Below, piece after piece: positions 1 through 64,000 of a DNA stretch of 64,000 nucleotides. The stretch is from an uncultured bacterium (GTDB lineage: Bacteria; Desulfobacterota_D; UBA1144; Nemesobacterales; UBA2774): contig CAWGRW010000009.1 of assembly GCA_963825135.1 (NCBI GenBank), positions 384,001 through 448,000 of the forward strand, read 5' to 3'. Position 1 is the stretch's first letter. Every line of letters starts with the position of its first letter. The position numbers were made by a program, and so were the translations under genes. Under the pieces are notes generated by a model, which saw nothing but the letters and a program-made list of their open reading frames with translations, did not search any database and was not told the origin of the DNA.

Positions 1-3000
1 GGTTTCCATCCATATTAAATCGGCGTAAGGGGCCACGGCGAGCGACTTCGCTATCGCGTATTCTATGCCGCCCTTTACCTGATAGTAGCCCTCGGGCGTC
101 CTCGACAGCTCGCAGTCCCAGGGCGCCTCTATGCCCATATGCTTCGCCTTGTCCCTCGCGTGCTGGTAGGAGGCGTGTTTCGCGAATTCGAACCACTCCT
201 CTATGGTCATCCCGAGGTTCCTGCCCTCTTCTATCGCGAACTCCATCTGCTCGGCGACCGCCTGGTCGTACGTCATAAGCCCGGATTCTACTTCCCAGGT
301 CTCGACGAACTTGCTGGCCGCGTTCTCGAGCGGCTTGGTGATGCTCCTCTCCTTCCCTTCCTTGAGCGCCTGTATGCTCTTGTCGATAATAGGCGTGAGG
401 CCCACCTTGTCGAACCACTCGTAGACCTCGTCGTACTCGGCGTCGGAGATATTGTAGAGCATAAAGCCGTTCACGTCCGTGATGCCCTTGTCGTAAAACC
501 TCTTAAGAATCGCGAGATAACAGTTCTTGTATCCGGGTACGGTCGTGACGGTCGCTCCCAATATGAACGGCTGGTCGCGCTCGTCTCCCCTTCCGTCGAG
601 GAGGTTTGCGGCCTCGGCGTCCGTACGGGCGACGATGATCCCCGGCACTTTCATAATGTCGAGCTGGAACCTCGCCGCGTTCAACCTCTTTATCTGCTCG
701 TCAACAGGCACGAGCGCCTTCCCTCCCTGGTGGCCGCATTTCTTCGTGCCGGGCTTCTGGTCCTCTATGTGATACCCCGTCACGCCCGCTTCGACGAACC
801 TCTTTATGAGGTTCCTGACGTGGGCGTCTCCTCCGTGCCCCGTGTCGGCGTCGGCTATTATGAACGGCCTGTAATCGACCTTGGGAGTGGCCTTCCTCTC
901 CTTCTCCGACATGCGCGACCTCATGAACTTCTGGTTCCGGTCGGCCGTGAGGAGCGCGCGGACGAGCCCTGCAGCCTCATCGGGCACCTGGCTCAGCGGA
1001 TAGCTCGCGAGGTCCGGGCCCGGGTCTTCCGAGAGAGACCCTTTCGCGGACGTAGCCCATCCGCCGAGATATATCCCTTCTATGCCTATGCGCTTCATCG
1101 TCACTATCTGGCCCGGAGAATAGGGCCCGAACGTCGTTATCTGCTCGCCCCGGGCGAAGAGCTCCCGGAGCCTGGTGTAGAATTCCTCGGAATATTTCCT
1201 TGCCACCGTGTAGTCGTTTTCGATAGTGCCCGCCTGCTGCACGACCTGGCGCGCGGAGTAAAGACGCCTTATGCCCTTGAACCTCGGCCTCGCGAACCAG
1301 TCCTTCATCTCCCTCACCTCCCTTTCGAAGGAGTCGAGCTCGTCCTCGAGCGTGGTGTCGAGCCTCGAGTCGGGGAGGAAGTCGAGGTTCTCGGTGATCC
1401 TCGTGCCGTCCTTTTTGAACGCGTCCATGTACTGCTTTATCCTGATTTTCGCCGTCGAGAGGTCGTGGTTGTTGAGGTTCATGTTGAGGAGGTCGATGTA
1501 CCAGGGCGTCTTGATGTTATCGAGCACGTACGTCTCGACGATCTCCCTCGCTATCGGCAGAGTGGTGGGCTTGGAGTCGTCGTGGACGTCCTTGTCCTTC
1601 GCCTGGAGGAGCTTGTCGTATTCCTCGGCGAGGAGCCTCTCGAAGAGGTCCGAGGTGTATATGTCCCCCGCCTTTACACCGGTCTCGCTATCGTCCTCGG
1701 TCAGTACCGCGCCCTTGTCCACCCATTCCCAGAGAATGCTCAGGCGTATCTCGCCCGTAGCCATGTCTTCCATCAAGTACAGTATGTCGTCGTTGCCGAA
1801 GAAATCGGCCGGCTTGAGCGCCGCCGCCTGAAAACCCTGTCCGAAAGCGTTCCCGTACTGAAGGGCGACCGACATCAGGTTCCTTGCCCCCCTTATAGTC
1901 CGGGGCGCCGGCTCGAGCAGAGTGAGCCCGTCCGCGTCTTCGTCGGTATAGGTGAGCGGCGGGAATTTCCTTCCCATCTGGTTTTCCTGCCCCGCTTCTT
2001 CCCATACGGGCCTGATTATATGCACCATCTTCCAGTGCGCGACCCACTTCCCGCTCGCCCCCTCCTGCTGCTCACGCTTGGCCCCTTCGACCGCTTTCTT
2101 CATGCTTTCTTTTACGCCTTTATCCGAGCCTACGGGGATGTTGGGCTCCATGCCGCCCTGCCACAGCGCGTAGTTGTGGTTGACTCCGGGCGTGTTTACT
2201 GCTCTCCTGACCCGGTCCTCGTAATTCCTCATATAGCCGTACGTCATCGTTATCGATTCTATGTTCGGGTTAATGAACGACTGGTCCCACGCCATGGCGT
2301 CGGACACGCTGTTTATGTAATCCCACCTGCCGGTGTTGAACCCCACAAAATGTCTGCCCAGGGCCGCGCGTATCTCCATCAGCTGGAACGTGGCTTCGAG
2401 CTGCTCGATGAGGACGTACACCTTGATCGTGCCTAACGGGATGCTCAGGTGGTCCTCGAGCGCCGAAAGGAGCTCGTTCCAAAAGGCGGCCTCTTCAGCC
2501 GTCTGTATTTTGGGAAGGTACAGCACCACCGACGAGCCCGACTTATCGAGCTCCTGATAGTTATTTACGACGTAAAGGACGACGTCCACGATGGATGCCG
2601 AAAGCATGAGCCCGTTCTCGTCCCTGATGTGCCTGTCGTCGAGGTGGAGCCCCCTGGCCCTGAATATCTTGGTCGTGAAGTCGAGCTGTTTTCTCCAGTC
2701 TATGATTATGTCCCGCCCCAGAAACCCCTTCGCCCATTCGTTCATCTCGCGGGAGACCTGCTCGGCGACGTTCATGAACATGGGGTCTTTCCTGATGGCA
2801 AGCTTCAGATTCCTCTGGTTGTCGAGCGACATGGTGTTGATCTGACCGAGGGCGTCCTCGCCGTCGAACATCCAGCCGTCAGCGCCCGACAGCAGCGCGT
2901 ATGCGACGTTGCGTATGCTCTTGTCTATGGACGTATTCGGCTTGGCGGCCGGGCCCGTGCCCTGTACCCACTGCCTTTGGAGGTCGTGCGGCACTTCGGA

Positions 3001-3300
3001 GCCCACGAACTTGCCGTCCCGCGCGTCCTGCACCTTTATATTGGTGCGGGGAATGAAATCCGCCGGGTTGAGGAACCTTATCCTCTCCCTGTTGCGGTTG
3101 CGCTGCGCGCGCCTCGCGTACCGCTTTTCCATCAGCATCTTCTGGTCTTTATTGAATACCGAAAGCGCCTTTAGGGCTTCGAGTACCTGCGGCGTGTATA
3201 CGTCCGCATATTCGCTCTCGAGGTTGTTCCTTATCTGCAGATTCCTCGGGGCGGATACTGCCTTGAACGGCTGTTTAGAAATATCACGAACGGTGCTCAT
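1..3300 (-). CDS. aceB-aceA: Bifunctional malate synthase (N-term) / isocitrate lyase (C-term) fusion, 3' end beyond the window edge
   Basis: Manual minus-strand translation from ATG at 3300 (SD GGAGAAGGAG). MS motifs [34 protein letters not shown]. No stop across the junction (...[25 protein letters not shown]...). ICL motifs [23 protein letters not shown] (~727-744), ARTD, LIWMET. Absent from the ORF track because it has no in-window stop. Confidence 0.95.
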
Positions 3301-3360
3301 GTCGCTCCTTCTCCTTGGTTGACTTTGTGCTGTGCAAAAATATTATAAAAGGGAACCATC

Positions 3361-3388
3361 ATTATAATACACCCGGTCTTCAAATCAA
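3361..3388 (-). promoter_or_regulatory. Putative sigma70 promoter of the MS-ICL gene
   Basis: Minus strand TTGATT-N16-TATAAT, about 60 nt upstream of the start codon. Confidence 0.45.
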
Positions 3389-3623
3389 ACAAAAACGAAC
3401 TATCTAGCCGTATTTATTGAATATTAATTCGTGCTCGACAATATTTACGCCCGGGTGGGAACTTTCGAATTGTTGTGCGCCGCACAATACATACCGTGTA
3501 AGTATATAATACCGAACCCTGCCCCTTAAAAACATTTTACCCGTTTTTAAGCCCTTGTGAATCGCCCGGGGATAATTTTTCGATTTCTGGGTTGATCTCG
3601 ATATTACGACCATTGCCCTATCT

Positions 3624-3793
3624 AAATCCCCCTTAATCTGGTTTCAAATACCCTGTCGCTTCGATCAAGGGATTTCTTTGCTTTTAATCATCTCCGACCA
3701 ATTCCTCCGATTTGTCGGAATTGTTCCCCTTTTCCAAAGGGGGAAAGTAATTTTTGATTCCCTCCTTAGAAATAGGAGGGTTAGGGAGGATTT
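3624..3793. repeat. REP-like CCCCCTT...AAGGGGG / CCCTCCTT...AAGGAGGG composite, interrupted by mini-element copy 1
   Basis: Collinear with the uninterrupted composite at 39367-39448 except for a ~90-bp insert. Confidence 0.85.
3635..3725 (+). mobile_element. ~90-bp REP-inserted mini-element, copy 1
   Basis: AATCTGG + 53 nt + CGACC + AATTCC-loop-GGAATT + GTT. Confidence 0.75.
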
Positions 3794-3816
3794 AATTATT
3801 CCTTTAAAAAATAGAC

Positions 3817-3879
3817 CATGGGACAGATGGGACATACGCGCGGAGTATATACCCGGATCATGTGTCCCAATGTCCCATG
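3817..3879. repeat. Palindromic TGGGACA..TGTCCCA repeat, copy 1
   Basis: catgggacagatgggaca...tatacccggat..tgtgtcccaatgtcccatg. Second copy at 11065-11122. Confidence 0.85.
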
Positions 3880-3896
3880 TGATTCGGGAGGGACGT

Positions 3897-3921
3897 CCTT
3901 AGACAGGCTCAGGACGAACGG
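3897..3921. repeat. REP-like CTTCGACAGGCTCAGGACGAACGG family
   Basis: Similar copies at 47618-47641 and, reversed, near 23897-23917. Confidence 0.65.
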
Positions 3922-4067
3922 GGCAGGCATAGGAGTATGGAGGGGACCGCGCATGAGCAGACATTGTCTGCCGGCAGTTTTATTTTAGTATTAATTTGAT
4001 CTAAAATACTTTTGTCCCGATTGACGGCAATCCTGATTCATTAATCAATAATCAAAGGAGGCTCTTC

Positions 4068-5534
4068 ATGGGTTTATCCAAGGACATGAGCACAGGCTTC
4101 CGGGCCGGACGCCCGGCCGGAAGAGGGAAACACGTGAGGAGCGGGGCGCATGCGGCGCTTGCGCCCCTCCCCTGCCGGATTCATCATTTTATCATGTCCC
4201 TATTCCTGGCCCTGTCGGTCTTTCCATACGCAGTCCAGGCGGCGGGCGGAGACGAGGAAACCGTCAAACCGGGGGGGATACTAACGCTCGAAGACGCCCT
4301 ATCGACCGCGCTTGAGGACAACCTGTCGATAGATAACGCCATACTGCAGGTAGAAAAGGCGGAGGAGGCGGTCAAGGCCGCCCGCACGAAGCTCTACCCG
4401 GAATTCAACGTAAGCGCGTTTGAATCCTACCACCTGACGGACGAGGCGTTCACGTTCAAGAAGGGGGCTTTCGGCGACTTCCCCGGCATAGGCCCTATTC
4501 CCGCCGAGACTACCAAGATCGCGACCGCGCCCAATTTTACGACGTTCCTTAACGCGACCGTGGCGCAGCCCATCACGCAGCTCTACGAAATATCCCTTTT
4601 CATAAAACAGCGCCAGGTGGAGCAGTCCCTCTTCGGCCAGGAGCTCCGGTCAAAGCAGCAGGAGGTCGCCGAGAACGTCAAAAAAGAGTACTACAACATA
4701 TTGAAACTGGAGAGCGAGCTTGCGGCGGAGAGGGAAAAAATAGTCTTCCTCAAGGAGCTCTACGAGCTCGTCAACAGGTACGTCGCCGTAGGCAGGGCTC
4801 TTGAGAGCGAAAGCCTCGACGTGAAAGCGAGACTCGGAAAGGCGGAGTACGACGAGTTCAAGCTCAAAAACGAGACGGCGACCGAGAAGGAGAAAATGAA
4901 CAAGCTCCTCGGGCGGGATGTCGAGACGGAGTTCAGCGTTACGCCCGTGTCCGGGGCGGAGCCTATTACCGTGAGTCCCAAGCGCGCCGAAGAGCTTGCG
5001 CTCGAGCAGCGCCCCGAGGTGAACGCCGCCAGGCTCAACATCAAATTCGCCGAGAACGACGTTAATCTGAAAAAGGCCAAGTACATCCCCGAGGTCGGCG
5101 TACAGCTCCAGTACACGGCCAACTTCAACATAGACCTGCTGCCCGAGAATACATCGACCGTGGCGCTGTTCGCCAAGTGGGATTTTTTCGACTGGGGGCG
5201 GAGACAGACGGAGATTGCGGAGAAAAGGAAGGCCGTCATACAGGCGAAGAACCTGCTGGAAGAGTCCGAATCCGACGTCGTTATTGACGTCAACACAAAG
5301 ATACGTAAGCTTGAGGAGTCGGCCGCGCTGATAGACGTCACGGAGCTCGAGCAGGCGGCCGCGAAAGAGCGTCTCCGCGTCACCATGGACAAGTACAAGC
5401 AGGACTCAGCGATACTCCAGGAGGTGCTGGAGGCCGAGTCGTCTCTCGAAGAAAAGGACAAGGACTATCAGGAAGCCGTGCTTGGGTACTGGACCTCCCG
5501 CGCGGAGCTCGAAAAAGCGATGGGGGAAGAGTAA
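4068..5534 (+). CDS. TolC-family outer membrane efflux factor
   Basis: AAGGAGG SD, hydrophobic signal segment, two OEP-type repeats (LTLEDALSTALEDN; ALEQRPEV), first gene of an OMF-MFP-RND operon. Confidence 0.9.
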   Translation: MGLSKDMSTGFRAGRPAGRGKHVRSGAHAALAPLPCRIHHFIMSLFLALSVFPYAVQAAGGDEETVKPGGILTLEDALSTALEDNLSIDNAILQVEKAEEAVKAARTKLYPEFNVSAFESYHLTDEAFTFKKGAFGDFPGIGPIPAETTKIATAPNFTTFLNATVAQPITQLYEISLFIKQRQVEQSLFGQELRSKQQEVAENVKKEYYNILKLESELAAEREKIVFLKELYELVNRYVAVGRALESESLDVKARLGKAEYDEFKLKNETATEKEKMNKLLGRDVETEFSVTPVSGAEPITVSPKRAEELALEQRPEVNAARLNIKFAENDVNLKKAKYIPEVGVQLQYTANFNIDLLPENTSTVALFAKWDFFDWGRRQTEIAEKRKAVIQAKNLLEESESDVVIDVNTKIRKLEESAALIDVTELEQAAAKERLRVTMDKYKQDSAILQEVLEAESSLEEKDKDYQEAVLGYWTSRAELEKAMGEE

Positions 5535-6653
5535 ATGAACATGAACCGGGCTTACATATACTTTGCTCTGATCGCGGCGGCGGCTTTATGCGCGTGCGGG
5601 GGCGGATACGAAAAGACCGTGACTCCAGTACGGGTCAAGACCGTAAAGCCCGGCGGAACGGACGGCCCCCTCAGGTACACAGCCACCGTAAACCCCTACA
5701 GCCAGGTGAACCTCGACTTCAAGGTAGACGGCTACGTCAGGGAGATACATCAGGTCACGGGCGCCGACGGGCGCGAAAGGGACATACAGGAAGGGGACGA
5801 GGTTGTGAAGGGAGAGGCGCTCGCCTCGATAGACGATACCGAATACCTGTCGAAGCTGATCGAGGCCAAGTCCCAGCTGGGAGAGGCCCAGGCGTCATAC
5901 GCAAAGGACAAGGCCGAGTACGACAGGGCGACGATCCTCTACTCCACCAAGAGCATAACGGTGAACGACTACGACCTCGCGGTGAAGAACTATCAGACCT
6001 CGACCGCACAGGTGGAGGGCGGGAAGGCCCAGGTCATAGGCGCGCAGCAGAACCTCGACTACTGCACGCTGAGGTCGCCTTCGAACGGCGTCATCCTCGA
6101 GCGCGACATAGAGGTCGGGAGCTACGTGAGGCCCGGCTCGACCGGGTTCGTGATCGCTGACGTGACGTCCGTAAAGGTGCTCTTCGCCGTACCCGACGTA
6201 ATACTCGGCGACGTGAAGCTCGGGGAGGAGATGAAGGTCGCGACAGAATCCGTAAAGGACACGTTCTTCAAAGGCAGGGTGACCGCGATTTCCCCCGAGG
6301 CCGGCTCCAGGTCGAGGGTGTTCAACATAGAAATCACCATACCCAATCCCGATAACGTCCTGAAGCCCGGCATGATAGCCTCCCTCGCTCTCGACACGGG
6401 GGGGAAGAGCGCGCCTGTAATCCTGCTCCCGCTCGGCTCGATCGTGCGCTCGTCGTCCGACGGGCGCGAATTCGCCGTGTTCGTTATCGGGGAACGGGAC
6501 GGGAAATCCCTCGCCGCGAAGAGAGACGTGCTGCTCGGAAGCGTATTCGGGAACAGCGTCGCAGTAATCGAGGGGCTCGCCCCGGGCGAGCAGGTGGTGG
6601 TGATGGGGTCGCAGTTAATCCGCGACGGCGAAGAGGTCAGAATAATCCCGTGA
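5535..6653 (+). CDS. RND efflux periplasmic adaptor (MFP), lipoprotein
   Basis: Lipobox-like LCAC, biotinyl-lipoyl-like halves (EGDEVVKGEALA; LRSPSNGVI), LKPGM, GLAPGEQVV. Confidence 0.92.
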   Translation: MNMNRAYIYFALIAAAALCACGGGYEKTVTPVRVKTVKPGGTDGPLRYTATVNPYSQVNLDFKVDGYVREIHQVTGADGRERDIQEGDEVVKGEALASIDDTEYLSKLIEAKSQLGEAQASYAKDKAEYDRATILYSTKSITVNDYDLAVKNYQTSTAQVEGGKAQVIGAQQNLDYCTLRSPSNGVILERDIEVGSYVRPGSTGFVIADVTSVKVLFAVPDVILGDVKLGEEMKVATESVKDTFFKGRVTAISPEAGSRSRVFNIEITIPNPDNVLKPGMIASLALDTGGKSAPVILLPLGSIVRSSSDGREFAVFVIGERDGKSLAAKRDVLLGSVFGNSVAVIEGLAPGEQVVVMGSQLIRDGEEVRIIP

Positions 6654-6713
6654 TTTTAGAGACGGCGCGCAGTCAGTATTCATAGAGCACCGCAAAAACA
6701 ATAACGACCGCAC

Positions 6714-9700
6714 ATGGCGCACAGAGACGACAACGACATAATCGCCAACACGCACAACACGGCCCGCTTCTTCACCGAGAAGCGGCACATATCCTGGGTG
6801 CTGCTCATAGCGGTATTCGCGTGGGGCGTCTACGGCTGGATCAATATGCCCAAGCGGAAGGACCCGGACATTCCGGTTCTCATAGCGCTCGCGACATGTC
6901 CCTGGCCGGGGGCCGACGCCGTAAAGGTCGAGCAGCTCGTAACGAAGCCCATGGAGGAGACCATAGCCCAGAACTCCTACCTCCACGAGCCGGACGCGGG
7001 AAACGAATTCGCGATAAAGTCCATGTCGCTCCCCGGGATGGCCGTAGTCCAGGTGCAGCTCTCGGAAAACCTTAAAGACACGACCCAACAGTTCAACGAC
7101 ATCAACCTCAGGCTCGAATACCTGAACAACAACCTCCCCAAAGGGGCGGGCCCCATAAAATTCAACAGCGGGTTCGGCAATACCGCCGCCATGATGCTCA
7201 CGGTGGCGAGCCCCAGGGAGAGCGGAGTCGAAATCGCCGTGCGCGCCCGGACTATCAATAAGGCCATAGAGTCCGTGCGCTCGCAATTCCCCCCGGACGA
7301 GGCGAGGAGACGCATGACGATGGTAGTCGCGCTTCCGGGCTCCGTCGACCCCGCGAGCCTGGGCACGGTATTCGAGACGCTATCCGCATCGCTCGCTGAG
7401 GACGGCATAGCGAAAGACCCGCGCGTAATCAGCGGGCCCGGATTCATCGCGCTCGACGCCCTGCCCGAAACCGGCCCCGAGGAACTCCTCGAATACGCGC
7501 GCACGTTCTCTTACGAGAAGCTCTCCCTCTCGAGCTTCCACGTGGACGCCTGGGAGCCGGTTCTGATCGGAGACACCGGGGAGACGGAAAAGAAACTCGA
7601 CGACGACGCCGGGGACAAGTACAGCTACAGCGACCTCGAGGACTACACGGAGCTCATAACCGAGGTGCTGCAGTCCGTGGACGAGGTCTCCATAATACAG
7701 CGCTCGGGCGTGCTGCCCCAGCGCGTTTACCTCGACTACTCGCAGGAGGAGCTCGCCTCGTACGGCATCCTGCCCGCAGATATAAAAAAGGCGGTCAACG
7801 CCCGGAACACCGACCTCCCCGGAGGGGAGTTCGCTATCGGCGGCTCGGACGTGCTCGTATATCCGTCGGGAGAGTTCAAGAACGTCAGCGAGATCGGGAG
7901 CGTCGTGATTTCGAAGACCCCCGCGGGCGTGCCCGTTTACCTGAGGGACCTGTTCGAGATCGTAAGGGGCTACGAGAGCCCGCCCACATTTCTCAACTAC
8001 TACTCGCACAGGGACGAAAGCGGGAAATGGCAGAGGTCGAGGGCGGTAACGCTCGCGGTCCAGATGAGGAAGGGGGACCAGATAGCGAAATTCGGCGCTG
8101 CATTGGATCAGGCCAGGGCCGAGCTTGAGCACGTCATCCCTTCGGACCTCATCATAGCCAAGACCTCCGACCAGCCCGAGCAGGTCGAGGACAACATGAG
8201 CCTCTTCCTCGAGGCCCTCTTCGAGGCGATCGTGCTCGTCGTGCTCGTCGCGTGGTTCGGGTTCCGCGAATGGCGCTCCGCCATGCTCATGGCGCTCTCC
8301 ATCCCGATCACGCTTTCGATGACGTTCGGGTTCATGTATCTGCTCGGCATAGATCTGCAGCAGGTCTCTATCGCGACGCTCATCATCGCGCTCGGGCTCC
8401 TCGTGGACGACCCGGTAGTAGCTAACGACGCCATAAAGAGCAACCTCGCGATCGGCCACCCGCCGGCCGTAGCCTCGTGGCTCGGCCCTACGAAGCTCGC
8501 CCGCGCGATAATGTTCGCGACCCTGACCAATATCGTCGCATACCTGCCCTACCTCATGCTCACCGGCACGACGGGGGAGTTCCTCTTCAGCCTCCCGGTC
8601 GTCATGGCGTGCGCCCTGGTATCGTCGAGGCTCGTCTCGATGACGTTCATACCGCTCCTCGGCTACTACCTGCTGAGAGCGGGGACGAAGCCCGAAGAAA
8701 CGATAGAGCAAAAGAGGAGCACCGGGTTTTACGGCTTCTATCACAGGGTCTGCAAAAATGCGATAGAGCACAGGAAGAAGGTGCTCGTATTCTCGCTCCT
8801 CTTCTTCGCGCTGGGGGGTATCGTCGCCTCGCGCCTCGCGTCCTCGTTCTTCCCGGAGGACGTCGAGTACCTCTCCTACGTAGACGTGTGGCTACCGAAC
8901 GAGGCCTCTCTTTCGCGGACGAACGACATCGCGTCCAGGGCCGAGGAGGTCATAAGGGAGACCGCCCGCGCATATGGGGAGAAGGAGCACGGGAAGGGCG
9001 AGGTGCTCGAATCCGTGACGACATTCGTCGGCGGAGGCGGCCCCAGGTTCTGGTACACCCTCGCCCCCCAGCAGCAGCAGACTAACTACGCCCAGATAAT
9101 CATGAAGGTGAGCGACAAGAACGACACGCCCGCGCTCACGCCCTTAATACAGAAGGCCCTTTCGGGCGGCATCCCCGGCGCTGTCTTCGAGGTAAGGCAG
9201 CTCCAGTTAAACCCGGTCGACTACCCGGTGCAGATACACATCTCCGGCAGATCAGATATTAACTCCGGATACGCGCAGGAGGCCGGGGACATACGCACGC
9301 TCAGGAGGCTCGCCGGAGAGCTCGAGGACATACTGAGGAACGTCCCCGAGACCGCGAGCGTGAGGGACGACTGGTTCGAGGACAGCTTCCGCGTGAGGCT
9401 CGACATAGACCCCGACCGCGCGAACCTGTCGGGCATTACGAACGAGGACGTCGCCGTATCGTCGGCTGCCGGGCTGAGCGGCGCCGAAGTCACCGTGTTT
9501 CAGGAGGGCGACAAGCAGATACCGGTGCTCGCGAGGCTCAGGGCCGACGAGAGGGCGGAGCTCTCGGACCTCCGGAACCTCTACGTCTACGCCTCCGACA
9601 ACGAGCAGAAGATACCGCTCCTCGAAGTGTCTTCGGTGAACTACGGGATGGAGGTTTCGAGGATAATGAGGCGCGAGCATTTCAGGACCATTTCGGTCAT

Positions 9701-10343
9701 AGCCTTCCCCGAGCCCGGAGCGTACCCGTCAACTATACTCGCCAAGGCCGGGGATAAGATAAATGCGTTCATAGAATCGCTCCCGCCCGGCTACCAGGTC
9801 GTGTGGGGAGGAGAAAAGGCGAAGCAGATACAGGGGTTCAGGAACCTCACCATAGTCCTTATGATTTCGGTCCTGGCAATATTCATCGCGCTCGTGCTTC
9901 AGTTCAATAACGCGATAAAGCCTTTCCTTGTATTCGCCGCGGTGCCCTACGGGGTGGTGGGGTCCCTCATTGCGCTTACCGTCATGAGGGAGCCCTTCGG
10001 CTTCATGGCTTTCCTCGGCATAGCGAGCCTCGTGGGCGTAATCGTGAGCCACGTCATAGTGCTCTTCGATTTCATAGAGGTGAAGCACGAGGAAGGGGAA
10101 CCGTTCGAGGACTCGCTCCTCGACGCGGGCATAGCGCGTCTGAGGCCGGTGCTGATAACCGTAGGCGCGACGATACTCGCCCTCTTCCCGCTCGCGCTCC
10201 ACGGGGGCCCGCTCTGGCAGCCCCTCTGCTACGCGCAGGTGGGAGGGCTCGCGCTCGCGACTGTGATAGAGCTCGTGCTCGTGCCGGTGTTCTACGCCGT
10301 ATTCGTTCTCGACTTGAAGATTATAAAGTGGGGGAAAGATTAA
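6714..10343 (+). CDS. RND efflux transporter permease (AcrB/AcrD/AcrF-like)
   Basis: 1209 aa, two periplasmic halves, GLLVDD in TM4, RLRPVLIT in TM11. Confidence 0.95.
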   Translation: MAHRDDNDIIANTHNTARFFTEKRHISWVLLIAVFAWGVYGWINMPKRKDPDIPVLIALATCPWPGADAVKVEQLVTKPMEETIAQNSYLHEPDAGNEFAIKSMSLPGMAVVQVQLSENLKDTTQQFNDINLRLEYLNNNLPKGAGPIKFNSGFGNTAAMMLTVASPRESGVEIAVRARTINKAIESVRSQFPPDEARRRMTMVVALPGSVDPASLGTVFETLSASLAEDGIAKDPRVISGPGFIALDALPETGPEELLEYARTFSYEKLSLSSFHVDAWEPVLIGDTGETEKKLDDDAGDKYSYSDLEDYTELITEVLQSVDEVSIIQRSGVLPQRVYLDYSQEELASYGILPADIKKAVNARNTDLPGGEFAIGGSDVLVYPSGEFKNVSEIGSVVISKTPAGVPVYLRDLFEIVRGYESPPTFLNYYSHRDESGKWQRSRAVTLAVQMRKGDQIAKFGAALDQARAELEHVIPSDLIIAKTSDQPEQVEDNMSLFLEALFEAIVLVVLVAWFGFREWRSAMLMALSIPITLSMTFGFMYLLGIDLQQVSIATLIIALGLLVDDPVVANDAIKSNLAIGHPPAVASWLGPTKLARAIMFATLTNIVAYLPYLMLTGTTGEFLFSLPVVMACALVSSRLVSMTFIPLLGYYLLRAGTKPEETIEQKRSTGFYGFYHRVCKNAIEHRKKVLVFSLLFFALGGIVASRLASSFFPEDVEYLSYVDVWLPNEASLSRTNDIASRAEEVIRETARAYGEKEHGKGEVLESVTTFVGGGGPRFWYTLAPQQQQTNYAQIIMKVSDKNDTPALTPLIQKALSGGIPGAVFEVRQLQLNPVDYPVQIHISGRSDINSGYAQEAGDIRTLRRLAGELEDILRNVPETASVRDDWFEDSFRVRLDIDPDRANLSGITNEDVAVSSAAGLSGAEVTVFQEGDKQIPVLARLRADERAELSDLRNLYVYASDNEQKIPLLEVSSVNYGMEVSRIMRREHFRTISVIAFPEPGAYPSTILAKAGDKINAFIESLPPGYQVVWGGEKAKQIQGFRNLTIVLMISVLAIFIALVLQFNNAIKPFLVFAAVPYGVVGSLIALTVMREPFGFMAFLGIASLVGVIVSHVIVLFDFIEVKHEEGEPFEDSLLDAGIARLRPVLITVGATILALFPLALHGGPLWQPLCYAQVGGLALATVIELVLVPVFYAVFVLDLKIIKWGKD

Positions 10344-10351
10344 ATCTTCAT

Positions 10352-10423
10352 CCTCCCTCCTTTATAAAAAGACGGAGTTAAAAGCATTTTCCCCCTTTAG
10401 CAAAGGGGGATTCAGGGGGATTT
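10352..10423. repeat. REP-like CCCCCTT...AAGGGGG family
   Basis: ccccctttagcaaagggggattcagggggattt. Confidence 0.8.
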
Positions 10424-10545
10424 ATCTTTTCCGAAATTTCGGTACAAATATTCCCGGTAGTGTTGTGGGATTCGGTTATCAGAGTGGGATCTTTTGGGTT
10501 ATATTATAAAGTTAATATGAACCTAAAAAACTTATAGGAGCATTA

Positions 10546-11040
10546 ATGGGATCGAATCAAACAATTATAGCACCCTTAGTAAACGCTAATATTAGACCCT
10601 ATGCATTTCAATTTTATGCAAGAGACTTCTATAAGGCGTATAAGAAACACAAAGACGGTCTTCCTTTTTCTCCAGCGAGATTTTTTTTGCTTTCCCGAAG
10701 CATAGAGCTTGCAGCAAAAAGCCTTTATCTTGCTGATGGAATGCCGGCGGAAGATTTAAATAATATCAATCACGACCTCAGCAAAGCATGTGATCCTGAT
10801 ATTCTTAAAAAATTCGGCGTAAGTTTATCATCGGACCAAATAAGTGAATTATTGAAGGCTAATGACTATTATAAGCATAAAGGATTTGAGTATTTTTTAT
10901 ATAAGTATGGTAACTGGAAAAGTAGTGACTTCGGGAGCTCTGGGCCACAAATGGCGTTAACAGGTTGGCCGAATCTTCCGGATGTAAACATTCTTGAGTC
11001 TATAGTTGATTTGCTTCTGTCAATAAAACTGCCGGATTAA
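10546..11040 (+). CDS. Low-GC hypothetical protein, HEPN-like fold
   Basis: AGGAG SD, AT-rich codons, SIELAAKSLYL...HDL pattern typical of HEPN helical bundles. Confidence 0.6.
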   Translation: MGSNQTIIAPLVNANIRPYAFQFYARDFYKAYKKHKDGLPFSPARFFLLSRSIELAAKSLYLADGMPAEDLNNINHDLSKACDPDILKKFGVSLSSDQISELLKANDYYKHKGFEYFLYKYGNWKSSDFGSSGPQMALTGWPNLPDVNILESIVDLLLSIKLPD

Positions 11041-11064
11041 TCTTATTACATCGTATTCATATAT

Positions 11065-11122
11065 TGGGACAATGGGACAGACGGGCAGGGTATATACCCG
11101 GATATTGTGTCCCGATGTCCCA
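11065..11122. repeat. Palindromic TGGGACA..TGTCCCA repeat, copy 2
   Basis: Near-identical to 3817-3879 and in the same orientation. Confidence 0.85.
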
Positions 11123-11166
11123 TGGGAGAATAACAGGGATATTAATGTACACCCCCCACCCTACCT

Positions 11167-11255
11167 AATTTGGCTCAGGCATCAATGAGCCGGAATTGAG
11201 CACAATGACGCTTTCGTTTTCACAGCGACCTGCTTCTCGCTCGCTCGAAGCAGTT
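11167..11255 (+). mobile_element. ~90-bp REP-inserted mini-element, copy 2
   Basis: AATTTGG + 52 nt + CGACC + TGCTTC-tcgctcgctc-GAAGCA + GTT, inside a CCCACCCTACCT...CCCCTCCAATAGAGGGAGAGGG REP. Confidence 0.8.
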
Positions 11256-11329
11256 CCCCTCCAATAGAGGGAGAGGGAAAGAAAACTGTGTCGCATCTGT
11301 CGGATTCTACCGCGATCTGGCACGCCGCA

Positions 11330-11359
11330 TTGACATAACCCCCCGTTAGGAAATATAAT
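11330..11359 (+). promoter_or_regulatory. sigma70 promoter
   Basis: TTGACA-N18-TATAAT upstream of the IPTL-CTERM gene. Confidence 0.7.
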
Positions 11360-11392
11360 CATCGGGAAAGAGCATTAATTAAAGGAGGATGT

Positions 11393-12082
11393 ATGATGAG
11401 AAACGGAATTAATATCCTGCCGTTGATTATTTTCCTGTGTATGTCGATAGCCTTTTTCAGCCGCGAAGCCGACGCCCAGACTTACCTGCCCGTCGGGCCG
11501 CAGGTGGACGTTCCCGTCTCCGTCGTCTCCACGGGCGGATGGACGGAGTGTTACAGGGATACCTATGACAACCAACTGAACGCGGAAACCGTGCTTGAGC
11601 AATGTCCCGGCGAGCTCCTCATGTTGTCCTGCCGGCCGACCGGGAGCAGTACGCTGACCCTCCTCGCCCAGGGCGCGCGGGAGGATGTGACTTTCGATAC
11701 GGGCGCGAATTTGGATGTTACTCATATCGCAAACGGCGTCGGCTGGTATTTCAACATATCGGCTCCAGGTGAAAATAATCAAGGCCAGAACGCCTGGGGA
11801 TTCGTAAGGGCGGGGGACAGCGTGAACAAGAACAATTGCGATACCCTTGAGAGCGGCGCTAACGATGAAAGGCTATGCTGGCACCTGCTAATAGGCGAAG
11901 GCGGATACAGGTGCGGCGAGACAGAGGACCTGAACGAATCTACGGCGTTCGAGCGCGTCGTCTATACTCCGGCTGTGTCGAAGCCTATTCCCACTCTTTC
12001 CCAATGGGGCCTGATCGCTATGGCCGGCATTCTGGGTCTCGCCGGACTTCTGATCGCGAGAAGAAGGAAAGCGGCCGCGTAA
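11393..12082 (+). CDS. Secreted protein with IPTL-CTERM sorting signal
   Basis: Signal peptide, Cys-containing domain, C-terminal IPTLSQWGLI + TM + RRRK. Confidence 0.9.
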   Translation: MMRNGINILPLIIFLCMSIAFFSREADAQTYLPVGPQVDVPVSVVSTGGWTECYRDTYDNQLNAETVLEQCPGELLMLSCRPTGSSTLTLLAQGAREDVTFDTGANLDVTHIANGVGWYFNISAPGENNQGQNAWGFVRAGDSVNKNNCDTLESGANDERLCWHLLIGEGGYRCGETEDLNESTAFERVVYTPAVSKPIPTLSQWGLIAMAGILGLAGLLIARRRKAAA

Positions 12083-12110
12083 GGTCAAGCGGCATTAAAA
12101 ACTAAATACC

Positions 12111-12137
12111 AAAAGGGAGCTTCGGCTCCCTTTTTTA
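12111..12137. terminator. Bidirectional intrinsic terminator
   Basis: AAAAGGGAGC-TTCG-GCTCCCTTTTTT between convergent genes. Confidence 0.85.
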
Positions 12138-12212
12138 TTTCGGCTCGCAATGACAGAGTAGGTTGTGCAGAGGAATAGCGGAAGGATCGTTTATGAGCAC
12201 ACATTGTCCGCC

Positions 12213-13607
12213 TTACTTAAGCTCGTTCAGCTCTTTCGTGATATTCCCCACGACGGTCTTGGCGTCGCCGAACACCATCATGGTCCTGTCGTTGAAGTAG
12301 AGCTCGTTCTCTATACCCGCGAAACCGGGGTTCATGCTCCGCTTGATGACCATTATGTGCTTCGCCTTATCCACGTCGAGTATCGGCATCCCGTAAATCG
12401 GGCTCGCCGCGTCGTGACGCGCCGCCGGGTTCGTTACGTCGTTCGCCCCTATAACGAGCGCTACGTCGGCGTCCGGGAACTCGGGGTTTATGTCGTCCAT
12501 GTCTATGAGCACGTCGTAGGGCACGTTCGCCTCGGCCAGGAGCACGTTCATGTGGCCCGGCATCCTTCCTGCTACCGGGTGTATGGCGTATTTAACGGAA
12601 GTGCCCTGCGTTTTGAGCAGGTCTGCCAGCTCCCTCACGCCGTGCTGGGCCTGGGCGGCCGCCATTCCGTATCCGGGGACGATGATGACGGACTTCGCGT
12701 CCTTGAATATCTCCGCGGCCTCTTTCGGCGTCCCCGAGCGCGCCTGTTTATTGCTCGTGTCTTCATGCGGAGCGGCCCCGTCCGCGGGCGGGGTTACCTT
12801 TCCGAATGCCCCGAAGAGCACGTTCGTGAACGAGCGGTTCATGGCCCTGCACATGATGATCGAAAGGACGAAACCGGAAGCGCCGTCGAGCGCGCCGCCG
12901 ATGATGAGTATCTTGTTATTGAGCGCGAACCCGAGGAGCGCGGCTGAAATACCCGCGTAGGAGTTCAATATCGAAATCACGGTCGGCATGTCGGCCGCGC
13001 CTATGGGCAGTATGAGCATCACGCCGAACGTGAGGGCGAGCACGAGGCCCAGATAAAATAGGAACCCGGCCGACGGAAAGAACACGAGTATGATTACGAT
13101 GAGCGCGATCACCCCGAGGAGTGATACGTTGAAAACGTTCTGGCCTTTATACGTCCAGGGCGACCCCGGCAGGATACCCTGCAGCTTGCCGAAGGCCATC
13201 ATGCTGCCCGTGAATGTGAGGCTCCCGAGCATCACTTCAGACCCTATGGCGCTCATTCTCACCGTGCTCAGGTCCTGGCCGTGATAGTATTCCGCTATAC
13301 CCACGAGCGCCGCGGCGAGAGCGCCGAACGCGTGCGAGAGCGCAGTCCGCTCTGGCATCTTGGTCATAGGCGTCCACGCCGCAATGCCTATGCCGGCTAT
13401 GGATCCGATTACGAGCCCGACTACTATCCATTCGTAGGTAATTACCTCGTGCTGGATAAGGGTCCCGATGATGGCCATGGCCATACCGAGGGCGGCCATC
13501 CTCTGTCCGCGGCGGGCCGTTTCGGGCGAGTTCAGGCCCTTCAGTCCGAGAATGAACAGTACGGCCGATATCAGGTATACAAGGTTAGTGAATATATTGC
13601 TCGTCAT
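12213..13607 (-). CDS. pntB: NAD(P) transhydrogenase beta subunit
   Basis: Multiple TMs, then PGYGMA, IHPVAGRMPGHMNVLLAEA, GANDVTNP. Confidence 0.97.
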   Translation of the reverse strand: MTSNIFTNLVYLISAVLFILGLKGLNSPETARRGQRMAALGMAMAIIGTLIQHEVITYEWIVVGLVIGSIAGIGIAAWTPMTKMPERTALSHAFGALAAALVGIAEYYHGQDLSTVRMSAIGSEVMLGSLTFTGSMMAFGKLQGILPGSPWTYKGQNVFNVSLLGVIALIVIILVFFPSAGFLFYLGLVLALTFGVMLILPIGAADMPTVISILNSYAGISAALLGFALNNKILIIGGALDGASGFVLSIIMCRAMNRSFTNVLFGAFGKVTPPADGAAPHEDTSNKQARSGTPKEAAEIFKDAKSVIIVPGYGMAAAQAQHGVRELADLLKTQGTSVKYAIHPVAGRMPGHMNVLLAEANVPYDVLIDMDDINPEFPDADVALVIGANDVTNPAARHDAASPIYGMPILDVDKAKHIMVIKRSMNPGFAGIENELYFNDRTMMVFGDAKTVVGNITKELNELK

Positions 13608-13906
13608 TTCTCGCTCTTACCGTCCCCTTTTTTGAACATTTTAAGCATGCGCTCGGTTATCATGAAACCGCCCACGACGTTACACATGGCGCAGGCGACC
13701 GCTATGGTCCCGAGCACCGTGACGACCGCGCCGTGCCTGCTGCCGGCGACCAGGATGGCCGCGACCACCGATATAGCGGAAATCGCGTTCGTGGCCGACA
13801 TGAGCGGCGTATGAAGGAGCGGGGGAACCCGCGATATAACAAGAAAGCCCAGGAATGCTGCGAGGATGAAAATGTATAATCCGGCGACTAACAGAGCTCC
13901 GTCCAT
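13604..13906 (-). CDS. pntAB: NAD(P) transhydrogenase alpha subunit part 2 (membrane)
   Basis: VPPLLHTPLMSATNAIS, NVVGGF..TERMLKMF; overlaps the pntB start. Confidence 0.95.
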   Translation of the reverse strand: MDGALLVAGLYIFILAAFLGFLVISRVPPLLHTPLMSATNAISAISVVAAILVAGSRHGAVVTVLGTIAVACAMCNVVGGFMITERMLKMFKKGDGKSEK

Positions 13907-13925
13907 GAGACGTTCCCTCCCTTGT

Positions 13926-15059
13926 TTATTTCACGGCGTCTTTTATAAGCGGATGTACGATCCCGCCGCCGTGCGTGATGAGCGACCCCTTTATGATATC
14001 GTCTGCCAGGTCTATTTTGGCCGACTTCCCGTCGGGCGCGATCAGGTTGACGAACGCGAGCACGTTCCGGGCGTAGAGCAGGCTCGCGTGTACGGGCATC
14101 GTGCCCGGTATGTTAAAGAGCCCGATGATCGTAACCCCGTGTTTTATGACTTCCCTGCCCGGCTCCGAGAGCGTACAGTTCCCGCCCTGCTCGACGGCCA
14201 TGTCGACGATAACCGACCCCGGCTTCATCTCTCTCACCATCTCTTCCGTGATGAGTATGGGGGCGCGTTTTCCGGGTATGAGCGCCGTGCTGATAATGAC
14301 GTCCGTGTCTTTCGAGTATTTGCGTATCAGGTCCTGCTCGTTCTTGTAGAACTCCGGCGAAAGCTCCTTCGCGTACCCGCCCGTGTCCTCCGCCTGCTCG
14401 TGGGGGACCTCGAGCGATACGAATTCCGCGCCCAGGCTCTTTACCTGCTCGCCCGCCGCGGGCCTCACGTCAAACGCGGTCACTACCGCCCCGAGGCGCC
14501 TGGCCGTGGCTATGGCCTGAAGCCCGGCGACACCCGCCCCGATGATCATCACCTTGCCCGGCTGTATAGTCCCGGCCGCGGTGGAGAGCATCGGGAAGAA
14601 CCTGCCGCAGGCGTTTGCGGCCATGAGCACCACCTTGTAGCCCGCGACGGTGCTCATCGTCGAGAGCGCGTCCATGCGCTGGGCGCGCGTGATCCTCGGC
14701 ACCATCTCCATGGAGAGGGCGGAGATTTTCCTTTCGGCGAGTTTCTTTATTTCTTCGTGGTTCGAGAACGGCTGGAGGAATGAAATGACTATAGCCCCTT
14801 CTTTTAATTTTCCGATTTCGTCGAGCGTGGGCTTGTTTACCTTTAATAACAGATCGACCCCGGAGAGGAGCGCGTCTTTGGAGGGCTCTATGACGCCCCC
14901 CGCTTCCTCGAACTCCCTGTCGCTTATGAAGGACGCTGAGCCCGCGCCCGCTTCCACGACGACCTCCGCGCCCGCCTTGGTCATCTTGCTCACGGTCTCC
15001 GGCACTGCCGCAATGCGGCGCTCGCCTTCCATTGTCTCTTTTATTACCCCTACGCGCAC
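13926..15059 (-). CDS. pntAA: NAD(P) transhydrogenase alpha subunit part 1 (dI)
   Basis: ERRIA, PRITRAQRMDALS, GAGVAGLQA, GGYAKE, TALIPG. Confidence 0.97.
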   Translation of the reverse strand: MRVGVIKETMEGERRIAAVPETVSKMTKAGAEVVVEAGAGSASFISDREFEEAGGVIEPSKDALLSGVDLLLKVNKPTLDEIGKLKEGAIVISFLQPFSNHEEIKKLAERKISALSMEMVPRITRAQRMDALSTMSTVAGYKVVLMAANACGRFFPMLSTAAGTIQPGKVMIIGAGVAGLQAIATARRLGAVVTAFDVRPAAGEQVKSLGAEFVSLEVPHEQAEDTGGYAKELSPEFYKNEQDLIRKYSKDTDVIISTALIPGKRAPILITEEMVREMKPGSVIVDMAVEQGGNCTLSEPGREVIKHGVTIIGLFNIPGTMPVHASLLYARNVLAFVNLIAPDGKSAKIDLADDIIKGSLITHGGGIVHPLIKDAVK

Positions 15060-15320
15060 TATTATCTCCGCCTTCTTGATAAAATGGGGACTAGAAGTTA
15101 CCTCACCTCAAGCCCGGCGTCAATACCGAAATCTACCATAAAACCGGCGCCCGATACCAATCCTTATTGTCCCTTCCGGGAAATAAGCGCTTTAAGATTC
15201 TATTAATATTTTCCGATCAGTCAAGGTTAGGAGACCTAAACAATAAAAAATTAATCCAGGAGGTCCCGGTGAGGGTATCACGGATCGACGAAGCCCCGGT
15301 TTGAACCCGACGCGTCCCGG

Positions 15321-15665
15321 TCAATCGTCCTTCCCGCCCTTCTTCCCGCCCGTGCCCCGGAAGAGCCGCCCGAAGCCCAGAAAGTTGAGCAGGGTTTCGA
15401 TGGGGCTTTCCCCGCCTCCGTCGTCCCCCCGGCGCTCGTCCTCGAACCGCGCGTCCTCCCTGACGCTCCTGATCAGGTCCCTGGCGTCCTCGTAAATATC
15501 GTCGGGGACCATTATCGTCTTCGCGTTTAACGAACTCATGTACGCGCCCGAGTACATGGAGCCGAAGTGCTCGTTCTGGACGTAATAAGGCATCCCCGAG
15601 GCCTCGAACATGCTTTTCAGGAACACCAGTTCCGATTCGTCTGAAGGCGTGTATAGTCTTTTCAT
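15321..15665 (-). CDS. DUF2007-like small protein
   Basis: Start refined to MKRLYTP...; pattern ELVFLKSMFEASGMPYYV...IMVPDDIYEDARDLI. Confidence 0.7.
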   Translation of the reverse strand: MKRLYTPSDESELVFLKSMFEASGMPYYVQNEHFGSMYSGAYMSSLNAKTIMVPDDIYEDARDLIRSVREDARFEDERRGDDGGGESPIETLLNFLGFGRLFRGTGGKKGGKDD

Positions 15666-15865
15666 ATTCCCACCGTGGTCCGTGAACCTCGCCGCATAAG
15701 TCAATAATGTACCAGAATATTTCCGAATGGACCCGCCGGGACGGAGACCGGTCCCCCTTACCGGAGCGTCCGGAGGGAGATATCCGTCATACCCCGCACT
15801 ATATCGGGCCTCTAAACATGATATAATTATCCGGTACATTCGTCTATCTCCGGGAGAAGGCCGCA

Positions 15866-16336
15866 ATGCAGACACTCGAATCGATATTAAGCGAGCACTA
15901 CTGCTTCAAGGGACTCGAAAAGAGGTACCTGGACATGATCGTCAACAAGGCTTCCGATGCCGCCTACGAGGAAGGGGAGTTCATCTTCCACGAGAGCGAC
16001 AAGGCGGACAAGCTCTATATCATCAGGGAAGGGATAGTGGCGCTCGAGACGAGGCTCGCCCCCGACAGGGACCCCATAACCATACAGATGATAGGAGAGG
16101 GCGACGTGCTCGGGTGGGGGTGGCTCTTCCCCCCGTACCTCTGTCACTTCGACGCCAAGGCCGTAGCGCCCACGAGGGCGGTCGTGCTCGACGGCACGTT
16201 CATACGCACGAAGTGCGAGGAAGACCACGAACTGGGCTACGAGCTATTGAAGAGGTTCGCTTCTCTCATACAGCAGAGGCTCCAGGCCGTCAGGCGGCAG
16301 AACCCCAACATGTACGTCGTCAGACCGAAGTCCTGA
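15866..16336 (+). CDS. Stand-alone cyclic-nucleotide-binding (Crp-type) domain protein
   Basis: IFHESDKADKLYIIREG, GDVLGW; no HTH. Confidence 0.88.
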   Translation: MQTLESILSEHYCFKGLEKRYLDMIVNKASDAAYEEGEFIFHESDKADKLYIIREGIVALETRLAPDRDPITIQMIGEGDVLGWGWLFPPYLCHFDAKAVAPTRAVVLDGTFIRTKCEEDHELGYELLKRFASLIQQRLQAVRRQNPNMYVVRPKS

Positions 16337-16369
16337 CAGCAATACGGAGCGGCAGGAGAAGTAAAAAAT

Positions 16370-16777
16370 TCAGTCCCCGCCTTTCGGGGTATCGGGGTTG
16401 CCGGCCCTTAACTTCATCGCCGCGAGCTTGAGCGTATTGAACCCGAGGTTTGCGCAGCCGGGCCTCGTGGCTACGAGTCTTTTGCCCAGTATTCCGGTCA
16501 CGATGCTGTGAGGCATCCCTTCGATCTCGGACAGCGTCTTCCCCTCCGCCTTCTCCAGAATGATGGAAGTACCCGCCTGGCTGACCATGCACCCCTCCCC
16601 TTCGAAGCCGAGCCCGCGCACTATTCCGTCATCGTCCGCGTCGATGTATATGGTGACGACGTCCCCGCACCCGGGGTTTCCGCCCTTTTGAACGACTCGC
16701 GCGTTATCTATAGCGCCTGCATGCCTGGGGTTCTTGTAGTGGTCGAGTATAAGCTCCATTAATTCGTCGTGGTCCAT
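16370..16777 (-). CDS. sufU: SufU/IscU-type Fe-S scaffold / sulfur acceptor
   Basis: ILDHYKNPRH, NPGCGD, GCMVSQA, RPGCA. Confidence 0.9.
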   Translation of the reverse strand: MDHDELMELILDHYKNPRHAGAIDNARVVQKGGNPGCGDVVTIYIDADDDGIVRGLGFEGEGCMVSQAGTSIILEKAEGKTLSEIEGMPHSIVTGILGKRLVATRPGCANLGFNTLKLAAMKLRAGNPDTPKGGD

Positions 16778-16844
16778 TCGGGTTTCTCCCGCGATAGTGG
16801 ATTTGCTGCGGATTTTACGGAGTACTTCTGAAAAACAGGTCATT

Positions 16845-17270
16845 CTAGTTGACCGTGACCGCCTTTTTAACCTCGCTCCTGATGCGGTTATACACCGCGG
16901 AGAGGCCGAACATGCGTCTCGTCCCGAGTTTTTGGTCGAGGCTCAGGCTGTTTATGAGGTTCTCCGGAGCGGATACGACCTCTTCAGGCGGGACGCCCGC
17001 GAAAGCGTCCACGAGGAGCGATACGAACCCCCTCACGGTCGGCGATTCCCTTGGAACGTCGGCGTAAAGATTCACCTTCCCGTCCTTCACGTCTATGAAT
17101 ATGAACACCGGGGTCTCGCACTCGGGCACGCGGTTGTAACCGGCGTCCCTCGCCTCCCTGTACTCGTCCGGGAGCGGGGGCAGGGTCTCCGAGTAATCGA
17201 GGAGCATGGCGAGCGTCTCCTGGTAGTCGGCGTCCCGGAACTGTCCGATTATTTCTTCTATCCTGTTCAT
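16845..17270 (-). CDS. sufE: SufE-family protein
   Basis: RVPECETPVF, ESPTVRGF, RRMFGL. Confidence 0.88.
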   Translation of the reverse strand: MNRIEEIIGQFRDADYQETLAMLLDYSETLPPLPDEYREARDAGYNRVPECETPVFIFIDVKDGKVNLYADVPRESPTVRGFVSLLVDAFAGVPPEEVVSAPENLINSLSLDQKLGTRRMFGLSAVYNRIRSEVKKAVTVN

Positions 17271-17375
17271 GAAAGTCTCTATATATAATAATCCGCCAAA
17301 ATAAAAACGGGATGCGTCGGTTATTCCCGGCACACCCCGGCGTATTTATATAGCTGCGTTATTGTACCCCGCGTC

Positions 17376-18221
17376 TCAGGGTTTCTCTATCGGAGCCTTT
17401 ACGAGGTTTCCCCACTCGGTCCAGGAGCCGTCGTAGTTCCTCACCCTGTCGAAGCCCAGCAGGTACGTGAGCACGAACCACGTGTGGGAGGACCTCTCCC
17501 CTATCCTGCAGTAGGCAATGATGTCGTCCCCTTTCTTGAGTCCCTTGTCGTCCATGTAAATCGACTTGAGGTCATCAGCCGACTTGAACGTCCCGTCTTC
17601 CTTCACGGCCGTAGCCCAGGGAACGTTCTTCGCCCCCGGTATGTGCCCCCCCCTGAGAGCGCCTTCCTGCGGGTACGCCTCCATGTGCAGGAGCTCCCCG
17701 GTAAACTCTTTCGGCGAGCGCACGTCGATGAGCGGCTTCTTCTCGCCCATGTGCTTCACTACGTCGTCCCTGAAAGCCCTTATGGATTCGTCCACTTTCG
17801 AGACCTTGTAGGTCGTCTTCGGGTAACCGGGCACATCTTTCGTAAGCGGGCGCTTCTCCTCGACCCACTTCTGCCTCCCGCCGTTCATGACGAGGGCTTT
17901 CTCGTGCCCGAAGAGCTTGAATACCCAGTACGCGTAGCAGGCCCACCAGTTGTTCTTGTCCCCGTAGAAGACGACGGTGGTGTCGTTCGCTATGCCCTTG
18001 TCCGACAGCAGCTTCTCGAACTTCGCCTTGTCTATATAGTCCCTTATGAGCTGGTCCTGGAGGTCCGTCTGCCAGTCTATCTTGACCGCGCCCTCGATGT
18101 GGCCGACCTCGTACAAGAGCACGTCCTCGTCCGACTCTACAATCTTTACCTTCGGATCGTTAGCGTGCGCTGCAACCCATTCCGTGCTCACGATAACGTC
18201 CGGATGTGTATAATCTGCCAT
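17376..18221 (-). CDS. sseA: Two-domain rhodanese / thiosulfate sulfurtransferase (SseA/CysA-like)
   Basis: GHIEGA, GHIPGA, active-site loop [15 protein letters not shown]. Confidence 0.95.
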
Positions 18222-18576
18222 CTATAATCTCCTTCAACGAGAATTTGGTATTGTTTATAACAGGACGAATCTTAAATAACCCACCCGCCTATTATCTATT
18301 TTATTGGTTGCAATTCATTTATTCAAGTGAGTGAAGCCTTATTAACACCCCATTAATATTGCAATATTTAATCCGCTATATCCGCTCGTGCGCGGAAACG
18401 GCGCAAATCACGTCATTATCGCCCGGAAAAAAGCGCCGCAGGGCGTAAAAATTATATATTCCTTTGACGTATCGTTTTGTGCTATTATGTAATTAGATGG
18501 GCATGTAAGGTGTTTTGATTCCTTTGAGGGCGATTTGACTCGGGTGTAAAGAATCTGCAACAGGGGGTGAGCATCC

Positions 18577-19020
18577 ATGTTGGAAGAATTAAAAGTCCGC
18601 GATTTGATCGGCGAGAGAGACAGGGTTTATTTTGTGGATGCTGAAGACACAGCCGATGTCGCCGCGCTCAAGCTCAGGAACTTCAAGGTGAGGACGACCG
18701 GGGTCATGAAGGGGGGCAGCATCGTGGGGGTCGTCGGTCATTCCGATTTCTCCACCAAGATCGTCGCGCTCGGGAAAAAGCCGTCCGAGGTCAGGATAGC
18801 GGAAATAATGAGCGAAAACCTTCACACGGTCACGCTCGACACGTCTTTCTACGAATGCCTCGATCTCATGAACGAGCACGGCATATCGCACCTCTTCATT
18901 CTCGACTCGGAAGGGGAGTATTACGGCATGCTAGCGTGGACCGACCTGCAGCGGATTCTCGTAAGGGAGCTCAAATACCAGCTCAAGCTGGCGCAGGAAT
19001 ACGCGTTCGGACCCTTATAA
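18577..19020 (+). CDS. CBS-pair domain protein
   Basis: Two CBS repeats (VRDLI...; IAEIMS...ISHLFI). Confidence 0.85.
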   Translation: MLEELKVRDLIGERDRVYFVDAEDTADVAALKLRNFKVRTTGVMKGGSIVGVVGHSDFSTKIVALGKKPSEVRIAEIMSENLHTVTLDTSFYECLDLMNEHGISHLFILDSEGEYYGMLAWTDLQRILVRELKYQLKLAQEYAFGPL

Positions 19021-19094
19021 TCCCTCGCGCGGGCGGGGCATACGGGCGGATTGAAACCCTTACGAATAAATAGAAGCTCCGACGGAAAATAATA

Positions 19095-19361
19095 ATGACT
19101 GAAGAAGAACGCACCGAAGAAATCAGGGAGAAGGCCGAGGCCGTAGAGGAAATGGTGGAGGCCAGGGAAGCGGAGCGAGCCCGCAAGCCCGGAACCCGCG
19201 GCCGCAACGGAAAAGGGCTCATGGAAAGGAGGGAGAGCTTCGAGCAGTCGAGCGTCCCCAACGCCCACAGGGGCTACAACAGCAAGACGCCCCGCATCAT
19301 GATGGTCATCATAGCGGCCATGTTCATACTGAGCTTCATCCTCGCCGCGATCACCGGCTGA
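19095..19361 (+). CDS. Small hypothetical protein with C-terminal TM
   Basis: Charged N-terminus, hydrophobic C-terminus, host-like codon usage. Confidence 0.6.
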   Translation: MTEEERTEEIREKAEAVEEMVEAREAERARKPGTRGRNGKGLMERRESFEQSSVPNAHRGYNSKTPRIMMVIIAAMFILSFILAAITG

Positions 19362-19465
19362 CCGAAATTCCCCCGAAGCGCTACCCCGCGCGATAGATTC
19401 CATACACCTTCCATTTTCGTAACAATGTCAGTTAATCGGACCCGCCGGTTTGTCTGCTGTAACGA

Positions 19466-21292
19466 CTACGCGGGCTCGCTCACGCTCGTGCCTGCCGCGA
19501 TTTCGATGACGAGCGCAACGAGACAGTGGCCCGGCTGCGGAGCGGGCGGGTTATCGTTCGCGAAGGCGAGGAGGTCCCCGTTCTCCTTTATAAGGAATAG
19601 CGGAATCGCATTATCCCCGTAACGGCCGCTGAACGCGCTGAAGTCGAACTCGGGCGTCATATACGTCTTCTTCACCACGCCCCCGGAACCGAACTTTGCG
19701 GAGATATTCTCGTAGGTCGCTTCCGGACGGAACAAAAACCTCCCCGAAAGCTCGGACACGTAATGCTCTTCATCCGGATTTTGCCAGCCCGACCGCCTCG
19801 GAAGCTGATAGACCTGGGACCTGCCGAAGGGCTCGGCGAAGCTTAGCGCCGCGAGGGAATTCACCTCGTCGTTCGACGTGATAGCGAGGAGCTTTCCTAT
19901 GCCCTCGCAGTCTATGTACTCGGCTACGTCGTCGAGAAGGATATTTTTATAATAGGCGTTCAGTCCTTCCCTGCGCGCGGAGGATACGTTCTCCCAGTGT
20001 GAATCGACGAGGGACACCTTGAAACCGTCGTCCTGGAGGAATTTCGCTATCGCCCTGGCCCAGTCGTGCGCGCCCACGAAGAGTACGCCCTGGGGGTCGG
20101 GCTTCGCTATGCCGAGCTTCTTCGCAATAACGGGCGCGGTCAGGCCGTAAACGAGTACCGTCGCCGTGATCACGAGAAACGTAATGCTGACGAGGTGACC
20201 CGCCTGCGTGAACCCGCTGCCCACAAGCTTCAGACCGAAGACCGAGGCTACGGCCGCCGCCACGATGCCGCGCGGGGCCATACACGAAAGAAACAGCTTC
20301 TCCTTTAACTGCAGGCCGCTCCCCCGTGTGGACAGGAATACGGAAAGCGGCCTCGCGATAAAGATCAACACCCCGAGGAAAAGCGCGCTCTTGTACGTAA
20401 ATATAAAATCCAGATCTTTAAGCGTGAGCCTCGAAGCCAGGATAATAAAGAGGCTCGAAATGAAGAGCACCCGGAGCGTCTCCTTGAATTCCATGATGCG
20501 CTTCACGCTCACCGTCTTCTGGTTCGCGAGAACGATGCCCATTATCGTGACGGTGACGAAACCCGATTCCCGCTGTATATAGTCCGAGAGCACGAAAGAG
20601 GCGATTAGTATCATGAGCGTGACCGGGTTCTGGAGGTAGTCGGGGACCCAGTATTTCCTCAATACGGTTATTAGCGCCCGCGCCCCGGCTACGCCGACCG
20701 CGCCTCCCACGATTACGGTCTTGAGCACGCTGAAAGCGACCTGCTCCGACGCCTCTATGACGCCGCCCGCTATGACCGACTGGAATACCAGGACCGCGAG
20801 CACCGCCCCGATAGGATCGATCACTATCCCCTCCCATTTCATTATCGAGTCCATCCTCCCGGACGCCCTTATGTTCCGCAGGAGCGGCATGATAACGGTG
20901 GGACCGGTCACGACGAGGATGGCCCCGAGGAGTACCGCAATCTGGTGGTCGAACCCGAAAAGAAAGTATGCAGCTGCGGCGGTTACGGCCCAGGTGACCA
21001 GGACCCCGACAGTTACGAGGCTTACGACCACCCTCCTTATCTCCCTCAGCTCGGAGAACTTGAGGTTCATGCCGCCCTCGAACAATATCACGGCGACACA
21101 GACCGAGACCACCGGCAGGAGTATGCGCCCGAATATCTTGTCCGGGTCTATCAGCCCCGTAACCGGGCCCGCGACGAAGCCCGAGGCCAGGAGCAGAAGG
21201 ATTGCAGGTATCCTGAGCCGCCAGGAGACCCAGTAGGCGCCTATGCCGAGCACTATTATCGCGGCCAATCCGATTAGAAAGCTTTCGCCCAT
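19466..21292 (-). CDS. CPA1 cation/proton antiporter with C-terminal TrkA-N-like domain
   Basis: ILFEGG, TGPTVI, EGIVIDP, PRGIVAAAVAS. Confidence 0.92.
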   Translation of the reverse strand: MGESFLIGLAAIIVLGIGAYWVSWRLRIPAILLLLASGFVAGPVTGLIDPDKIFGRILLPVVSVCVAVILFEGGMNLKFSELREIRRVVVSLVTVGVLVTWAVTAAAAYFLFGFDHQIAVLLGAILVVTGPTVIMPLLRNIRASGRMDSIMKWEGIVIDPIGAVLAVLVFQSVIAGGVIEASEQVAFSVLKTVIVGGAVGVAGARALITVLRKYWVPDYLQNPVTLMILIASFVLSDYIQRESGFVTVTIMGIVLANQKTVSVKRIMEFKETLRVLFISSLFIILASRLTLKDLDFIFTYKSALFLGVLIFIARPLSVFLSTRGSGLQLKEKLFLSCMAPRGIVAAAVASVFGLKLVGSGFTQAGHLVSITFLVITATVLVYGLTAPVIAKKLGIAKPDPQGVLFVGAHDWARAIAKFLQDDGFKVSLVDSHWENVSSARREGLNAYYKNILLDDVAEYIDCEGIGKLLAITSNDEVNSLAALSFAEPFGRSQVYQLPRRSGWQNPDEEHYVSELSGRFLFRPEATYENISAKFGSGGVVKKTYMTPEFDFSAFSGRYGDNAIPLFLIKENGDLLAFANDNPPAPQPGHCLVALVIEIAAGTSVSEPA

Positions 21293-21523
21293 ACAGAGTC
21301 CCCGGGAATCCCCGTCTTTTATCGTTCCTTATCTATATCGATGAGTTATACATTCCTCGCGGCCCGCCCGGCAGTCGCCCGGCGGACATACCTGTCTTAA
21401 TTGTATGAACTTTCCGGTATTTAATCCAGAGGTATTCGGGCGCGGACGCAGAATCGGTAAAATTTCGCGGCGGAATGTAACTTGATTTCTGAATTCCCCG
21501 GCCGTCAGGGATACTAAAGGTAT

Positions 21524-22879
21524 ATGGCTGTGTCGAGCGAAAGCGGTCATGAACATCACGTAGTCATACTCGGGGGAGGTTTCGGGGGGCTCTATGCCTC
21601 AAAGGAGCTTTCCCGCGCGGGGATCGGGGTAACCCTCATCGACAGGAGGAACTTCCACCTCTTCCAGCCGCTCCTCTATCAGGTAGCCGCGGGCTGGCTC
21701 TCGCCGGGGGAGATAGCGTCCCCGCTCCGGATGGTGCTGAGCAGGTACAAAAACACGCGGGTATATCAGGCTGAGGTGACCGACATACTGCCCGACGAAA
21801 AGGCTGTCGTGCTCAGGGACGGCATAGTCACTTACGACACGCTCGTAGTCGCAACCGGGTCAAGCCACCACTACTTCGGACACGAGGAGTGGGCGAGGAC
21901 CGCGCCGGGGCTGAAAACAGTCGAGGACGCTCTCGAAATGAGGAGAAAGATACTCCTCTCTTTCGAGGCGGCCGAGCGGGAGCCCGACCCCGAAATACAA
22001 AAAGAGTGGATGACTTTCCTGATAATCGGAGCGGGGCCGACGGGCGTGGAATTGGCGGGGACCCTGGGCGAGCTGTCGCGCACGACGCTCAGACGCGATT
22101 TCAGGAACATCGATACGGCGAAGGCCGAAATAATCCTGGTCGAAGGCCGGGACCAGGTCCTCCCCTCCTACCCCGGGGACTTGTCTGAAAAAGCGGCCGA
22201 ATCGCTCCGCAGGCTGGGGGTCACCATAAGACTCGACACAATGGTCACGGGGATTGAGGGGAATAAGGCGGTCCTCGTCAGGGGCGGCGTACGGGAAGAG
22301 ATAGTGTCGAGGACCATACTCTGGACGGCCGGAGTGAAGGCCTCGCCCCTCGGCAGGGTGCTTGCAAATAGAGCGGGCGCTGCGCTCGACCCCGGCGGGA
22401 GGGTCATCGTCGGGCCCGACCTCACAATCCCGGGCCGACCGGACATTTTCGTTATAGGAGACCTCGCAAGTTTCTCGCCCGAGGGCGGGAAACCCCTCCC
22501 CGGCGTAGCACCCGTCGCGATGCAGGAAGGCAGGTACGTGGCGGAGCTTATCAGTAACAGGCTCTCGGGAAAAGAGACCAGGCCCTTCAGGTACGTCGAT
22601 AAGGGGAGCCTCGCTGTGATAGGACGGAACGCAGCCGTGGCCGACCTCGGCAGGATAAGGCTTTCCGGCCTGCCCGCGTGGCTCATATGGGCCTTCGTCC
22701 ACATCAGCTACCTCATCGAGTTCGACAACAAGGTGCTGGTGCTCTTCCGGTGGGCGTGGAACTACTTCACGAGGAAAAGGGGAGTGAGGCTGATAACGGG
22801 CGAGTACCCGTCGTCTCTCGTCGGCAATAAAAACGGCGGGCCCGGCGAAAAGCGTGATAACGCTCCGTACAAAGGCTGA
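21524..22879 (+). CDS. ndh: Type II NADH dehydrogenase
   Basis: GGGFGG, LFQPLLYQVA, GAGPTGVELAG, GDLA, AMQEG. Confidence 0.93.
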   Translation: MAVSSESGHEHHVVILGGGFGGLYASKELSRAGIGVTLIDRRNFHLFQPLLYQVAAGWLSPGEIASPLRMVLSRYKNTRVYQAEVTDILPDEKAVVLRDGIVTYDTLVVATGSSHHYFGHEEWARTAPGLKTVEDALEMRRKILLSFEAAEREPDPEIQKEWMTFLIIGAGPTGVELAGTLGELSRTTLRRDFRNIDTAKAEIILVEGRDQVLPSYPGDLSEKAAESLRRLGVTIRLDTMVTGIEGNKAVLVRGGVREEIVSRTILWTAGVKASPLGRVLANRAGAALDPGGRVIVGPDLTIPGRPDIFVIGDLASFSPEGGKPLPGVAPVAMQEGRYVAELISNRLSGKETRPFRYVDKGSLAVIGRNAAVADLGRIRLSGLPAWLIWAFVHISYLIEFDNKVLVLFRWAWNYFTRKRGVRLITGEYPSSLVGNKNGGPGEKRDNAPYKG

Positions 22880-22880
22880 C

Positions 22881-23366
22881 TCAAAATTCCTGCCTCCCGA
22901 AACCGAGCTTCCTTTCCAGGTAAACGACCCCACGGAGCGTCGCGAGCGTAATGATGGTCACGCCCACTGCAAGAAGGAGCTTGGATAGGGCGACGCAAAT
23001 TCCGACCGAGGCGACGAAGAGCAGCGCCGCCGCGGTCGTAAGACCCTTGACCCTGTCCTCCGAGCCTCGCCTGATTATCGTACCCGCCCCGAGAAAGCTC
23101 ACGCCCGTGATTATCGCGCCTATGATCCTGAGCGGGTCCGAGCCTAAAGCGACGTCGCTCAGGCCGAAGTCCGGGACCATGATCTTGCCTAGCGATACGA
23201 GGAGCGTCGCCGACCCGGCCACGAGCATGTGAGTGCGGATACCGGCGGGCTTGTCGGCGAGCTCCCGGTCGAAGCCCACGGCCGCACCCAGGAGCATGGA
23301 TATCAGGACGTACAGGAGTATCTTGAGCTCGAGCGGGAGGGAATTGATGATCTGCATGAAATCCAT
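22881..23366 (-). CDS. MgtC/SapB family membrane protein
   Basis: GFDRE, AGIRTHMLV, GVSFLGAG, GLTTAA. Confidence 0.93.
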   Translation of the reverse strand: MDFMQIINSLPLELKILLYVLISMLLGAAVGFDRELADKPAGIRTHMLVAGSATLLVSLGKIMVPDFGLSDVALGSDPLRIIGAIITGVSFLGAGTIIRRGSEDRVKGLTTAAALLFVASVGICVALSKLLLAVGVTIITLATLRGVVYLERKLGFGRQEF

Positions 23367-23409
23367 TCTGCGAACCCCCCGGAATTAAGCGATTTTAAGA
23401 ATTGCGGCC

Positions 23410-23727
23410 CTATTCGCGGTCCATAAGCTTTCCCGCGAGCACGCCTATGAGGAAAGCGATCAATACGCTCAGCAGCGGTTTCCGGGTGATCCGGCTCTCG
23501 ACGGCGTCGATACCGCTGCCCCCCATCCTGCGCGCGCTTGCGAGTCCTCCGCCGAGCTCCGCGTGGAGCCTCTTCGCTTCGTGCCCGAGCCTCTTGTTCC
23601 CCGACTTGTAAGCCTTTCGGCTGATATCGAGTATGTTGTCGGAAACGTTCGAGAATTCGTGTCTCAGCCTCTGCACTTCGTCCTTTAGCGTATCGATGTT
23701 CTCTTTGACCCGTCCGTTATCTTTCAT
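23410..23727 (-). CDS. DUF883/ElaB-YqjD-like protein
   Basis: Coiled-coil body, C-terminal KPLLSVLIAFLIGVLAG TM. Confidence 0.7.
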   Translation of the reverse strand: MKDNGRVKENIDTLKDEVQRLRHEFSNVSDNILDISRKAYKSGNKRLGHEAKRLHAELGGGLASARRMGGSGIDAVESRITRKPLLSVLIAFLIGVLAGKLMDRE

Positions 23728-23968
23728 GTCCGTCTCCCTGTTGTTTTAAGTATGGAACTTGCGCTTATGGGTGTCAAGGAATATTTCACGAGGCGCGGTG
23801 GCACACATTGTGTGCTGATATACGGTTCTTCCGAACCCTCTTCCGCTAAATCAAGCGGAGGCGGCCCGCCGTCCCGTTTCGTCCCGGGCAGGAGCCTGTC
23901 CCGAGCTTGTCGAAGGCTCGAAGGATGAACGGGTAAGATTATGCAGGGACGCCCCGGAGGGATTATAA

Positions 23969-23997
23969 TTGACATTGACCCGGAACATCTGTACTTT
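23969..23997 (+). promoter_or_regulatory. sigma70 promoter of tatA
   Basis: TTGACA-N17-TACTTT. Confidence 0.6.
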
Positions 23998-24017
23998 ATA
24001 TGTGGAGAGGTAACAGC

Positions 24018-24260
24018 ATGTTTGGACATTTAGGGCTACCAGAGCTTTTAATATTATTGGTGATTCTGCTATTAGTCTTCGGCCCCAGCAGGTTGGGTGA
24101 CCTCGGCTCTTCCCTGGGCAAGGGGATTAAGGGGTTCAGGAAATCCATGAAGGACGACGAGATAGACGTCACCCCCGGGAAGGAAGAATCGAAGAAGATC
24201 AACGACCCCAACCTCGAGACCACCGGCACTCCTTCCGAGAGCAAAAAGAACGTCCAGTAA
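24018..24260 (+). CDS. tatA: Twin-arginine translocase TatA/E
   Basis: LGLPELLILLVILLLVFG..RL..LG..LGKGIKGFRKSM. Confidence 0.93.
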   Translation: MFGHLGLPELLILLVILLLVFGPSRLGDLGSSLGKGIKGFRKSMKDDEIDVTPGKEESKKINDPNLETTGTPSESKKNVQ

Positions 24261-24391
24261 ATCCCCCGCCGTCAGTATCTAAAGTAAACCGGACCCGGCA
24301 GAACAACGGCACGGGAAAGTCTTATATACCGGACCAAACGCCCGAAGCAAAGGGATCGCGAAGAGTTAGCGCGCGAGCGCGGCCCCCCGGC

Positions 24392-25681
24392 CTACGCCCA
24401 CTCGCCCAGGGTCTTCCTCTCGAACGGGCATCCGCCCAGGCGCACATGGTCCTCGAACTCGTGACGGAATTTCTTGACTATAGATTCGATGGGCATGGCG
24501 CACCCGTCGGCGAGCGCGCAGATAGTGGTCCCCCTCATCTGAAAGCACGCGTCGAGCAGCGTGTCTATGTGCTCCATCCTCCCCTTCCCCTGCTCTATGT
24601 CCGTGAGCATCTTCTCAAGCCACCATGTGCCTTCCCTGCACTGAACGCACTGCCCGCAGGACTCGTCCCTGTAAAAATGGGCCAGGTTCTGGGCGACCCT
24701 CACCATGCACGTGGTGTCGTCCATCACCGTTACGCCCGCCGTCCCGAGCATCGATCCGACGGCGGCGAGGGAATCGAAATCCATCGTTATGTCGAGCTCG
24801 TCGGCCGAGAGCACGGCCGCCGAAGAGCCTCCGGGAGATACGGCTTTGACGCTCCTCCCGCCGGGTACGCCTTCCCCGTACTCGTTGATAAGACTGCGGA
24901 GCGTGATACCGAGAGGCAGCTCGTAGAGACCGGGCTTGTTAATATTGCCGCATAGGCCGTAGATCTTGGTGCCCGTGTTCTTGGGTATGCCTATGGAAGA
25001 GAACCACTCGGAGCCCCTGTTGATAATATGAGGGACGCACGCGAGCGTCTCCACGTTGTTTATGATGGTCGGGCATCCGAAGAGCCCTATCTGGGCGGGG
25101 AACGGCGGCTTCGGCCTGGGCTCTCCGTTCTTTCCTTCTATGGATTCGAGGAGCCCCGTCTCCTCTCCGCATATGTACGCGCCCGCGCCCCTGAAGAGCA
25201 CGATGTCGAGGTCGAATCCTGAATTGAGAATGTTCTTTCCGAGATAGCCCTTTTCGTACGCCTCCCTGATCGCGCCCTCTACAATCCCGGCGCCGTAGGG
25301 CATCTCTCCCCTTATATATATGTAAGACTTGTGCGAATTTATCGTGTAGCAGCCGATGATGATGCCTTCGAGCATCTGATGAGGGTCGCGCTCGAGTATC
25401 TCCCTGTCCTTGAAGCTCCCGGGCTCGCTCTCGTCGGCGTTGCAGCAGAGGTATATCGGTTTTTTGGAATCCCTCTGTATGAACCCCCACTTCACCCCGG
25501 TCGGGAACCCCGCGCCTCCCCTCCCCCTGAGGCCCGCCTTCTTTATCTCCTCTATTATTTCATCGGGTTTCATCCCGAGCGCCTTCGGGAGCGCCGTATA
25601 GCCGCCCCGGGATATGTACGAGCCTATGGTGTGCGAGTCGGGCACATCGACGTACGTGCGTAGTATTCTCAATTCGGGCAT
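24392..25681 (-). CDS. nuoF: NADH:quinone oxidoreductase subunit F, stand-alone
   Basis: GRGGAGF, NADESEPG, GAGAYICGEETGL, CGQCVQCREG...ICALADG. Confidence 0.95.
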   Translation of the reverse strand: MPELRILRTYVDVPDSHTIGSYISRGGYTALPKALGMKPDEIIEEIKKAGLRGRGGAGFPTGVKWGFIQRDSKKPIYLCCNADESEPGSFKDREILERDPHQMLEGIIIGCYTINSHKSYIYIRGEMPYGAGIVEGAIREAYEKGYLGKNILNSGFDLDIVLFRGAGAYICGEETGLLESIEGKNGEPRPKPPFPAQIGLFGCPTIINNVETLACVPHIINRGSEWFSSIGIPKNTGTKIYGLCGNINKPGLYELPLGITLRSLINEYGEGVPGGRSVKAVSPGGSSAAVLSADELDITMDFDSLAAVGSMLGTAGVTVMDDTTCMVRVAQNLAHFYRDESCGQCVQCREGTWWLEKMLTDIEQGKGRMEHIDTLLDACFQMRGTTICALADGCAMPIESIVKKFRHEFEDHVRLGGCPFERKTLGEWA

Positions 25682-25883
25682 TTCATACCTCGGACACACA
25701 GGTGTGTTTTATGATTTCTTTGTGATCTCTCTGCAATCCCTGATATCGTCACCCTGAACTTGTTTCAGGGCCACATCTTTAAACCAACCCCAAAGAACCC
25801 CAGTAATTTTATATGGGTTTTACGAAGCATCAAGTTTGGATTAGCTTGCACTCCAGCGCACAAGAAGGTACGAAATAGATCTT

Positions 25884-25916
25884 CCCCCTTAGAAAAAGGG
25901 GGATTGAGGGGGATTT
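25884..25916. repeat. REP-like CCCCCTT...AAGGGGG family
   Basis: cccccttagaaaaagggggattgagggggattt, nearly identical to 47478-47510. Confidence 0.85.
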
Positions 25917-25991
25917 AAATTCATATTTTTGAGAGAAAAAATTAAGTGAAAGGAAATGAATAAAAGATAAATCCACCCTCACCCTGACCCT

Positions 25992-26081
25992 AATTTGGTT
26001 TTGGCAGCGTTGAGTCGGAAGTTAAGGTGCTTCTGTGTCTCTGATCTGGGTCAACCGAATGCTCACTTGCTCACATTCGTT
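25992..26081 (+). mobile_element. ~90-bp REP-inserted mini-element, copy 3
   Basis: AATTTGG + 53 nt + CAACC + GAATG-ctcacttgctca-CATTC + GTT, inside a CCCTCACCCTGACCCT...CCCTCAAGGGAGAGGG REP. Confidence 0.8.
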
Positions 26082-26154
26082 CCCTCAAGGGAGAGGGAAA
26101 CAACTTCATAGAGTTGGCCGGGCAGTAGAGAAACGCAGCAACCGTAAAACCACG

Positions 26155-27366
26155 CTATGTGTAGCCCAGGAGCGTATCGACCGTGTACCTCGCGAAGGCC
26201 ATCGAGCAGGTGAAGGCGGGGGATATCGCGTTCAGTATGTGAATCGAGTCTCCGTCCCTTATCACGACGAAATCAGTCACGAGCTTTTTCGTATCCCAGT
26301 CGACGAGCTGGGGGCGTATGCCGCTCTTGGGCGTGTCCTCCATGTCGTCGATCCCGATTTCGGGAAGAAGCCCCCTCGCCTCTTTCCAGAGATTCCGCGC
26401 CGAATACTTCCTTATTTCCGTAAGGGCCGCGCCCCTGAAGGCGTCGTTCGCGAAGAAGAGCACGCCGTCCCGGAAGAGTATCGAGAGCGATTCAAGAGAG
26501 AGGTCGTCCATGAACCCGTATTCCTCCCTGCCGAGGACGGGGATCGCCGTCGGGCCTATGTACACGTCGTCCCTGACGCTCCTAGTGAAGTGCACCCCCA
26601 GGAACGGGTTCCTCAGGTCGGGGACCGGGTATATGTTCCCCCTCACGAGATATGATTTTTCTTTTTTGAGTTTTTTGTACGTGCCCTTGAACGGGAGCAC
26701 CCTGTAGTTCCCGCCTATGCCGAACGCCGCGGCCACCCTGTCGGCGAACGTACCCGCCGCGTTGACGAGCCTTGCGAACCTGATGTTCCCCGCGCTCGTG
26801 ACGGCCGTGCCCGTGCCCGCGAGCGAGACAAAAGAAGTCCCGAAGAGGAACCTGACCCTTCCCCCATCTTCGAGCTCTCTTTTCAACTCACCGAGGATTT
26901 GTATCGGGTCTACGACGGCGGTGTCCGGGGAATAAAGCGCGCTCTCTCTCGGCGCGGCGTGGGGTTCGAGGTCAAGGAGCTCTTTCGTGTCTATGAGATA
27001 CGACCTCGCCCCCGAGGAGTCCGCCCTCCGTTTGAGCTCGTCGAGCGCCCATTCCTTTTCGTCCGTATCGGGCACTATCACCTTTCCGGTCTCTTTGAGC
27101 GTGAGCCCCCTCTCCCTGCAGTACTCCTTCATGAGCCGGTTCCCCTCGACGCAGAACCTGGCCCTGTTCGTGCCGGGGGAGTAGTAGATGCCCGCGTGGA
27201 GCACCCCGCTGTTCCTCCCGCTCGCGTGCGCGCCCAACCCCTGCTCCTTCTCGATGACGAGGATATCGTCCGCCCCGCGGCCGACGAGCTCCCTCGCCGC
27301 GGCCAACCCCGTTATCCCCGCGCCCACGATGAGTATGTCACAGCCGTCTTTATTACGCGCGCTCAT
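26155..27366 (-). CDS. lhgO: L-2-hydroxyglutarate oxidase-like FAD oxidoreductase
   Basis: GAGITG, SGRNSGVLHAGIYY, PFLGVHFT, GIRPQ, NAISPAFT. Confidence 0.88.
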   Translation of the reverse strand: MSARNKDGCDILIVGAGITGLAAARELVGRGADDILVIEKEQGLGAHASGRNSGVLHAGIYYSPGTNRARFCVEGNRLMKEYCRERGLTLKETGKVIVPDTDEKEWALDELKRRADSSGARSYLIDTKELLDLEPHAAPRESALYSPDTAVVDPIQILGELKRELEDGGRVRFLFGTSFVSLAGTGTAVTSAGNIRFARLVNAAGTFADRVAAAFGIGGNYRVLPFKGTYKKLKKEKSYLVRGNIYPVPDLRNPFLGVHFTRSVRDDVYIGPTAIPVLGREEYGFMDDLSLESLSILFRDGVLFFANDAFRGAALTEIRKYSARNLWKEARGLLPEIGIDDMEDTPKSGIRPQLVDWDTKKLVTDFVVIRDGDSIHILNAISPAFTCSMAFARYTVDTLLGYT

Positions 27367-27420
27367 ATACGATTCTTCCATAATTCATCTAGCAGGACAA
27401 CAGCCGAAATCCGCCCCGGT

Positions 27421-27630
27421 ATCCGTCTTTTTCTTTCCGACATTACAGAATTTGCGTTAAGAAAATCGCGTGTTTAAGCGTTAAGAAATCTTTGAGCAGT
27501 CCAATTGAAAGATTTTAGCTTAAACACAAGATTTTTAGCGTAATTCTGTAGTCGGATGATTTTTGCTTCTTTTCATCTAGGAAAAGAAGTATACAAAAAA
27601 CATCCTTTCACCGTTCTTTGTCTTTTCGTC
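27421..27630. repeat. AT-rich dispersed repeat with ~120-nt imperfect hairpin, copy 1
   Basis: CCGAC(27437)...GTCGG(27555) nested inverted repeats, then CTTCTTTTC..GAAAAGAAG hairpins. Near-identical copy at 41251-41550. Confidence 0.9.
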
Positions 27631-27668
27631 TAGGAAAAGAGGAAATAAATATCCTGCCTTTCTCTTTC

Positions 27669-28583
27669 TCAATCCTTCTTCTTCCGCCCGCTCCCGGACT
27701 TCATTATCCATTCGACGACCGTATCGACGGTGAAGGACGGGTTCTCCATGCAGTCGTGCTTTGCGCCGGGAATGAACCTGAGCTCGGCCTTCCTGTTCCC
27801 CGCTTTCTTCAGTATGCCGAGCAGCTCACGGACCTCATCGGCCGCAACGACGTCGTCACTCTCCCCGTGGATGAAGAGGACGGGGACCTTCACCCCTGCG
27901 ATTATCTCGTTCGTCTTCGCGTTCTGCGCCTCGGGGCTCCTCATGTACCACCACGTCCTGTACGTGAACATCTCGCAGTCCGAAGGTCCGAACGAAGGCC
28001 CCCACGCCCTGTACACGATGAAGACCCTGTCGTTCTTCGTCTCGGCGGGGTCAGGCTTCAGCACCTTCTTCGCGATCTCGTATATGTGCTCGTACGACGG
28101 GATGCTCTGCCACCTGTCGAGCCTCCGCTTGTGCGAGAGCGGCAGGGACGAAGAGCACCCTTCGAGTATGAGCCCTTTTATGTTCTTGTGGGCGCCGCGG
28201 ACGGCGTAATAGACGCTTATGTTAGCCCCAAGGCTCCAGCCGAGGACGTAGATTTTTTTGAACCCTTCATTCACGAGCGCGTCGACCGCCGCGTCTATGT
28301 CGAGCACGGACTCGTCGAACACGCCCCCACCGAATATCTGTCCCGTGAACGCGAGCCTGGTGTTTATCGAGAGAGAGCTTATCCCCCGCTCGACGAGCGC
28401 ATTCGGCAGGAGCCTCGGCGTACCCCTCGCGAGGAAGTGGCCGAGCACCCCGTGGACGATGAGCACTATGGGCGTGTTATAGAGCTCTTTTTCATTTTTG
28501 AATTCGCCCGATACGAGGACGGCGTTTATAAGGAAACCGTCCGGGGCGCTGAAGTCGAAAAGCTTTCTCTGTCTCGGAACCAT
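27669..28583 (-). CDS. Alpha/beta hydrolase (paralog 2)
   Basis: HGVLG oxyanion loop, GWSLG nucleophile, D (SDDVV), H (AKHD). Confidence 0.88.
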   Translation of the reverse strand: MVPRQRKLFDFSAPDGFLINAVLVSGEFKNEKELYNTPIVLIVHGVLGHFLARGTPRLLPNALVERGISSLSINTRLAFTGQIFGGGVFDESVLDIDAAVDALVNEGFKKIYVLGWSLGANISVYYAVRGAHKNIKGLILEGCSSSLPLSHKRRLDRWQSIPSYEHIYEIAKKVLKPDPAETKNDRVFIVYRAWGPSFGPSDCEMFTYRTWWYMRSPEAQNAKTNEIIAGVKVPVLFIHGESDDVVAADEVRELLGILKKAGNRKAELRFIPGAKHDCMENPSFTVDTVVEWIMKSGSGRKKKD

Positions 28584-28597
28584 ATAAGACCGTCCGT

Positions 28598-29500
28598 TTA
28601 GTCTCTGAATCTCTTGTCGAGCCATCTGACAATGATTTCCCCGAGCTCTTCCTCTTTCCCCTCGAACGTATGCCCGGCGTTCACGTAGAAAGCGGAGACT
28701 TCATTGTTCCCGGCCTGTATCGCGATCTCGGCCAGGCTGTGCGTCTCTTCGGGCCTGACGACCTCGTCGTACCATCCCTGGATCAGCAGCAGCGGGAGCT
28801 TTATCCTCTCCATCTTGAGGTAAGCCTTCGCGGTGTCGGCCTCGGGCCCTGCCAGGAACCACCATGTCTTGTAGGTGTAGATCTCCGTGTGCCAGGGGAG
28901 GTACGTATTCCCGCGGGCCTTGTAAATGAGGATGGTCCTGTCGTGCTGCGTATTGTAAGGGTCGGGCTTCAGTATCTCTTTCGATTCCTCATAGACCTCT
29001 TCGTACGAGGGCTCGCTCCCCCACCTGTTCCACCGCTTCCGTATGGATTCCGGCATGGAGTAGGGCGTCGCGAGCGACATTATCCCCTTTATGTGCGGGT
29101 AGCGTTGAGGGTCGTTCCTGAGCGAGGCGTATCTCAGCACTATGCATGTGCCGAGGCTGTATCCGGAGATTATGACGTTCTTGTACCCGAGCCTCACCAA
29201 GTAATCGACGGCGCTGTCTATCTGAGGCATTACGTCGTCTATGATCCCGTATCCGAAGAAGAGGCCGAAATTCGCCATGCGCGTGTTTATCGCGAGCGAG
29301 GAATACCCGGCCTCGGCGAGTATCGGGGGGAGGAAGCGCTGGCTCCCGTCGAGGAAGTTCCCGAGGAAACCGTGGACGTGGACGATGGCGGTGTCCTTCT
29401 CGGGCAGCCGGTCGTCCTTGACGGTGCTGTGGTAATAAAGGCCGTCGATCTTGCCCTCGCCCGAGGGTATGGAGACGAGCTCCTGTTCCATGTATTTCAT
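28598..29500 (-). CDS. Alpha/beta hydrolase (paralog 1)
   Basis: HGFLG, GYSLG, D (YDEVV), H (AGHT). Confidence 0.88.
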   Translation of the reverse strand: MKYMEQELVSIPSGEGKIDGLYYHSTVKDDRLPEKDTAIVHVHGFLGNFLDGSQRFLPPILAEAGYSSLAINTRMANFGLFFGYGIIDDVMPQIDSAVDYLVRLGYKNVIISGYSLGTCIVLRYASLRNDPQRYPHIKGIMSLATPYSMPESIRKRWNRWGSEPSYEEVYEESKEILKPDPYNTQHDRTILIYKARGNTYLPWHTEIYTYKTWWFLAGPEADTAKAYLKMERIKLPLLLIQGWYDEVVRPEETHSLAEIAIQAGNNEVSAFYVNAGHTFEGKEEELGEIIVRWLDKRFRD

Positions 29501-29662
29501 TCGTCCGTCCGTGCGCACGCAGTATGTAGTGTGAGGAGAGTATATGCCCCGCCCCGGATCAGCGCGCAAAATCGCCAGATAATCTGCAGGATTCTATTTT
29601 AGCAGAGATTATGTTCGGAGAATAGCTAAGGTATAAATCGGGAAAAAGTTTGACGTATGAAT

Positions 29663-29881
29663 TCATGCAGGATCGGAAAAATAACCCCCCGGCTCGCTGA
29701 TAACAGCGTCGGCGAAGCGCTTGGCGTCTTCCCACGTGGGGGACTCCCCGAGCCTAAGCACCTTCTTCGACAATGCGCCCAGGGCGAAAACAGTCTTAGT
29801 CTTCGGGTCCCAGATAATCTGCCAGTTGTCGCTGCCCTCTCCCCTCACCCAGCCGAAGGGGAACGTTCCGACCTCGCCCAC
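29663..29881 (-). CDS. Small hypothetical protein
   Basis: GTG start with AGGAG SD, host-like codons, globular-looking sequence. Confidence 0.65.
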   Translation of the reverse strand: MGEVGTFPFGWVRGEGSDNWQIIWDPKTKTVFALGALSKKVLRLGESPTWEDAKRFADAVISEPGGYFSDPA

Positions 29882-29970
29882 GGGTTATGCTCCTGCTATG
29901 AAGTATTCGCGCCTGGAACCGCCGGGCGCAAGAGTAAATTATTCTCAAACCGCCGTTTGTCAAGCCGCGG

Positions 29971-30705
29971 CTAGCGCACTTCCCTGACGACTTCCCTCGT
30001 GCCCATGGGGTTGGTGAAGACTACCTCGGTGAAGCCGCAATCCTTCATCCTCTCCATCGCGGTCCTGCCGTCGGATACCGTGAGCAGGAAGGGCGCGATG
30101 AAGGACTTCTGGAACGGACAGTTGAGGCAGGAGAAAACGATTGCCTCGTTTAGCTCGCCCCTCGACGAGATGTGTATCGTCGGATAGTTCTTCTGATATT
30201 CCCTGCTCCAGTCGTTAACGCATACGAGCCTGTTCGGGTCGGGGAATACGCGCGGCACGTCGACTACTATCGTCTCGGTCCCCCTCATGCCCTTGAACAC
30301 CGCCTTCGTGAAGCCGCATTTGTGGAGCCTCGTGAGCCCGGTCTCGCCCCTGTACTCGGTCTCGAGGAACGGCTTTACGTAGTGCTCGGCGAGGCTGCAG
30401 TCCGGGCAGCTGAACACCGCTATCTGGTTGTACTGCCCCCGCGTCGTGACGGTTATGCCGGCCTTCTGTCCCTTGTACAGCTGAGTCCATTGCTCGGCGC
30501 AGTAGAGGCGCTGGGGCTCGGGCTCGACGTCGTCCGCCTCGACCCGGTGCGCGTTTTGGAGAGTCTCGACCTGATCTGGGCTTACGGTGTCCGATTCCAT
30601 GTGCGTATCGACGGCATGGGAATATGGAAAACCCGCAATCCCATAAACGAGAGCTGTTGATAAGACTATTAGTGCAAGACGGGTGAAGTACCTCATTCCG
30701 GTCAT
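29971..30705 (-). CDS. Exported hypothetical protein with two tandem Cys-containing repeats
   Basis: GAGG SD, signal peptide, internal duplication RLxC...FSCxxC...CGF. Confidence 0.8.
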   Translation of the reverse strand: MTGMRYFTRLALIVLSTALVYGIAGFPYSHAVDTHMESDTVSPDQVETLQNAHRVEADDVEPEPQRLYCAEQWTQLYKGQKAGITVTTRGQYNQIAVFSCPDCSLAEHYVKPFLETEYRGETGLTRLHKCGFTKAVFKGMRGTETIVVDVPRVFPDPNRLVCVNDWSREYQKNYPTIHISSRGELNEAIVFSCLNCPFQKSFIAPFLLTVSDGRTAMERMKDCGFTEVVFTNPMGTREVVREVR

Positions 30706-30863
30706 CCTCCTCTGTTTTACTTATTTTACAGCAATTCGAGGATATATGGAATACCTTTAGTAACACATTAATTTCGCCATAAAAACGACGGGGGATATTG
30801 AGTAGTTACCTCGGCCAAAAAGCGATTGACGCGGGCTCGTTATCGGGAGTCCTCCGGAAGCCC

Positions 30864-31478
30864 TCAGACCGTCCCCTCGTTAAATTCCCCGAGGTCCCTC
30901 GCAATCTCCCTCGACTCCGATCTGAACTCCTCAAGCCCGGACGAGATTCCCGGGTCGTCATTGCCGCGTCTCTTACCGAACAAAGGAAAACGTATAAGGC
31001 ACACGCCCAGGCCGAGCCACGCCCCCCAGAAGACCGCCGCCAGCAACAAAGAGCCGAGAAAAACCATTATCGCGGCGCCAAGGAACTCTCCCGACGTTAT
31101 TACCAGAGGAATGATTATCATACCCTTGAGAGTCGAGATAATCCCGTTGAGAAGACCCCCGAACCTGCCCCCTCCGGGAGAGAGCCCTCCGCCGAGACAC
31201 GCCCCCACGAGTATGGATGCGAAGAGAGGGAACATGGGCGAGACCAGGAGGTATATGAACCCCGATACAAGCCCCGTTATCCCCGCCCGCGCGTACGACA
31301 TGCCCCCCGGCCTTCCGGCGCTCGCAGCGACTGCTACCCCCGTGAGGAGCATAGGATAGAAGAACATGTATCCGAGCGGGACGTTATTCAGAAAGACATA
31401 TCCCAGGAGCAGCGTTACCGCCCCCCACGCTCCCGAGAGCAGCACCGGCGCTATGAATGATTTTATCGTCGCCTTCAT
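30864..31478 (-). CDS. Gly-rich multi-pass membrane protein
   Basis: AAGGAG SD before MKATIKS, several hydrophobic segments. Confidence 0.7.
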   Translation of the reverse strand: MKATIKSFIAPVLLSGAWGAVTLLLGYVFLNNVPLGYMFFYPMLLTGVAVAASAGRPGGMSYARAGITGLVSGFIYLLVSPMFPLFASILVGACLGGGLSPGGGRFGGLLNGIISTLKGMIIIPLVITSGEFLGAAIMVFLGSLLLAAVFWGAWLGLGVCLIRFPLFGKRRGNDDPGISSGLEEFRSESREIARDLGEFNEGTV

Positions 31479-31523
31479 TTGAATCTCCTTGGTAATTTCC
31501 AGTCTATCCGTCGCCAATAAATT

Positions 31524-31560
31524 CCTTCCCCCTTGAGGGGGGAAGGTCAGGATGGGGGTG
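31524..31560. repeat. Uninterrupted REP of the CCCTCACCCT/CCCTCAAGGG family (reverse orientation)
   Basis: Reverse complement cacccccatcctgaccttcccccctcaagggggaagg resembles the hosts of copies 2-4. Confidence 0.75.
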
Positions 31561-31621
31561 AACCGTCAGACTTGTAATACGCCGAGGCAGAACCACTCTC
31601 ACACCCCCGCTATGCTTCTTT

Positions 31622-33034
31622 TTACTTCTGCGCCTCCCTCGCGCTCGCCTTCTGCTCTTTTATCAAAGCCTTTCCCTCACCCGACAAGGGCGCGGGGGCG
31701 GCGGGGGAAGACATGTTATCGAGCGCGTCCCTGAGCTCGGCCTCCTGCTCCATGGTCCTGGCGTTCTTGTAGGGACTCATGTTGAGGCCGGCGATGCTCT
31801 CATACGCCCTCTTGATTTTGGAGATCGCGCTGTCCTTATCACCCTGTTCGTAGGCCGTCGTCGCCTGGTAATACGCGCCCGACGCGTCGACCGATACCCA
31901 TCTCGCGGTAACGTCCTTGTTCTCGTTCCGGGCGACCTTGCCGGCGTCGTCCGTCACCTGATAGGAGAGCGGGGATGTCAGGTCCGCCGGCTTCTCGTTA
32001 TTGAGCAGGTCCTTGAAATCGAGCGCGGCTTTCCCGAGGTCGTTCAGCCCTTCTTTCCCGGCGGGCACTTTCAATTTTACGAGTATGTCCCTGTCCTGCC
32101 CCCCGAAGAGGTCGCCGAGCTTTATCTCGGTAACGCCGTCCGGGGTTTTCGTGAACGTGTATCCGTAAATCTCCTCTATCTCCACGCCCGGCGCGAGCCC
32201 GATCCTGATCACGGGGTCCTTGGCGACCGTGGCCGCGATCTGACCGAACTCCTTTTGGAAAATTCCCGCAAGCTGTGTCGGGGACTCTATGAAGTAGTAA
32301 TTGCCCGCGCCGTATTCGGCGAGGTTCATCATGAGGTTCTCGTCGTAATCGACGCCAAGCCCCATAGTGGTTATGTGTATGCCCTTCTCCGATGCGCGGC
32401 TCGCGACCCTGCCGAGCTCGCCCAGGTCCGTAATGCCCGCGTTGGCGAGCCCGTCCGAGAGCAGTATGACGCGGTTCACGTACCCGTCACGCTTGACCGA
32501 TTCGAGCTGCTCGATCCCCATGACGAGCCCTCCCGACAGGTTGGTCGAGTCGGTCGGATAGAGTGCGTTCACCACGGACGAGGCCTTGTCCTTATCCGTG
32601 AGGGCCTGTATCGGGTACAGAAGCTCGACGTCCGTCGAATACGCGACCACTGCGAGCCTGTCCTTTTTATCGAGCCCGGCGATTATCTGCTTCGCCGCCT
32701 CCTTCGCGTACTCGATCTTCCCCTTGTCGTTCATGGAGCCGCTCCTGTCTATGACGAGCACCAGGTTTACGGGCGTCCTCTCTTTTAACTCCGCCTCCTT
32801 CCCCTTTATCTTCATGTTGAGCATAAGCTCCCTGAGAGAGCCCGTCTCGACGTACGGGTGGCTCAATTTGATATCCCACGTCACCGTATCCGTATTCGAG
32901 CTTGTTCCCGTATTCGTGTCCTGCCTATCCGGCTTTGGAATAGTCGGGAACGCCGATATGTATTTCCCTCCGGCGAGCACCGCTAATATAAGCAGAAAAA
33001 TTCCGATTATTACCTTGTTATTCGACCTGTTCAT
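31622..33034 (-). CDS. vWA domain protein (YfbK-like) with N-terminal membrane anchor
   Basis: MIDAS DRSGS, STNL, LLSDG; start overlaps the pspA stop (ATGA). Confidence 0.92.
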   Translation of the reverse strand: MNRSNNKVIIGIFLLILAVLAGGKYISAFPTIPKPDRQDTNTGTSSNTDTVTWDIKLSHPYVETGSLRELMLNMKIKGKEAELKERTPVNLVLVIDRSGSMNDKGKIEYAKEAAKQIIAGLDKKDRLAVVAYSTDVELLYPIQALTDKDKASSVVNALYPTDSTNLSGGLVMGIEQLESVKRDGYVNRVILLSDGLANAGITDLGELGRVASRASEKGIHITTMGLGVDYDENLMMNLAEYGAGNYYFIESPTQLAGIFQKEFGQIAATVAKDPVIRIGLAPGVEIEEIYGYTFTKTPDGVTEIKLGDLFGGQDRDILVKLKVPAGKEGLNDLGKAALDFKDLLNNEKPADLTSPLSYQVTDDAGKVARNENKDVTARWVSVDASGAYYQATTAYEQGDKDSAISKIKRAYESIAGLNMSPYKNARTMEQEAELRDALDNMSSPAAPAPLSGEGKALIKEQKASAREAQK

Positions 33035-33696
33035 TTCTTACCGCCTCCCTTGCCGAGATTCTTTTTCATGCTTTCCACTTCCTCACGTATGAGCCTCTCC
33101 TCGCGCTCGCGCTCTTCCCTCTCCTTTTCACCGTCTGAGACGAAGAGCACGGTCTCTTCCGCGACCCTCTCCTCGACCTTCCTGAAAATATCGAACGGCC
33201 CTTCGGCGAAAGCGCCCGCGCATCCGGTGATGTCTTCCTTCGCCGCGGGCGCTCCCTTCATGACGCCGATCTCTTTGAGAAGTAGAGACCTCTTCGTCTT
33301 CGCGTTCTCTACCCTCCGTTCGAGGTCCGCGTAGCGCGCCTCATACTCCGCGAGCCTGGCCCTGTCGCCCGACTGCGTAAGGGCGAGCTTCCTCCCCTTG
33401 TCCTCGAGCGTCCTCCTTTTTCTCACGGCCTCGACCGCGTTCTCGTCCATGCTGCGCCCCGCGTAGTCTATGGCCCTCTCCCGCCAGTACTCCTCCTGCT
33501 CCCCCGTCCTCTTCGAGAGCTTCTCCTGCTCGTCTATCCTGAACCTGAGCGCCCCGATCTTCACCCTCGCCCTTTCGAGCCCCTCCTCCATCTCCTCGAC
33601 GGCCTGGTTGAGTATCTTCTCCGGGTCCTCCGCCCTCGACACCCAGTCGTTCAACTGGGACTTCACGATGAGTCCGACTCGTTTCTTCAATCCCAT
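33031..33696 (-). CDS. pspA: PspA/IM30 family protein
   Basis: MGLKKRV..IVKSQLND..RAEDPEKILNQAVEEM, long coiled coil, AAGGAG SD. Confidence 0.85.
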   Translation of the reverse strand: MGLKKRVGLIVKSQLNDWVSRAEDPEKILNQAVEEMEEGLERARVKIGALRFRIDEQEKLSKRTGEQEEYWRERAIDYAGRSMDENAVEAVRKRRTLEDKGRKLALTQSGDRARLAEYEARYADLERRVENAKTKRSLLLKEIGVMKGAPAAKEDITGCAGAFAEGPFDIFRKVEERVAEETVLFVSDGEKEREEREREERLIREEVESMKKNLGKGGGKK

Positions 33697-33881
33697 AACT
33701 TTTCTCCTTACTACTGCGGATTTAATGATTAGTACGAACGGGGGGGAGGAAAGATTTACACACGCAACGTGTCTCCGCGATTGTCGCGGCTGGAAGCCGC
33801 TCCTGCAACCGTGAAGATTTATTATTGCAGGAAGTACCGCCACATCTCCGGATAGGACATGCCAAGAATGATTATTAATAT

Positions 33882-33928
33882 TGTCATTTCGACCGGAGGG
33901 AGAAATCCGTTATTGAAGCGAAATGACA
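33882..33928. repeat. REP-like TGTCATTTCG...CGAAATGACA element
   Basis: Inverted repeat; the same family hosts mini-element copy 5 at 41143-41254. Confidence 0.75.
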
Positions 33929-33968
33929 TCGGAGGGGCGTACAGGTGGGACAAGCTAAAACAGGGACG

Positions 33969-34982
33969 TTAATTTACAGGCGTAGGCCCGGGCGTGGGGC
34001 TGGCGCTCCCGAGCTTCAGCACGGACTTCTGCCTCAACTCCTGGATCCGGGAATCGGCGTAGGAGCTTTCTCCGGGTGAGACCTCGCGGAGCTGCGTGTA
34101 GTTCGCGACGGCCAGGTCGAGCTTCCCCTGCCTCTCGTAGCACTCGGCGAGAGAGCGGTAGGACCGGGCGCGGACGTCACCGGGCAGCTCAGGGGAGGAT
34201 TGCAGAAGCGTCTCGTTCGTCCTTATCGAGGCGTCGCAGTCCCCTTCGGTCTGCTGCCTGAGCGCGAGGCCGAGGAGGCCGCCGTAATCCTTTGACGCGA
34301 CTGCCGATAGGGATTCAGCCTGCGCGAGAGGCCGCGCGGGTGAGGATTTTTTGGCCGCCGCTTCGAGGGGCGCCTGTCCTTTGGCATCGGAGTCCTCTCC
34401 GGTGGCTGCAGTCGTGCCCGGCGCTTCGTCGGAGAGGGAATACATATCCGCCTGAGGAGGCGCAGGAGCCGCAGGCCTCCCCTCGTCGGCCGCCCCTCTC
34501 TCGCTTATCGCGGACGAAGATTCGGCCTCGACGGGATATTCCCTCTTCATCTCGGGCGCGGCCTGTCCCCTGGTTTCAATTCCGCTCCCCGTCTCCTTCA
34601 TTTTGTTCGCCATTACGTCGCGGGACACCATATCCGCGTACCTCCCGCCGCCCTGTCCGTAATAGAACCAGACCGTAAGCGCTATGGCGGTCGTGAGCGC
34701 GGGGATCAGTATCGGAGAAAGGGGAAGCCTCCTCCAGAAAGGGCGCTTCTCGCGGGCGACGCTGTCCCCGGCGGCTTTAGACAGCCTCGACACGACCTCA
34801 CGCGAAGGCTCGGGCAGAACCGATTCCTCCGTGACCACCCTCCTTATCTCGGCGTACTCCTCGAATTCGCGAGAGCACTCCTCGCAACCACCCAGGTGCG
34901 CGGCCACGGACTCCCTTTCTTCAGGGCCGAGCCCGCCGTGTATGTATTCAATTAATAATTCGCTGCATCTCCCGCAGTTCAT
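33969..34982 (-). CDS. zf-HC2 anti-sigma factor with TM and C-terminal TPR
   Basis: HLGGCEEC (HxxxCxxC), single TM, low-complexity linker, TPR-like helices. Confidence 0.88.
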   Translation of the reverse strand: MNCGRCSELLIEYIHGGLGPEERESVAAHLGGCEECSREFEEYAEIRRVVTEESVLPEPSREVVSRLSKAAGDSVAREKRPFWRRLPLSPILIPALTTAIALTVWFYYGQGGGRYADMVSRDVMANKMKETGSGIETRGQAAPEMKREYPVEAESSSAISERGAADEGRPAAPAPPQADMYSLSDEAPGTTAATGEDSDAKGQAPLEAAAKKSSPARPLAQAESLSAVASKDYGGLLGLALRQQTEGDCDASIRTNETLLQSSPELPGDVRARSYRSLAECYERQGKLDLAVANYTQLREVSPGESSYADSRIQELRQKSVLKLGSASPTPGPTPVN

Positions 34983-34991
34983 ATTATCCCT

Positions 34992-35624
34992 TCACACCCC
35001 TTTCGCTTTCTGTCTTTCCTCGAAATATCCGGACTCCGCGAACACCCGCCGGAGACCCTTGTACGCGTATCTCAAACGGCTCTTTACCGTGCCGAGCGGC
35101 GACTCCGTGACCTCGGCTATCTCCTCGAACGAAAGCCCTTCCACTTCCCGCAATAAAAATACTTCCCTGAACTCCTCTTTCAACCCTCTCACGCCTATAT
35201 CGATAAGCTCCTTCACCTCGAGGTCAAAAGCCCTCTCCTCCTGGTCCCTGTCCCCGCTCCTGACCATGTCTATCACCACCGCGCCCCCCTCACCGCCCGC
35301 AAGCGGCGCGTCGAGCGAGCTGTGCCTCCTGTAGCTCTCCGTACGCAGATAATCTATGCAGTGGTTCCGCGCTATGCTGTAGAGCCACGTCGAGAATTTC
35401 TGCCCCGGGTCGTAATCCTTCCTCCGCTCTATCACCTTCATGAAGATTTCCTGGAGCAGGTCCTCGGCCTGTGCCTTCTGCGCGCCGGTCATCTTTATAA
35501 TGAACCTGAGCACGCCGGCCCCGTGCCGGCCGAGGAGGAGGTCGAAGCTCCCCTCGCCGCCGTTTTGAAATTTCCGCATCGCCTCTTCGTCCGATAACCC
35601 GCTTTTCGTATTTATTCCAAACAC
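34992..35624 (-). CDS. ECF RNA polymerase sigma factor
   Basis: AEDLLQEIF, FSTWLYSIARNHCIDYLR, GLSFEEIAE...GTVKSRL. Confidence 0.95.
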   Translation of the reverse strand: MFGINTKSGLSDEEAMRKFQNGGEGSFDLLLGRHGAGVLRFIIKMTGAQKAQAEDLLQEIFMKVIERRKDYDPGQKFSTWLYSIARNHCIDYLRTESYRRHSSLDAPLAGGEGGAVVIDMVRSGDRDQEERAFDLEVKELIDIGVRGLKEEFREVFLLREVEGLSFEEIAEVTESPLGTVKSRLRYAYKGLRRVFAESGYFEERQKAKGV

Positions 35625-35746
35625 CGGATACCCGTCTCAGCTCATATCTGATATACCATTAATTATACGATGGAAAAGGGAGAAAGTTTTAATGTTTCGC
35701 CCTGCTGCCTTACGCGAATCATTTGCTCCGTCAATCTCCTACCCCT

Positions 35747-35805
35747 GTAGGAGCACCATCCTGGTGCGATAATCAGGTTCAATCGCGGCTGGAAGCCGCT
35801 CCTAC
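35747..35805. repeat. GTAG-family REP doublet (REPIN-like)
   Basis: GTAGGAGC...GCTCCTAC inverted pair; half copy at 33784-33806. Confidence 0.8.
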
Positions 35806-35950
35806 GGATTTGAGGATCGGGAATCTCCAGGAATACTCGTAGAGCCGCGTCGAGATGAAAAGTGAGCTGCACGAAGGATTACATCCTTGTTGAATTGCTG
35901 CGCCTCTTAAAGTAGATTCGTTTATCTCATTTTCGAGTGAGGGAAGGAAA

Positions 35951-37660
35951 CTGACGACCAAGCCGAAGGACCTCATATACTCAGTCGCGGAAATGCCCCC
36001 GATTGGGAGGCTAATCCCGCTCGGATTCCAGTTCACGGTCTATATAGCGGTCACGCTCGTCTACATCGTCCTCATCGGGAAGGAAGGCGGGGTCAGCGAC
36101 GGCGTCACGGCGAGCGCCATAAGCATGGGCATGATCGCCATTGGCATAGCGACGATGCTCCAGTCCCTGTGGATAGGCCCCGTCGGCTCCGGGTATTTTG
36201 CATCCCCCGTTTTCTCGGCCGTTTACCTGGGCCCTTCGATACTCGCGGTCAAGGCGGGCGGGCTCCCGGCCGTGTTCGCCATGACCATATTCGCGGGGGC
36301 GGTCGAGGTCGTTCTCTCGATATTCCTCCGCCGCCTGAAGCCCGTATTCCCCCCGGCGGTGTCGGGGTTCATAGTCCTCGTCATAGGGATAGAGTTGGGC
36401 CTCGTCGCGCTCGACAACTTCCTCGACATAAAAGGCCTCGGCAAGCCCGCGTACACGGAGAACCTGATAGTCGGCGTCATCGCGCTCTCTATAATTATGG
36501 GGTTCAGCGTCTGGATGAAGGGCATACTCAGGCTCCTCTGCTCACTCTTCGGAATCGCCGTAGGTTTTATAATCGCGGTCTTTCTCGGCATAATCCCCGA
36601 GAATTCTATCGCGCTATTCAAAAGCTCCGCCGTCTTCTCTCTCCCTGACCCTTCATACATTTCATACAGCTTCGACCTCTCCCTCGTCCCCGCGTTCCTC
36701 ACTGCGGGCATAGCTGCGTCGCTCCGGACGATAGGGGTAATCACCACGGCCGAGAAGATAAACGACTCCGACTGGAAGAGGCCCGATTTCGGCCCGATAA
36801 AGAAGGGCATGCTCGCCGACGGCATCGGGTGCATGCTGGGAGGGCTCATGGGCGCGCCCGGTATGAACGCCACGCCCGGCATAGTGGGCATCTCCCAGGC
36901 CGCGGGCTCGACTAGCCGGTACATGGCCATCCCGACGGGCATATTCCTCATCGTGCTCGCGTTCTTCCCCAAGATATCCGCCCTCTTCCTGATGCTCCCG
37001 CTATCGGTCGTTGGCGCGTCGCTCATGGTGAGCGGGGCGTTTATGATCTCGGGCGGCATCCAGATAATGACCGCGAGGAACCTCGACTCCAGAATGACGT
37101 ACGTGATTGGAATCTCGCTCCTGCTCGGCGTTGGAAGGAAGGTGTTCCCCGGCTACTTCAACGGCTTCCCCGAATGGCTCAGGCTCATGACCGATACGAC
37201 GCTCTCTCTCGCCCTGATTTCATCGGTCGCGCTCGTCCTCATATTCAGGCTCGGCATAAAGAAGAAGGACGTATTCATTTACGACGAGGCGTGCCCGTCC
37301 TGCGAGCGTCTCAGGGAGCGCCTGAAAGACCGCGAGAAGGAATGGAGGCTCGACGGCGAGATAATAGACCACGCCGTCTCCTCGACTGAGCAGATAATCG
37401 ACCACCTGACGGAGGCGAATCTCCCGCGCGGGCCGATAAAGATCGAGGCGGGCTATGACGAGGTGTACCTCGAAATAATCATCGAGTACAAGGGGACACT
37501 CCTCGCGCTCCCGGCCGTCGGGGCGAAGCACGGCCATTTCATGGAAGAAGACGCCTTCGTACACGGCATAAGGGATTTTCTCACCGGGGTCTATCCCGAC
37601 AGGATAGAGACCTCGGCGAAACACGAGGACGTGAAGATAAGGCTGTTCTTTAATGTGTGA
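35951..37660 (+). CDS. NCS2 (xanthine/uracil) permease with C-terminal extra domain; probable CTG start
   Basis: About 12-13 TMs, GMLADG and TSRY motifs; frame extends upstream of ATG 35993 to CTG 35951 behind GAGG. Confidence 0.88.
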   Translation: MTTKPKDLIYSVAEMPPIGRLIPLGFQFTVYIAVTLVYIVLIGKEGGVSDGVTASAISMGMIAIGIATMLQSLWIGPVGSGYFASPVFSAVYLGPSILAVKAGGLPAVFAMTIFAGAVEVVLSIFLRRLKPVFPPAVSGFIVLVIGIELGLVALDNFLDIKGLGKPAYTENLIVGVIALSIIMGFSVWMKGILRLLCSLFGIAVGFIIAVFLGIIPENSIALFKSSAVFSLPDPSYISYSFDLSLVPAFLTAGIAASLRTIGVITTAEKINDSDWKRPDFGPIKKGMLADGIGCMLGGLMGAPGMNATPGIVGISQAAGSTSRYMAIPTGIFLIVLAFFPKISALFLMLPLSVVGASLMVSGAFMISGGIQIMTARNLDSRMTYVIGISLLLGVGRKVFPGYFNGFPEWLRLMTDTTLSLALISSVALVLIFRLGIKKKDVFIYDEACPSCERLRERLKDREKEWRLDGEIIDHAVSSTEQIIDHLTEANLPRGPIKIEAGYDEVYLEIIIEYKGTLLALPAVGAKHGHFMEEDAFVHGIRDFLTGVYPDRIETSAKHEDVKIRLFFNV

Positions 37661-37690
37661 ACTCAAAAAAGGTACACCCTCACCCTACCT

Positions 37691-37782
37691 GTTTTGGATT
37701 AATCGGCAATGTGCCGGGTATATAAGCTCTTCTCTGCCATCGGACAGAGGCGACCGGATGCTTTCACTTGCTCGCATTCGTT
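37691..37782 (+). mobile_element. ~90-bp REP-inserted mini-element, copy 4
   Basis: GTTTTGG + 53 nt + CGACC + GGATGC-tttcacttgctc-GCATTC + GTT, inside a CCCTCACCCTACCT...CCCTCAAGGGAGAGGG REP. Confidence 0.8.
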
Positions 37783-37932
37783 CCCTCAAGGGAGAGGGAA
37801 ATACTTTGGATGAACGATCATGTCTAGCTGATGAAGCAGTGAATCATTGTTACGCACCCCCTCACATTAGAAAAAAATCCCCGATATGGCATAATTATTT
37901 CTCCCTAAACACATAAGCCAAGGAGGAGTTTC

Positions 37933-39339
37933 ATGGCCAGCAAATCTACGAGAACAGAATACGATTCGATGGGGGAGATGGAAGTCCCCTCGAACGCATA
38001 TTACGGAGCCCAGACGGCGAGGGCGATAGAGAATTTCCCCATAAGCGGCATACGCAAGCACAGCCTTCTCATAAAGGCGATGGGGATGATTAAACTAGCC
38101 GCCGCCGAATCCAACATCCAGCTCGGCATTCTAAGCAAGAAGGCCGGGGCCGCTATAGTAAAGGCGGCGAAAGAGGTCATCGACGGGAAGCTCGACGACC
38201 ATTTCGTGCTCGACGTCTTCCAGACGGGCTCCGGGACGTCGACCAACATGAACACGAACGAGGTCATCGCCAACCGCGCGAACGAAATAATAGGCGGCAG
38301 GAAGGGGGACAAGTCCGGTATCCATCCGAACGACCACGTGAACATGGGGCAGTCGAGTAACGACGTCTACCCGACCGCCATACACGTCTCCGCAATACTC
38401 GCTATCAACGACCTCCTCCTGCCCTCGTTAAGGAACCTCGAGAAGGCGCTCTCGGCCAAGGCGCGCGAGTTCGACAAAATAGTGAAGATCGGTCGCACGC
38501 ACCTCCAGGACGCGACGCCGATAAGGCTCGGACAGGAATTCAGCGGCTACGCGAGCATGATAAAGCACGGGATCAAGAGGGTCGAGCACGCGAGGGAAGA
38601 GCTTTCGGAGCTCGCTATCGGCGGCACGGCCGTGGGGACAGGCATAAACACGCACCCGAAATTCGCCGGGCTCGTCGCCGGGAGACTCGGCAGGATGACG
38701 GGCACGAAGCTCTTTGAGGCGGAGAACCATTTCGAGGCTCAGGGCTCGAAAGACGCCGTTGTCGAGGCAAGCGGGTCACTCAAGACCCTCGCCGTGAGCC
38801 TTATGAAGATCGCGAACGACATAAGGTGGCTCGGGAGCGGCCCCCGCTGCGGCATAGGGGAGATAATGATACCGGCCGTCCAGCCGGGCTCGTCGATCAT
38901 GCCGGGCAAGGTGAACCCCGTAATCCCCGAAGCGGTGTGCCAGGTCGCGGCTCAGGTAATAGGGAACGACCTTACGATCACGATAGGAGGAACGTTCGGC
39001 AACTTCGAGCTAAACGTCATGATGCCGGTCAAGGGCCACAACCTGCTCCAGTCGATAGAGCTTCTGGGCAAGGTCTCCCAGGTATTCGCGGATAAGTGCG
39101 TGAAGGGGATAAAGGCCGATAAAAAACGGTGCGAGGAGATGATAGAGAAGAGCCTCGCCATGTGCACGAGCCTCGCCCCTGTAATCGGATACGACAGCGC
39201 GGCAAAGATAGCGAAAGAGGCGTACGAGACCGGGAAGACGGTGAGGCAGGTGGCGCTCGAGAAGAAGGTGCTGCCGGCGGAGAAGCTGAAGCGGTTATTG
39301 GACCCCTGGTCCATGACCGAGCCGGGTACGAAGAAGTAG
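37933..39339 (+). CDS. fumC: Class II fumarate hydratase
   Basis: QTGSGTSTNMN, GRTHLQDATP, GSSIMPGKVNP. Confidence 0.96.
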   Translation: MASKSTRTEYDSMGEMEVPSNAYYGAQTARAIENFPISGIRKHSLLIKAMGMIKLAAAESNIQLGILSKKAGAAIVKAAKEVIDGKLDDHFVLDVFQTGSGTSTNMNTNEVIANRANEIIGGRKGDKSGIHPNDHVNMGQSSNDVYPTAIHVSAILAINDLLLPSLRNLEKALSAKAREFDKIVKIGRTHLQDATPIRLGQEFSGYASMIKHGIKRVEHAREELSELAIGGTAVGTGINTHPKFAGLVAGRLGRMTGTKLFEAENHFEAQGSKDAVVEASGSLKTLAVSLMKIANDIRWLGSGPRCGIGEIMIPAVQPGSSIMPGKVNPVIPEAVCQVAAQVIGNDLTITIGGTFGNFELNVMMPVKGHNLLQSIELLGKVSQVFADKCVKGIKADKKRCEEMIEKSLAMCTSLAPVIGYDSAAKIAKEAYETGKTVRQVALEKKVLPAEKLKRLLDPWSMTEPGTKK

Positions 39340-39366
39340 AAGGGGGCTTTGCGAAAAGCATACGGA

Positions 39367-39448
39367 AAATCCCCCTGAATCCCCCTTTTCCAAAGGGGGA
39401 GAGTGACTTTAATTCCCTCCTTAGAAAAAGGAGGGTTAGGGAGGATTT
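39367..39448. repeat. Uninterrupted CCCCCTT/CCCTCCTT REP composite
   Basis: Empty-site equivalent of 3624-3793. Confidence 0.85.
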
Positions 39449-39491
39449 GAATTTACGCCCTTTCAAACACGAGCATTATCGGAGGCAAACG

Positions 39492-40277
39492 ATGAACGTA
39501 AAAGAGCTTTTCGATCTCTCGGGCAGGACGGCAGTGGTCACGGGCGGGTACACGGGAATAGGCAGACAGATGGCGCTCGCGCTCGCCGAAGCAGGGGCTG
39601 ACGTGGTCGTATGCGCGCGGAACCTGGAGGGCTGCGTGGTCACGGCCGAAGAGATCTCGAAGAGCACGGGGGTGAAGACGCTCCCTCTCAGATGCGACGT
39701 GTCCGTCGAGGCGGACGTGATAAAGATGGTCGCGGACACGGTCGCGGAATTCGGCAAGCTCGACATACTCGTCAACAACGCAGGCATCGCCATGGGCGGA
39801 CTGCCGGAAGACACCTCGCTTGAGGACTGGGAAAAGGTCCTCCGCATAAACCTCACCGGCACGTTCTTATGTTCGAGAGAGGCCGCGAAGAAGATGAAAA
39901 AGGCCGAGCGGGGGAAGATAATCAACATCTCCTCCGTCATGGGCTACCAGACGACGAGCGTCGTGAGCGCGCCTGCCTACGTGGCGTCCAAGGGCGCCGT
40001 GGTCACCCTCACGAAGGACCTCGCCGTGAGGTGGATAAAGCACAACATCAACGTAAACGCGATTGCGCCCGGATGGTTCCCGACCAACATGACCGAGCCC
40101 GTGATAAGCCCCGAATTCATGGACAAGGGGTCAGAGCTCCTCGCTTCGATCCCCGCGGGGAGGTTCGGGGGAGAGGACGATTTGAAGGGGGCGACGGTGC
40201 TCCTCGCGTCGAGGGCGTCTGACTACATCACCGGGGAGATCATCGTAGTCGACGGGGGGACGCTTTCGAGTTATTGA
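39492..40277 (+). CDS. SDR oxidoreductase (gluconate 5-dehydrogenase-like)
   Basis: GGAGG SD, TGGYTGIG, NNAG, YVASK, IAPGWFPT. Confidence 0.92.
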   Translation: MNVKELFDLSGRTAVVTGGYTGIGRQMALALAEAGADVVVCARNLEGCVVTAEEISKSTGVKTLPLRCDVSVEADVIKMVADTVAEFGKLDILVNNAGIAMGGLPEDTSLEDWEKVLRINLTGTFLCSREAAKKMKKAERGKIINISSVMGYQTTSVVSAPAYVASKGAVVTLTKDLAVRWIKHNINVNAIAPGWFPTNMTEPVISPEFMDKGSELLASIPAGRFGGEDDLKGATVLLASRASDYITGEIIVVDGGTLSSY

Positions 40278-40537
40278 TGCGCTGAATGCGCGCCCGAATC
40301 ACAGACGGCTGCCCGCTTCTTCCGGGCCTGAAACCGATACATATCCACTATCTATATTTACACGAACTATATTTACACGAACCCGCGCGTAACAGCCGCG
40401 GCATAACCCCTGCCATTTAAAGGAAAACCCGTACCGGGAAACTCGCGAGACCGGCCGCCCGGAATTACCGGGATCGAGCGTATATGAATCCAATGGCCGA
40501 TTTCGCGTGTCTAAGACCGTATATAAGGAGAACAAGA

Positions 40538-40927
40538 TTGAGAACATTAATACCTTTTATACTGATAATGCTTGCTGCAACATCCTTCTCGGCCGCCGGG
40601 GACAACGGGAAGGGAGACGAAGGGCTCCTGGCTAAAGCCGAAATCCATACTCTGAGCGTTCCGTATAACATCCGGGAGGACGAGACGTTTAAGAGGAATT
40701 ACGCGCCCCGCGGCGGGGACGCCGGAAAAGATCATCGATCGGATGCGGGCAGGGACGATATTTCTCAGGCCGTCAAAAACGAGATGGAGTCCGAGAGGAA
40801 TTCCGACCCGTCTTACCAAGCGTCTTCGTTCAAGGTCGAGGACATCCCGCTGGTTATGTCGAGCGCGGACAAAAATACCATCAGCGTCGTACTGCCGCCG
40901 TTTCTTTATTTCAAGACGCAGTTCTAG
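40538..40927 (+). CDS. Exported hypothetical protein
   Basis: TTG start after AAGGAG, signal peptide, C-terminal FLYFKTQF. Confidence 0.7.
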   Translation: MRTLIPFILIMLAATSFSAAGDNGKGDEGLLAKAEIHTLSVPYNIREDETFKRNYAPRGGDAGKDHRSDAGRDDISQAVKNEMESERNSDPSYQASSFKVEDIPLVMSSADKNTISVVLPPFLYFKTQF

Positions 40928-40974
40928 TACGTGGAAGTTATCGTAACCGGCGGCATTTCATCCGTGTATCGAAA

Positions 40975-41065
40975 TCAGAAATCTTCATAGGCGAGCCTGA
41001 ACGCTTCCTTCCCGTCCTTCTCTATAATGTCCTTATGCGCGAGCAGCACCCGGTCGAAGGGCGGA
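40975..41065 (-). pseudogene. Probable 3' gene remnant (DUF4336-like C-terminus)
   Basis: PFDRVLLAHKDIIEKDGKEAFRLAYEDF* in host-like codons; upstream sequence is REP/mini-element DNA. Confidence 0.4.
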
Positions 41066-41155
41066 GTTTTTCCTTCCCCGCCATTACACAATTTGCGGCG
41101 GGTGAGCACCCGCAGGCGTACGACCTCGAGCATCTCCTTTCCCGTCATTTCGAAC

Positions 41156-41245
41156 AACAGTTGCAAGCGCGCGCGCAACTGGTCGCCGTTGGTTGATTGC
41201 AAATAACCTGAATCGACATCGTATATAATCCGCGTAAACCAAAAC
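41156..41245 (-). mobile_element. ~90-bp REP-inserted mini-element, copy 5 (minus strand)
   Basis: Minus strand GTTTTGG + 53 nt + CGACC + AGTTGC-loop-GCAACT + GTT, inside a GTCATTTCGAAC...GAGAAATCC REP. Confidence 0.8.
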
Positions 41246-41250
41246 GAGAA

Positions 41251-41550
41251 ATCCGTCTTTCGTCTTTCTCTTCCCGACATTACAGAATTTGCGTTAAGAA
41301 AATCGCGTGTTTAAGCGTAAAGAAATCTTTGAGCAGTCCAATTGAAAGATTTTAGCTTAAACATAAGATTTTTAGCAAATTATGTAGTCGGATGATTTTT
41401 GCTTCTTTTCATCAAGGAAAAGAAGGAATTAAATTAGCCTTTGTCTTTTCCTTCCTTTGCCTTTTCTTTTTCGAATGATCACACTATGTATGTTCATCAA
41501 GGAAAAGAAGGATAAAAAAAATATCCTTTCTCCTTTCTTTGTCTTTTCAT
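41251..41550. repeat. AT-rich dispersed repeat with ~120-nt hairpin, copy 2
   Basis: CCGAC(41274)...GTCGG(41391); near-identical to 27437-27589. Confidence 0.9.
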
Positions 41551-41583
41551 TTGACCCACATTCCCTCTTTCGAAAACGAAATA

Positions 41584-42162
41584 TCAAAATAGCCTCCCCT
41601 CCCGGTACGCGTGATATATGGACTTCATGTGCTCGTCCACGCCCGGGGCGAGGAACTGGAGAAGGAGGCATTCGAGCGACGAAACGACCAGGAGCGCGAG
41701 CGCCGCGTAGAAAAACGCCTCGTTGTAACCTATGACGAACGTGTATATGACGAACACGTACGCGGCTACTCCAGCGGCCTTGGTCAGATAGAGGTGGAGA
41801 TTCGCGATCCTCCTGAACTTTATCCACCCGAGGAGGATCGAGGCCGCCTCGATCGCTATCCATGCGCCGAGTACGAGCGCGTGGCCGGTAATGATCTCAG
41901 GCTTAAGCAGCAGGAGAGCGCCCAGGGCCGATATTTCCATGAGCGTATCCGCTATGGAATCGAGCCTGCTCCCGTAAGCCGTGGCGATGTTCCGCCTCCG
42001 CGCGATAAAGCCGTCGAGCACGTCGGTGAGACCCGCCGCGAGGAGCGCGATCCCTGTGTAGAACGGCAGCCCCGATGCCGCGAGCGCCAGGACTACCGGG
42101 ACCAAGAGGAGCCTCGCGAAGCAGAGCAGATCGGGGACTGATTTAAAGGATATGTATTTCAT
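41584..42162 (-). CDS. CDP-alcohol phosphatidyltransferase family
   Basis: TDVLDGFIARR...GSRLDSIAD motif. Confidence 0.92.
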   Translation of the reverse strand: MKYISFKSVPDLLCFARLLLVPVVLALAASGLPFYTGIALLAAGLTDVLDGFIARRRNIATAYGSRLDSIADTLMEISALGALLLLKPEIITGHALVLGAWIAIEAASILLGWIKFRRIANLHLYLTKAAGVAAYVFVIYTFVIGYNEAFFYAALALLVVSSLECLLLQFLAPGVDEHMKSIYHAYREGRLF

Positions 42163-42318
42163 CCCGGGCAGTGAGGCTTAACCCCCTGATAAAATTGCAT
42201 CATGGTTCCGGGGGACCTTGCCGTTTTATTAGCATGTGCGTCTCTTAACACTCCATTAACACATCTATCCGTCTAATATGAAAGGAATATTAATATGTGC
42301 AGTTGCGAATAAAAACCC

Positions 42319-42348
42319 TTGACAACGCCCGTTTCCTGTTTATATTGT
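42319..42348 (+). promoter_or_regulatory. sigma70 promoter of the phasin-like gene
   Basis: TTGACA followed by TATATT/TATTGT at 16-18 nt. Confidence 0.55.
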
Positions 42349-42378
42349 ACATAGAAATCAAAATCAGGAGGTAATACC

Positions 42379-42816
42379 ATGTCAGAAACATCCAAGAAAG
42401 TCGCTTCAAAGGTTAAGGAATTTTCGGAGCCCGCAAAGGAATTTACGGGCCTCGTAAAAGAGAATTATTTAAACGGCCTGGATTTCACGTTCTCGCTCTT
42501 CGAGCAGAACATGAAGGCATTCGGCGCACAGGCGGAGCATATGCTCGGGCTCGAGAAGGAGTTCATATCGAACGTAAGCGGGTTCTACAAGGATTTCCCG
42601 AAGGACCTTCCGTTCGTAAAGGATCTTCCTTATGACGGCAGCGCCAAAAAGGTCACCGAGCAGCTCGACCGCTATATTTCATACCGGAAGGAGCAGATCG
42701 AGACCGTAAAGAGCACGGCCGAGAAGTTCGCGAAGGACGCCCGCACCATGGCGCAGGAAAACATCGAAAGGGCTTTTTCGCTTTTCGGTGAGTACTTCAA
42801 CCTCTTCGGCGCCTGA
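42379..42816 (+). CDS. Phasin-like (PHA granule-associated) amphipathic helical protein
   Basis: AGGAGG SD, all-helical amphipathic pattern, C-terminal AQENIERAF. Confidence 0.55.
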   Translation: MSETSKKVASKVKEFSEPAKEFTGLVKENYLNGLDFTFSLFEQNMKAFGAQAEHMLGLEKEFISNVSGFYKDFPKDLPFVKDLPYDGSAKKVTEQLDRYISYRKEQIETVKSTAEKFAKDARTMAQENIERAFSLFGEYFNLFGA

Positions 42817-43033
42817 TACTCCCACTGTATTTCTCACATCCGGACTCCTAAAAGGTCGATGATGGAATTCCGGGCCGGTGACAGGCTCACCCGCCCGGAA
42901 TATTTTCCCCGTGCTTCCCGTTCAAGCGGCTGTTTTAATCCGCACCCCGGGATTAGCCCTGCTTCCGAATTTCGATTATAATGTTGCCATTGACCGCCAT
43001 GCCGGTCCAACAAATATCCCCGGGGGTAATAAA

Positions 43034-43315
43034 TTGATCCGCCGTCTTCTCCTTATATCTCTGACCGTCATATCCATCCTCCCCGCCGTATGCTGCAGCA
43101 CGTTAAAGACGGGGAAGGACATCGCCATCGACAACCCGATGAGCGAGTCAAAAAACAAGCAGTCCCTGAACGAGGCGAGGCAGCAGGTCGAGAAATCGAG
43201 GAACGCGCTTGACCAGTGCATGAAGGCGAGCTCGGGCGACCAGTCGAGGTGCGGGACCGAAAAAGCGGCCTACGACCAGGACGTACAGAAATACGTCTCC
43301 CTCCAGTCCGAATAA
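43034..43315 (+). CDS. Small putative lipoprotein
   Basis: TTG start, signal ending AVCC, later Cys pair C-x9-C. Confidence 0.65.
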   Translation: MIRRLLLISLTVISILPAVCCSTLKTGKDIAIDNPMSESKNKQSLNEARQQVEKSRNALDQCMKASSGDQSRCGTEKAAYDQDVQKYVSLQSE

Positions 43316-43382
43316 GGCGCTGGGAGACGAGACACCGCCCCGGAGGCCATTGAAAGACTGCGCGGAACAAGGAGGGTTCTCG

Positions 43383-43796
43383 ATGAAAGTCTTGTTTTCC
43401 GTTCTTACCGTTTTATTTATCCTCTTTTCGGCTTACGCCTCGTCTGGGGCGGACGCCGGTCAAACTCAGGCAAGCCCCGCCCCCCCTCAGGACGGCGTCC
43501 GGAAGATCGAGATAGTCGTAGACAGCTACTCCTTCGACCCGGACGCCATAACCGTGACCGCAGGAAAGCCCGTCGAATTGACTCTCAGGAGCATCACATC
43601 CCTGGTCCCCCATAATTTCACGATCGACGACCCCGCCTCGGGACTCGACCTCAACGTCGATATTCCCTCGGGCGAAGACGTTACCGTCACGTTCACCCCA
43701 CAGAAGACCGGCAGGTTCCAGTTCTACTGCGCGAAGAAAGGCCTCTTCGGCTCCCATCTGAAAAAGGGGATGAAGGGCACGCTGATAGTGAATTGA
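43383..43796 (+). CDS. Periplasmic cupredoxin-domain protein
   Basis: Signal peptide; type-1 Cu ligands PHNF, FYC, H..KGM. Confidence 0.88.
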   Translation: MKVLFSVLTVLFILFSAYASSGADAGQTQASPAPPQDGVRKIEIVVDSYSFDPDAITVTAGKPVELTLRSITSLVPHNFTIDDPASGLDLNVDIPSGEDVTVTFTPQKTGRFQFYCAKKGLFGSHLKKGMKGTLIVN

Positions 43797-43847
43797 AATT
43801 TCGGGACAATTCCGCGATCTAATCACCACGCTTCACGACGAACGCAT

Positions 43848-44855
43848 ATGGTTAAATTAAGGCTTATAAAAAGGGACGAAAAAATAGCAATAGCCATACC
43901 GACAAAAAACCGTCCTTCCTACCTTGCCGCTTTACTGGCCTCTCTGCTTAACCAAACATACACGAACTTTATGATCGTAATTAACGACCAGAGCGATTCG
44001 CCGGTCGAGCGCGACGACGTGCTGACGGATCTTTTTACGCTCGCAAAGACCGTCGGGCACGAGATTAAAATCATCCGTACTGAAGGCGGCTGGAAAAGGC
44101 ACCAGCAGGCGATGGAAGCGGTGCCGGAATCGATAGAGTTTATTCTGAGGATAGACGACGATATGCTGCCGGACTCAGGTTTCCTTGAAAACATACTGAA
44201 GCCGTTCCGTTTTTTCGCCGACAGGCCGCTGGCAGCCGTGGGCGGATGTTGTCCGGATCCGAAAATGAAAAAGGTAAGCCTGGACGTGAAGCTGACGGAA
44301 AGGTCGTGGACGTTGACTCTTGATGAACTGACATGGAGATTGCAGGGCTACCGCTATTATAATGATCCGGAGGTCGTAGAAGTCGAGAGTCTCATCGGGG
44401 GGGCGATATGTTACCGCCGCGGAGCGGTAGAGGAGGCGGGGGGCTGGGCCGTTGAGGGGTACTCCGACCAGGCCTATCGGGAGGAGAGCGACCTATGCGC
44501 GAGGCTCGTCGAAAAAAACTACACTCTCATGGTCACAACGGAGGCCCTGGCGTGGCATCTTCTCGCCCCCGGAGGGGGTGCGAGAAAGTACCTAAAAACC
44601 CCCGGGGGTAATTTATTGGTATCGGACAAAACCGGTATGGAATCCGACGACAAGCTCTTCAACGAGAGAATGAAAGCCATCCTCGAAAAAAGAGGCCCGA
44701 CTGTGGGCGAGCCGAAGCGTTATAAAATTAGTAATCTGGAGAAAAACGTCTTTGTGGGATCCCCTCTTCGAACTTTAAAGGGGAGAACGCTTGGGATAAT
44801 CGAAAGCAGGGTTCTAAGAAAGTTTAGAGGGCTTTGCCGGTATTTCACAAAATAA
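43848..44855 (+). CDS. Glycosyltransferase family 2
   Basis: IAIPTKNR, RIDDD, REESDL. Confidence 0.9.
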   Translation: MVKLRLIKRDEKIAIAIPTKNRPSYLAALLASLLNQTYTNFMIVINDQSDSPVERDDVLTDLFTLAKTVGHEIKIIRTEGGWKRHQQAMEAVPESIEFILRIDDDMLPDSGFLENILKPFRFFADRPLAAVGGCCPDPKMKKVSLDVKLTERSWTLTLDELTWRLQGYRYYNDPEVVEVESLIGGAICYRRGAVEEAGGWAVEGYSDQAYREESDLCARLVEKNYTLMVTTEALAWHLLAPGGGARKYLKTPGGNLLVSDKTGMESDDKLFNERMKAILEKRGPTVGEPKRYKISNLEKNVFVGSPLRTLKGRTLGIIESRVLRKFRGLCRYFTK

Positions 44856-44890
44856 TTGCATCGATCGAAACCCGAGACGCGGAGCGTTAC

Positions 44891-45616
44891 GTGAGTTACA
44901 TAACGAGGGTCATTAAACGGGCGGCTAATCTGGCCGGCTTCGACATCCGGAGGCTGGGCCATGATTCGAATGCGGTCCGCGAGCTGGTGAAAGGGATCAG
45001 GCGTTTCGAAATCGATCTTATCCTGGACGTAGGCGCGAACGAGGGGCAATTCGCGGAAGAGCTCCTCTCGCTCGGATACAAAGGCCGTATGGTCAGCTTC
45101 GAGCCGCTTTCAGAGGCCCACCGGAAGTTAGAGCGGGCCGCGGGGCGCTATTCCGGATGGACCGTGCATCCCCGCTGTGCGCTCGGCGCAGAGGACGGCG
45201 AGGTCACGATAAACATCGCCGGCAACTCCGTATCCTCTTCCATACTGCCGATGATGGCCTCGCACGTATCGGCATCCGCGGGCTCGGCCTATATCGGCGC
45301 CGAGAAGACGCCCGTTTACAGGCTGGACACGGCCGCCGCGCCCTATCTGCGGGATGCGCTCAGGCCGTTCCTGAAAATCGACACTCAGGGTTACGAATGG
45401 CAGGTGCTCGACGGGGCGGGCGGGATACTCCCGCGCATGAGCGGCGTGCTCTGCGAGCTCTCGCTCGTGCCGCTTTACGAGGGCCAGCGCCTCTGGCTCG
45501 ATCTTGTCCGCCGCCTCGAGGGCGAGGGCTTTACCCTCTGGTCGATGCACGGGGCATTCACCGATCCCGGGGACGGGCGCACGCTTCAGGCGGACGCGGC
45601 GTTTTTCAGGACGTGA
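44891..45616 (+). CDS. FkbM-family methyltransferase
   Basis: LDVGANEGQF, SFEP, LKIDTQGYE. Confidence 0.92.
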   Translation: MSYITRVIKRAANLAGFDIRRLGHDSNAVRELVKGIRRFEIDLILDVGANEGQFAEELLSLGYKGRMVSFEPLSEAHRKLERAAGRYSGWTVHPRCALGAEDGEVTINIAGNSVSSSILPMMASHVSASAGSAYIGAEKTPVYRLDTAAAPYLRDALRPFLKIDTQGYEWQVLDGAGGILPRMSGVLCELSLVPLYEGQRLWLDLVRRLEGEGFTLWSMHGAFTDPGDGRTLQADAAFFRT

Positions 45617-45640
45617 GCAGGGGCATCCCCTTCGCCCCCC

Positions 45641-47155
45641 TCAGAACCTGATCTGGAAGTCGAACATGTAATCGGCTTCGGCGATTCCCTTGGTCGGCCC
45701 GTAGACGGGGACCTGGATCGCGACACCGGGGCTCCATTTGTTCCCGAACCTTATGGCCGGAGCGATGAAGAGGTCCGTGCCGCCGCCGGGGCCGTCGTCG
45801 GTCGTGATCGTGTATCCGTCGAACTCGCAGGAGAGAGTGGGCGAACCCGTCATGGGGACGTTAAGCCCCGCGGCCGCGTGGTAGTTGATCCTGAACTCGA
45901 AGTCCTGCCCTTCGAAGTGCTTGGCGTTGAATATGAAGTCCGTGCCCACTGCGCCCTGGATGCTGAAGGGCCCCTTCCACGCCCCCGCCGACAGGTACGG
46001 CGAAACCGTCGCCGCCCGGTAGAGGTACATCGGGAAGTCCCTCCTGTACTTAACAATCTGCTGGAGCCTCTGCTGGTCGTCCGTGAACGTGGTCGGCATG
46101 TACGCCTCGAGCCCCGCCGCTATGGCGAAGTTCTTCGATTTGGCCGCGAGCGCTTTCACTCCGATCAGGAGGTTGCCGAACTCGAACCCGTCCCTTATCT
46201 GCGTATCCCCGTCCTTCACGTTGTCGACGCCGCCGTAGGGCACGTCCGTGTATATGCCCCAGAAATTGCTCTCCGAAGGGAACTCGAGCCTAGTGGGATA
46301 GAGTATGAACTTCCCGCCCACGTCCTTCTTGAGCCTTATCAGCTCCAGGCTGGGCGCCACCCTGCCGAGCGGCAGAGGGGGCTCGAAAAAGCGCGGGTAC
46401 GCGAGATCGAGCGCCCTGCCCTTCGTCGTGGATATGGTGAACTGGCCCTGGTACTGGAACGAGCCCGTTACCGGGTTTATGAGTCCGAAGGACGTGTCCC
46501 GGACGAATAGCCTCGTGGGGTTGGTGATATATGCGGCGACGTGCGCGGCCTTCGAGTCCTGCTCGATGAGCCAGTTGGAGAGCTGCTCCATGCTCCATCC
46601 GAGCGGGATGCCGAGAGCGGGGGTCACTATGAGATCGACGCCCGAGGGCCTGACGGCCCAACCCTCGATGCCGTATTCGAACAGCGTGCTCTGTATGATC
46701 GAGCCCAGGGCGGACGCCCAGACGCTGTGCCCCCTCGCCCTGTAGAACTGGTATGAGAGCATGCCGAAGAACGGGTGGAGCACCCAGTTGACGACGAAAT
46801 CGTCCTGGTCGTTCCAGAGCGGGTCGCTCGTGAGGTTGTGCCAGAAGGTGTGGAACGAGCCGTCGAATATCTTGATGTTCTTGTCCCTCACCCACCAGAG
46901 CCTCCCCGCCCACTGCACGCCGTACCAGATCGCCGTGTCGCCCATATAGGTCTTGAAGCCGGGGGGCCGGAGGTTAGGATTCGGAGTGGGCTTCGGTTTC
47001 GCGTCCCCGACAGGCGTTACGGCGTCGCCCGGATCGTGCGGCTTGCCCGCGTCTTCCGCGGAAAAATTGTCGGGCGGGGTTTGGGCGTATGAGACAACAG
47101 GGGCAGCGAGCTGTATTAATGCCAGCAGAATAAGACCGGCTGTTTTCGCCATCAT
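45641..47155 (-). CDS. DUF3943-like exported protein (paralog 2)
   Basis: DDFVVNWVLHP, STLFEYGIEG, PSGVDLIVTP; C-terminal beta-rich region ending DFQIRF. Confidence 0.8.
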   Translation of the reverse strand: MMAKTAGLILLALIQLAAPVVSYAQTPPDNFSAEDAGKPHDPGDAVTPVGDAKPKPTPNPNLRPPGFKTYMGDTAIWYGVQWAGRLWWVRDKNIKIFDGSFHTFWHNLTSDPLWNDQDDFVVNWVLHPFFGMLSYQFYRARGHSVWASALGSIIQSTLFEYGIEGWAVRPSGVDLIVTPALGIPLGWSMEQLSNWLIEQDSKAAHVAAYITNPTRLFVRDTSFGLINPVTGSFQYQGQFTISTTKGRALDLAYPRFFEPPLPLGRVAPSLELIRLKKDVGGKFILYPTRLEFPSESNFWGIYTDVPYGGVDNVKDGDTQIRDGFEFGNLLIGVKALAAKSKNFAIAAGLEAYMPTTFTDDQQRLQQIVKYRRDFPMYLYRAATVSPYLSAGAWKGPFSIQGAVGTDFIFNAKHFEGQDFEFRINYHAAAGLNVPMTGSPTLSCEFDGYTITTDDGPGGGTDLFIAPAIRFGNKWSPGVAIQVPVYGPTKGIAEADYMFDFQIRF

Positions 47156-47374
47156 CCCGACCCTCCCGGACGGTAATTTGCCGAAACCCGGACGGCTCAT
47201 AACGCTCGGGACGAATGTCCCGCCGTCCGGCTCCTGACACATTCTAACAATAATTGACCGGAAATAAAAGAAGAATTATCAGCCGGCGCGATATTCGCCC
47301 CTGCCCGGAGAAATTTCCGGAAAATCAAAATCGTCTCTTGCGCAATGCATATACATCATATAGTTTATATATTA

Positions 47375-47465
47375 ACGGGCGTCCTGCACTCGCGGGCCGC
47401 CGAAAGTGTAAAGGAGAAAATACAGGGTCGGGCACATGCTGCCGCCCGGTGTTTTCTCCTTTTTG
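47375..47465 (+). ncRNA. Candidate small RNA (two hairpins plus U-tract)
   Basis: TTGCGC-N17-TAGTTT upstream; GGCG..CGCC hairpin; AAGGAGAAAATAC...GTGTTTTCTCCTT hairpin followed by a T-run; no convincing ORF. Confidence 0.35.
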
Positions 47466-47477
47466 GTTCTTTATTTT

Positions 47478-47559
47478 CCCCCTTAGAAAAAGGGGGATTA
47501 AGGGGGATTTAAAAAGAATAAAAGAAAATCCTCCCTGGCCCTCCTTTTCCTAAGGAGGG
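47478..47559. repeat. REP-like CCCCCTT / CCCTCCTT family
   Basis: Same motifs as 25884 and 39367. Confidence 0.85.
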
Positions 47560-47709
47560 AATTAAATAAAAAAGAAAAATGAAAGAAACCAACAGGGAGG
47601 GGATTGGAGGAGGCGTTCTTCGACAGGTTCAGGACAAACGGGTTTTTTAAATTCCCAATCGGCGTCAGGAATGGCAGAATACAAAAACGAGATTGCCGCG
47701 CTGCTTCGT

Positions 47710-47883
47710 AATTTGGTTTCTGTGACTTAGGGGCGAAGATGAAGGGGCTTATTTGCAATCAGTCCGGGGCGACCGATTCGTTTTGCCTTCACACGGTCTA
47801 TGCATGGAATATCGGCATTTGAGTAATCAGCGGGAGTCGGCCTATTTCTCGCATGCTCGAAACAGTACCAGCTCGCAATCGTT
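47710..47883 (+). mobile_element. Mini-element copy 6 (outer), interrupted by copy 7
   Basis: AATTTGG + 53 nt + CGACC + GATT[insert]..GCTC-GCAATC + GTT, inside a GAGATTGCC...GCAATGACA REP. Confidence 0.75.
47780..47867 (+). mobile_element. Mini-element copy 7 (nested, degenerate)
   Basis: GTTTTGC + 51 nt + CGGCC + TATTTC-tcgcatgctc-GAAACA + GTA. Confidence 0.65.
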
Positions 47884-47917
47884 GCAATGACAGATTAAAG
47901 GAAAGAATGCGGAAGGA

Positions 47918-49432
47918 CTAGAACCTCACCTGGAAATCGAACATGTAGCTCCACCTGTCTACGGCCTTGTCCACGCCGTAAACGGGGAACTGCACGGCGA
48001 AGCCGGGGCTGTATTTCCTTCCGAACCTCGCGCCCGACGTGACGAACATATCGGTCTTCTTGAACGTATCCGCGGTGAGGAACGAGTACCCGTTGAACTC
48101 GGCGAAGAGCACGGGGGACGCGATCACGGGGAGGTTTGCCCCGACAGCGGCCGCGTAATTCACGTTGAACTCGGCGCTATGGCCCTCGAGCTCGTCCGCG
48201 TTCAGCACCAGAGGGGCCGACACCATCGCCTGCACGTTGAACACCCTGCCCCAGGCGGCGGCAGTGACGTAGGGCGCCGCGGTCCAGGCCTTCTGCAGAT
48301 TGATCGGGTAGTTCCTTCTGAACATGGTCACGGTGGTAAGCCTGTCGATGTTGTCCTTGTACGAGGTCGGGAGTATGACGTCGAGGCCTCCCGATACAGC
48401 CGAGTTGTGCGTCTTGAACATGAGGCGCTTGCCCCCGATAAGCACGTTCGCGAATTCGAACCCGTCCCTCACGTCATCGCCGTTGACGACGACCGCGTTC
48501 ACCCCCGACTGCGCAATCTTCACGTAAACGCCCCAGAGCTGGTTCGACGAAGGGATGTCCGCGCGGAGCGAATAGAATACGAACTGCCCGCCCAGGTCCC
48601 TCTTCAAGTTCACGATCTCGAGGTCGGCCCTGAACCTTCCGAGAGGGAGCGGCTGCTCGATGAAGAACGGGTACGCCAGGTCTATGGCGTCCTGCTTGTT
48701 CGGAGTGAACACTATGGGGCCGCTCACGGACATGAACGTCTTGGTGAACGGGTTGTAGAGCCCGACCTGCCTGTCGGAAATGAAATTCCTCATCGGGTTC
48801 AGTATATGGGCGAGTATCTTCGCCGGAACGAAGTTCGTGGAGGCGAGCAAATTCGAGGACTGCTCGAGCGCGATGCCGAGCGCCGTGCCCACAAGGGGGG
48901 TCGAAATGAGGTCCTGGATCGACGGAGTTTCCACCGTACCCTCGATCGTGTATTCGAACAGCGTGCTCTGGACAACGACTCCGAGAGCGGACACCAGCAT
49001 GCTGTGCCCCATCTGCCTGTAGAAGAGATATTCCACCGAGCCTATAGCCGGATGCGTAACCCAGTTCGTGAAGAAGGAGTCCCCGTCGTCCCACACCGGG
49101 GCCTGCGAGATGTTGTGCCACCACTTGGATAAGGAGGTGTCGAATATCCTGCTGTTCTTGTTCCTTACATAGAAGAACCTGGCCGCCCAGAGGCCCGAGT
49201 ACATTATGGCGGAGTCGCGGAGAAAGGCCTTTACCCCGAGGCGCTCATTCGCCTCCTCGCCCGTGACGAATTCCCCGTCCTTCGCGGGCTCTTCCTTTTG
49301 CGCCGCGGCGGAGCTCCCGGGGACTGAGGAATCGTAGAGGTCCTTTATCTGCACGTCCTCCTGTGCCGCTGCCCGGAGCGCGAAGAGGACGATAAAAAAC
49401 ATAAAAAAATACCTGTAAAGCTCCCTCACCAT
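47918..49432 (-). CDS. DUF3943-like exported protein (paralog 1)
   Basis: DSFFTNWVTHP, STLFEYTIEG, PSIQDLISTP; ends DFQVRF. Confidence 0.8.
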   Translation of the reverse strand: MVRELYRYFFMFFIVLFALRAAAQEDVQIKDLYDSSVPGSSAAAQKEEPAKDGEFVTGEEANERLGVKAFLRDSAIMYSGLWAARFFYVRNKNSRIFDTSLSKWWHNISQAPVWDDGDSFFTNWVTHPAIGSVEYLFYRQMGHSMLVSALGVVVQSTLFEYTIEGTVETPSIQDLISTPLVGTALGIALEQSSNLLASTNFVPAKILAHILNPMRNFISDRQVGLYNPFTKTFMSVSGPIVFTPNKQDAIDLAYPFFIEQPLPLGRFRADLEIVNLKRDLGGQFVFYSLRADIPSSNQLWGVYVKIAQSGVNAVVVNGDDVRDGFEFANVLIGGKRLMFKTHNSAVSGGLDVILPTSYKDNIDRLTTVTMFRRNYPINLQKAWTAAPYVTAAAWGRVFNVQAMVSAPLVLNADELEGHSAEFNVNYAAAVGANLPVIASPVLFAEFNGYSFLTADTFKKTDMFVTSGARFGRKYSPGFAVQFPVYGVDKAVDRWSYMFDFQVRF

Positions 49433-49525
49433 CTCTCCCGTCGATGTCCCGCTAAAACCAGTCCTGATGAAAACAGATTAAATTTGAAGTGATAAAATAC
49501 CCTAAAAATTATACAACCTGAAGAG

Positions 49526-50668
49526 CTAATCCATACCGAGCAATTTTTTCGCCCTCGCCTCCCATGTATAGTCCCTGACGTCCGAGGCGGCCCTTTCGGA
49601 GACGGCGCTCGCGAGCGCCGGGTCTTCGAGCGCCCTTTTTATGCCGGCCGCTATGGCCTCCGGGCTGTCGGGCGGCACGAGGACGGAGTTCACCCCGTCC
49701 GTGAGTATCTCCGAGACGGAGGGGATGGATGTAGCTACAATCGGGCGCCCGGACGCCATGTACTCGAAGAGCTTTATCGGGGAAGTGAAGTCGCGGGCCA
49801 GCGTGCCGCCCCTTATCGTCACGCGCGACGTGTAGGGCATTACGAGGACGTCAGAGGCCGCCAGATAGAGGGGGACAGTCTGGTGGGAGACGTAGCTCGT
49901 GAATTTGATGTTGTCCGCCTTCATTTCACGCGCGAGGTTCCGGCACCGGACCACGTCGCCCTCGAGCCCGCCCACGATGAGAAAGAGCACGCCGCTCATG
50001 CCGGGGGCGATCTCTATCAGGTGCTCCACGCCCCTGCCCTCGTATATGTTGCCTGCGTAGCAGACTATCTTTTTATCAGCCGGCAGTCCGAGGTCGGCCC
50101 GGGCCCGGGCCTTGTCGGGAAGCGACCTGTACCCTTCCAGGTCCACCCCGTTGTGGGCGACGACGAGCTTCTCCGGCGGGAAACCCAGCTTCAGGTATAT
50201 CTCCCCGAGCCCGCGCGAGTTCGTCGAGAACCGCACGAGCCGCTTCGAACGCTTAAACGTCTTAAAAAGCGCGCGCGCGCCCGTAACCGGGGGATGGTGG
50301 GCGTCGTACACAGTGGGCACGCGGAATATGTTCGTCGCGAGCGAGGCGAAGACGATGTTCCTCGTGACGGCCAGATCGAACTCCTTCCTGTGCATCCCGG
50401 CGTAGATAGAGGCGAGGACGCCGTGCGTGATGTTCCTCACGGACGTATTGCCGAAGTAGTGGAACGGGACGATATCGAAATTCGACTCGACCCCGTAGTA
50501 CTGGAAAATCTCCCCGGGCGTACGGTAGGCGGGGGCGAGGAGTGTCGTCGCTACGCCGAGCCTCCCCATCGCCTGGCACATCTTCATGATGTGTATGGCG
50601 CTCGCGCCCCGTGAAAAGAGCTCGGGGCTTCCTATGTAGAATACTCTCGAGGGGGTTGCGTTCGGCAT
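49526..50668 (-). CDS. Glycosyltransferase family 4
   Basis: HNGVD, SPIKLFEYMASGRPIV. Confidence 0.93.
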   Translation of the reverse strand: MPNATPSRVFYIGSPELFSRGASAIHIMKMCQAMGRLGVATTLLAPAYRTPGEIFQYYGVESNFDIVPFHYFGNTSVRNITHGVLASIYAGMHRKEFDLAVTRNIVFASLATNIFRVPTVYDAHHPPVTGARALFKTFKRSKRLVRFSTNSRGLGEIYLKLGFPPEKLVVAHNGVDLEGYRSLPDKARARADLGLPADKKIVCYAGNIYEGRGVEHLIEIAPGMSGVLFLIVGGLEGDVVRCRNLAREMKADNIKFTSYVSHQTVPLYLAASDVLVMPYTSRVTIRGGTLARDFTSPIKLFEYMASGRPIVATSIPSVSEILTDGVNSVLVPPDSPEAIAAGIKRALEDPALASAVSERAASDVRDYTWEARAKKLLGMD

Positions 50669-50873
50669 GTTCGGCCCGGCGCCGCGTCTGTCGGCTACAT
50701 CAAATAGTATATGCGATATTCGGGCGTTGACGAATCCGGCGGGCCGCTTCGGGGATTTTAAGGCCGATTAGAAATAGCCCCGGGCGTTGGATATAATTAA
50801 CCGGCGTTCGGCCGGGGCCGCGCGCGGCGTACGGCCCCGGACGGTGCGGGAAACACGCAATCAAGGGAGCGCA

Positions 50874-52142
50874 ATGGAAACGAGATCGATAAGAGGGTTC
50901 CACGACGTACTGCCCGAGGATATCAAGAGATGGCATCACGCGGAAGAGCAGGCGAAGACCCTGTTCGAGCTCTACGGGTTCTCGGAGCTCCGTATGCCGG
51001 CCCTCGAATTCACCGAGCTCTTCGCCAGGAGCCTCGGCACGACTACCGACATAGTGGAAAAGGAAATGTACACGTTTACCGACAGGGACGGCTCGTCGCT
51101 CACGCTCCGCCCCGAGGGCACGGCCGGGGTGGCGAGGGCGTACATAGAGAACTCGATGTGGACCAAATCGCCCGTGACGAAGCTCTACTACACGGGCATG
51201 ATGTTCCGTCACGAAAGGCCTCAAAAAGGACGCTTCAGGGGGTTCTACCAGATAGGGGCGGAGCTTTTGGGGCCGGAGGAGCCCTCGTCCGACGCGGAGC
51301 TCATCGCGATGGTCTGGAAGCTCCTCGAAGGCATAGGGATAACGAAATATCTGAGGCTCGAGCTATCCTCACTCGGAGACAGGAACTGCCGGCCGCAGTA
51401 TAAGGAAATGCTCGTCGCGTTCTTCACGCCGGAGAGGGAGCGTCTGTGCGAGGACTGCAGGAGGAGGCTAGAGACGAACCCGCTCCGCATACTCGACTGC
51501 AAGGTCAGGGGGTGCGGGGAGATAGCCGCGCGCGCCCCGAAGATGATAGACAACCTCTGCGCGGAGTGCAGCCTGCACCTGGGCGAGGTAAGGGAGAGCC
51601 TGGGCGCGGTGGGCGTCCCCTACGTCATCAACCCCGGCATAGTGAGGGGGCTCGACTACTACACCAGGACGGTATTCGAGATAACCACGGAGGAGCTCGG
51701 ATCGCAGAACGCCGTGGCCGCCGGGGGCCGCTACGACGGGCTCGTCGAGGAGTTGGGGGGGCCCCGTACGCCCGCGGTCGGGTTCGCCATGGGGATGGAG
51801 AGGACGATGCTCCTGCACAGGACGGCCTTCCCCGAGGGGTTCGGCAGAGAGGTGAGGGTATTCATCGCGCACATGGGGGAAGAGGCGCGGAAGAAGGCGT
51901 TTCAGCTCGCGTCCGAGCTCAGGCAGAGGGGCGTCCCGACCGAGATGGAATACGGCGGAAAGAGCCTGAAAAGTCAGTTCAAGCGCGCCGACAAGCTGGG
52001 GGCCAAGTTGACATTGATAATAGGCGAGGACGAGATCAAAAGGGGGGTCGTGAAGGTGAGGGATATGGATACGAGCAGTGAATATGAGATGAAGGAAATG
52101 AATCTGGGCTTAGAAATCGCCAAGCGCCTTGGCGGGAAGTAG
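50874..52142 (+). CDS. hisS: Histidine--tRNA ligase
   Basis: LRPEGTA, FRHERPQKGRFR, VRGLDYY, GGRYDGL. Confidence 0.97.
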   Translation: METRSIRGFHDVLPEDIKRWHHAEEQAKTLFELYGFSELRMPALEFTELFARSLGTTTDIVEKEMYTFTDRDGSSLTLRPEGTAGVARAYIENSMWTKSPVTKLYYTGMMFRHERPQKGRFRGFYQIGAELLGPEEPSSDAELIAMVWKLLEGIGITKYLRLELSSLGDRNCRPQYKEMLVAFFTPERERLCEDCRRRLETNPLRILDCKVRGCGEIAARAPKMIDNLCAECSLHLGEVRESLGAVGVPYVINPGIVRGLDYYTRTVFEITTEELGSQNAVAAGGRYDGLVEELGGPRTPAVGFAMGMERTMLLHRTAFPEGFGREVRVFIAHMGEEARKKAFQLASELRQRGVPTEMEYGGKSLKSQFKRADKLGAKLTLIIGEDEIKRGVVKVRDMDTSSEYEMKEMNLGLEIAKRLGGK

Positions 52143-52146
52143 TAGC

Positions 52147-52689
52147 TCACTGCTTCCGGAGCTTCTCCTGCTCCTGCTTCCACTTGAGCGTGTTCACCTC
52201 GACGTAGTCCTTGATGAAGAGGTCCGTAAGCTCCGAGACGTTTGACCCGACGCAGTCCTTTATCGCGGCCGCGCCGCATGAAACGAGCTTCCCTATCGAC
52301 CACGTGGCGGCCGCGGTGTTGATATTCTGCCCGAGCCTTTTCCCCAGAAGCACCACGGTCTGATAGAGGTCCATGTCGATGTACACGGCGTACCTGTCGC
52401 CGCTCACGGCCTTGCTCGCTATTACCTTTACGCGGAGGTACGAGCCCCCGAACACGCTGAACCAATCGCGGCCCTCTATCACCTGGATATTGGCCCTCGT
52501 GAGCTTGTCCTCGACAAGCGCCTTGAGCGCGGCTTCCCTTAGCCCGTCCTCCCTCGCCGCCTGCGGCGCATCGTCCACCACGACGGCGACGCCCGTTATG
52601 TCGGTGAGCGTTTCCTTCCCGACGGCGAAGGCCGCCTCGCCCGCCAGAAGCACGGTCATGAAAAGGACAATGGAGAGCGCAATCCTCAC
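52147..52689 (-). CDS. Exported hypothetical protein
   Basis: Signal peptide (AAFA), host-like codons. Confidence 0.75.
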   Translation of the reverse strand: MRIALSIVLFMTVLLAGEAAFAVGKETLTDITGVAVVVDDAPQAAREDGLREAALKALVEDKLTRANIQVIEGRDWFSVFGGSYLRVKVIASKAVSGDRYAVYIDMDLYQTVVLLGKRLGQNINTAAATWSIGKLVSCGAAAIKDCVGSNVSELTDLFIKDYVEVNTLKWKQEQEKLRKQ

Positions 52690-52754
52690 GATGTCAATTA
52701 ATATATTCGGTAGCGCGGGGAAAGTAAAAAGTTTCAGCCGGCCCGACGCGGCTC

Positions 52755-55700
52755 TTACGGGGCTGCCGACGAGGCCCTCTGGCCGCTGAATTCGCAGAGG
52801 AGCTCGAGGTTCGCTTTCACGATCTCGTGCTGAGCCGGGTGCGTATTTTTCGTAAACACCTTGAGCGCCTCCTGGTACGCCTCGGACGCCTTATCGCAGT
52901 TCCTGACCCTGTCCTCTTCCTCGGCCAGGGCCGTGTAAGCCCCGCCGATGTTGTTCTGCGTCGTAGCGTACTCCAGCGGGAACCTGCCTATGGTATAGAT
53001 TATGAGCGCGGTCTCGTAGGCGTTTATCGCCCTCCTGCAGTTCTTCGCCCTGTCCTCGACCTCCGATAGCATCCTGTGGACGACGCCCAGGTTATTCTGC
53101 GTCGCCGCGAACTGCATCGGGTAATTCTGAATGGTCCTGACCTTGAGCGCCTCCTCGAAAGCGCTCCGCGCCAGCCTGCAGTTGGCCTCCTTGTCCTCGA
53201 CGTCGGCGAGCGTCATGTACGCGGTGCCGAGGTTGTTCTTCGTCGATCCGTACTGTACGGGGCGCTCTTTTTCGTTATATACCCTGAGCGCCTCCCTGTA
53301 TGAATTCACGGCCCTCTTGCAGTTCTTCCCCTTCTCCTCCCGCTCGGCGAGGGTCCTGTACACGATGCCGAGGTTGTTCTGGGTGGCGGCGTATTCGAGC
53401 GGGTATTCCTTTAAATTATAGACCCCGAGCAGGCGCTCGCAGCACCCGACCGCCTTCCTGCAGTTCCCGGCCGCGTCCTCCCGCTCGGCGAGCCGCCGGT
53501 ATATGGCGCAGAGGGCGCTCAATACGGAGGCGTACTCGGCGGGCATGCGCTCGCGCGTATAGTACCGGAGCGCTTCTTCGTACGACTCGGCGGCGGATTT
53601 CAGGTCTTCCGCGGAGTCCGAGAATCCCGAGAGGCTTTCCCAGGCCGAGGCGGCATTCCTCATGATGAGCCCGTAGTCCTTGGGGGAGGTCTCGAACGTA
53701 ACGACAGAGAGTGCTTTCCTGTAGGCCTCTAAGGCCCTCCCGAAGCATTCGGGGACCCCGTCCCTCTGCGCAATATTGCCCCACGCGATGCCCATGTACT
53801 TATGTATTTCGGCATGATCGGAAGGAGTTATCCCCGCGCCGTACGCGGCGAGCGCTTTCTCAAACGCCTCGACCGCCCGCGTATAATCCTCCGAGCGGTC
53901 ATCCACCTCCGCGAGAACGCCGTATATGAAGCCCATATTCTTTTGAATCCTGCCGTACTCGGCCGGGTGCTCCCCCGCCGCGAAGACCTCAAGCGCCTCC
54001 GTATATTCCGAAAGCGCCTTCCTGTACTCGGCCGCGTCCCCCTTTATATGGGCGAGCGTCCGGCGTATGTCGCCGAGACTTTCCTTTACCGCCGCCCGCT
54101 CTACCGGGGCGGACTCCCCCGCCATTACCCCGAGCGCCTCGCTGTAAGATGCGGCCGCGCGCTCGTAGCCCTTGACGTCCCCCGTCTGCTCCGCGAGCTT
54201 CTCCCACGCTGAGGCGGCCCCTCTCTGCGCTTGAACGAATTCGACGGGGAAATTTTCACTCGTGTAATAGGCGAGCGCTTCCTCGTACGCCCTGAGCGCG
54301 TTCCTCAGAATATTGGCGGCCCCCCTCGCTGACCCGATCTCCCCGTACGCCCTGCCCAGGCGGAGTTTAAGAGAGGCGTACCCGGCCGGGGATTCCTCCC
54401 TCGAAGCGCGCTTCAGGACTTCCTCGTAATGCGCGGCAGCCTCTTCCGGATCGTCGAATTCGACTTCGTCCGCAAGCGTTATTATCTCATCTTCATCCCC
54501 TGACGCGGGACCGGCAGCTTCAGCCCCTTCGTGCTCGTCCTCTTTCACGATCTTGAGGACGGGCCTTTCTTTTTCAGCCTCGCTCTCTACGCCGCCTCCG
54601 GCGCCGTTTCCCCCGGACAGAAATGCACGCGCCTCTTCGAGCCTCTTCGCGGTCTCCTCGCGCTCGGGGGCGAATTCCCCGGCCGTGTTCACGGCCAGTG
54701 CCTCTTCGAAGTCGCGGACGGCGAGCTCCATCTGCCCCCGCTCTCCCGTAATCAGGCAGAGCGCCGCCCGGAGCTTCCCGGTCTCGAGCCTGACCCCCGC
54801 GCACTCGCGCGGATACCCCGCAGGGCTCAGGACGGCGAGCGCCCGCCCGTAGGAGTCAAGCGCCTTGAGCGAGTTCTGAACCGGGTCTTCGGCCCCGCCC
54901 AGGCGGGCGTACGCCGACCCCAGGGACGCGTGTAAAAGGGCGTGCTCGTAAGGGAAATGCGCCTCCGAATAATAGCCGAGCGCTTCCTGATAGTATCCGA
55001 TTTTATTGCTGACGTTTCCCGTCCATTCCTCCGCGAGCTCTTTGAGGAGCCCGCCCAGGAGCCCGCATATCTCTCTCCTCTTTTCGGGCTGCTCCTCCTC
55101 CGTATAGAAGCCGAGCGCTTCCCTGTAGGAATCGACGGCCAGCTCCGCGCTCGCGGCCCTGCCCGATTTCTCCGGCAGACCCCTGTAGAAATCGCCCAGT
55201 CTTACGTGGGCCTCCGCGTACTCCCGCGGGCGGCCGAGCGCGTCATAGAGGCCGAGCGGCCCTCTAAGGGCCTCGGCCGCCCCCTCGTAGTCGCCCGACC
55301 CCTCGAGGGAACGGGCGAGCGACGCGTATAGCCCCGCGAGAGTGAGGGCCCTTTCCTCGCAGCCCCCTTCCCCGCCGGCTGCGGCCGCGTAAATGGAGGC
55401 CGAATACGCGGCTATGGCTCTTTTCAGATCGAGCGCGTCCCCGCCTTCGCGGTAGAGCCTTTCGAAGACCTCCCCGAGCTTCCTCCCGTTGGCCGAGTGC
55501 TCCTTACGCGCGATCTCCTCCGGGTAATAAAGGAGCGCCTCGTCGTAGTATTCTATAGCCCTGTCCGGGTTATTAGATTCGGCTTCGATGTCGCCAAGCG
55601 CCTTGTACACGTTCCCGATCCTGATATTGAGCCCGGCGGTCTCCGCGTCCCCGCCCCGGCCCGTATGCGAGGAGAGAGCTTCCTTATAGGCGGCGAGCGC

Positions 55701-56927
55701 CCGTTCGTATTCGCGCGGGTCCACGCTCTTTTGCGCGAGCGAGACGCACGCGTCGCCGAGGTTGCTGTTGGCGAGCGCGCGGTCTGACGGGGAATATGCG
55801 AACCCCCCCGATGAAAGGCATTGCCTGAGAGACTCCGCGGCATCCCTCGCGTATCCCGTCTCACCGGTCATGAGGCAGAGCGCGTTTAACGCTACGCCCA
55901 GGTTGTTGCCGACCGCCGCGAACTCGTGCGGGTACCTGTCCCTGGTGAAATGGCCGAGGGCGGTCCTGTAAAGATCAGCCGCCCTCAGGAGGCCTTCAGT
56001 GTCATCCCGCGAATCGGAATTTCGGACGAGGAGGTCGGCGAGCTTCTTCGAGGTGACGGCAGCGAGCGCCCCGGGCTTTTCACGTTCCAGTATCGATTCA
56101 TATATGGAGGCGCATCTGCCGGCGTACTCTCCGCTTAAGACGGCGCCGTCCCCGGCGGCGATTAGTCCGGCGTAGAGAGATGCGAGACAGCTGAGGATGC
56201 GGGAAGGGACCGTCCTGCCCGAAACCGCCTCCCATTCCCTGAGCCTCCCGTACAATTTATCGAGATCGGGGAATCCGAAACCCGTCCTCGATGCGAAGTG
56301 CCGGGAGATCCTGAGCGCCGTTTCTCTGAGATCCCCGTCCCCCGCGGATCCGGCGGGCCGGAGGCAGTCCTCCATGTACCTGTCGATTATTCCGGGGAGC
56401 GCTTCGTCGATTTTATTCCTTATCTGCTCCGAGGGGCTTTCACCGCTCCGGGCAACCGCTCCGGAATCCGTTTCCGGGCTCCCGGTCACGCCGGATTGTG
56501 CGAATTTATCCAAATGCGCCTGCGCGCGGCCGCGCCCGGGCTCCCCCGCCCCGTGACCGCTTTCATGTTTCGCCCCCTCAGGGTCTCCGAACGTGATTAC
56601 GAATTTCCCCCGCCCCCTGAGATATCCGAACTGGTACAGCTCGTCGGGCCCGAGCCTGTCGAGTATGAGGACGCCGAGCACGCAGTCCCCCGCGAGCTCT
56701 TCGAAGCGCTCCATGTAATGTCCGTTTAATATATTGAGATCGGAGAGGAGACTGACGCGTATGCCCTTTTGCGGGAGGTAATCCCTGAGGGCGTCCAGGA
56801 TTCGACGGGCGCTTTCCCCGTCCCCTTTTTCCGCATGCAGCACTACGCAGTTGAACTCGCTGTCGTTACCGATGAGCAAGCTCAATTCCCTCGCGCCGCG
56901 TGAGCCGGAAACAGTTCCGCTAGACAT
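52755..56927 (-). CDS. 1390-aa TPR-repeat protein with N-terminal TIR/nucleoside-deoxyribosyltransferase-like domain
   Basis: Many repeats of the form ALxVY...P..YAxTQNNLG; N-terminal alpha/beta domain LDRLGPDELYQFGYLRGRGKFVITF. Confidence 0.85.
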   Translation of the reverse strand: MSSGTVSGSRGARELSLLIGNDSEFNCVVLHAEKGDGESARRILDALRDYLPQKGIRVSLLSDLNILNGHYMERFEELAGDCVLGVLILDRLGPDELYQFGYLRGRGKFVITFGDPEGAKHESGHGAGEPGRGRAQAHLDKFAQSGVTGSPETDSGAVARSGESPSEQIRNKIDEALPGIIDRYMEDCLRPAGSAGDGDLRETALRISRHFASRTGFGFPDLDKLYGRLREWEAVSGRTVPSRILSCLASLYAGLIAAGDGAVLSGEYAGRCASIYESILEREKPGALAAVTSKKLADLLVRNSDSRDDTEGLLRAADLYRTALGHFTRDRYPHEFAAVGNNLGVALNALCLMTGETGYARDAAESLRQCLSSGGFAYSPSDRALANSNLGDACVSLAQKSVDPREYERALAAYKEALSSHTGRGGDAETAGLNIRIGNVYKALGDIEAESNNPDRAIEYYDEALLYYPEEIARKEHSANGRKLGEVFERLYREGGDALDLKRAIAAYSASIYAAAAGGEGGCEERALTLAGLYASLARSLEGSGDYEGAAEALRGPLGLYDALGRPREYAEAHVRLGDFYRGLPEKSGRAASAELAVDSYREALGFYTEEEQPEKRREICGLLGGLLKELAEEWTGNVSNKIGYYQEALGYYSEAHFPYEHALLHASLGSAYARLGGAEDPVQNSLKALDSYGRALAVLSPAGYPRECAGVRLETGKLRAALCLITGERGQMELAVRDFEEALAVNTAGEFAPEREETAKRLEEARAFLSGGNGAGGGVESEAEKERPVLKIVKEDEHEGAEAAGPASGDEDEIITLADEVEFDDPEEAAAHYEEVLKRASREESPAGYASLKLRLGRAYGEIGSARGAANILRNALRAYEEALAYYTSENFPVEFVQAQRGAASAWEKLAEQTGDVKGYERAAASYSEALGVMAGESAPVERAAVKESLGDIRRTLAHIKGDAAEYRKALSEYTEALEVFAAGEHPAEYGRIQKNMGFIYGVLAEVDDRSEDYTRAVEAFEKALAAYGAGITPSDHAEIHKYMGIAWGNIAQRDGVPECFGRALEAYRKALSVVTFETSPKDYGLIMRNAASAWESLSGFSDSAEDLKSAAESYEEALRYYTRERMPAEYASVLSALCAIYRRLAEREDAAGNCRKAVGCCERLLGVYNLKEYPLEYAATQNNLGIVYRTLAEREEKGKNCKRAVNSYREALRVYNEKERPVQYGSTKNNLGTAYMTLADVEDKEANCRLARSAFEEALKVRTIQNYPMQFAATQNNLGVVHRMLSEVEDRAKNCRRAINAYETALIIYTIGRFPLEYATTQNNIGGAYTALAEEEDRVRNCDKASEAYQEALKVFTKNTHPAQHEIVKANLELLCEFSGQRASSAAP

Positions 56928-57123
56928 ATCCCTTTTTCCTCTAAAGTAAAGAAGCCGCGGAAAAGGCCAGGTCCCGCAATATCCGGAGGGACCCGAAGCC
57001 GTTTTCGGTTACCGTCGGCAAACAATCCGCGGGGGGGGATGCGAAGGACGCGGCGCCGTTAAAGACGCTTCGGGCCGAGAAATGCGCGTACGAAGACGGA
57101 GAGAACCTAAAGGAATGTCCCGA

Positions 57124-57214
57124 CTTCGGCGGCCCAGCCGCCATCATGCCCCCGAGAGAGCATTAAGGCCTGTGGCTTTGCGTCCCACCCTTTCGAATGG
57201 TTTGCCTTTTCGGT
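57124..57214 (-). promoter_or_regulatory. Cyclic di-GMP-I (GEMM) riboswitch
   Basis: Minus strand AAAGGCAAACCATTCGAAAGGGTGGGACGCAAAGCCACAGGCCTTAA...GGCGGCTGGGCCGCCGAA matches the GEMM consensus (GCAAAC..GNRA..GGACGCAAAGC). Confidence 0.92.
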
Positions 57215-57243
57215 CATGGAAATTAATGACCCCAACTTGTCAA

Positions 57244-57272
57244 AATTTATATCCGATTCGGTGCGATGTCAA
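57244..57272 (-). promoter_or_regulatory. sigma70 promoter driving the riboswitch-TPR transcript
   Basis: TTGACA-N17-TAAATT just upstream of the aptamer. Confidence 0.65.
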
Positions 57273-57416
57273 TATAATTTCAATAATATTTGCGACTTAG
57301 ACCGGAACAAGCCGTATGACCCGGAGCCGCCGGAATCGCCCCCGCATACGGAAGAAACAAGCGTTTACGGGCGCTTTTACTATAGAAACCGAATTCCCCC
57401 GGCCCGCCCCCGCCGC

Positions 57417-57857
57417 TCAGTCGTATTTTTTGAAGCATTCGCCGCAAAACCTCGTCCCCTCGTAAATTTCGGCCCCGCAGTCGCAGTATCCCGCGACCCT
57501 GGGCTTGGCCAGGGCCGTTACGGTTCCGAGCGCTTTCTTCGCGTTTACATGGACGAGCCTCAGATTCTCCCGCCATGTTTCTATCTCCGTTTCTATCCTG
57601 TCTATATCCGCGCATCTGGCCCCGACGGTCTCCGGGGCGACCTTGCCCGTGTGTTTGAAGGTCCTGTAGACCGAAGCCCCCATATCGAAGAGCGCGTCTT
57701 TTCTCCTCCGCTCCAGAGCCCCGATGGTGTTTTTGATTTTAAGCGTGTCGTATGCCTCCCTCGATCTTATATTTATCACCCTGAGTCCTTTATTTACCCC
57801 GTCTTTGAATATTGTCAGCAAATCCCTTTCTTCTCTCTCGTCAGGCATCGTGTTCAC
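57417..57857 (-). CDS. Coiled-coil protein with C-terminal zinc ribbon
   Basis: GGAGGAG SD; CxCG...FCGEC. Confidence 0.8.
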   Translation of the reverse strand: MNTMPDEREERDLLTIFKDGVNKGLRVINIRSREAYDTLKIKNTIGALERRRKDALFDMGASVYRTFKHTGKVAPETVGARCADIDRIETEIETWRENLRLVHVNAKKALGTVTALAKPRVAGYCDCGAEIYEGTRFCGECFKKYD

Positions 57858-58138
57858 TCCTCCCGGCCGCGCAGAAATCCTTACGGCACGGCCTTGAAAA
57901 ATAATACTCGATTCGATCGAAAGGATAAACCGCTTCTCCGGAGCCGGCCGGAATAATGTTTGACTGCGGGATGAGATAGGATAATATTTTAGGAGTCTTT
58001 CTTCGTTATGGATGTTATAAGGAGTAACAGGGATACCGTCTTTCCATTCGCACAGCCCAGCCGTCCATCATGAAAGCCCGGGCGTAGGGCCGACCCGCCA
58101 GGCAAAATAAACAGGAAAAACCAAGAGAGGGGAGCGTT

Positions 58139-60628
58139 ATGAAATTATCGCACAGAAACGGTTACGTTCCGGATAAAACGGCATGTGAACAAACCCCGGC
58201 GCGTCCGCGTTTTCTTTTCGCGCCCCGGTTAATTCTTCTGACGGCCTTGATAGCATCGGCGTGCGTGTACTCGCCTGTCGAATCGGTATGCGCTGAATCT
58301 CCGCTTAGAAAAGAAGATAAACCCGTGATTCTCGAGACATGGCAGGTCGAGGGTCTTTCCGCCGCGCTCAGGGACCCCAATCCGAAGGTCGGGGAGGAGG
58401 CGGTCAACGAGCTTGCCAAATCAAAGAACTGGCGGGATATCCCGGAGCTCCCCTGGCTCTTGAGGGATGAAAGCTATCTAATCCGAAGGGCCGCGCTGAA
58501 TGCGGCGGGCGAGATGGGAGACTCCGAACGGGACCTGATCCCGCTCATCATCGAGAACCTGGACGACGCGAACAACGGCATCAGGTATAACGCGGCCCTT
58601 GCGCTGGAGAGGGTCGGGAACCTGGATACGAAACAGGTCCGGGCGGTTGTCCCCCTCCTCGGCGATAAGGACAAACTGGTTACCCGCGCGGCCGTCGACG
58701 TTATCGCGGGCAACCCCGAGGCCGCGGCCCCGCTCATACCCGAAATCGAACGCCTTCTGAAAGACAAAAATCCTGATGCCCGCTCCTCCGCGGCCATAGC
58801 TCTCGGCAGGACGGCGCCCGCGGGGACCGGTCAAAGCGCGAGGATAGCCAAACTTCTCAACGACGAGGACCGGAACGTGAGGATAAGCGCGGCCGTCGCT
58901 CTTGGCGAGCTGGGGGCGGAATCAAAACCCTATGCGGGTAAAATCGCGAATCTTTTGAAAGACAATTCCGAATTCGAGAGAGTCAGCGTAATAAACTCGC
59001 TCGGCAATATCGGCGATGTACCGAAAGCGGAGAGGGACCTCGTCCTCGCGCTGCTCAAGGACAAGAACAGCACCGTCAGTACAGCGGCCGCCAAGGCGCT
59101 TGGCAAGATAGCAGCGGGGAAGAGCGACACCATGGACGAGCTCGTTTACATGCTGAAGAATCTCGATCCCCACGACAGGTTGAATGCTCTGCACGCGCTC
59201 GAAGAGCTGGGGAACAACGCTCAGGATAAGGCGCCCCAGGTGGCGGAGCTGCTGAACGACCCCGAGCCCGCGATACGCATCGCCGCGATCAACGCGCTGG
59301 GGAAGATGGGAGAGCGGGGAAAAGAATACGCTCCGCAAATTATCGAGCAATTGAAGTACCCAAAGACAAACGTGGTATATACCGCGCTCATAGTATTGCG
59401 GGAGATGGGCCAGAATGGGACGAATTTCACGGACACTCTCTCGCCGCTGCTCAAAAGTAACGACAAGATAGTGAGGGCGAACGCGGCGATCGCCCTTGTG
59501 TCCATGGACGAATTCACCGAACCGCAGAAGGAGCAGATCGTGGGGATGCTGAAAAACAGGGAGAACAAGTTCCGCGGCACTTCTATCTTCATATTCAGCG
59601 AGCTCGGGGAAAAAGGGCGCCCCATGGCTCCCGCGGTGGCCGGCGTTTTAAAAGACCCCAGTCCCGTCATCAGGGCCGCGGCGCTCGAAGCCCTGGGAGA
59701 GATCGGTCCCGGCGCCGACGGACAAATGCCGCAGATCACGATGATGATGAAGGACCCCGACGAGGACGTGCGCGCTGAAGCCGTATGGGCGCTCGGACAA
59801 ATCGGTCCCCCGGCTTACCCTGAGCTGCCGGAGATGGCGAAATTGTTGAAGGACAAGTCCGCCAAGGTGCGTATCAACGCCGTGGACGCCATGCTAAGCC
59901 TGGGTGAGCCCGCAAGGAAGTATAATTCCGATATAGCGGCTCTCCTGAAAGACGAGAACGATAATGTCCGCAGGCTGACAGCGACCGCCCTCGGACGGAT
60001 GGGCGCTCAGGCGGCCGGCCAGGCGCCGAGGCTGGGTGAATTCGTAGAGCTGCGGAACGACGACGCGATAGAGAATATGAGTGGAATAATCGCCGCTATC
60101 GGAGCCCTGGGAGAGATCGGCCCCGCCGCGGCCGCCGAGTCGGACATAGTCGCCGGCACGCTTACGAGCAAGAGGCCGTTAATCCGCATCACGGCCAGGG
60201 ACGCGCTCTGGAAAATGAGCCCCATCCGGGGAAAAGACACGACGCTCAAGATTCTCGCCGCGACGTACGTCTATCCCGGGGAGTCGAACAGGCTCAGGCT
60301 GCTCGCTCATTACGGAAACGGGGGAGACGAGGCTTCGGAGCTGCTGGTTAAATGGATCGGGACGGGCGCGTATAAAATACCCCCTTCCCTGGACCGTAAA
60401 GAAGCCGCACAGGCGCTCGGCGTCTATCTCGACAACTGGGAGTTTACGGCGCAGAGGCAGAATATGCGGGAAGATTTCGTGCTGCGGATTTCCGAGACCG
60501 TGGAGGCCGGGAAATGGACCGGCGAAGACCTGCCGCTGTTAAAAAAAGCGGAGGAGGCTCTTAAATCGGGCAAATTCGAAGACCAGGCGAACGCAGTAAA
60601 CCTGAAGATAGGGAAGGTCCAGGGATAG
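58139..60628 (+). CDS. HEAT-repeat (PBS lyase-like) protein with N-terminal signal/TM
   Basis: Roughly 18 repeats of LLKDxxxxVRxxAAxALGxIG. Confidence 0.9.
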   Translation: MKLSHRNGYVPDKTACEQTPARPRFLFAPRLILLTALIASACVYSPVESVCAESPLRKEDKPVILETWQVEGLSAALRDPNPKVGEEAVNELAKSKNWRDIPELPWLLRDESYLIRRAALNAAGEMGDSERDLIPLIIENLDDANNGIRYNAALALERVGNLDTKQVRAVVPLLGDKDKLVTRAAVDVIAGNPEAAAPLIPEIERLLKDKNPDARSSAAIALGRTAPAGTGQSARIAKLLNDEDRNVRISAAVALGELGAESKPYAGKIANLLKDNSEFERVSVINSLGNIGDVPKAERDLVLALLKDKNSTVSTAAAKALGKIAAGKSDTMDELVYMLKNLDPHDRLNALHALEELGNNAQDKAPQVAELLNDPEPAIRIAAINALGKMGERGKEYAPQIIEQLKYPKTNVVYTALIVLREMGQNGTNFTDTLSPLLKSNDKIVRANAAIALVSMDEFTEPQKEQIVGMLKNRENKFRGTSIFIFSELGEKGRPMAPAVAGVLKDPSPVIRAAALEALGEIGPGADGQMPQITMMMKDPDEDVRAEAVWALGQIGPPAYPELPEMAKLLKDKSAKVRINAVDAMLSLGEPARKYNSDIAALLKDENDNVRRLTATALGRMGAQAAGQAPRLGEFVELRNDDAIENMSGIIAAIGALGEIGPAAAAESDIVAGTLTSKRPLIRITARDALWKMSPIRGKDTTLKILAATYVYPGESNRLRLLAHYGNGGDEASELLVKWIGTGAYKIPPSLDRKEAAQALGVYLDNWEFTAQRQNMREDFVLRISETVEAGKWTGEDLPLLKKAEEALKSGKFEDQANAVNLKIGKVQG

Positions 60629-60794
60629 GTCGCTCAATACCCGTACTCCGGCGCCCCGGGATATTCACCCGGTCAAATTACCATTTTTTTCAGGTATGAT
60701 TACCCCCCTTAACGAATGACGCGTTGCCGCGAAATCCTGAAACCCGGGTAACGCGGATTTCATTGAGCTGCCCAAAGGAAACAAGAGAGACTGC

Positions 60795-62036
60795 ATGTTC
60801 GGGAAAAAGATATTCTACGGCTGGTACATCGTCGCGGCCTCCCTGGTGATAATCATACTCGACGGACTCCTCCTTTATTCGTTCGGCGTATTCCTCCCTT
60901 ACCTGAACCAGGACTTCGGGCTCAGCCGCGCGGCGGGCTCGTCGCTCTTCTCTTTCAGGTCTTTAGTCCAGGCCCCCGCTTTCATACTCGCCGGGAGGAT
61001 GATAGACAGATTCGACCCGAGGGTGGTTATCTTCGGGGGCGGCCTTATCGCCGCGCTCGGGATGTTCCTTTCCGGAATCGCGGAAACGACCTGGCAGCTC
61101 TACATCTCCTACGGTTTCTGCGTGGGGCTCGGGGACGCCGTGCTTTATATCACATGCGTGGCCCTCGTCAGCAGATGGTTCGTCAAGAGGAGAGCCCTCG
61201 CAATAGGAATAATAACTACCGGAGTCCCCCTGAGCGGGCTCATTACCAACCCCCTTACGGCATGGCTGATACACGGGTTCGGCGTCAGGAACGCCCTGTT
61301 CGCCCTTGGCGCGCTCATGTTGACTGCCCTTATGGCCGCCTTCGTGCTGAGGTCCAGGCCCGAGGACAAAAACCTCAGGCCGTACGGCGAGGAGGGCACC
61401 GCGGCGGACGCGAAGACGGGCAAAAAAGGCGCCCCGGAAAATGTAAACGAATGGACGGCGCTCGAGGCGATTAAGACGCCTAATTACTGGCTCATGTATG
61501 CAATGTACTTCCTCGGATTCACGACGTTCCTTATAATCGTAACCCAGTTCTATAACTTCGAGATCGACCTCAAGGTAACGGCTCTGGCGGCGGCGGGCCC
61601 TCCGGCCGCTATAGGCCTAGGGAGCATAATAGGAAGGACGGTCCTCTCCTCCATACTCGCCGAGGTGCTGGAGTACAGAAAAGTCCTGCTCATATGCTTC
61701 CTGGCCCAGGGGAGCAGCGTTATTCTCCTGCTCGTCTTCGACCATATCTGGGCGTTTTACCTTTTCGGTTTTCTCTTCGGCTTTTTCTACAGCGCCTGGG
61801 TCCCCATATTCCCCACGCTCCTCGGAAAGTTTTTCGGACTGCGAGCGCTCGGAACCATATACGGGATATTCGGCACCTCCTATTCCATAGCGGCGATCGG
61901 CGGGCCCATACTGGCAGGATATGTGCACGACCTCACGGGGAACTACGTGTACCCGTTCGTCTTCACGATAGTATGCTGCTGCCTCGCGGCCACAGGCGCC
62001 TTTTTCATGAAGTCCCCCGTACGTAAAACGGCGTGA
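60795..62036 (+). CDS. MFS transporter (OFA/MCT-like)
   Basis: 12 TMs, GRMIDRFDPR, RWFVKRRALAIG. Confidence 0.92.
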   Translation: MFGKKIFYGWYIVAASLVIIILDGLLLYSFGVFLPYLNQDFGLSRAAGSSLFSFRSLVQAPAFILAGRMIDRFDPRVVIFGGGLIAALGMFLSGIAETTWQLYISYGFCVGLGDAVLYITCVALVSRWFVKRRALAIGIITTGVPLSGLITNPLTAWLIHGFGVRNALFALGALMLTALMAAFVLRSRPEDKNLRPYGEEGTAADAKTGKKGAPENVNEWTALEAIKTPNYWLMYAMYFLGFTTFLIIVTQFYNFEIDLKVTALAAAGPPAAIGLGSIIGRTVLSSILAEVLEYRKVLLICFLAQGSSVILLLVFDHIWAFYLFGFLFGFFYSAWVPIFPTLLGKFFGLRALGTIYGIFGTSYSIAAIGGPILAGYVHDLTGNYVYPFVFTIVCCCLAATGAFFMKSPVRKTA

Positions 62037-62145
62037 TCCCGCTCCCCGGGGGCCGGACGACAGGTCCCCTACTAATGAAAGACCGCGTCTTATATAATTT
62101 CACGAGCCGCGCTTAAGGCAGATACATCAATAAGGAGATGCGCAA

Positions 62146-63624
62146 TTGAACGAAAATACCGTCCGGTCCGTTAGGTCCGCGGGAGAGAAGCTCCTGAACG
62201 AGCTTTACGGAGAGCTGTTCATGAACCTGGCCGGGAGAAAAACCGGGACCGGGGTAACGGGCATCTACAACTCCCGAAGGGAGCTCCTCGAGCCCGATCT
62301 TTTTTTATCGTGCCGGGAGGCGGGGGACGGAGGGGAGGAGCAGGTCCGGTTTGGGCTCATATCCTCGTTCCTCGCGGGGGCATTCCTAGGGGGCAGGTCG
62401 GCAGAGCTCACCGACAGGATACTGGCGCTCGAAGCGGGTGAGGAGTTCCGTGCGGGAGGGAGAAGAATGACCGTACGGACCCTCAGGGCCGCGGCCATGA
62501 CGGAGCCAAAAAAAGATAAGAGGCGGGAGATCGAAAGCAGGAGCGGCGGAATCCTGACCCGCCTCAACGCGCTATACCTTCGGAAACTCGAAAGCCATAA
62601 CGAATGCTCCGGGGAGCTCGGATACGGGAATTACGGGGAGCTCGCGGATAAAACCTCCGGACCCGGAATTACGCGCCTGATAGAAGAAGCGGGGAGGTTT
62701 CTCAAGGATACCGATCATATCGCGGGCGATATGCTGGATTGGTTTTTTATGAAAAAGATGGAAATGAAGCTCGGGGACGCGTCCATTTCCGATATGTGTT
62801 ACCTGCTGAATTCGGCCGAGCTCAGAGGGTTTTTCCCCAAGGCCGATCCCGCGTCTTTCTCGAGGTCCGTGCTCGAAGGGCTCGGCCTGACGGCCGCGCC
62901 CGAATCGAGCTTCGATGCGGAGAGGAGAGCGGGAAAGGAGACGGACGGCGTATCGCTCCCGCTGAGCCCGCCTTTTAAATGCGCTGTCTCCATATACCCC
63001 GCGGGCGGAATTCACGATTACGAATCCCTTCTCGGATGCCTCGGCCGCGCGCTCTGCTTCGGGTTTACGGATCCGGGGGAGGACTTCGAATTCAGATACC
63101 TGAGGGACGGGGCATTCACGGACATCTTCTCCATACTGTTCGGGAGCCTGCTCTACGAGCCGAAATGGCTCGGAAAATACCTGAGAGCGGATACCGGCAG
63201 GGATTTCATGCATTTCCTGAGCCTGAGGCGCCTCATGTCGGCGAGGCTCGACGCGGGACGCGCTGTCTACGCCCGTGAGCTCTTCGGCAGCGGAGAGCGG
63301 GGCGAATTGCCCGAGATATTCTCCGAAATCATGGGCGGAGCCGCGAAGTGCAGCGCCGACCGGAACCTTTATCTGAGGGATTTCCTGGCCCCCCTCTCTA
63401 CGCCCTTCCGTTTTAAGGCGGTGCTCGCATGGCCGGGCCTCAGTCATTTCATGAAGGAATCGTTCGACGAGGAATGGTGGAGGACGGCGGGGGCGGGCGA
63501 GTTTCTGAAAGGCGTCTGGTCGGAGGGAGGAAGGGTAACGTCAGACGCGCTTACGGAGAGAACGGGATCGGCCGGGTCCGGTGCCGGCGCTCTTATTCCT
63601 ACTTTCGAAGAGAGACTCCGCTAG
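62146..63624 (+). CDS. M3-oligopeptidase-like protein lacking the HExxH zinc motif
   Basis: LGYGNY, FDAERRAGK, GGIHDYESLLGCLGRAL, FDEEWWR..AGEFLKGVW; overall M3-like layout. Confidence 0.65.
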   Translation: MNENTVRSVRSAGEKLLNELYGELFMNLAGRKTGTGVTGIYNSRRELLEPDLFLSCREAGDGGEEQVRFGLISSFLAGAFLGGRSAELTDRILALEAGEEFRAGGRRMTVRTLRAAAMTEPKKDKRREIESRSGGILTRLNALYLRKLESHNECSGELGYGNYGELADKTSGPGITRLIEEAGRFLKDTDHIAGDMLDWFFMKKMEMKLGDASISDMCYLLNSAELRGFFPKADPASFSRSVLEGLGLTAAPESSFDAERRAGKETDGVSLPLSPPFKCAVSIYPAGGIHDYESLLGCLGRALCFGFTDPGEDFEFRYLRDGAFTDIFSILFGSLLYEPKWLGKYLRADTGRDFMHFLSLRRLMSARLDAGRAVYARELFGSGERGELPEIFSEIMGGAAKCSADRNLYLRDFLAPLSTPFRFKAVLAWPGLSHFMKESFDEEWWRTAGAGEFLKGVWSEGGRVTSDALTERTGSAGSGAGALIPTFEERLR

Positions 63625-63636
63625 TGAGGCGAGATA

Positions 63637-64000
63637 TCAGGGGACGGCAGCGTCGATCTTCTTCTGAAGCTCGATCATCGGCAGCTGGCTCACCCGGATC
63701 GCGCCCCCCAGGCTGCGGTCTATATCGGCGATAAGGTAAATGACAGCCGAGAAGGTGAGTGCGAGGAGAAGGCTTATGACAACGCTCCTTCCTCCCGTAA
63801 TCCCGAACTGATAGCCTACGGCTCCCATCGCTAAGACGGTAACGAAAATGAGGGCATACCATATGACGGCGGGAATACGGTACATGAGGGCCACGGTAAC
63901 TCTCTTGGTATGAAAATCTATAACCTCGTTAAGCGATTCTATGTAGCTTGACGTGATCTCCTGGTTCGGGGTTTTCGCCACTGCCTCGACCGACCGGGAC
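63637..64000 (-). CDS. DUF4239/bestrophin-like membrane protein, 5' end beyond the window
   Basis: SLNEVID..R..RIPAVIW, two TMs, LIADIDRS..GAIRVS. Confidence 0.75.
   Translation of the reverse strand, partial: SRSVEAVAKTPNQEITSSYIESLNEVIDFHTKRVTVALMYRIPAVIWYALIFVTVLAMGAVGYQFGITGGRSVVISLLLALTFSAVIYLIADIDRSLGGAIRVSQLPMIELQKKIDAAVP

Follow-up and report, generated by a model that had tools for sequence, protein, structure and literature searches.

R1, an apparently undescribed hairpin repeat of uncultured Dadabacteria-type bacteria that resides within other hairpins

Excerpts from three papers (PMC3337134, PMC3116915, PMC3184786) describe REP, BIME and REPIN sequences as high-copy, extragenic, hairpin-based and often clustered; a REPIN consists of two inverted REPs and a spacer, and REPs and REPINs, which form vertically persistent populations, are thought to be mobilised by a single-copy enzyme encoded elsewhere. 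Bacterial MITEs (Correia, ERIC, RUP and others) are, as presented in an excerpt from one of these papers (PMC3184786), non-coding, intergenic, high-copy sequences of ~100 nt whose defining features are their terminal inverted repeats and target duplications. IS200/IS605 insertion sequences are described (PMC5027513) as having a subterminal hairpin but neither inverted ends nor a target duplication, together with strand specificity and a replication-linked orientation.

Here we describe R1, our name for a repeat element of ~95 nt with seven copies (c1 to c7) in a 64-kb stretch of DNA from an uncultured bacterium; the whole stretch is referred to as the window. R1 is a real and apparently undescribed repeat family of uncultured Dadabacteria-type bacteria. 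An initial annotation of the window had listed seven copies, and all seven are present where it placed them. They are given below with their covariance-model scores; the strand is the one that folds, which is the complement of the strand used in that annotation.

3633 to 3728, minus strand: copy c1 (66.7 bits; hairpin AATTCC/GGAATT)
11165 to 11258, minus strand: copy c2 (72.9 bits; stem TGCTTC/GAAGCA)
25990 to 26084, minus strand: copy c3 (88.5 bits)
37689 to 37785, minus strand: copy c4 (76.5 bits)
41153 to 41247, plus strand: copy c5 (59.2 bits), the sole window copy on the opposite strand
47708 to 47774, minus strand: main part of copy c6 (32.7 bits), which is split by c7
47778 to 47870, minus strand: copy c7 (53.6 bits), inside the hairpin loop of c6
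47871 to 47883, minus strand: remainder of the c6 hairpin (loop start and one arm), read from the sequence and the nesting analysis

The covariance model was trained on 30 copies, and the window was searched with all filters disabled. It recovered precisely these seven copies, with scores from 88.5 down to 32.7 bits (E <= 5e-7), followed by a match of 8.9 bits (E = 2.7). Re-measured between (T/C)TG(G/C) and C(G/A)(A/G)CC, core lengths were identical to those first reported (53, 52, 53, 53, 53, 53 and 51 nt), and the end motifs varied, as in c1 (CTGG), c3 (CAACC) and c7 (TTGC and CGGCC). Equal frequency of the pattern in shuffled sequence, which the annotation held would count against a family, was found for a loose pattern and not for the full one. 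The loose pattern, TTGG-N49-56-CRACC, gave 5 matches in the window versus 7.9 expected, with at least 5 in 92 out of 100 shuffles, and we rejected it as the sole family marker because it shows no excess over chance. The full pattern (end motifs followed by a perfect hairpin, 4 bp or longer, and GT) gave 3 matches in the window, against an average of 0.025 over 200 sequences simulated with a first-order Markov model; it missed c4 only because of one G·T pair in the stem.

A genome scan detected R1 in 24 loci of 9 MAG assemblies that bear labels such as Dadabacteria and Thermodesulfobacteriota. At E <= 1e-4, the window and these loci (366 kb) together contained 87 copies. The density is roughly one every 4-9 kb, and 74 out of 87 were 92-97 nt long. 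No full-length or convincing copy was present in 12 unrelated loci (186 kb), where only 3 weak matches (13.5-18.4 bits, E 0.017-0.4) were obtained, each of them where the pattern had been seeded. R1 copies were clustered in intergenic mosaics. Crude ORF calling assigned an intergenic class to 76 out of 88 copies (31 convergent, 33 tandem and 12 divergent), and the remaining 12 were located at contig ends. A 101-aa ORF (40975-41280) passes through c5.

The initial annotation had recognised no described family in R1, and our searches agree. With Rfam 15 at gathering scores, the sole match in the window was a riboswitch at 57124-57215, and at E <= 5 nothing overlapped any window copy. Lenient Rfam scans of c3 and c2 returned only chance matches (E 1.8-8) to families that were unlike between the two copies, and blastn of c3 against plasmids and phages returned no match. 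We found nothing in print on Dadabacteria genome repeats, judging by titles and the starts of abstracts.

On the folding strand, R1 consists of AAC, a 7-bp hairpin, GGTCGC, a core of ~53 nt, and CCAAA followed by 4 nt. The hairpin has a variable stem and a conserved 10-nt loop, GAGCRAGYGA. As the initial annotation had suggested, the stems still pair despite their variability in c1 to c5 and c7, while the c6 hairpin is split by c7, and this one 7-bp hairpin covaries strongly: 92.2% of hairpin cells were paired versus 70.7% in shuffles, and 133 were changed on both sides versus 37 in shuffles, with none of 500 shuffles reaching as high a value. Sliding the partner column as a control gave 20-49% pairing. 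Related cores carried 6-7 different stems.

The strand that folds turned out to be the complement of the annotated one. Among 589 hairpin cells, the annotated strand had 37 A·C or C·A cells versus 4 G·T or T·G, so that the non-Watson-Crick cells of the complement are mostly G·U; among 41 distinct stem haplotypes, 20 had A·C and 4 had G·T on the annotated strand (p = 0.0015). A pair within the loop followed the same pattern on the folding strand (G-C 42, G·U 20, A-U 12), as did the helix formed by the flanks, termed here the closing helix (101 G·U versus 42 A·C). Three helices tolerate G·U on one and the same strand, which speaks for a single-stranded form rather than duplex DNA. RNAalifold gave -0.29 kcal/mol for the annotated strand (30 copies) and -10.4 for its complement (68 copies with flanks), energies that are only indicative because the copy sets of the two strands differ. 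Copies folded singly gave weak z-scores, from -0.09 to -2.47 on one strand and from -0.13 to -2.60 on the other.

A covariation scan of all columns yielded just the known hairpin and the pair within its loop. We detected no second conserved helix in the core, the best helix per copy averaging 4.65 versus 4.66 with permuted partners. The initial annotation had proposed that selection acts on length, ends and structure rather than on sequence. Length and hairpin are indeed kept, whereas indifference to sequence does not hold: within subfamilies, cores from different genomes were 85-89% identical, yet they shared no conserved fold. Core conservation between genomes and tight length would fit a host function too. 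We also considered a guide-RNA role for the core and rejected it: 12 out of 79 cores had a match of 14 nt or longer in another part of the 366 kb, versus 35 out of 395 shuffled ones, and one match, of 47 nt, was an unmasked truncated R1 copy.

Every copy in the window lies within another palindrome, as had been noted at the outset. Across 81 copies, the best Watson-Crick helix between the two flanks averaged 5.78 bp versus 4.76 +/- 0.10 with permuted partners. The host features in the window are as follows; none is assigned a strand.

3623 to 3637: host palindrome arm beside c1 (partner 3726-3747; 8-bp closing helix)
3726 to 3747: host hairpin adjoining c1 (flank helix analysis)
11150 to 11165: C-rich host arm beside c2 (partner 11256-11281; flank helix analysis)
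11256 to 11281: host hairpin and G-rich arm beside c2 (flank helix analysis)
25974 to 25989: C-rich host arm beside c3 (partner 26082-26100)
26082 to 26100: host hairpin and G-rich arm beside c3
37675 to 37689: C-rich host arm beside c4 (partner 37783-37801)
37783 to 37801: host hairpin and G-rich arm beside c4
41141 to 41152: host hairpin arm beside c5 (partner 41248-41270; flank helix analysis)
41248 to 41270: host hairpin arm and T-rich tail beside c5 (flank helix analysis)
47687 to 47707: host arm beside c6 (partner 47884-47893)
47884 to 47893: host arm beside c6, other side

The inverted repeats thus lie outside R1, in the host hairpin. R1 itself has no terminal inverted repeats, its AAC and CCAAA ends not being mutually inverted. 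Nor does it show a target duplication: direct repeats spanning the junctions had a mean maximum length of 4.04 nt versus 3.77 +/- 0.10 with permuted partners (78 copies). Both points had been annotated correctly. The hosts, each entered in a fixed orientation, comprised several classes of short palindromic repeat, the hairpin of a longer repeat unit and the loops of other R1 copies. We observed six cases of such nesting, with triple nesting in two loci. Where c7 lies in c6, the outer loop is cut after GAGC on the folding strand, and 5-10 nt of the target loop and arm were missing in nested cases. The bases preceding AAC differed among flank classes. Some class-a flanks started with GTAG on the folding strand (c4, c2, and copies in loci L004 and L005), and others with TTAG, CTAG or TCAG.

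One locus, L004, is syntenic with window positions 43350-52142 (77-93% amino-acid identity) and permitted the comparison of filled and empty orthologous sites that the initial annotation had called for. All four comparable sites differed in R1 presence or subfamily: R1 was absent from the c4 site in L004, for example, and the c5 site carried a plain hairpin and a T-run instead. The window also contains sites of the host type that lack R1, and eight short hairpins with the same outer motifs and without R1 were present in the loci.

39367 to 39403, no strand assigned: empty site, with the three-arm palindrome and neighbouring repeat found around c1, without R1
33885 to 33907, plus strand: empty site, with hairpin arms as in the c5 host and a loop of the R1 type
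47526 to 47563, no strand assigned: empty three-arm palindrome of a class that hosts R1 in relatives
41323 to 41352, plus strand: hairpin of a repeat unit termed D2, without R1; the L004 ortholog carries R1, and a second copy of the hairpin lies at 27486-27515

These comparisons show that R1 copies have been gained and lost between related genomes. Two copies in different loci, L036:9939 and L004:10001, were 98% identical within R1, while their 20-nt flanks were 55% identical without gaps and the sequence beyond was 26% identical. Most R1 copies are old: pairs from the same genome had a median identity of 0.53, and only seven such pairs were at least 85% identical, four of them in larger duplicated units. 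Neither a circle junction nor an excision footprint was seen.

The orientation of R1 follows GC skew. The annotated strand was the G-rich strand for 59 copies versus 9, so that the folding strand lies on the C-rich strand in the same proportion; by locus, the count was 14 versus 2, with 2 ties. The per-copy counts overstate the evidence, since copies within a cluster are not independent. The window runs against the trend, with 6 out of 7 copies, counted by the annotated strand, on a slightly C-rich strand (skew -0.019), and falls below the skew cut-off. The annotated strand was the majority gene strand for only 31 copies versus 18. In most loci, skew agreed with the majority gene strand, which supports the assumption that GC skew marks the direction of replication.

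We scanned 242 ORFs of the window and loci, with a cut-off of E <= 1e-3 for 23 of them, 1e-8 for 95 and 1e-10 for 124. The set covers all but 52 of those 245 ORFs in the loci that are 110 aa or longer. No transposase, integrase, RT, HUH, RAYT, Y2, IS91 or IS110 gene was detected among them. Five hairpin-only matches of the covariance model adjoin ordinary genes or ORFs without a family; we therefore rejected the idea that an autonomous version lies next to such matches.

These features invite comparison with several known systems. Like REP/BIME and REPIN-RAYT sequences, R1 has a high copy number, extragenic hairpins and a clustered distribution, and the short palindromes that host it resemble REPs. 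R1 itself, however, is not palindromic: it has one 7-bp hairpin and an unpaired 53-nt core, and only the host arms form a palindrome. Its flanks vary at the 5' tetranucleotide, with GTAG as one of four forms, its loop rather than its stem is conserved, it nests in the loops of other copies, and no RAYT gene was present among the 242 ORFs. MITEs match R1 in size, intergenic location, copy number and lack of coding capacity but differ in their terminal inverted repeats and target duplications.

All five IS200/IS605 features listed above are common to R1 and to that family with its ORF-less derivatives, which transpose as single strands by "peel and paste". IS200/IS605 elements nevertheless carry similar subterminal hairpins at both ends, where R1 has one conserved hairpin at one end, and insert 3' of a constant tetra- or pentanucleotide, where R1 has no constant target tetranucleotide beside its end; R1 is instead inserted into hairpin loops, with few target bases lost. 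The polarity of R1 relative to GC skew is also opposite to that reported for IS608 and ISDra2 (PMC5027513). In the IS200/IS605 family, the active strand is on the lagging-strand template.

Integron attC sites resemble R1: recognition depends on the structure of a single folded strand, sequence varies greatly, and length is specific to the family. Stable chromosomal integron arrays have the same reported strand polarity as R1. The attC consensus ends RYYYAAC and GTTRRRY are not matched by R1, which has GTTCC in 41 out of 87 copies, is scattered among housekeeping genes rather than gathered in a single cassette array, and has no integrase among the 242 ORFs. Extragenic palindromes are targeted by IS1397/ISKpn1 and some IS110/IS1111 members, IS1397 inserting into their loops, but these are full elements with their own transposase, whereas R1 is non-coding and 95 nt long and has ends unlike those of any insertion sequence seen in this DNA. 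IS91 and other rolling-circle elements insert beside GAAC or CAAG and carry a subterminal hairpin at one end. The R1 boundary reads GTTC (GAAC on the folding strand) in 50 out of 87 copies, and the R1 loop contains CAAG or CGAG, with nested copies entering 1 nt after or before it.

Because R1 always lies within another hairpin and keeps a hairpin of its own, it is most likely a small mobile element and not a gene. Three observations favour a non-autonomous mobile element: presence or absence at orthologous sites, nesting, and the pair of nearly identical copies whose flanks have diverged. We give an even chance to the reading that R1 is such a DNA element, now mostly old, and specific to the Dadabacteria-type lineage. 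A protein encoded elsewhere would recognise the R1 hairpin and loop on one strand; the acting form would be single-stranded DNA or, less probably, RNA; and the copy would be joined into a second folded hairpin, at its loop. The bias in strand with respect to GC skew suggests that this process, or the survival of copies, may be tied to replication, with the folding strand mostly on the presumed leading-strand template. Our guess at the enzyme is either a structure-specific recombinase or an HUH nuclease resembling those of RAYT/IS200 or Rep type.

More tentatively, and with rather less confidence, we suggest that R1 could be the footprint of an undescribed single-strand mobile element that integrates into the loop of a folded hairpin, known by its shape and a 10-nt loop motif and not by duplex sequence, with a candidate enzyme cutting within the loop. 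Loop-targeted integration, if true, would explain how R1 came to invade not just its own hairpin but also several palindrome families that are unrelated, and would account for double and triple nesting. A folding strand on the leading-strand template would stabilise the element in that lasting orientation, as in chromosomal integrons.

An alternative that we think unlikely, though the best of the rivals, is that R1 is an architectural repeat of the REP/BIME type kept by the host, its hairpins and fixed-length linker binding nucleoid or replication proteins as DNA. It would have spread by recombination or gene conversion without a dedicated transposase, and R1 and the "empty" forms would be linker variants of one mosaic. 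Recombination between copies is indicated by one copy, L033:11206, with chimeric flanks, but recombination alone would hardly produce loop nesting or the 98%-identical pair with diverged flanks. A DNA-binding role is consistent with a fixed length in a core without a conserved fold, with hairpin classes that occur in short and long forms, with clustering in intergenic mosaics, and with enrichment between convergent genes relative to divergent ones; the orientation relative to GC skew resembles that of polar chromosomal motifs, and the scanned ORFs include no transposase. The one-sided tolerance of G·U seen in three helices argues against this role, and no binding protein is known.

That R1 and its closing helix form a small structured RNA family, or elements within transcripts (processing or stability signals, antisense insulators), transcribed from the folding strand, strikes us as improbable. 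The initial annotation had offered small structured RNAs as an option. RNA helices typically show this kind of exchange among G-C, G·U and A-U pairs, and one possible reading of the loop is a set of tandem G·A pairs, an R-Y pair and a tetraloop. The 3' flanks on the folding strand are T-rich in many copies, and cores are conserved between genomes. However, no promoter-like or terminator-like site overlapped c4-c7, and in tandem intergenic regions the folding strand was co-oriented with the genes in 14 cases and opposed in 19, so that no bias towards neighbouring genes supports transcription. A copy every few kilobases, mutual nesting and orthologous sites that are not conserved also speak against an RNA family, as do the lack of an Rfam match, the core without a conserved fold, and core matches elsewhere that are not in excess.

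A relic retro-element or degenerate intron-like element, copied via RNA by an RT acting in trans on the model of stem-loop-targeting group II introns, would account for the hairpin target, oriented insertion, absence of target duplication and RNA-like wobble tolerance but is very improbable, since R1 gave no Rfam intron-family match on either strand that would indicate the catalytic domain V/VI of such introns, measures 95 nt with a single hairpin as its only conserved fold, and is accompanied by no RT among the 242 ORFs.

To our knowledge, Dadabacteria are known solely from metagenomes. With a copy every ~4-9 kb, R1 fragments their assemblies, several copies lying at contig ends. It also shapes the regions between genes, where it can be taken for an ORF. 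R1 also offers a clean case of a repeat that keeps its hairpin structure, loop motif and length while its sequence drifts, and whose copies insert into each other's loops. If its enzyme were found, it would provide a new comparison point for REPIN-RAYT, IS200/IS605 and integron attC systems, and a structure-guided tool for inserting single-stranded DNA.

All seven copies of R1, an element of about 95 nt, that the initial annotation had reported were present in the window (c1 to c7, numbered along it), with cores measuring the claimed 53, 52, 53, 53, 53, 53 and 51 nt and with stems that paired as described. By themselves, the two end motifs were not above chance (5 matches against 7.9 expected in the window); the full layout gave 3 strict matches against 0.025 expected. 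A covariance model built from 30 copies, run with filters off, picked exactly these seven in the window, the lowest scoring 32.7 bits and the next match 8.9 bits (E = 2.7). Copy c7 interrupts c6. The window is ordinary chromosome, encoding a malate synthase–isocitrate lyase fusion, an RND efflux pump, PntAB, NuoF, fumarase and HisRS. On the minus strand at 1-3300, malate synthase and isocitrate lyase domains share one open frame that continues past the window end, and both glyoxylate-shunt enzymes appear, from the sequence, to be fused into a single protein. The gene for a 1390-aa TPR protein (52755-56927, minus strand) has a c-di-GMP-I-GGC riboswitch aptamer upstream of it (57124-57215, minus strand; 67.2 bits against a gathering score of 59).

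We scanned a genome collection with the hairpin of c2-c4 as the seed (loop and adjacent bases, stem unconstrained) and obtained 37 matches in 36 loci. As c2-c4 were not returned, the collection was without the window's own genome. Judged on their other features, 24 of the 36 loci were taken as real R1 members; because the seed demanded one loop type and GTTCCC, that loop and end are over-represented in the 24 seed copies, and a lineage with a different loop would have escaped. The member loci come from nine assemblies labelled Candidatus Dadabacteria, Thermodesulfobacteriota, 'delta proteobacterium' or 'Spirochaetia' (Dadabacteria is a class within Thermodesulfobacteriota in NCBI), and differently labelled assemblies are tied to one another and to the window by synteny, at 41-93% amino-acid identity. 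The remaining 12 loci (186 kb), our negative control, yielded only three weak partial model matches, all at the seeded site. The model found 87 copies, frequently clustered, in the window and the 24 loci (366 kb; E <= 1e-4).

R1 length was narrow, at 92-97 nt in 74 of the 87 matches. On its folding strand, the complement of the strand initially read, R1 consists of AAC, a hairpin with the loop GAGCRAGYGA, GGTCGC, the core, and CCAAA plus four bases. RNAalifold found the hairpin as the sole helix, and its claimed covariation with a copy-specific stem held: across 86 distinct copies, 92.2% of hairpin cells were paired, compared with 70.7% in shuffles, and 133 cells had changed on both sides, compared with 37, a value reached by 0 of 500 shuffles. 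Sliding the partner column as a control gave 20-49% pairing. Among copies whose cores are related, six or seven distinct stems occur; within lineages, therefore, the stem changes by compensation. One further covarying pair lies within the 10-nt loop (G-C 42, G·U 20, A-U 12, C-G 2), which allows a reading of the loop as two G·A pairs followed by one R-Y pair and a loop of four bases. No conserved helix was found in the core (4.65, versus 4.66 with permuted partners). Selection had been proposed to act on length, ends and structure rather than sequence; length and hairpin are indeed kept, but cores of the same subfamily are 85-89% identical between genomes (overall median about 0.5). Solo AAC and R1-type hairpin units without the GGTCGC-core part, each enclosed by a TGTCAT-type flank, occur in three loci (L016 16267-16288, L018 1443-1464 and L035 15904-15925) and could be truncated R1 copies or precursors.

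The strand on which the hairpin had been drawn did not stand. Of 589 hairpin cells read there, 37 were A·C/C·A, 4 were G·T/T·G and 9 were other non-Watson-Crick combinations; by distinct stem haplotypes, A·C outnumbered G·T 20 to 4, of 41 (p = 0.0015). These A·C/C·A cells are G·U wobbles on the complementary strand, and the pair inside the loop agrees with the hairpin, as does the closing helix (G·U 101 versus A·C 42 on the folding strand). Since the usual deamination bias on a G-rich strand would yield the opposite pattern, we infer that pairing is under selection on the complementary strand.

In keeping with the claim that R1 is always inserted in palindromes, two short inverted repeats bracket each copy, the best helix averaging 5.78 bp versus 4.76 +/- 0.10 with permuted partners (81 copies). 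Nor was any target duplication found at R1 junctions, as annotated. The flanks fall into several classes, and every class searched for was also found without R1. Such empty sites in the window include:

39367-39403: empty site with the neighbours of c1, no R1
33885-33907: empty site with the arms of the c5 host, no R1
47526-47563: empty site, no R1

Eight R1-free short hairpins in the loci have the outer motifs TGTCAT and ATCTCGT in common. Six copies are nested within the hairpin loop of another R1, with the outer loop cut after base 4 or 8 and 5-10 bases of outer loop and arm gone; in two loci the nesting is triple. Short palindromic repeats with three arms (C-arm, loop, G-arm, short linker, second G-arm) form two families, one at 10369-10424, 25862-25917 and 47456-47511 and the other at 3753-3793 and 39408-39448, and both are R1-hosting classes. 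A 56-nt palindromic repeat, D11 (3827-3882 and 11072-11127; 86% identical), lies near c1 and c2 at differing relative positions.

Filled and empty states were also found at orthologous sites: the window and L004, a relative's locus syntenic with 43350-52142 and further, differ at the c4, c5, c6/c7 and repeat-unit sites. At the c6/c7 site L004 has empty hairpins and a single R1, which belongs to a different subfamily and sits in a different class of hairpin; it has a plain hairpin with a T-run at the c5 site, and a ~240-nt repeat unit without R1 at the c4 site. Elsewhere in L004 the hairpin of this unit holds an R1, where the window's two copies of the unit have a 14-nt loop. One within-assembly R1 pair is 98% identical inside R1, with flanks of the same class that are clearly more diverged and unrelated sequence beyond. 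The repeat unit itself (27424-27662 and 41261-41548, pieces 97% and 89% identical; also in L004 and locus L036) carries promoter-like hexamers and the hairpin (27486-27515, 41323-41352) that hosts R1 in relatives. A conserved hairpin family with the loop GAGCTTGTCGA (L004 16855-16877, L036 6347-6369, L005 1781-1803, L006 11745-11767) occupies the position equivalent to c5, and in L004 and L036 it resembles a terminator because a T-run follows it. A probable 57-aa gene (40975-41147, minus strand), with strong nucleotide-level conservation in L004, starts just after c5; a 101-aa ORF through c5 (40975-41280) is probably an artefact. Two paralogous DUF3943 genes (45641-47242 and 47918-49432, both minus strand) flank the c6/c7 intergenic region, a pair kept in L004.

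With elements masked, 18 loci had |GC skew| >= 0.02. In these, the strand initially read was the G-rich strand in 59 copies versus 9, and skew agreed with R1 orientation at 14 loci, disagreed at 2 and tied at 2. Majority gene strand was a poorer predictor (31 versus 18), and tandem intergenic regions showed no orientation bias towards genes (19 versus 14). Seven sources below the cut were omitted, among them the window (skew -0.019), where R1 orientation runs counter to the trend, 6 to 1. On the usual assumption that skew tracks replication, R1's folding strand would be found mainly on the leading-strand template. This polarity is opposite to that given for IS608 and ISDra2 in PMC5027513. It is the same as that of attC bottom strands in sedentary chromosomal integrons, which PMC5371416 assigns to the leading-strand template for 25 of 30, a placement described there as limiting folding and stabilising arrays.

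Taken together, abundance, intergenic position, empty and filled sites, nesting, turnover, a recent copy, one-strand structure and the link to skew fit a non-autonomous element that would be copied as a single strand into hairpin loops by a putative enzyme. No transposase, integrase, RT or HUH protein was found among the 242 ORFs scanned, a set that took in all but 52 of the 245 locus ORFs. A REP/BIME-like architectural role is possible and compatible with the mobile-element reading. So is a role as RNA, although high copy number, nesting, unconserved positions, orientation unrelated to genes and the lack of any promoter-like or terminator-like site overlapping c4-c7 weaken it. As R1 identities, MITEs, REPs/REPINs, IS200/IS605 derivatives, attC arrays and group II introns each failed at least one defining feature. 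Since R1 also had no match in Rfam at any threshold tried, or in plasmids and phages, and our literature searches gave no account of repeats in Dadabacteria, we file it as a variant among structured intergenic repeats and non-autonomous elements. R1 is unusual in inserting into hairpin loops, in nesting within itself, in keeping its loop while its stem varies, and in having the reverse of the IS200/IS605 strand polarity.

Follow-up and report, generated by a model that had tools for sequence, protein, structure and literature searches.

A non-coding mini-element of about 89 nt occurs in hosts that have no sequence in common, and always in one orientation relative to the host. The best single reading of this pattern, put forward tentatively and rated as somewhat short of an even chance, is hairpin-directed insertion by an enzyme that would act in trans; no such enzyme was found in the genome. 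Six loci of the family lie in the analysed window, a stretch of 64,000 nucleotides (contig C9 of genome G000, positions 384001-448000). Our analysis centres on the fifth of these loci, copy 5, and extends to the remaining copies of the genome and to related genomes.

Results

Copy 5 occupies the loop of a small hairpin

The segment 41143-41254 consists of GTCATTTCGA, a stretch of 92 nt, and GAGAAATC. The flanks that an earlier sequence-only reading had quoted for this locus lie at 41144-41152 (GTCATTTCG) and 41246-41253 (GAGAAATC), and the host flanks it had quoted for all of copies 1-6 are present in the window at their sites. Read on the minus strand, copy 5 starts with TTTGG and ends in a CAGTTGC-loop-GCAACTG hairpin followed by GTT. 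An alignment of nine filled and 11 empty paralogous loci displays the same flanks throughout; in the empty loci, from which copy 5 is absent while both flanks are kept, a loop of 7-8 nt replaces the 92-nt stretch, giving GTCATTTCGA-CCAACGG-GAGAAATC or a form with the loop -ACGCATGT-. Because the empty paralogues keep both flanks and a short loop, the 92-nt stretch is a discrete insertion/deletion unit in the loop of a small hairpin.

Copy 5 is part of a 500-nt mosaic (41063-41560) with convergent genes on both sides. According to BLAST, the pieces of this mosaic are present in tens to hundreds of genomic copies, the majority of them on contig C10 and towards the ends of C9. One of the pieces is a long palindrome without an insert; a sister variant of it in the same genome carries an insert of about 105 nt at the centre, which ends in the same terminal hairpin as the mini-element (H3, see below). 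The open reading frame 40975-41280 (101 aa, minus strand), which overlaps copy 5, has no Pfam or NCBIfam family; it crosses three repeat modules, its paralogues differ by 84-85 nt, and it is probably spurious.

Table 1. Copies of the mini-element, their host structures and related repeats in the window (CM, covariance model).
Feature	Position	Strand	Evidence and context
Copy 1	3637..3726	+	CM 48 bits, E 1.6e-10; between C-box TCCCCCTTAA (3627-3636) and hairpin CCCCTTTTCCAAAGGGG (3727-3744)
Copy 2, alpha subfamily	11169..11256	+	CM E 2.1e-14; between CACCCCCCACCCTACC and hairpin CCCCTCCAATAGAGGGAGAGGG
Copy 3, alpha subfamily	25994..26082	+	CM E 1.4e-16; between CCCTCACCCTGACCC and CCCTCAAGGGAGAGGG
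Copy 4, alpha subfamily	37693..37783	+	CM E 7e-16; between CCCTCACCCTACC and CCCTCAAGGGAGAGGG
Copy 5, ~89-nt element, beta subfamily	41155..41243	-	CM 71.7 bits, E 1.4e-16
Copy 6, outer beta copy with nested second copy (about 47784-47870)	47712..47883	+	Two CM matches: 47712-47783 (E 6.8e-12) and 47797-47868 (E 6.1e-07)
Host R1 hairpin of copy 5, one arm, GTCATTTCGA	41144..41153	.	Empty form elsewhere, GTCATTTCGA-CCAACGG-GAGAAATC
Host R1 hairpin of copy 5, other arm, GAGAAATC	41246..41253	.	Paralogue alignment
Repeat module adjoining the host hairpin, CGCCATTACACAATTTGCGGCGGGTGAGCACCCGC...	41063..41143	.	Many genomic copies (BLAST against the genome, alignment)
Long imperfect palindrome, ~130 nt, MITE-like, no insert here	41266..41395	.	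BLAST, comparison of variants
Unoccupied R1 hairpin with arms as in the host of copy 5, GTCATTTCGACCGGAGGGAGAAATC	33883..33907	.	Sequence match
Unoccupied C-box REP, one of five in the window	39408..39449	.	Repeat family D1/D3
Other unoccupied C-box REPs	3756-3794, 10386-10424, 25879-25917, 47473-47511	.	Repeat family D1/D3

One family with a conserved terminal hairpin

Five of the window copies align over a core of about 90 nt, while copy 6 contains an additional stretch of about 95 nt. The six copies are homologous and belong to one family, as had been proposed from the sequence alone: a covariance model (R1) trained on 38 divergent copies from the genome recovers all six loci as seven window matches. 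Four of the seven belonged to the training set, so their recovery is built in; copy 1 and the two parts of copy 6 did not, and are matched nonetheless. Copy 6 is in fact two copies, the second of which interrupts the 3' hairpin of the first, and its host arms are GAGATTGCC (47689-47697) and GCAATGAC (47884-47891). Copy 2 is situated 80 nt upstream of a gene with an IPTL-CTERM sorting signal.

Starting from four window copies, an nhmmer search of the genome, iterated until it converged, returned 127 hits at E<1e-3, including 65 near full length, of which 60 are distinct; the covariance model returned 141 genome matches at E<=0.01. The copies form 38 clusters below 85% identity, distributed over contigs C9 and C10, so the family is evidently old and diverse.

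We refer to the strand that begins with TTTGG as canonical; for copy 5 it is the minus strand. At the opposite end from TTTGG lies the hairpin H3, laid out as GGCG(A/T)CC, a covarying 7-bp stem, a conserved 10-nt loop TCRCTYGCTC, the second arm, and GTT. RNAalifold, applied to the 38 representatives, keeps H3 at the 3' end as the sole hairpin, with seven pairs, six of them compensatory. In 24 distinct copies from other genomes, whose alignment was fitted to the covariance model, 95.8% of the cells are paired, five of seven pairs are compensatory, and none of 500 shuffles reaches the score. The covariation indicates that H3 is under structural selection. Other subfamilies differ in their bodies and have the H3 end alone in common – one of them sits at the centre of the ~130-nt long palindrome, another in C-box REPs – an indication that the functional end of the element is H3. 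Mismatches in H3 on the canonical strand are A:C in 15 cases versus G:T in six (p = 0.08), a weak hint that the folded strand is the opposite one, i.e. the sense strand of the IPTL-CTERM genes.

A search of the window against Rfam 15 at the gathering threshold leaves the element unmatched; within 41050-41600, at E<=1, the only hits are to miRNA and snoRNA families at chance level, and they lie elsewhere than on the element. Folds of the whole unit, arms plus core, are of ordinary stability (z from +1.3 to -2.1).

Hosts are palindromes of several kinds

The hosts were classified for the 63 near-full-length copies that are distinct in core and flanks; labels are automatic, except that 10 rows labelled 'other' were assigned by eye from the flanks. 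Palindromic repeats contain 55 of these copies. The largest class (29/63) comprises the C-rich/G-rich C-box REPs, with the form C-box followed by C-arm, loop and G-arm, in which copies 1-4 reside. R1 hairpins, with the form GA(N)GA-arm-loop-arm-TGAC(A), harbour 17 copies and are the host type of copies 5 and 6; nine copies lie within the terminal H3 hairpin of another copy. The eight others form the 3' ends of genes for IPTL-CTERM proteins. All 55 non-genic copies point the same way with respect to their asymmetric host. R1 and nested hosts feature at least seven different arm sequences with pairing retained, and unoccupied host forms are common, for instance the C-box REP GGTACACCCCCACCCT-aa-CCCTCCCCCCTCC-TATT-GAGGGGGAGGG.

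The sequence-only reading had counted four unrelated hosts in the window. All of them are palindromic as it stated, but they reduce to two superfamilies: the C-rich/G-rich REP with a duplicated arm (copies 1-4) and the TGAC-ending hairpin (copies 5-6). Genome-wide, at least three unrelated kinds of palindrome serve as hosts, namely the C-box REP, the R1 hairpin and the element's own terminal hairpin, and most copies do not lie outside palindromes. The underlying observation is thus correct and more general than originally formulated.

That reading had also proposed a test for enrichment in palindromes over random intergenic positions, and the flanks of the element do pair better. We computed the duplex energy of the 20-nt flanks for 34 non-genic representatives with cores less than 85% identical. 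Their median is -7.15 kcal/mol, and 74% reach -6 or better. The corresponding values for random intergenic 20-mers are -4.6 kcal/mol and 26% when the two are adjacent (n=2000), and -4.5 kcal/mol and 22% when they are 89 nt apart (n=2000). Mann-Whitney tests give p = 1.5e-10 and 4.6e-12, respectively; both values are overstated, given that the copies are kin, and generous, with an intergenic mask for the controls that rests on crude ORF calls. Pairing of the flanks is beyond chance, and the effect is large.

Filled and empty sites, and the junctions between element and host

Three comparisons place the element within repeats that also occur without it. Two adjacent units of an array behind a tRNA-Arg gene are identical save for one copy: the unit without it has the hairpin AATTGC-TCACTTGTTC-GCAATT, and the next unit reads AATT, a complete copy, ACTTGTTC, GCAATT. 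At the site syntenic to window positions 39340-39470, the genomes G005 and G009 have the same REP and flanks, with a copy in G005 versus AGAGGGTC in G009. The long palindrome orthologous to 41266-41395 is filled at its centre in G009 and empty in G000. These alignments show that palindromic repeats already in place have gained or lost the element as a whole. Because intergenic mosaics turn over between species, an outgroup does not polarise gain versus loss at these sites; the other genomes of the genus possess different repeats at the G005/G009 site and at that of the long palindrome.

In every filled/empty pair that we compared, the element takes the place of 3-8 host bases and does not duplicate them. 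Its entry point varies, falling in the 5' arm, the loop centre or the loop edge of the hairpin. In C-box REPs the left junction follows after 1, 2, 3 or 5 bases of the arm CCCTC; the loop bases left in R1 hosts number 3-16 at one side and 0-4 at the opposite side; nested hosts are broken in the arm or in mid-loop. A variable insertion point combined with 3-8 replaced bases is unlike a precise structure-guided transposase. By inspection of the junctions of five host classes we saw no common target word and no shared primary motif by which the sites could be explained. A GTT or CAAC word, present both at the element ends and in the empty loop, would serve as crossover or target at the host of copy 5 only; it fails for the tRNA-array pair and the G005/G009 pair. 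Filled long palindromes represent a sequence variant distinct from the empty ones, a distribution that suggests one insertion followed by copying.

Host type follows the phylogeny of the element

In the tree of cores, all 26 members of the alpha clade (support 99/95) reside in C-box REPs. The beta clade (37 copies) comprises all the R1 (17), nested (9) and genic (8) copies together with three in C-box REPs. Host labels need few changes on this tree, and none of 200 shuffles requires as few. Host type therefore follows element phylogeny, which implies few independent host switches. One host in G003 is a chimera whose left-hand side is an R1 arm and whose right-hand side is half of a C-box REP. 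Judging from the tree, a few host switches, followed by joint copying of element and host or by recombination between like repeats, explain much of the distribution. With subfamily and host type so tightly linked, much of the spread may be due to such co-propagation or like-repeat recombination, not to free targeting.

Copies at gene ends and behind tRNA genes

On the strand opposite to the canonical one, eight copies end genes whose products finish with ...IPTLSEWGMIAAAAGLMLVGVFFAV(R)KRLRASKQSDAVG*; the codons for the basic tail lie in H3, as does the stop codon, and the remainder of the copy forms the 3' UTR. The flanks of these genic copies would be able to pair, TTCTTC (FF codons) with GAAGAA/GAGAAG (R/K codons). 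The gene at 11339-12082 matches TIGR04174 (IPTL-CTERM sorting signal), and 71 ORFs of the genome have an IPTL-CTERM motif, most of which end in ...RRKRAQAV* without the element. Copies are located within 5 kb of IPTL-CTERM genes in 33% of cases versus 16% for random intergenic positions, a weak association. With respect to neighbouring genes, orientations fall into four classes of 12-14 copies each without a pattern, the ORF calls being crude in repeat regions.

Units of about 88 nt, arrayed behind a tRNA-Arg and a tRNA-Glu gene, match positions ~20-88 of the element model. They are devoid of the TTTGG end, and each closes with a copy of the tRNA tail; the last tRNA-linked array unit holds one complete nested copy of the element.

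The search for an enzyme

In the 94%-complete genome G000, no matches were obtained for Y1_Tnp (PF01797), nor for IS110 DEDD (PF01548), RVT_1, the TnpB nuclease domain or DDE_Tnp_1, and the readings that depend on an IS110, reverse transcriptase, TnpB or DDE_Tnp_1 enzyme in this genome were set aside. A profile search for IS91-type Y2 proteins was silent, and equally so in control genomes. A few rve (IS3/IS481-type) transposase genes are present. Among tyrosine recombinases, the genome encodes XerC, XerD and generic integrases, all of which stay below the integron cut-off; the best TIGR02249 score (159.7 bits versus a cut-off of 265) belongs to the XerD protein. An integron reading was rejected on account of these sub-threshold integrases and of H3, around which inspection reveals no paired R''/R' core sites.

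The sequence-only reading had offered, as one route, hitch-hiking on REP-processing enzymes. This part of it is not supported, and a RAYT or IS200/IS605 reading was rejected: G000 contains no Y1/RAYT gene, and RAYT genes (PF01797 matches) were detected in only three of 26 genomes of the family. The RAYT of G003 (NF047646, 116.6 bits) is flanked by REPs of the form GTAG-GAGCGGC-TTCCA-GCCGC, not by H3, and the closest copy of the element is 775 nt away. This GTAG-type REP represents a third REP type, which is present in G000 too. A replication-strand bias is not evident; orientations are mixed on either side of the skew minimum, the replichore layout being uncertain.

Distribution among genomes

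The covariance model has matches in 22 of 41 genomes searched, G000 included. They are found in all nine genomes of the same genus, with 19 to more than 100 each among the matches listed, in all genomes of the sister genera g4 (4/4), g5 (1/1) and g6 (3/3), in three of five genomes of the sister genus g2 (few per genome), and in the one genome of a second family; the 15 genomes searched from six further families of this order have none. The matches listed for the positive genomes add up to at least some 1,200. The host types seen in G000 recur in a sister genus (G012, G017, G020).

Discussion

Proposed hairpin-directed insertion and its alternatives

The proposal that the element is targeted by structure is partly borne out. 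Unrelated palindromes as hosts, paired arms of differing sequence and the existence of empty counterparts are in its favour; against it are the linkage between subfamily and host, the unfixed insertion point, the replaced bases and the failure to find a candidate enzyme, and targeting is less free than the phrase 'unrelated REP families' implies. Under hairpin-directed insertion, the mini-element would be a non-autonomous, non-coding interspersed element of about 89 nt whose one conserved feature is the terminal hairpin H3. Extrusion of a host palindrome into a single-stranded DNA hairpin would allow entry, and the catalyst would act in trans: an enzyme perhaps lost from the assembly, or a host function. 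This enzyme would recognise the hairpin end of the element and a hairpin-shaped target, not the target sequence, and would break the target in the 5' arm or loop with loss of a few target bases. Afterwards, element and host repeat would mostly be copied together, so that subfamilies become tied to host types. The same process could have put copies into the FF...RR-codon hairpin that ends IPTL-CTERM genes, where the element would now encode the last ~10 residues, and into the repeat arrays behind two tRNA genes. A bolder form of this model, improbable in our estimate, would make the family a new kind of mobile DNA: 89 nt long and transposase-less, homing by its own terminal hairpin into any extruded hairpin by shape – REPs, itself, long palindromes, the IPTL-CTERM coding hairpin with its tail rewritten, and tRNA ends where it builds arrays – and driven by a host enzyme or another enzyme of single-strand DNA.

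The main rival, which we regard as rather unlikely, dispenses with targeting. The core would be an optional repeat module that spreads through its arms by homologous recombination, gene conversion or template switching, and rare illegitimate events would account for other hosts. The confinement of the alpha clade to C-box REPs and the clustering of host labels on the tree fit this well, as do the variable junctions with host bases replaced instead of duplicated, the filled and empty long palindromes as separate variants, and the lack of matches to Y1_Tnp, IS110 DEDD, RVT_1, TnpB and DDE_Tnp_1; the chimeric R1/C-box host in G003 is what is expected if copies recombine. However, the arms of R1 and nested hosts are only 5-8 bp long, with at least seven sequences around cores less than 85% identical, i.e. 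the homology is too short for conversion. Moreover, copies reside in structures unrelated in sequence (REP, R1, own hairpin, long palindrome, gene tail), and the invariant orientation in 55/55 copies also speaks against recombination alone.

Two further alternatives deny either the mobility of the core or the primacy of the empty hairpins. According to one of them, quite improbable in our view, core and pairing flanks form a single structured RNA or ssDNA element, similar to a 3' UTR or terminator, with a covarying closing helix, duplicated along with neighbouring DNA and not itself mobile. The pairing of flanks across the core in most copies, the covariation of H3, the mismatch bias suggestive of a folded gene-sense strand (p = 0.08) and the eight copies that serve as 3' end and 3' UTR of genes would agree with such an element. 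At variance with it are the paralogous and orthologous sites where a hairpin with these arms is empty, an arm-to-core spacing that ranges over 3-16 nt at one end and 0-4 nt at the opposite end, whole-unit folds that are not unusually stable, the lack of an Rfam match, and an inconsistent orientation to neighbouring genes as far as crude gene calls reveal it. The other alternative holds that filled forms are ancestral and that empty hairpins are deletions of the core. Palindromes are prone to deletion, and no compared site has a polarised direction; nevertheless we consider this very improbable, for the empty forms have complete arms and 7-8 unrelated loop bases that are missing from the filled forms, and nested copies are hard to derive by deletion. 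It is also our impression, from the rows listed and not from a count, that empty REPs outnumber filled ones. Among these readings, hairpin-directed insertion remains the one that we tentatively prefer.

Relation to known systems

The nearest known systems are REP-targeting insertion sequences, RAYT/REPIN and the mosaics of BIMEs and NIMEs. IS1397 is one insertion sequence that inserts into REPs. Others are ISPpu9, ISPpu10, ISPa11, ISPsy8 and ISRm22, for which REPs are hot spots, according to Tobes and Pareja 2006 (PMC1525189). As described there, these elements are, like the mini-element, mobile DNA specifically inside repetitive extragenic palindromes, but they encode their own transposase and use one REP family each at a defined position (PMC1525189). 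The mini-element, in contrast, has 89 nt and no gene or ORF, is lodged at varying positions in palindromes of three or more unrelated types, and is found in a genome without an IS110-type transposase. A few rve (IS3/IS481-type) genes exist there, but the mini-element is without inverted ends. With REPs, REPINs and their RAYTs, and with hairpin-ended derivatives of IS200/IS605, the mini-element has in common (PMC3116915, PMC3333891, PMC2817692) that it is a short non-coding repeat with a covarying-stem hairpin and a short conserved tag at its foot, high in copy number and lineage-specific. It differs in having one conserved hairpin instead of one near each end; compared with IS200/IS605 elements, no conserved target word was found, and the replication strand exerts no evident bias; compared with REPIN/RAYT systems, the Y1 gene is absent from G000 and present in few genomes of the family. 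It is unlike a MITE as well: the consensus ends TTTGG... and ...CCGTTC are not inverted copies of each other, and host bases are replaced without target-site duplication.

Mosaic intergenic repeats are known as BIMEs in E. coli and as neisserial NIMEs with dRS3. The likeness lies in intergenic regions made up of short modules, with small palindromes as boundaries and an arrangement that changes between loci and between species. The modules of 41063-41560 indeed occur in tens to hundreds of copies, their order varies among paralogues and species, and they are lineage-specific (141 copies in the genome; 22/41 genomes). The difference is that one class of module is found repeatedly inside palindromes, its own hairpin included, and additionally at the ends of genes and within arrays linked to tRNAs. 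Two precedents for guidance by shape are integron attC sites and group IIC introns: in both, the form of the folded single strand, and not its sequence, determines where recombination or insertion occurs. Neither corresponds to the mini-element: no integrase exceeds the cut-off and H3 is without paired R''/R' core sites (by inspection), G000 yielded no reverse transcriptase, and the mini-element contains no RNA of ribozyme size. The E. coli tyrT repeats are linked to a tRNA gene, as are the ~88-nt units behind tRNA-Arg and tRNA-Glu that match the element model. The openly accessible literature that we searched describes neither small elements lodged within REP hairpins nor repeats associated with IPTL-CTERM genes.

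Beyond the RAYT/REPIN model, the origin, the movement and the mosaic-building of REP-like repeats are poorly understood, and the lineage studied here holds about 100 or more element copies per genome, including genomes in which no RAYT was found. If insertion is directed by shape, the family would be a compact natural system for the targeting of folded single-stranded DNA, and it would link REP mosaics, tRNA-linked repeats and repeat-derived protein C-termini. If the copies have spread by recombination among repeats alone, the family would still be a clear case of mosaic growth.

Repeats and gene families around the element

The family of proteins with the C-terminal sorting signal IPTL-CTERM is very large: an IPTLSEWG-type motif occurs genome-wide in 71 ORFs, of which contig C10 and the regions close to the ends of contig C9 carry many. 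About 12 IPTL-CTERM ORFs are terminated by an element-derived tail (KRLRASKQS..., RKRLQASA*, RKRLQASNEFDE*). A split tyrosine-integrase gene has two genes of this family about 1 kb away, together with a pair of nested, mutually identical element copies (C9:2203311 and 2205108).

In the genome under study (G000), the duplicated ~300-nt block, composed of the long MITE-like palindrome and two AAGGAAAAGAAGG...CCTTTC hairpins, has over 100 partial copies. Element copies 1 and 2 are located near the TGGGACA sites; at both sites, GTATATAC is bracketed by tandem TGGGACA boxes and inverted copies, an arrangement that looks like an operator. The neighbouring ORF, AT-rich versus 57% GC around it, is foreign in appearance, and a Pfam search returned no match for it. 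A 1390-aa ORF (window 52755-56927, minus strand) lies downstream of the riboswitch aptamer.

Features in the window and in related stretches (G003: same-genus genome; G004: related genome; L057, L079: stretches of G003)
Feature	Location	Strand	Remark
TGGGACA-box site pair	window 3819-3882 and 11065-11127		86% identical to each other
AT-rich ORF, 164 aa	window 10546-11040	+	between C-box REP and TGGGACA site
IPTL-CTERM gene	window 11339-12082	+	
~300-nt block	window 41261-41560 and 27424-27660		within-window duplication, 95% identity
c-di-GMP-I-GGC riboswitch aptamer	window 57124-57215	-	RF03167 match, 67.2 bits, exceeds gathering score
Split tyrosine-integrase gene	C9:2202049-2202556	-	outside window
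Bona fide RAYT gene	L079 (G003:C8:98075-101368), 1276-1902	+	
Element copy with mixed host	L057 (G003:C2) 1501-1590		left flank: R1 arm (GCGAGATCGCC...); right flank: half of a C-box REP (TTTTCCAAAGGAGGGAAT)
R1 hairpins inside loops of other R1 hairpins	L079 2770-2850; G004 site syntenic to window ~39400		

RAYT and hairpin hosts in related genomes

The RAYT (REP-associated tyrosine transposase) gene of G003 is flanked on both sides by inverted GTAG-GAGCGGC-TTCCA-GCCGC REPs. This REP type is present as well in G000, a genome in which no RAYT was found. The element copy in L057, whose chimeric host joins an R1 arm to half of a C-box REP, suggests that copies recombine with one another. At the nested R1 sites of G003 and G004, the pattern reads GATTGC-CGCGGTCGC-[GATCCTGAAACAAGTTCAGGAC]-...-GCAA(A/T)GACA; hairpin-in-hairpin nesting therefore extends beyond the 89-nt element.
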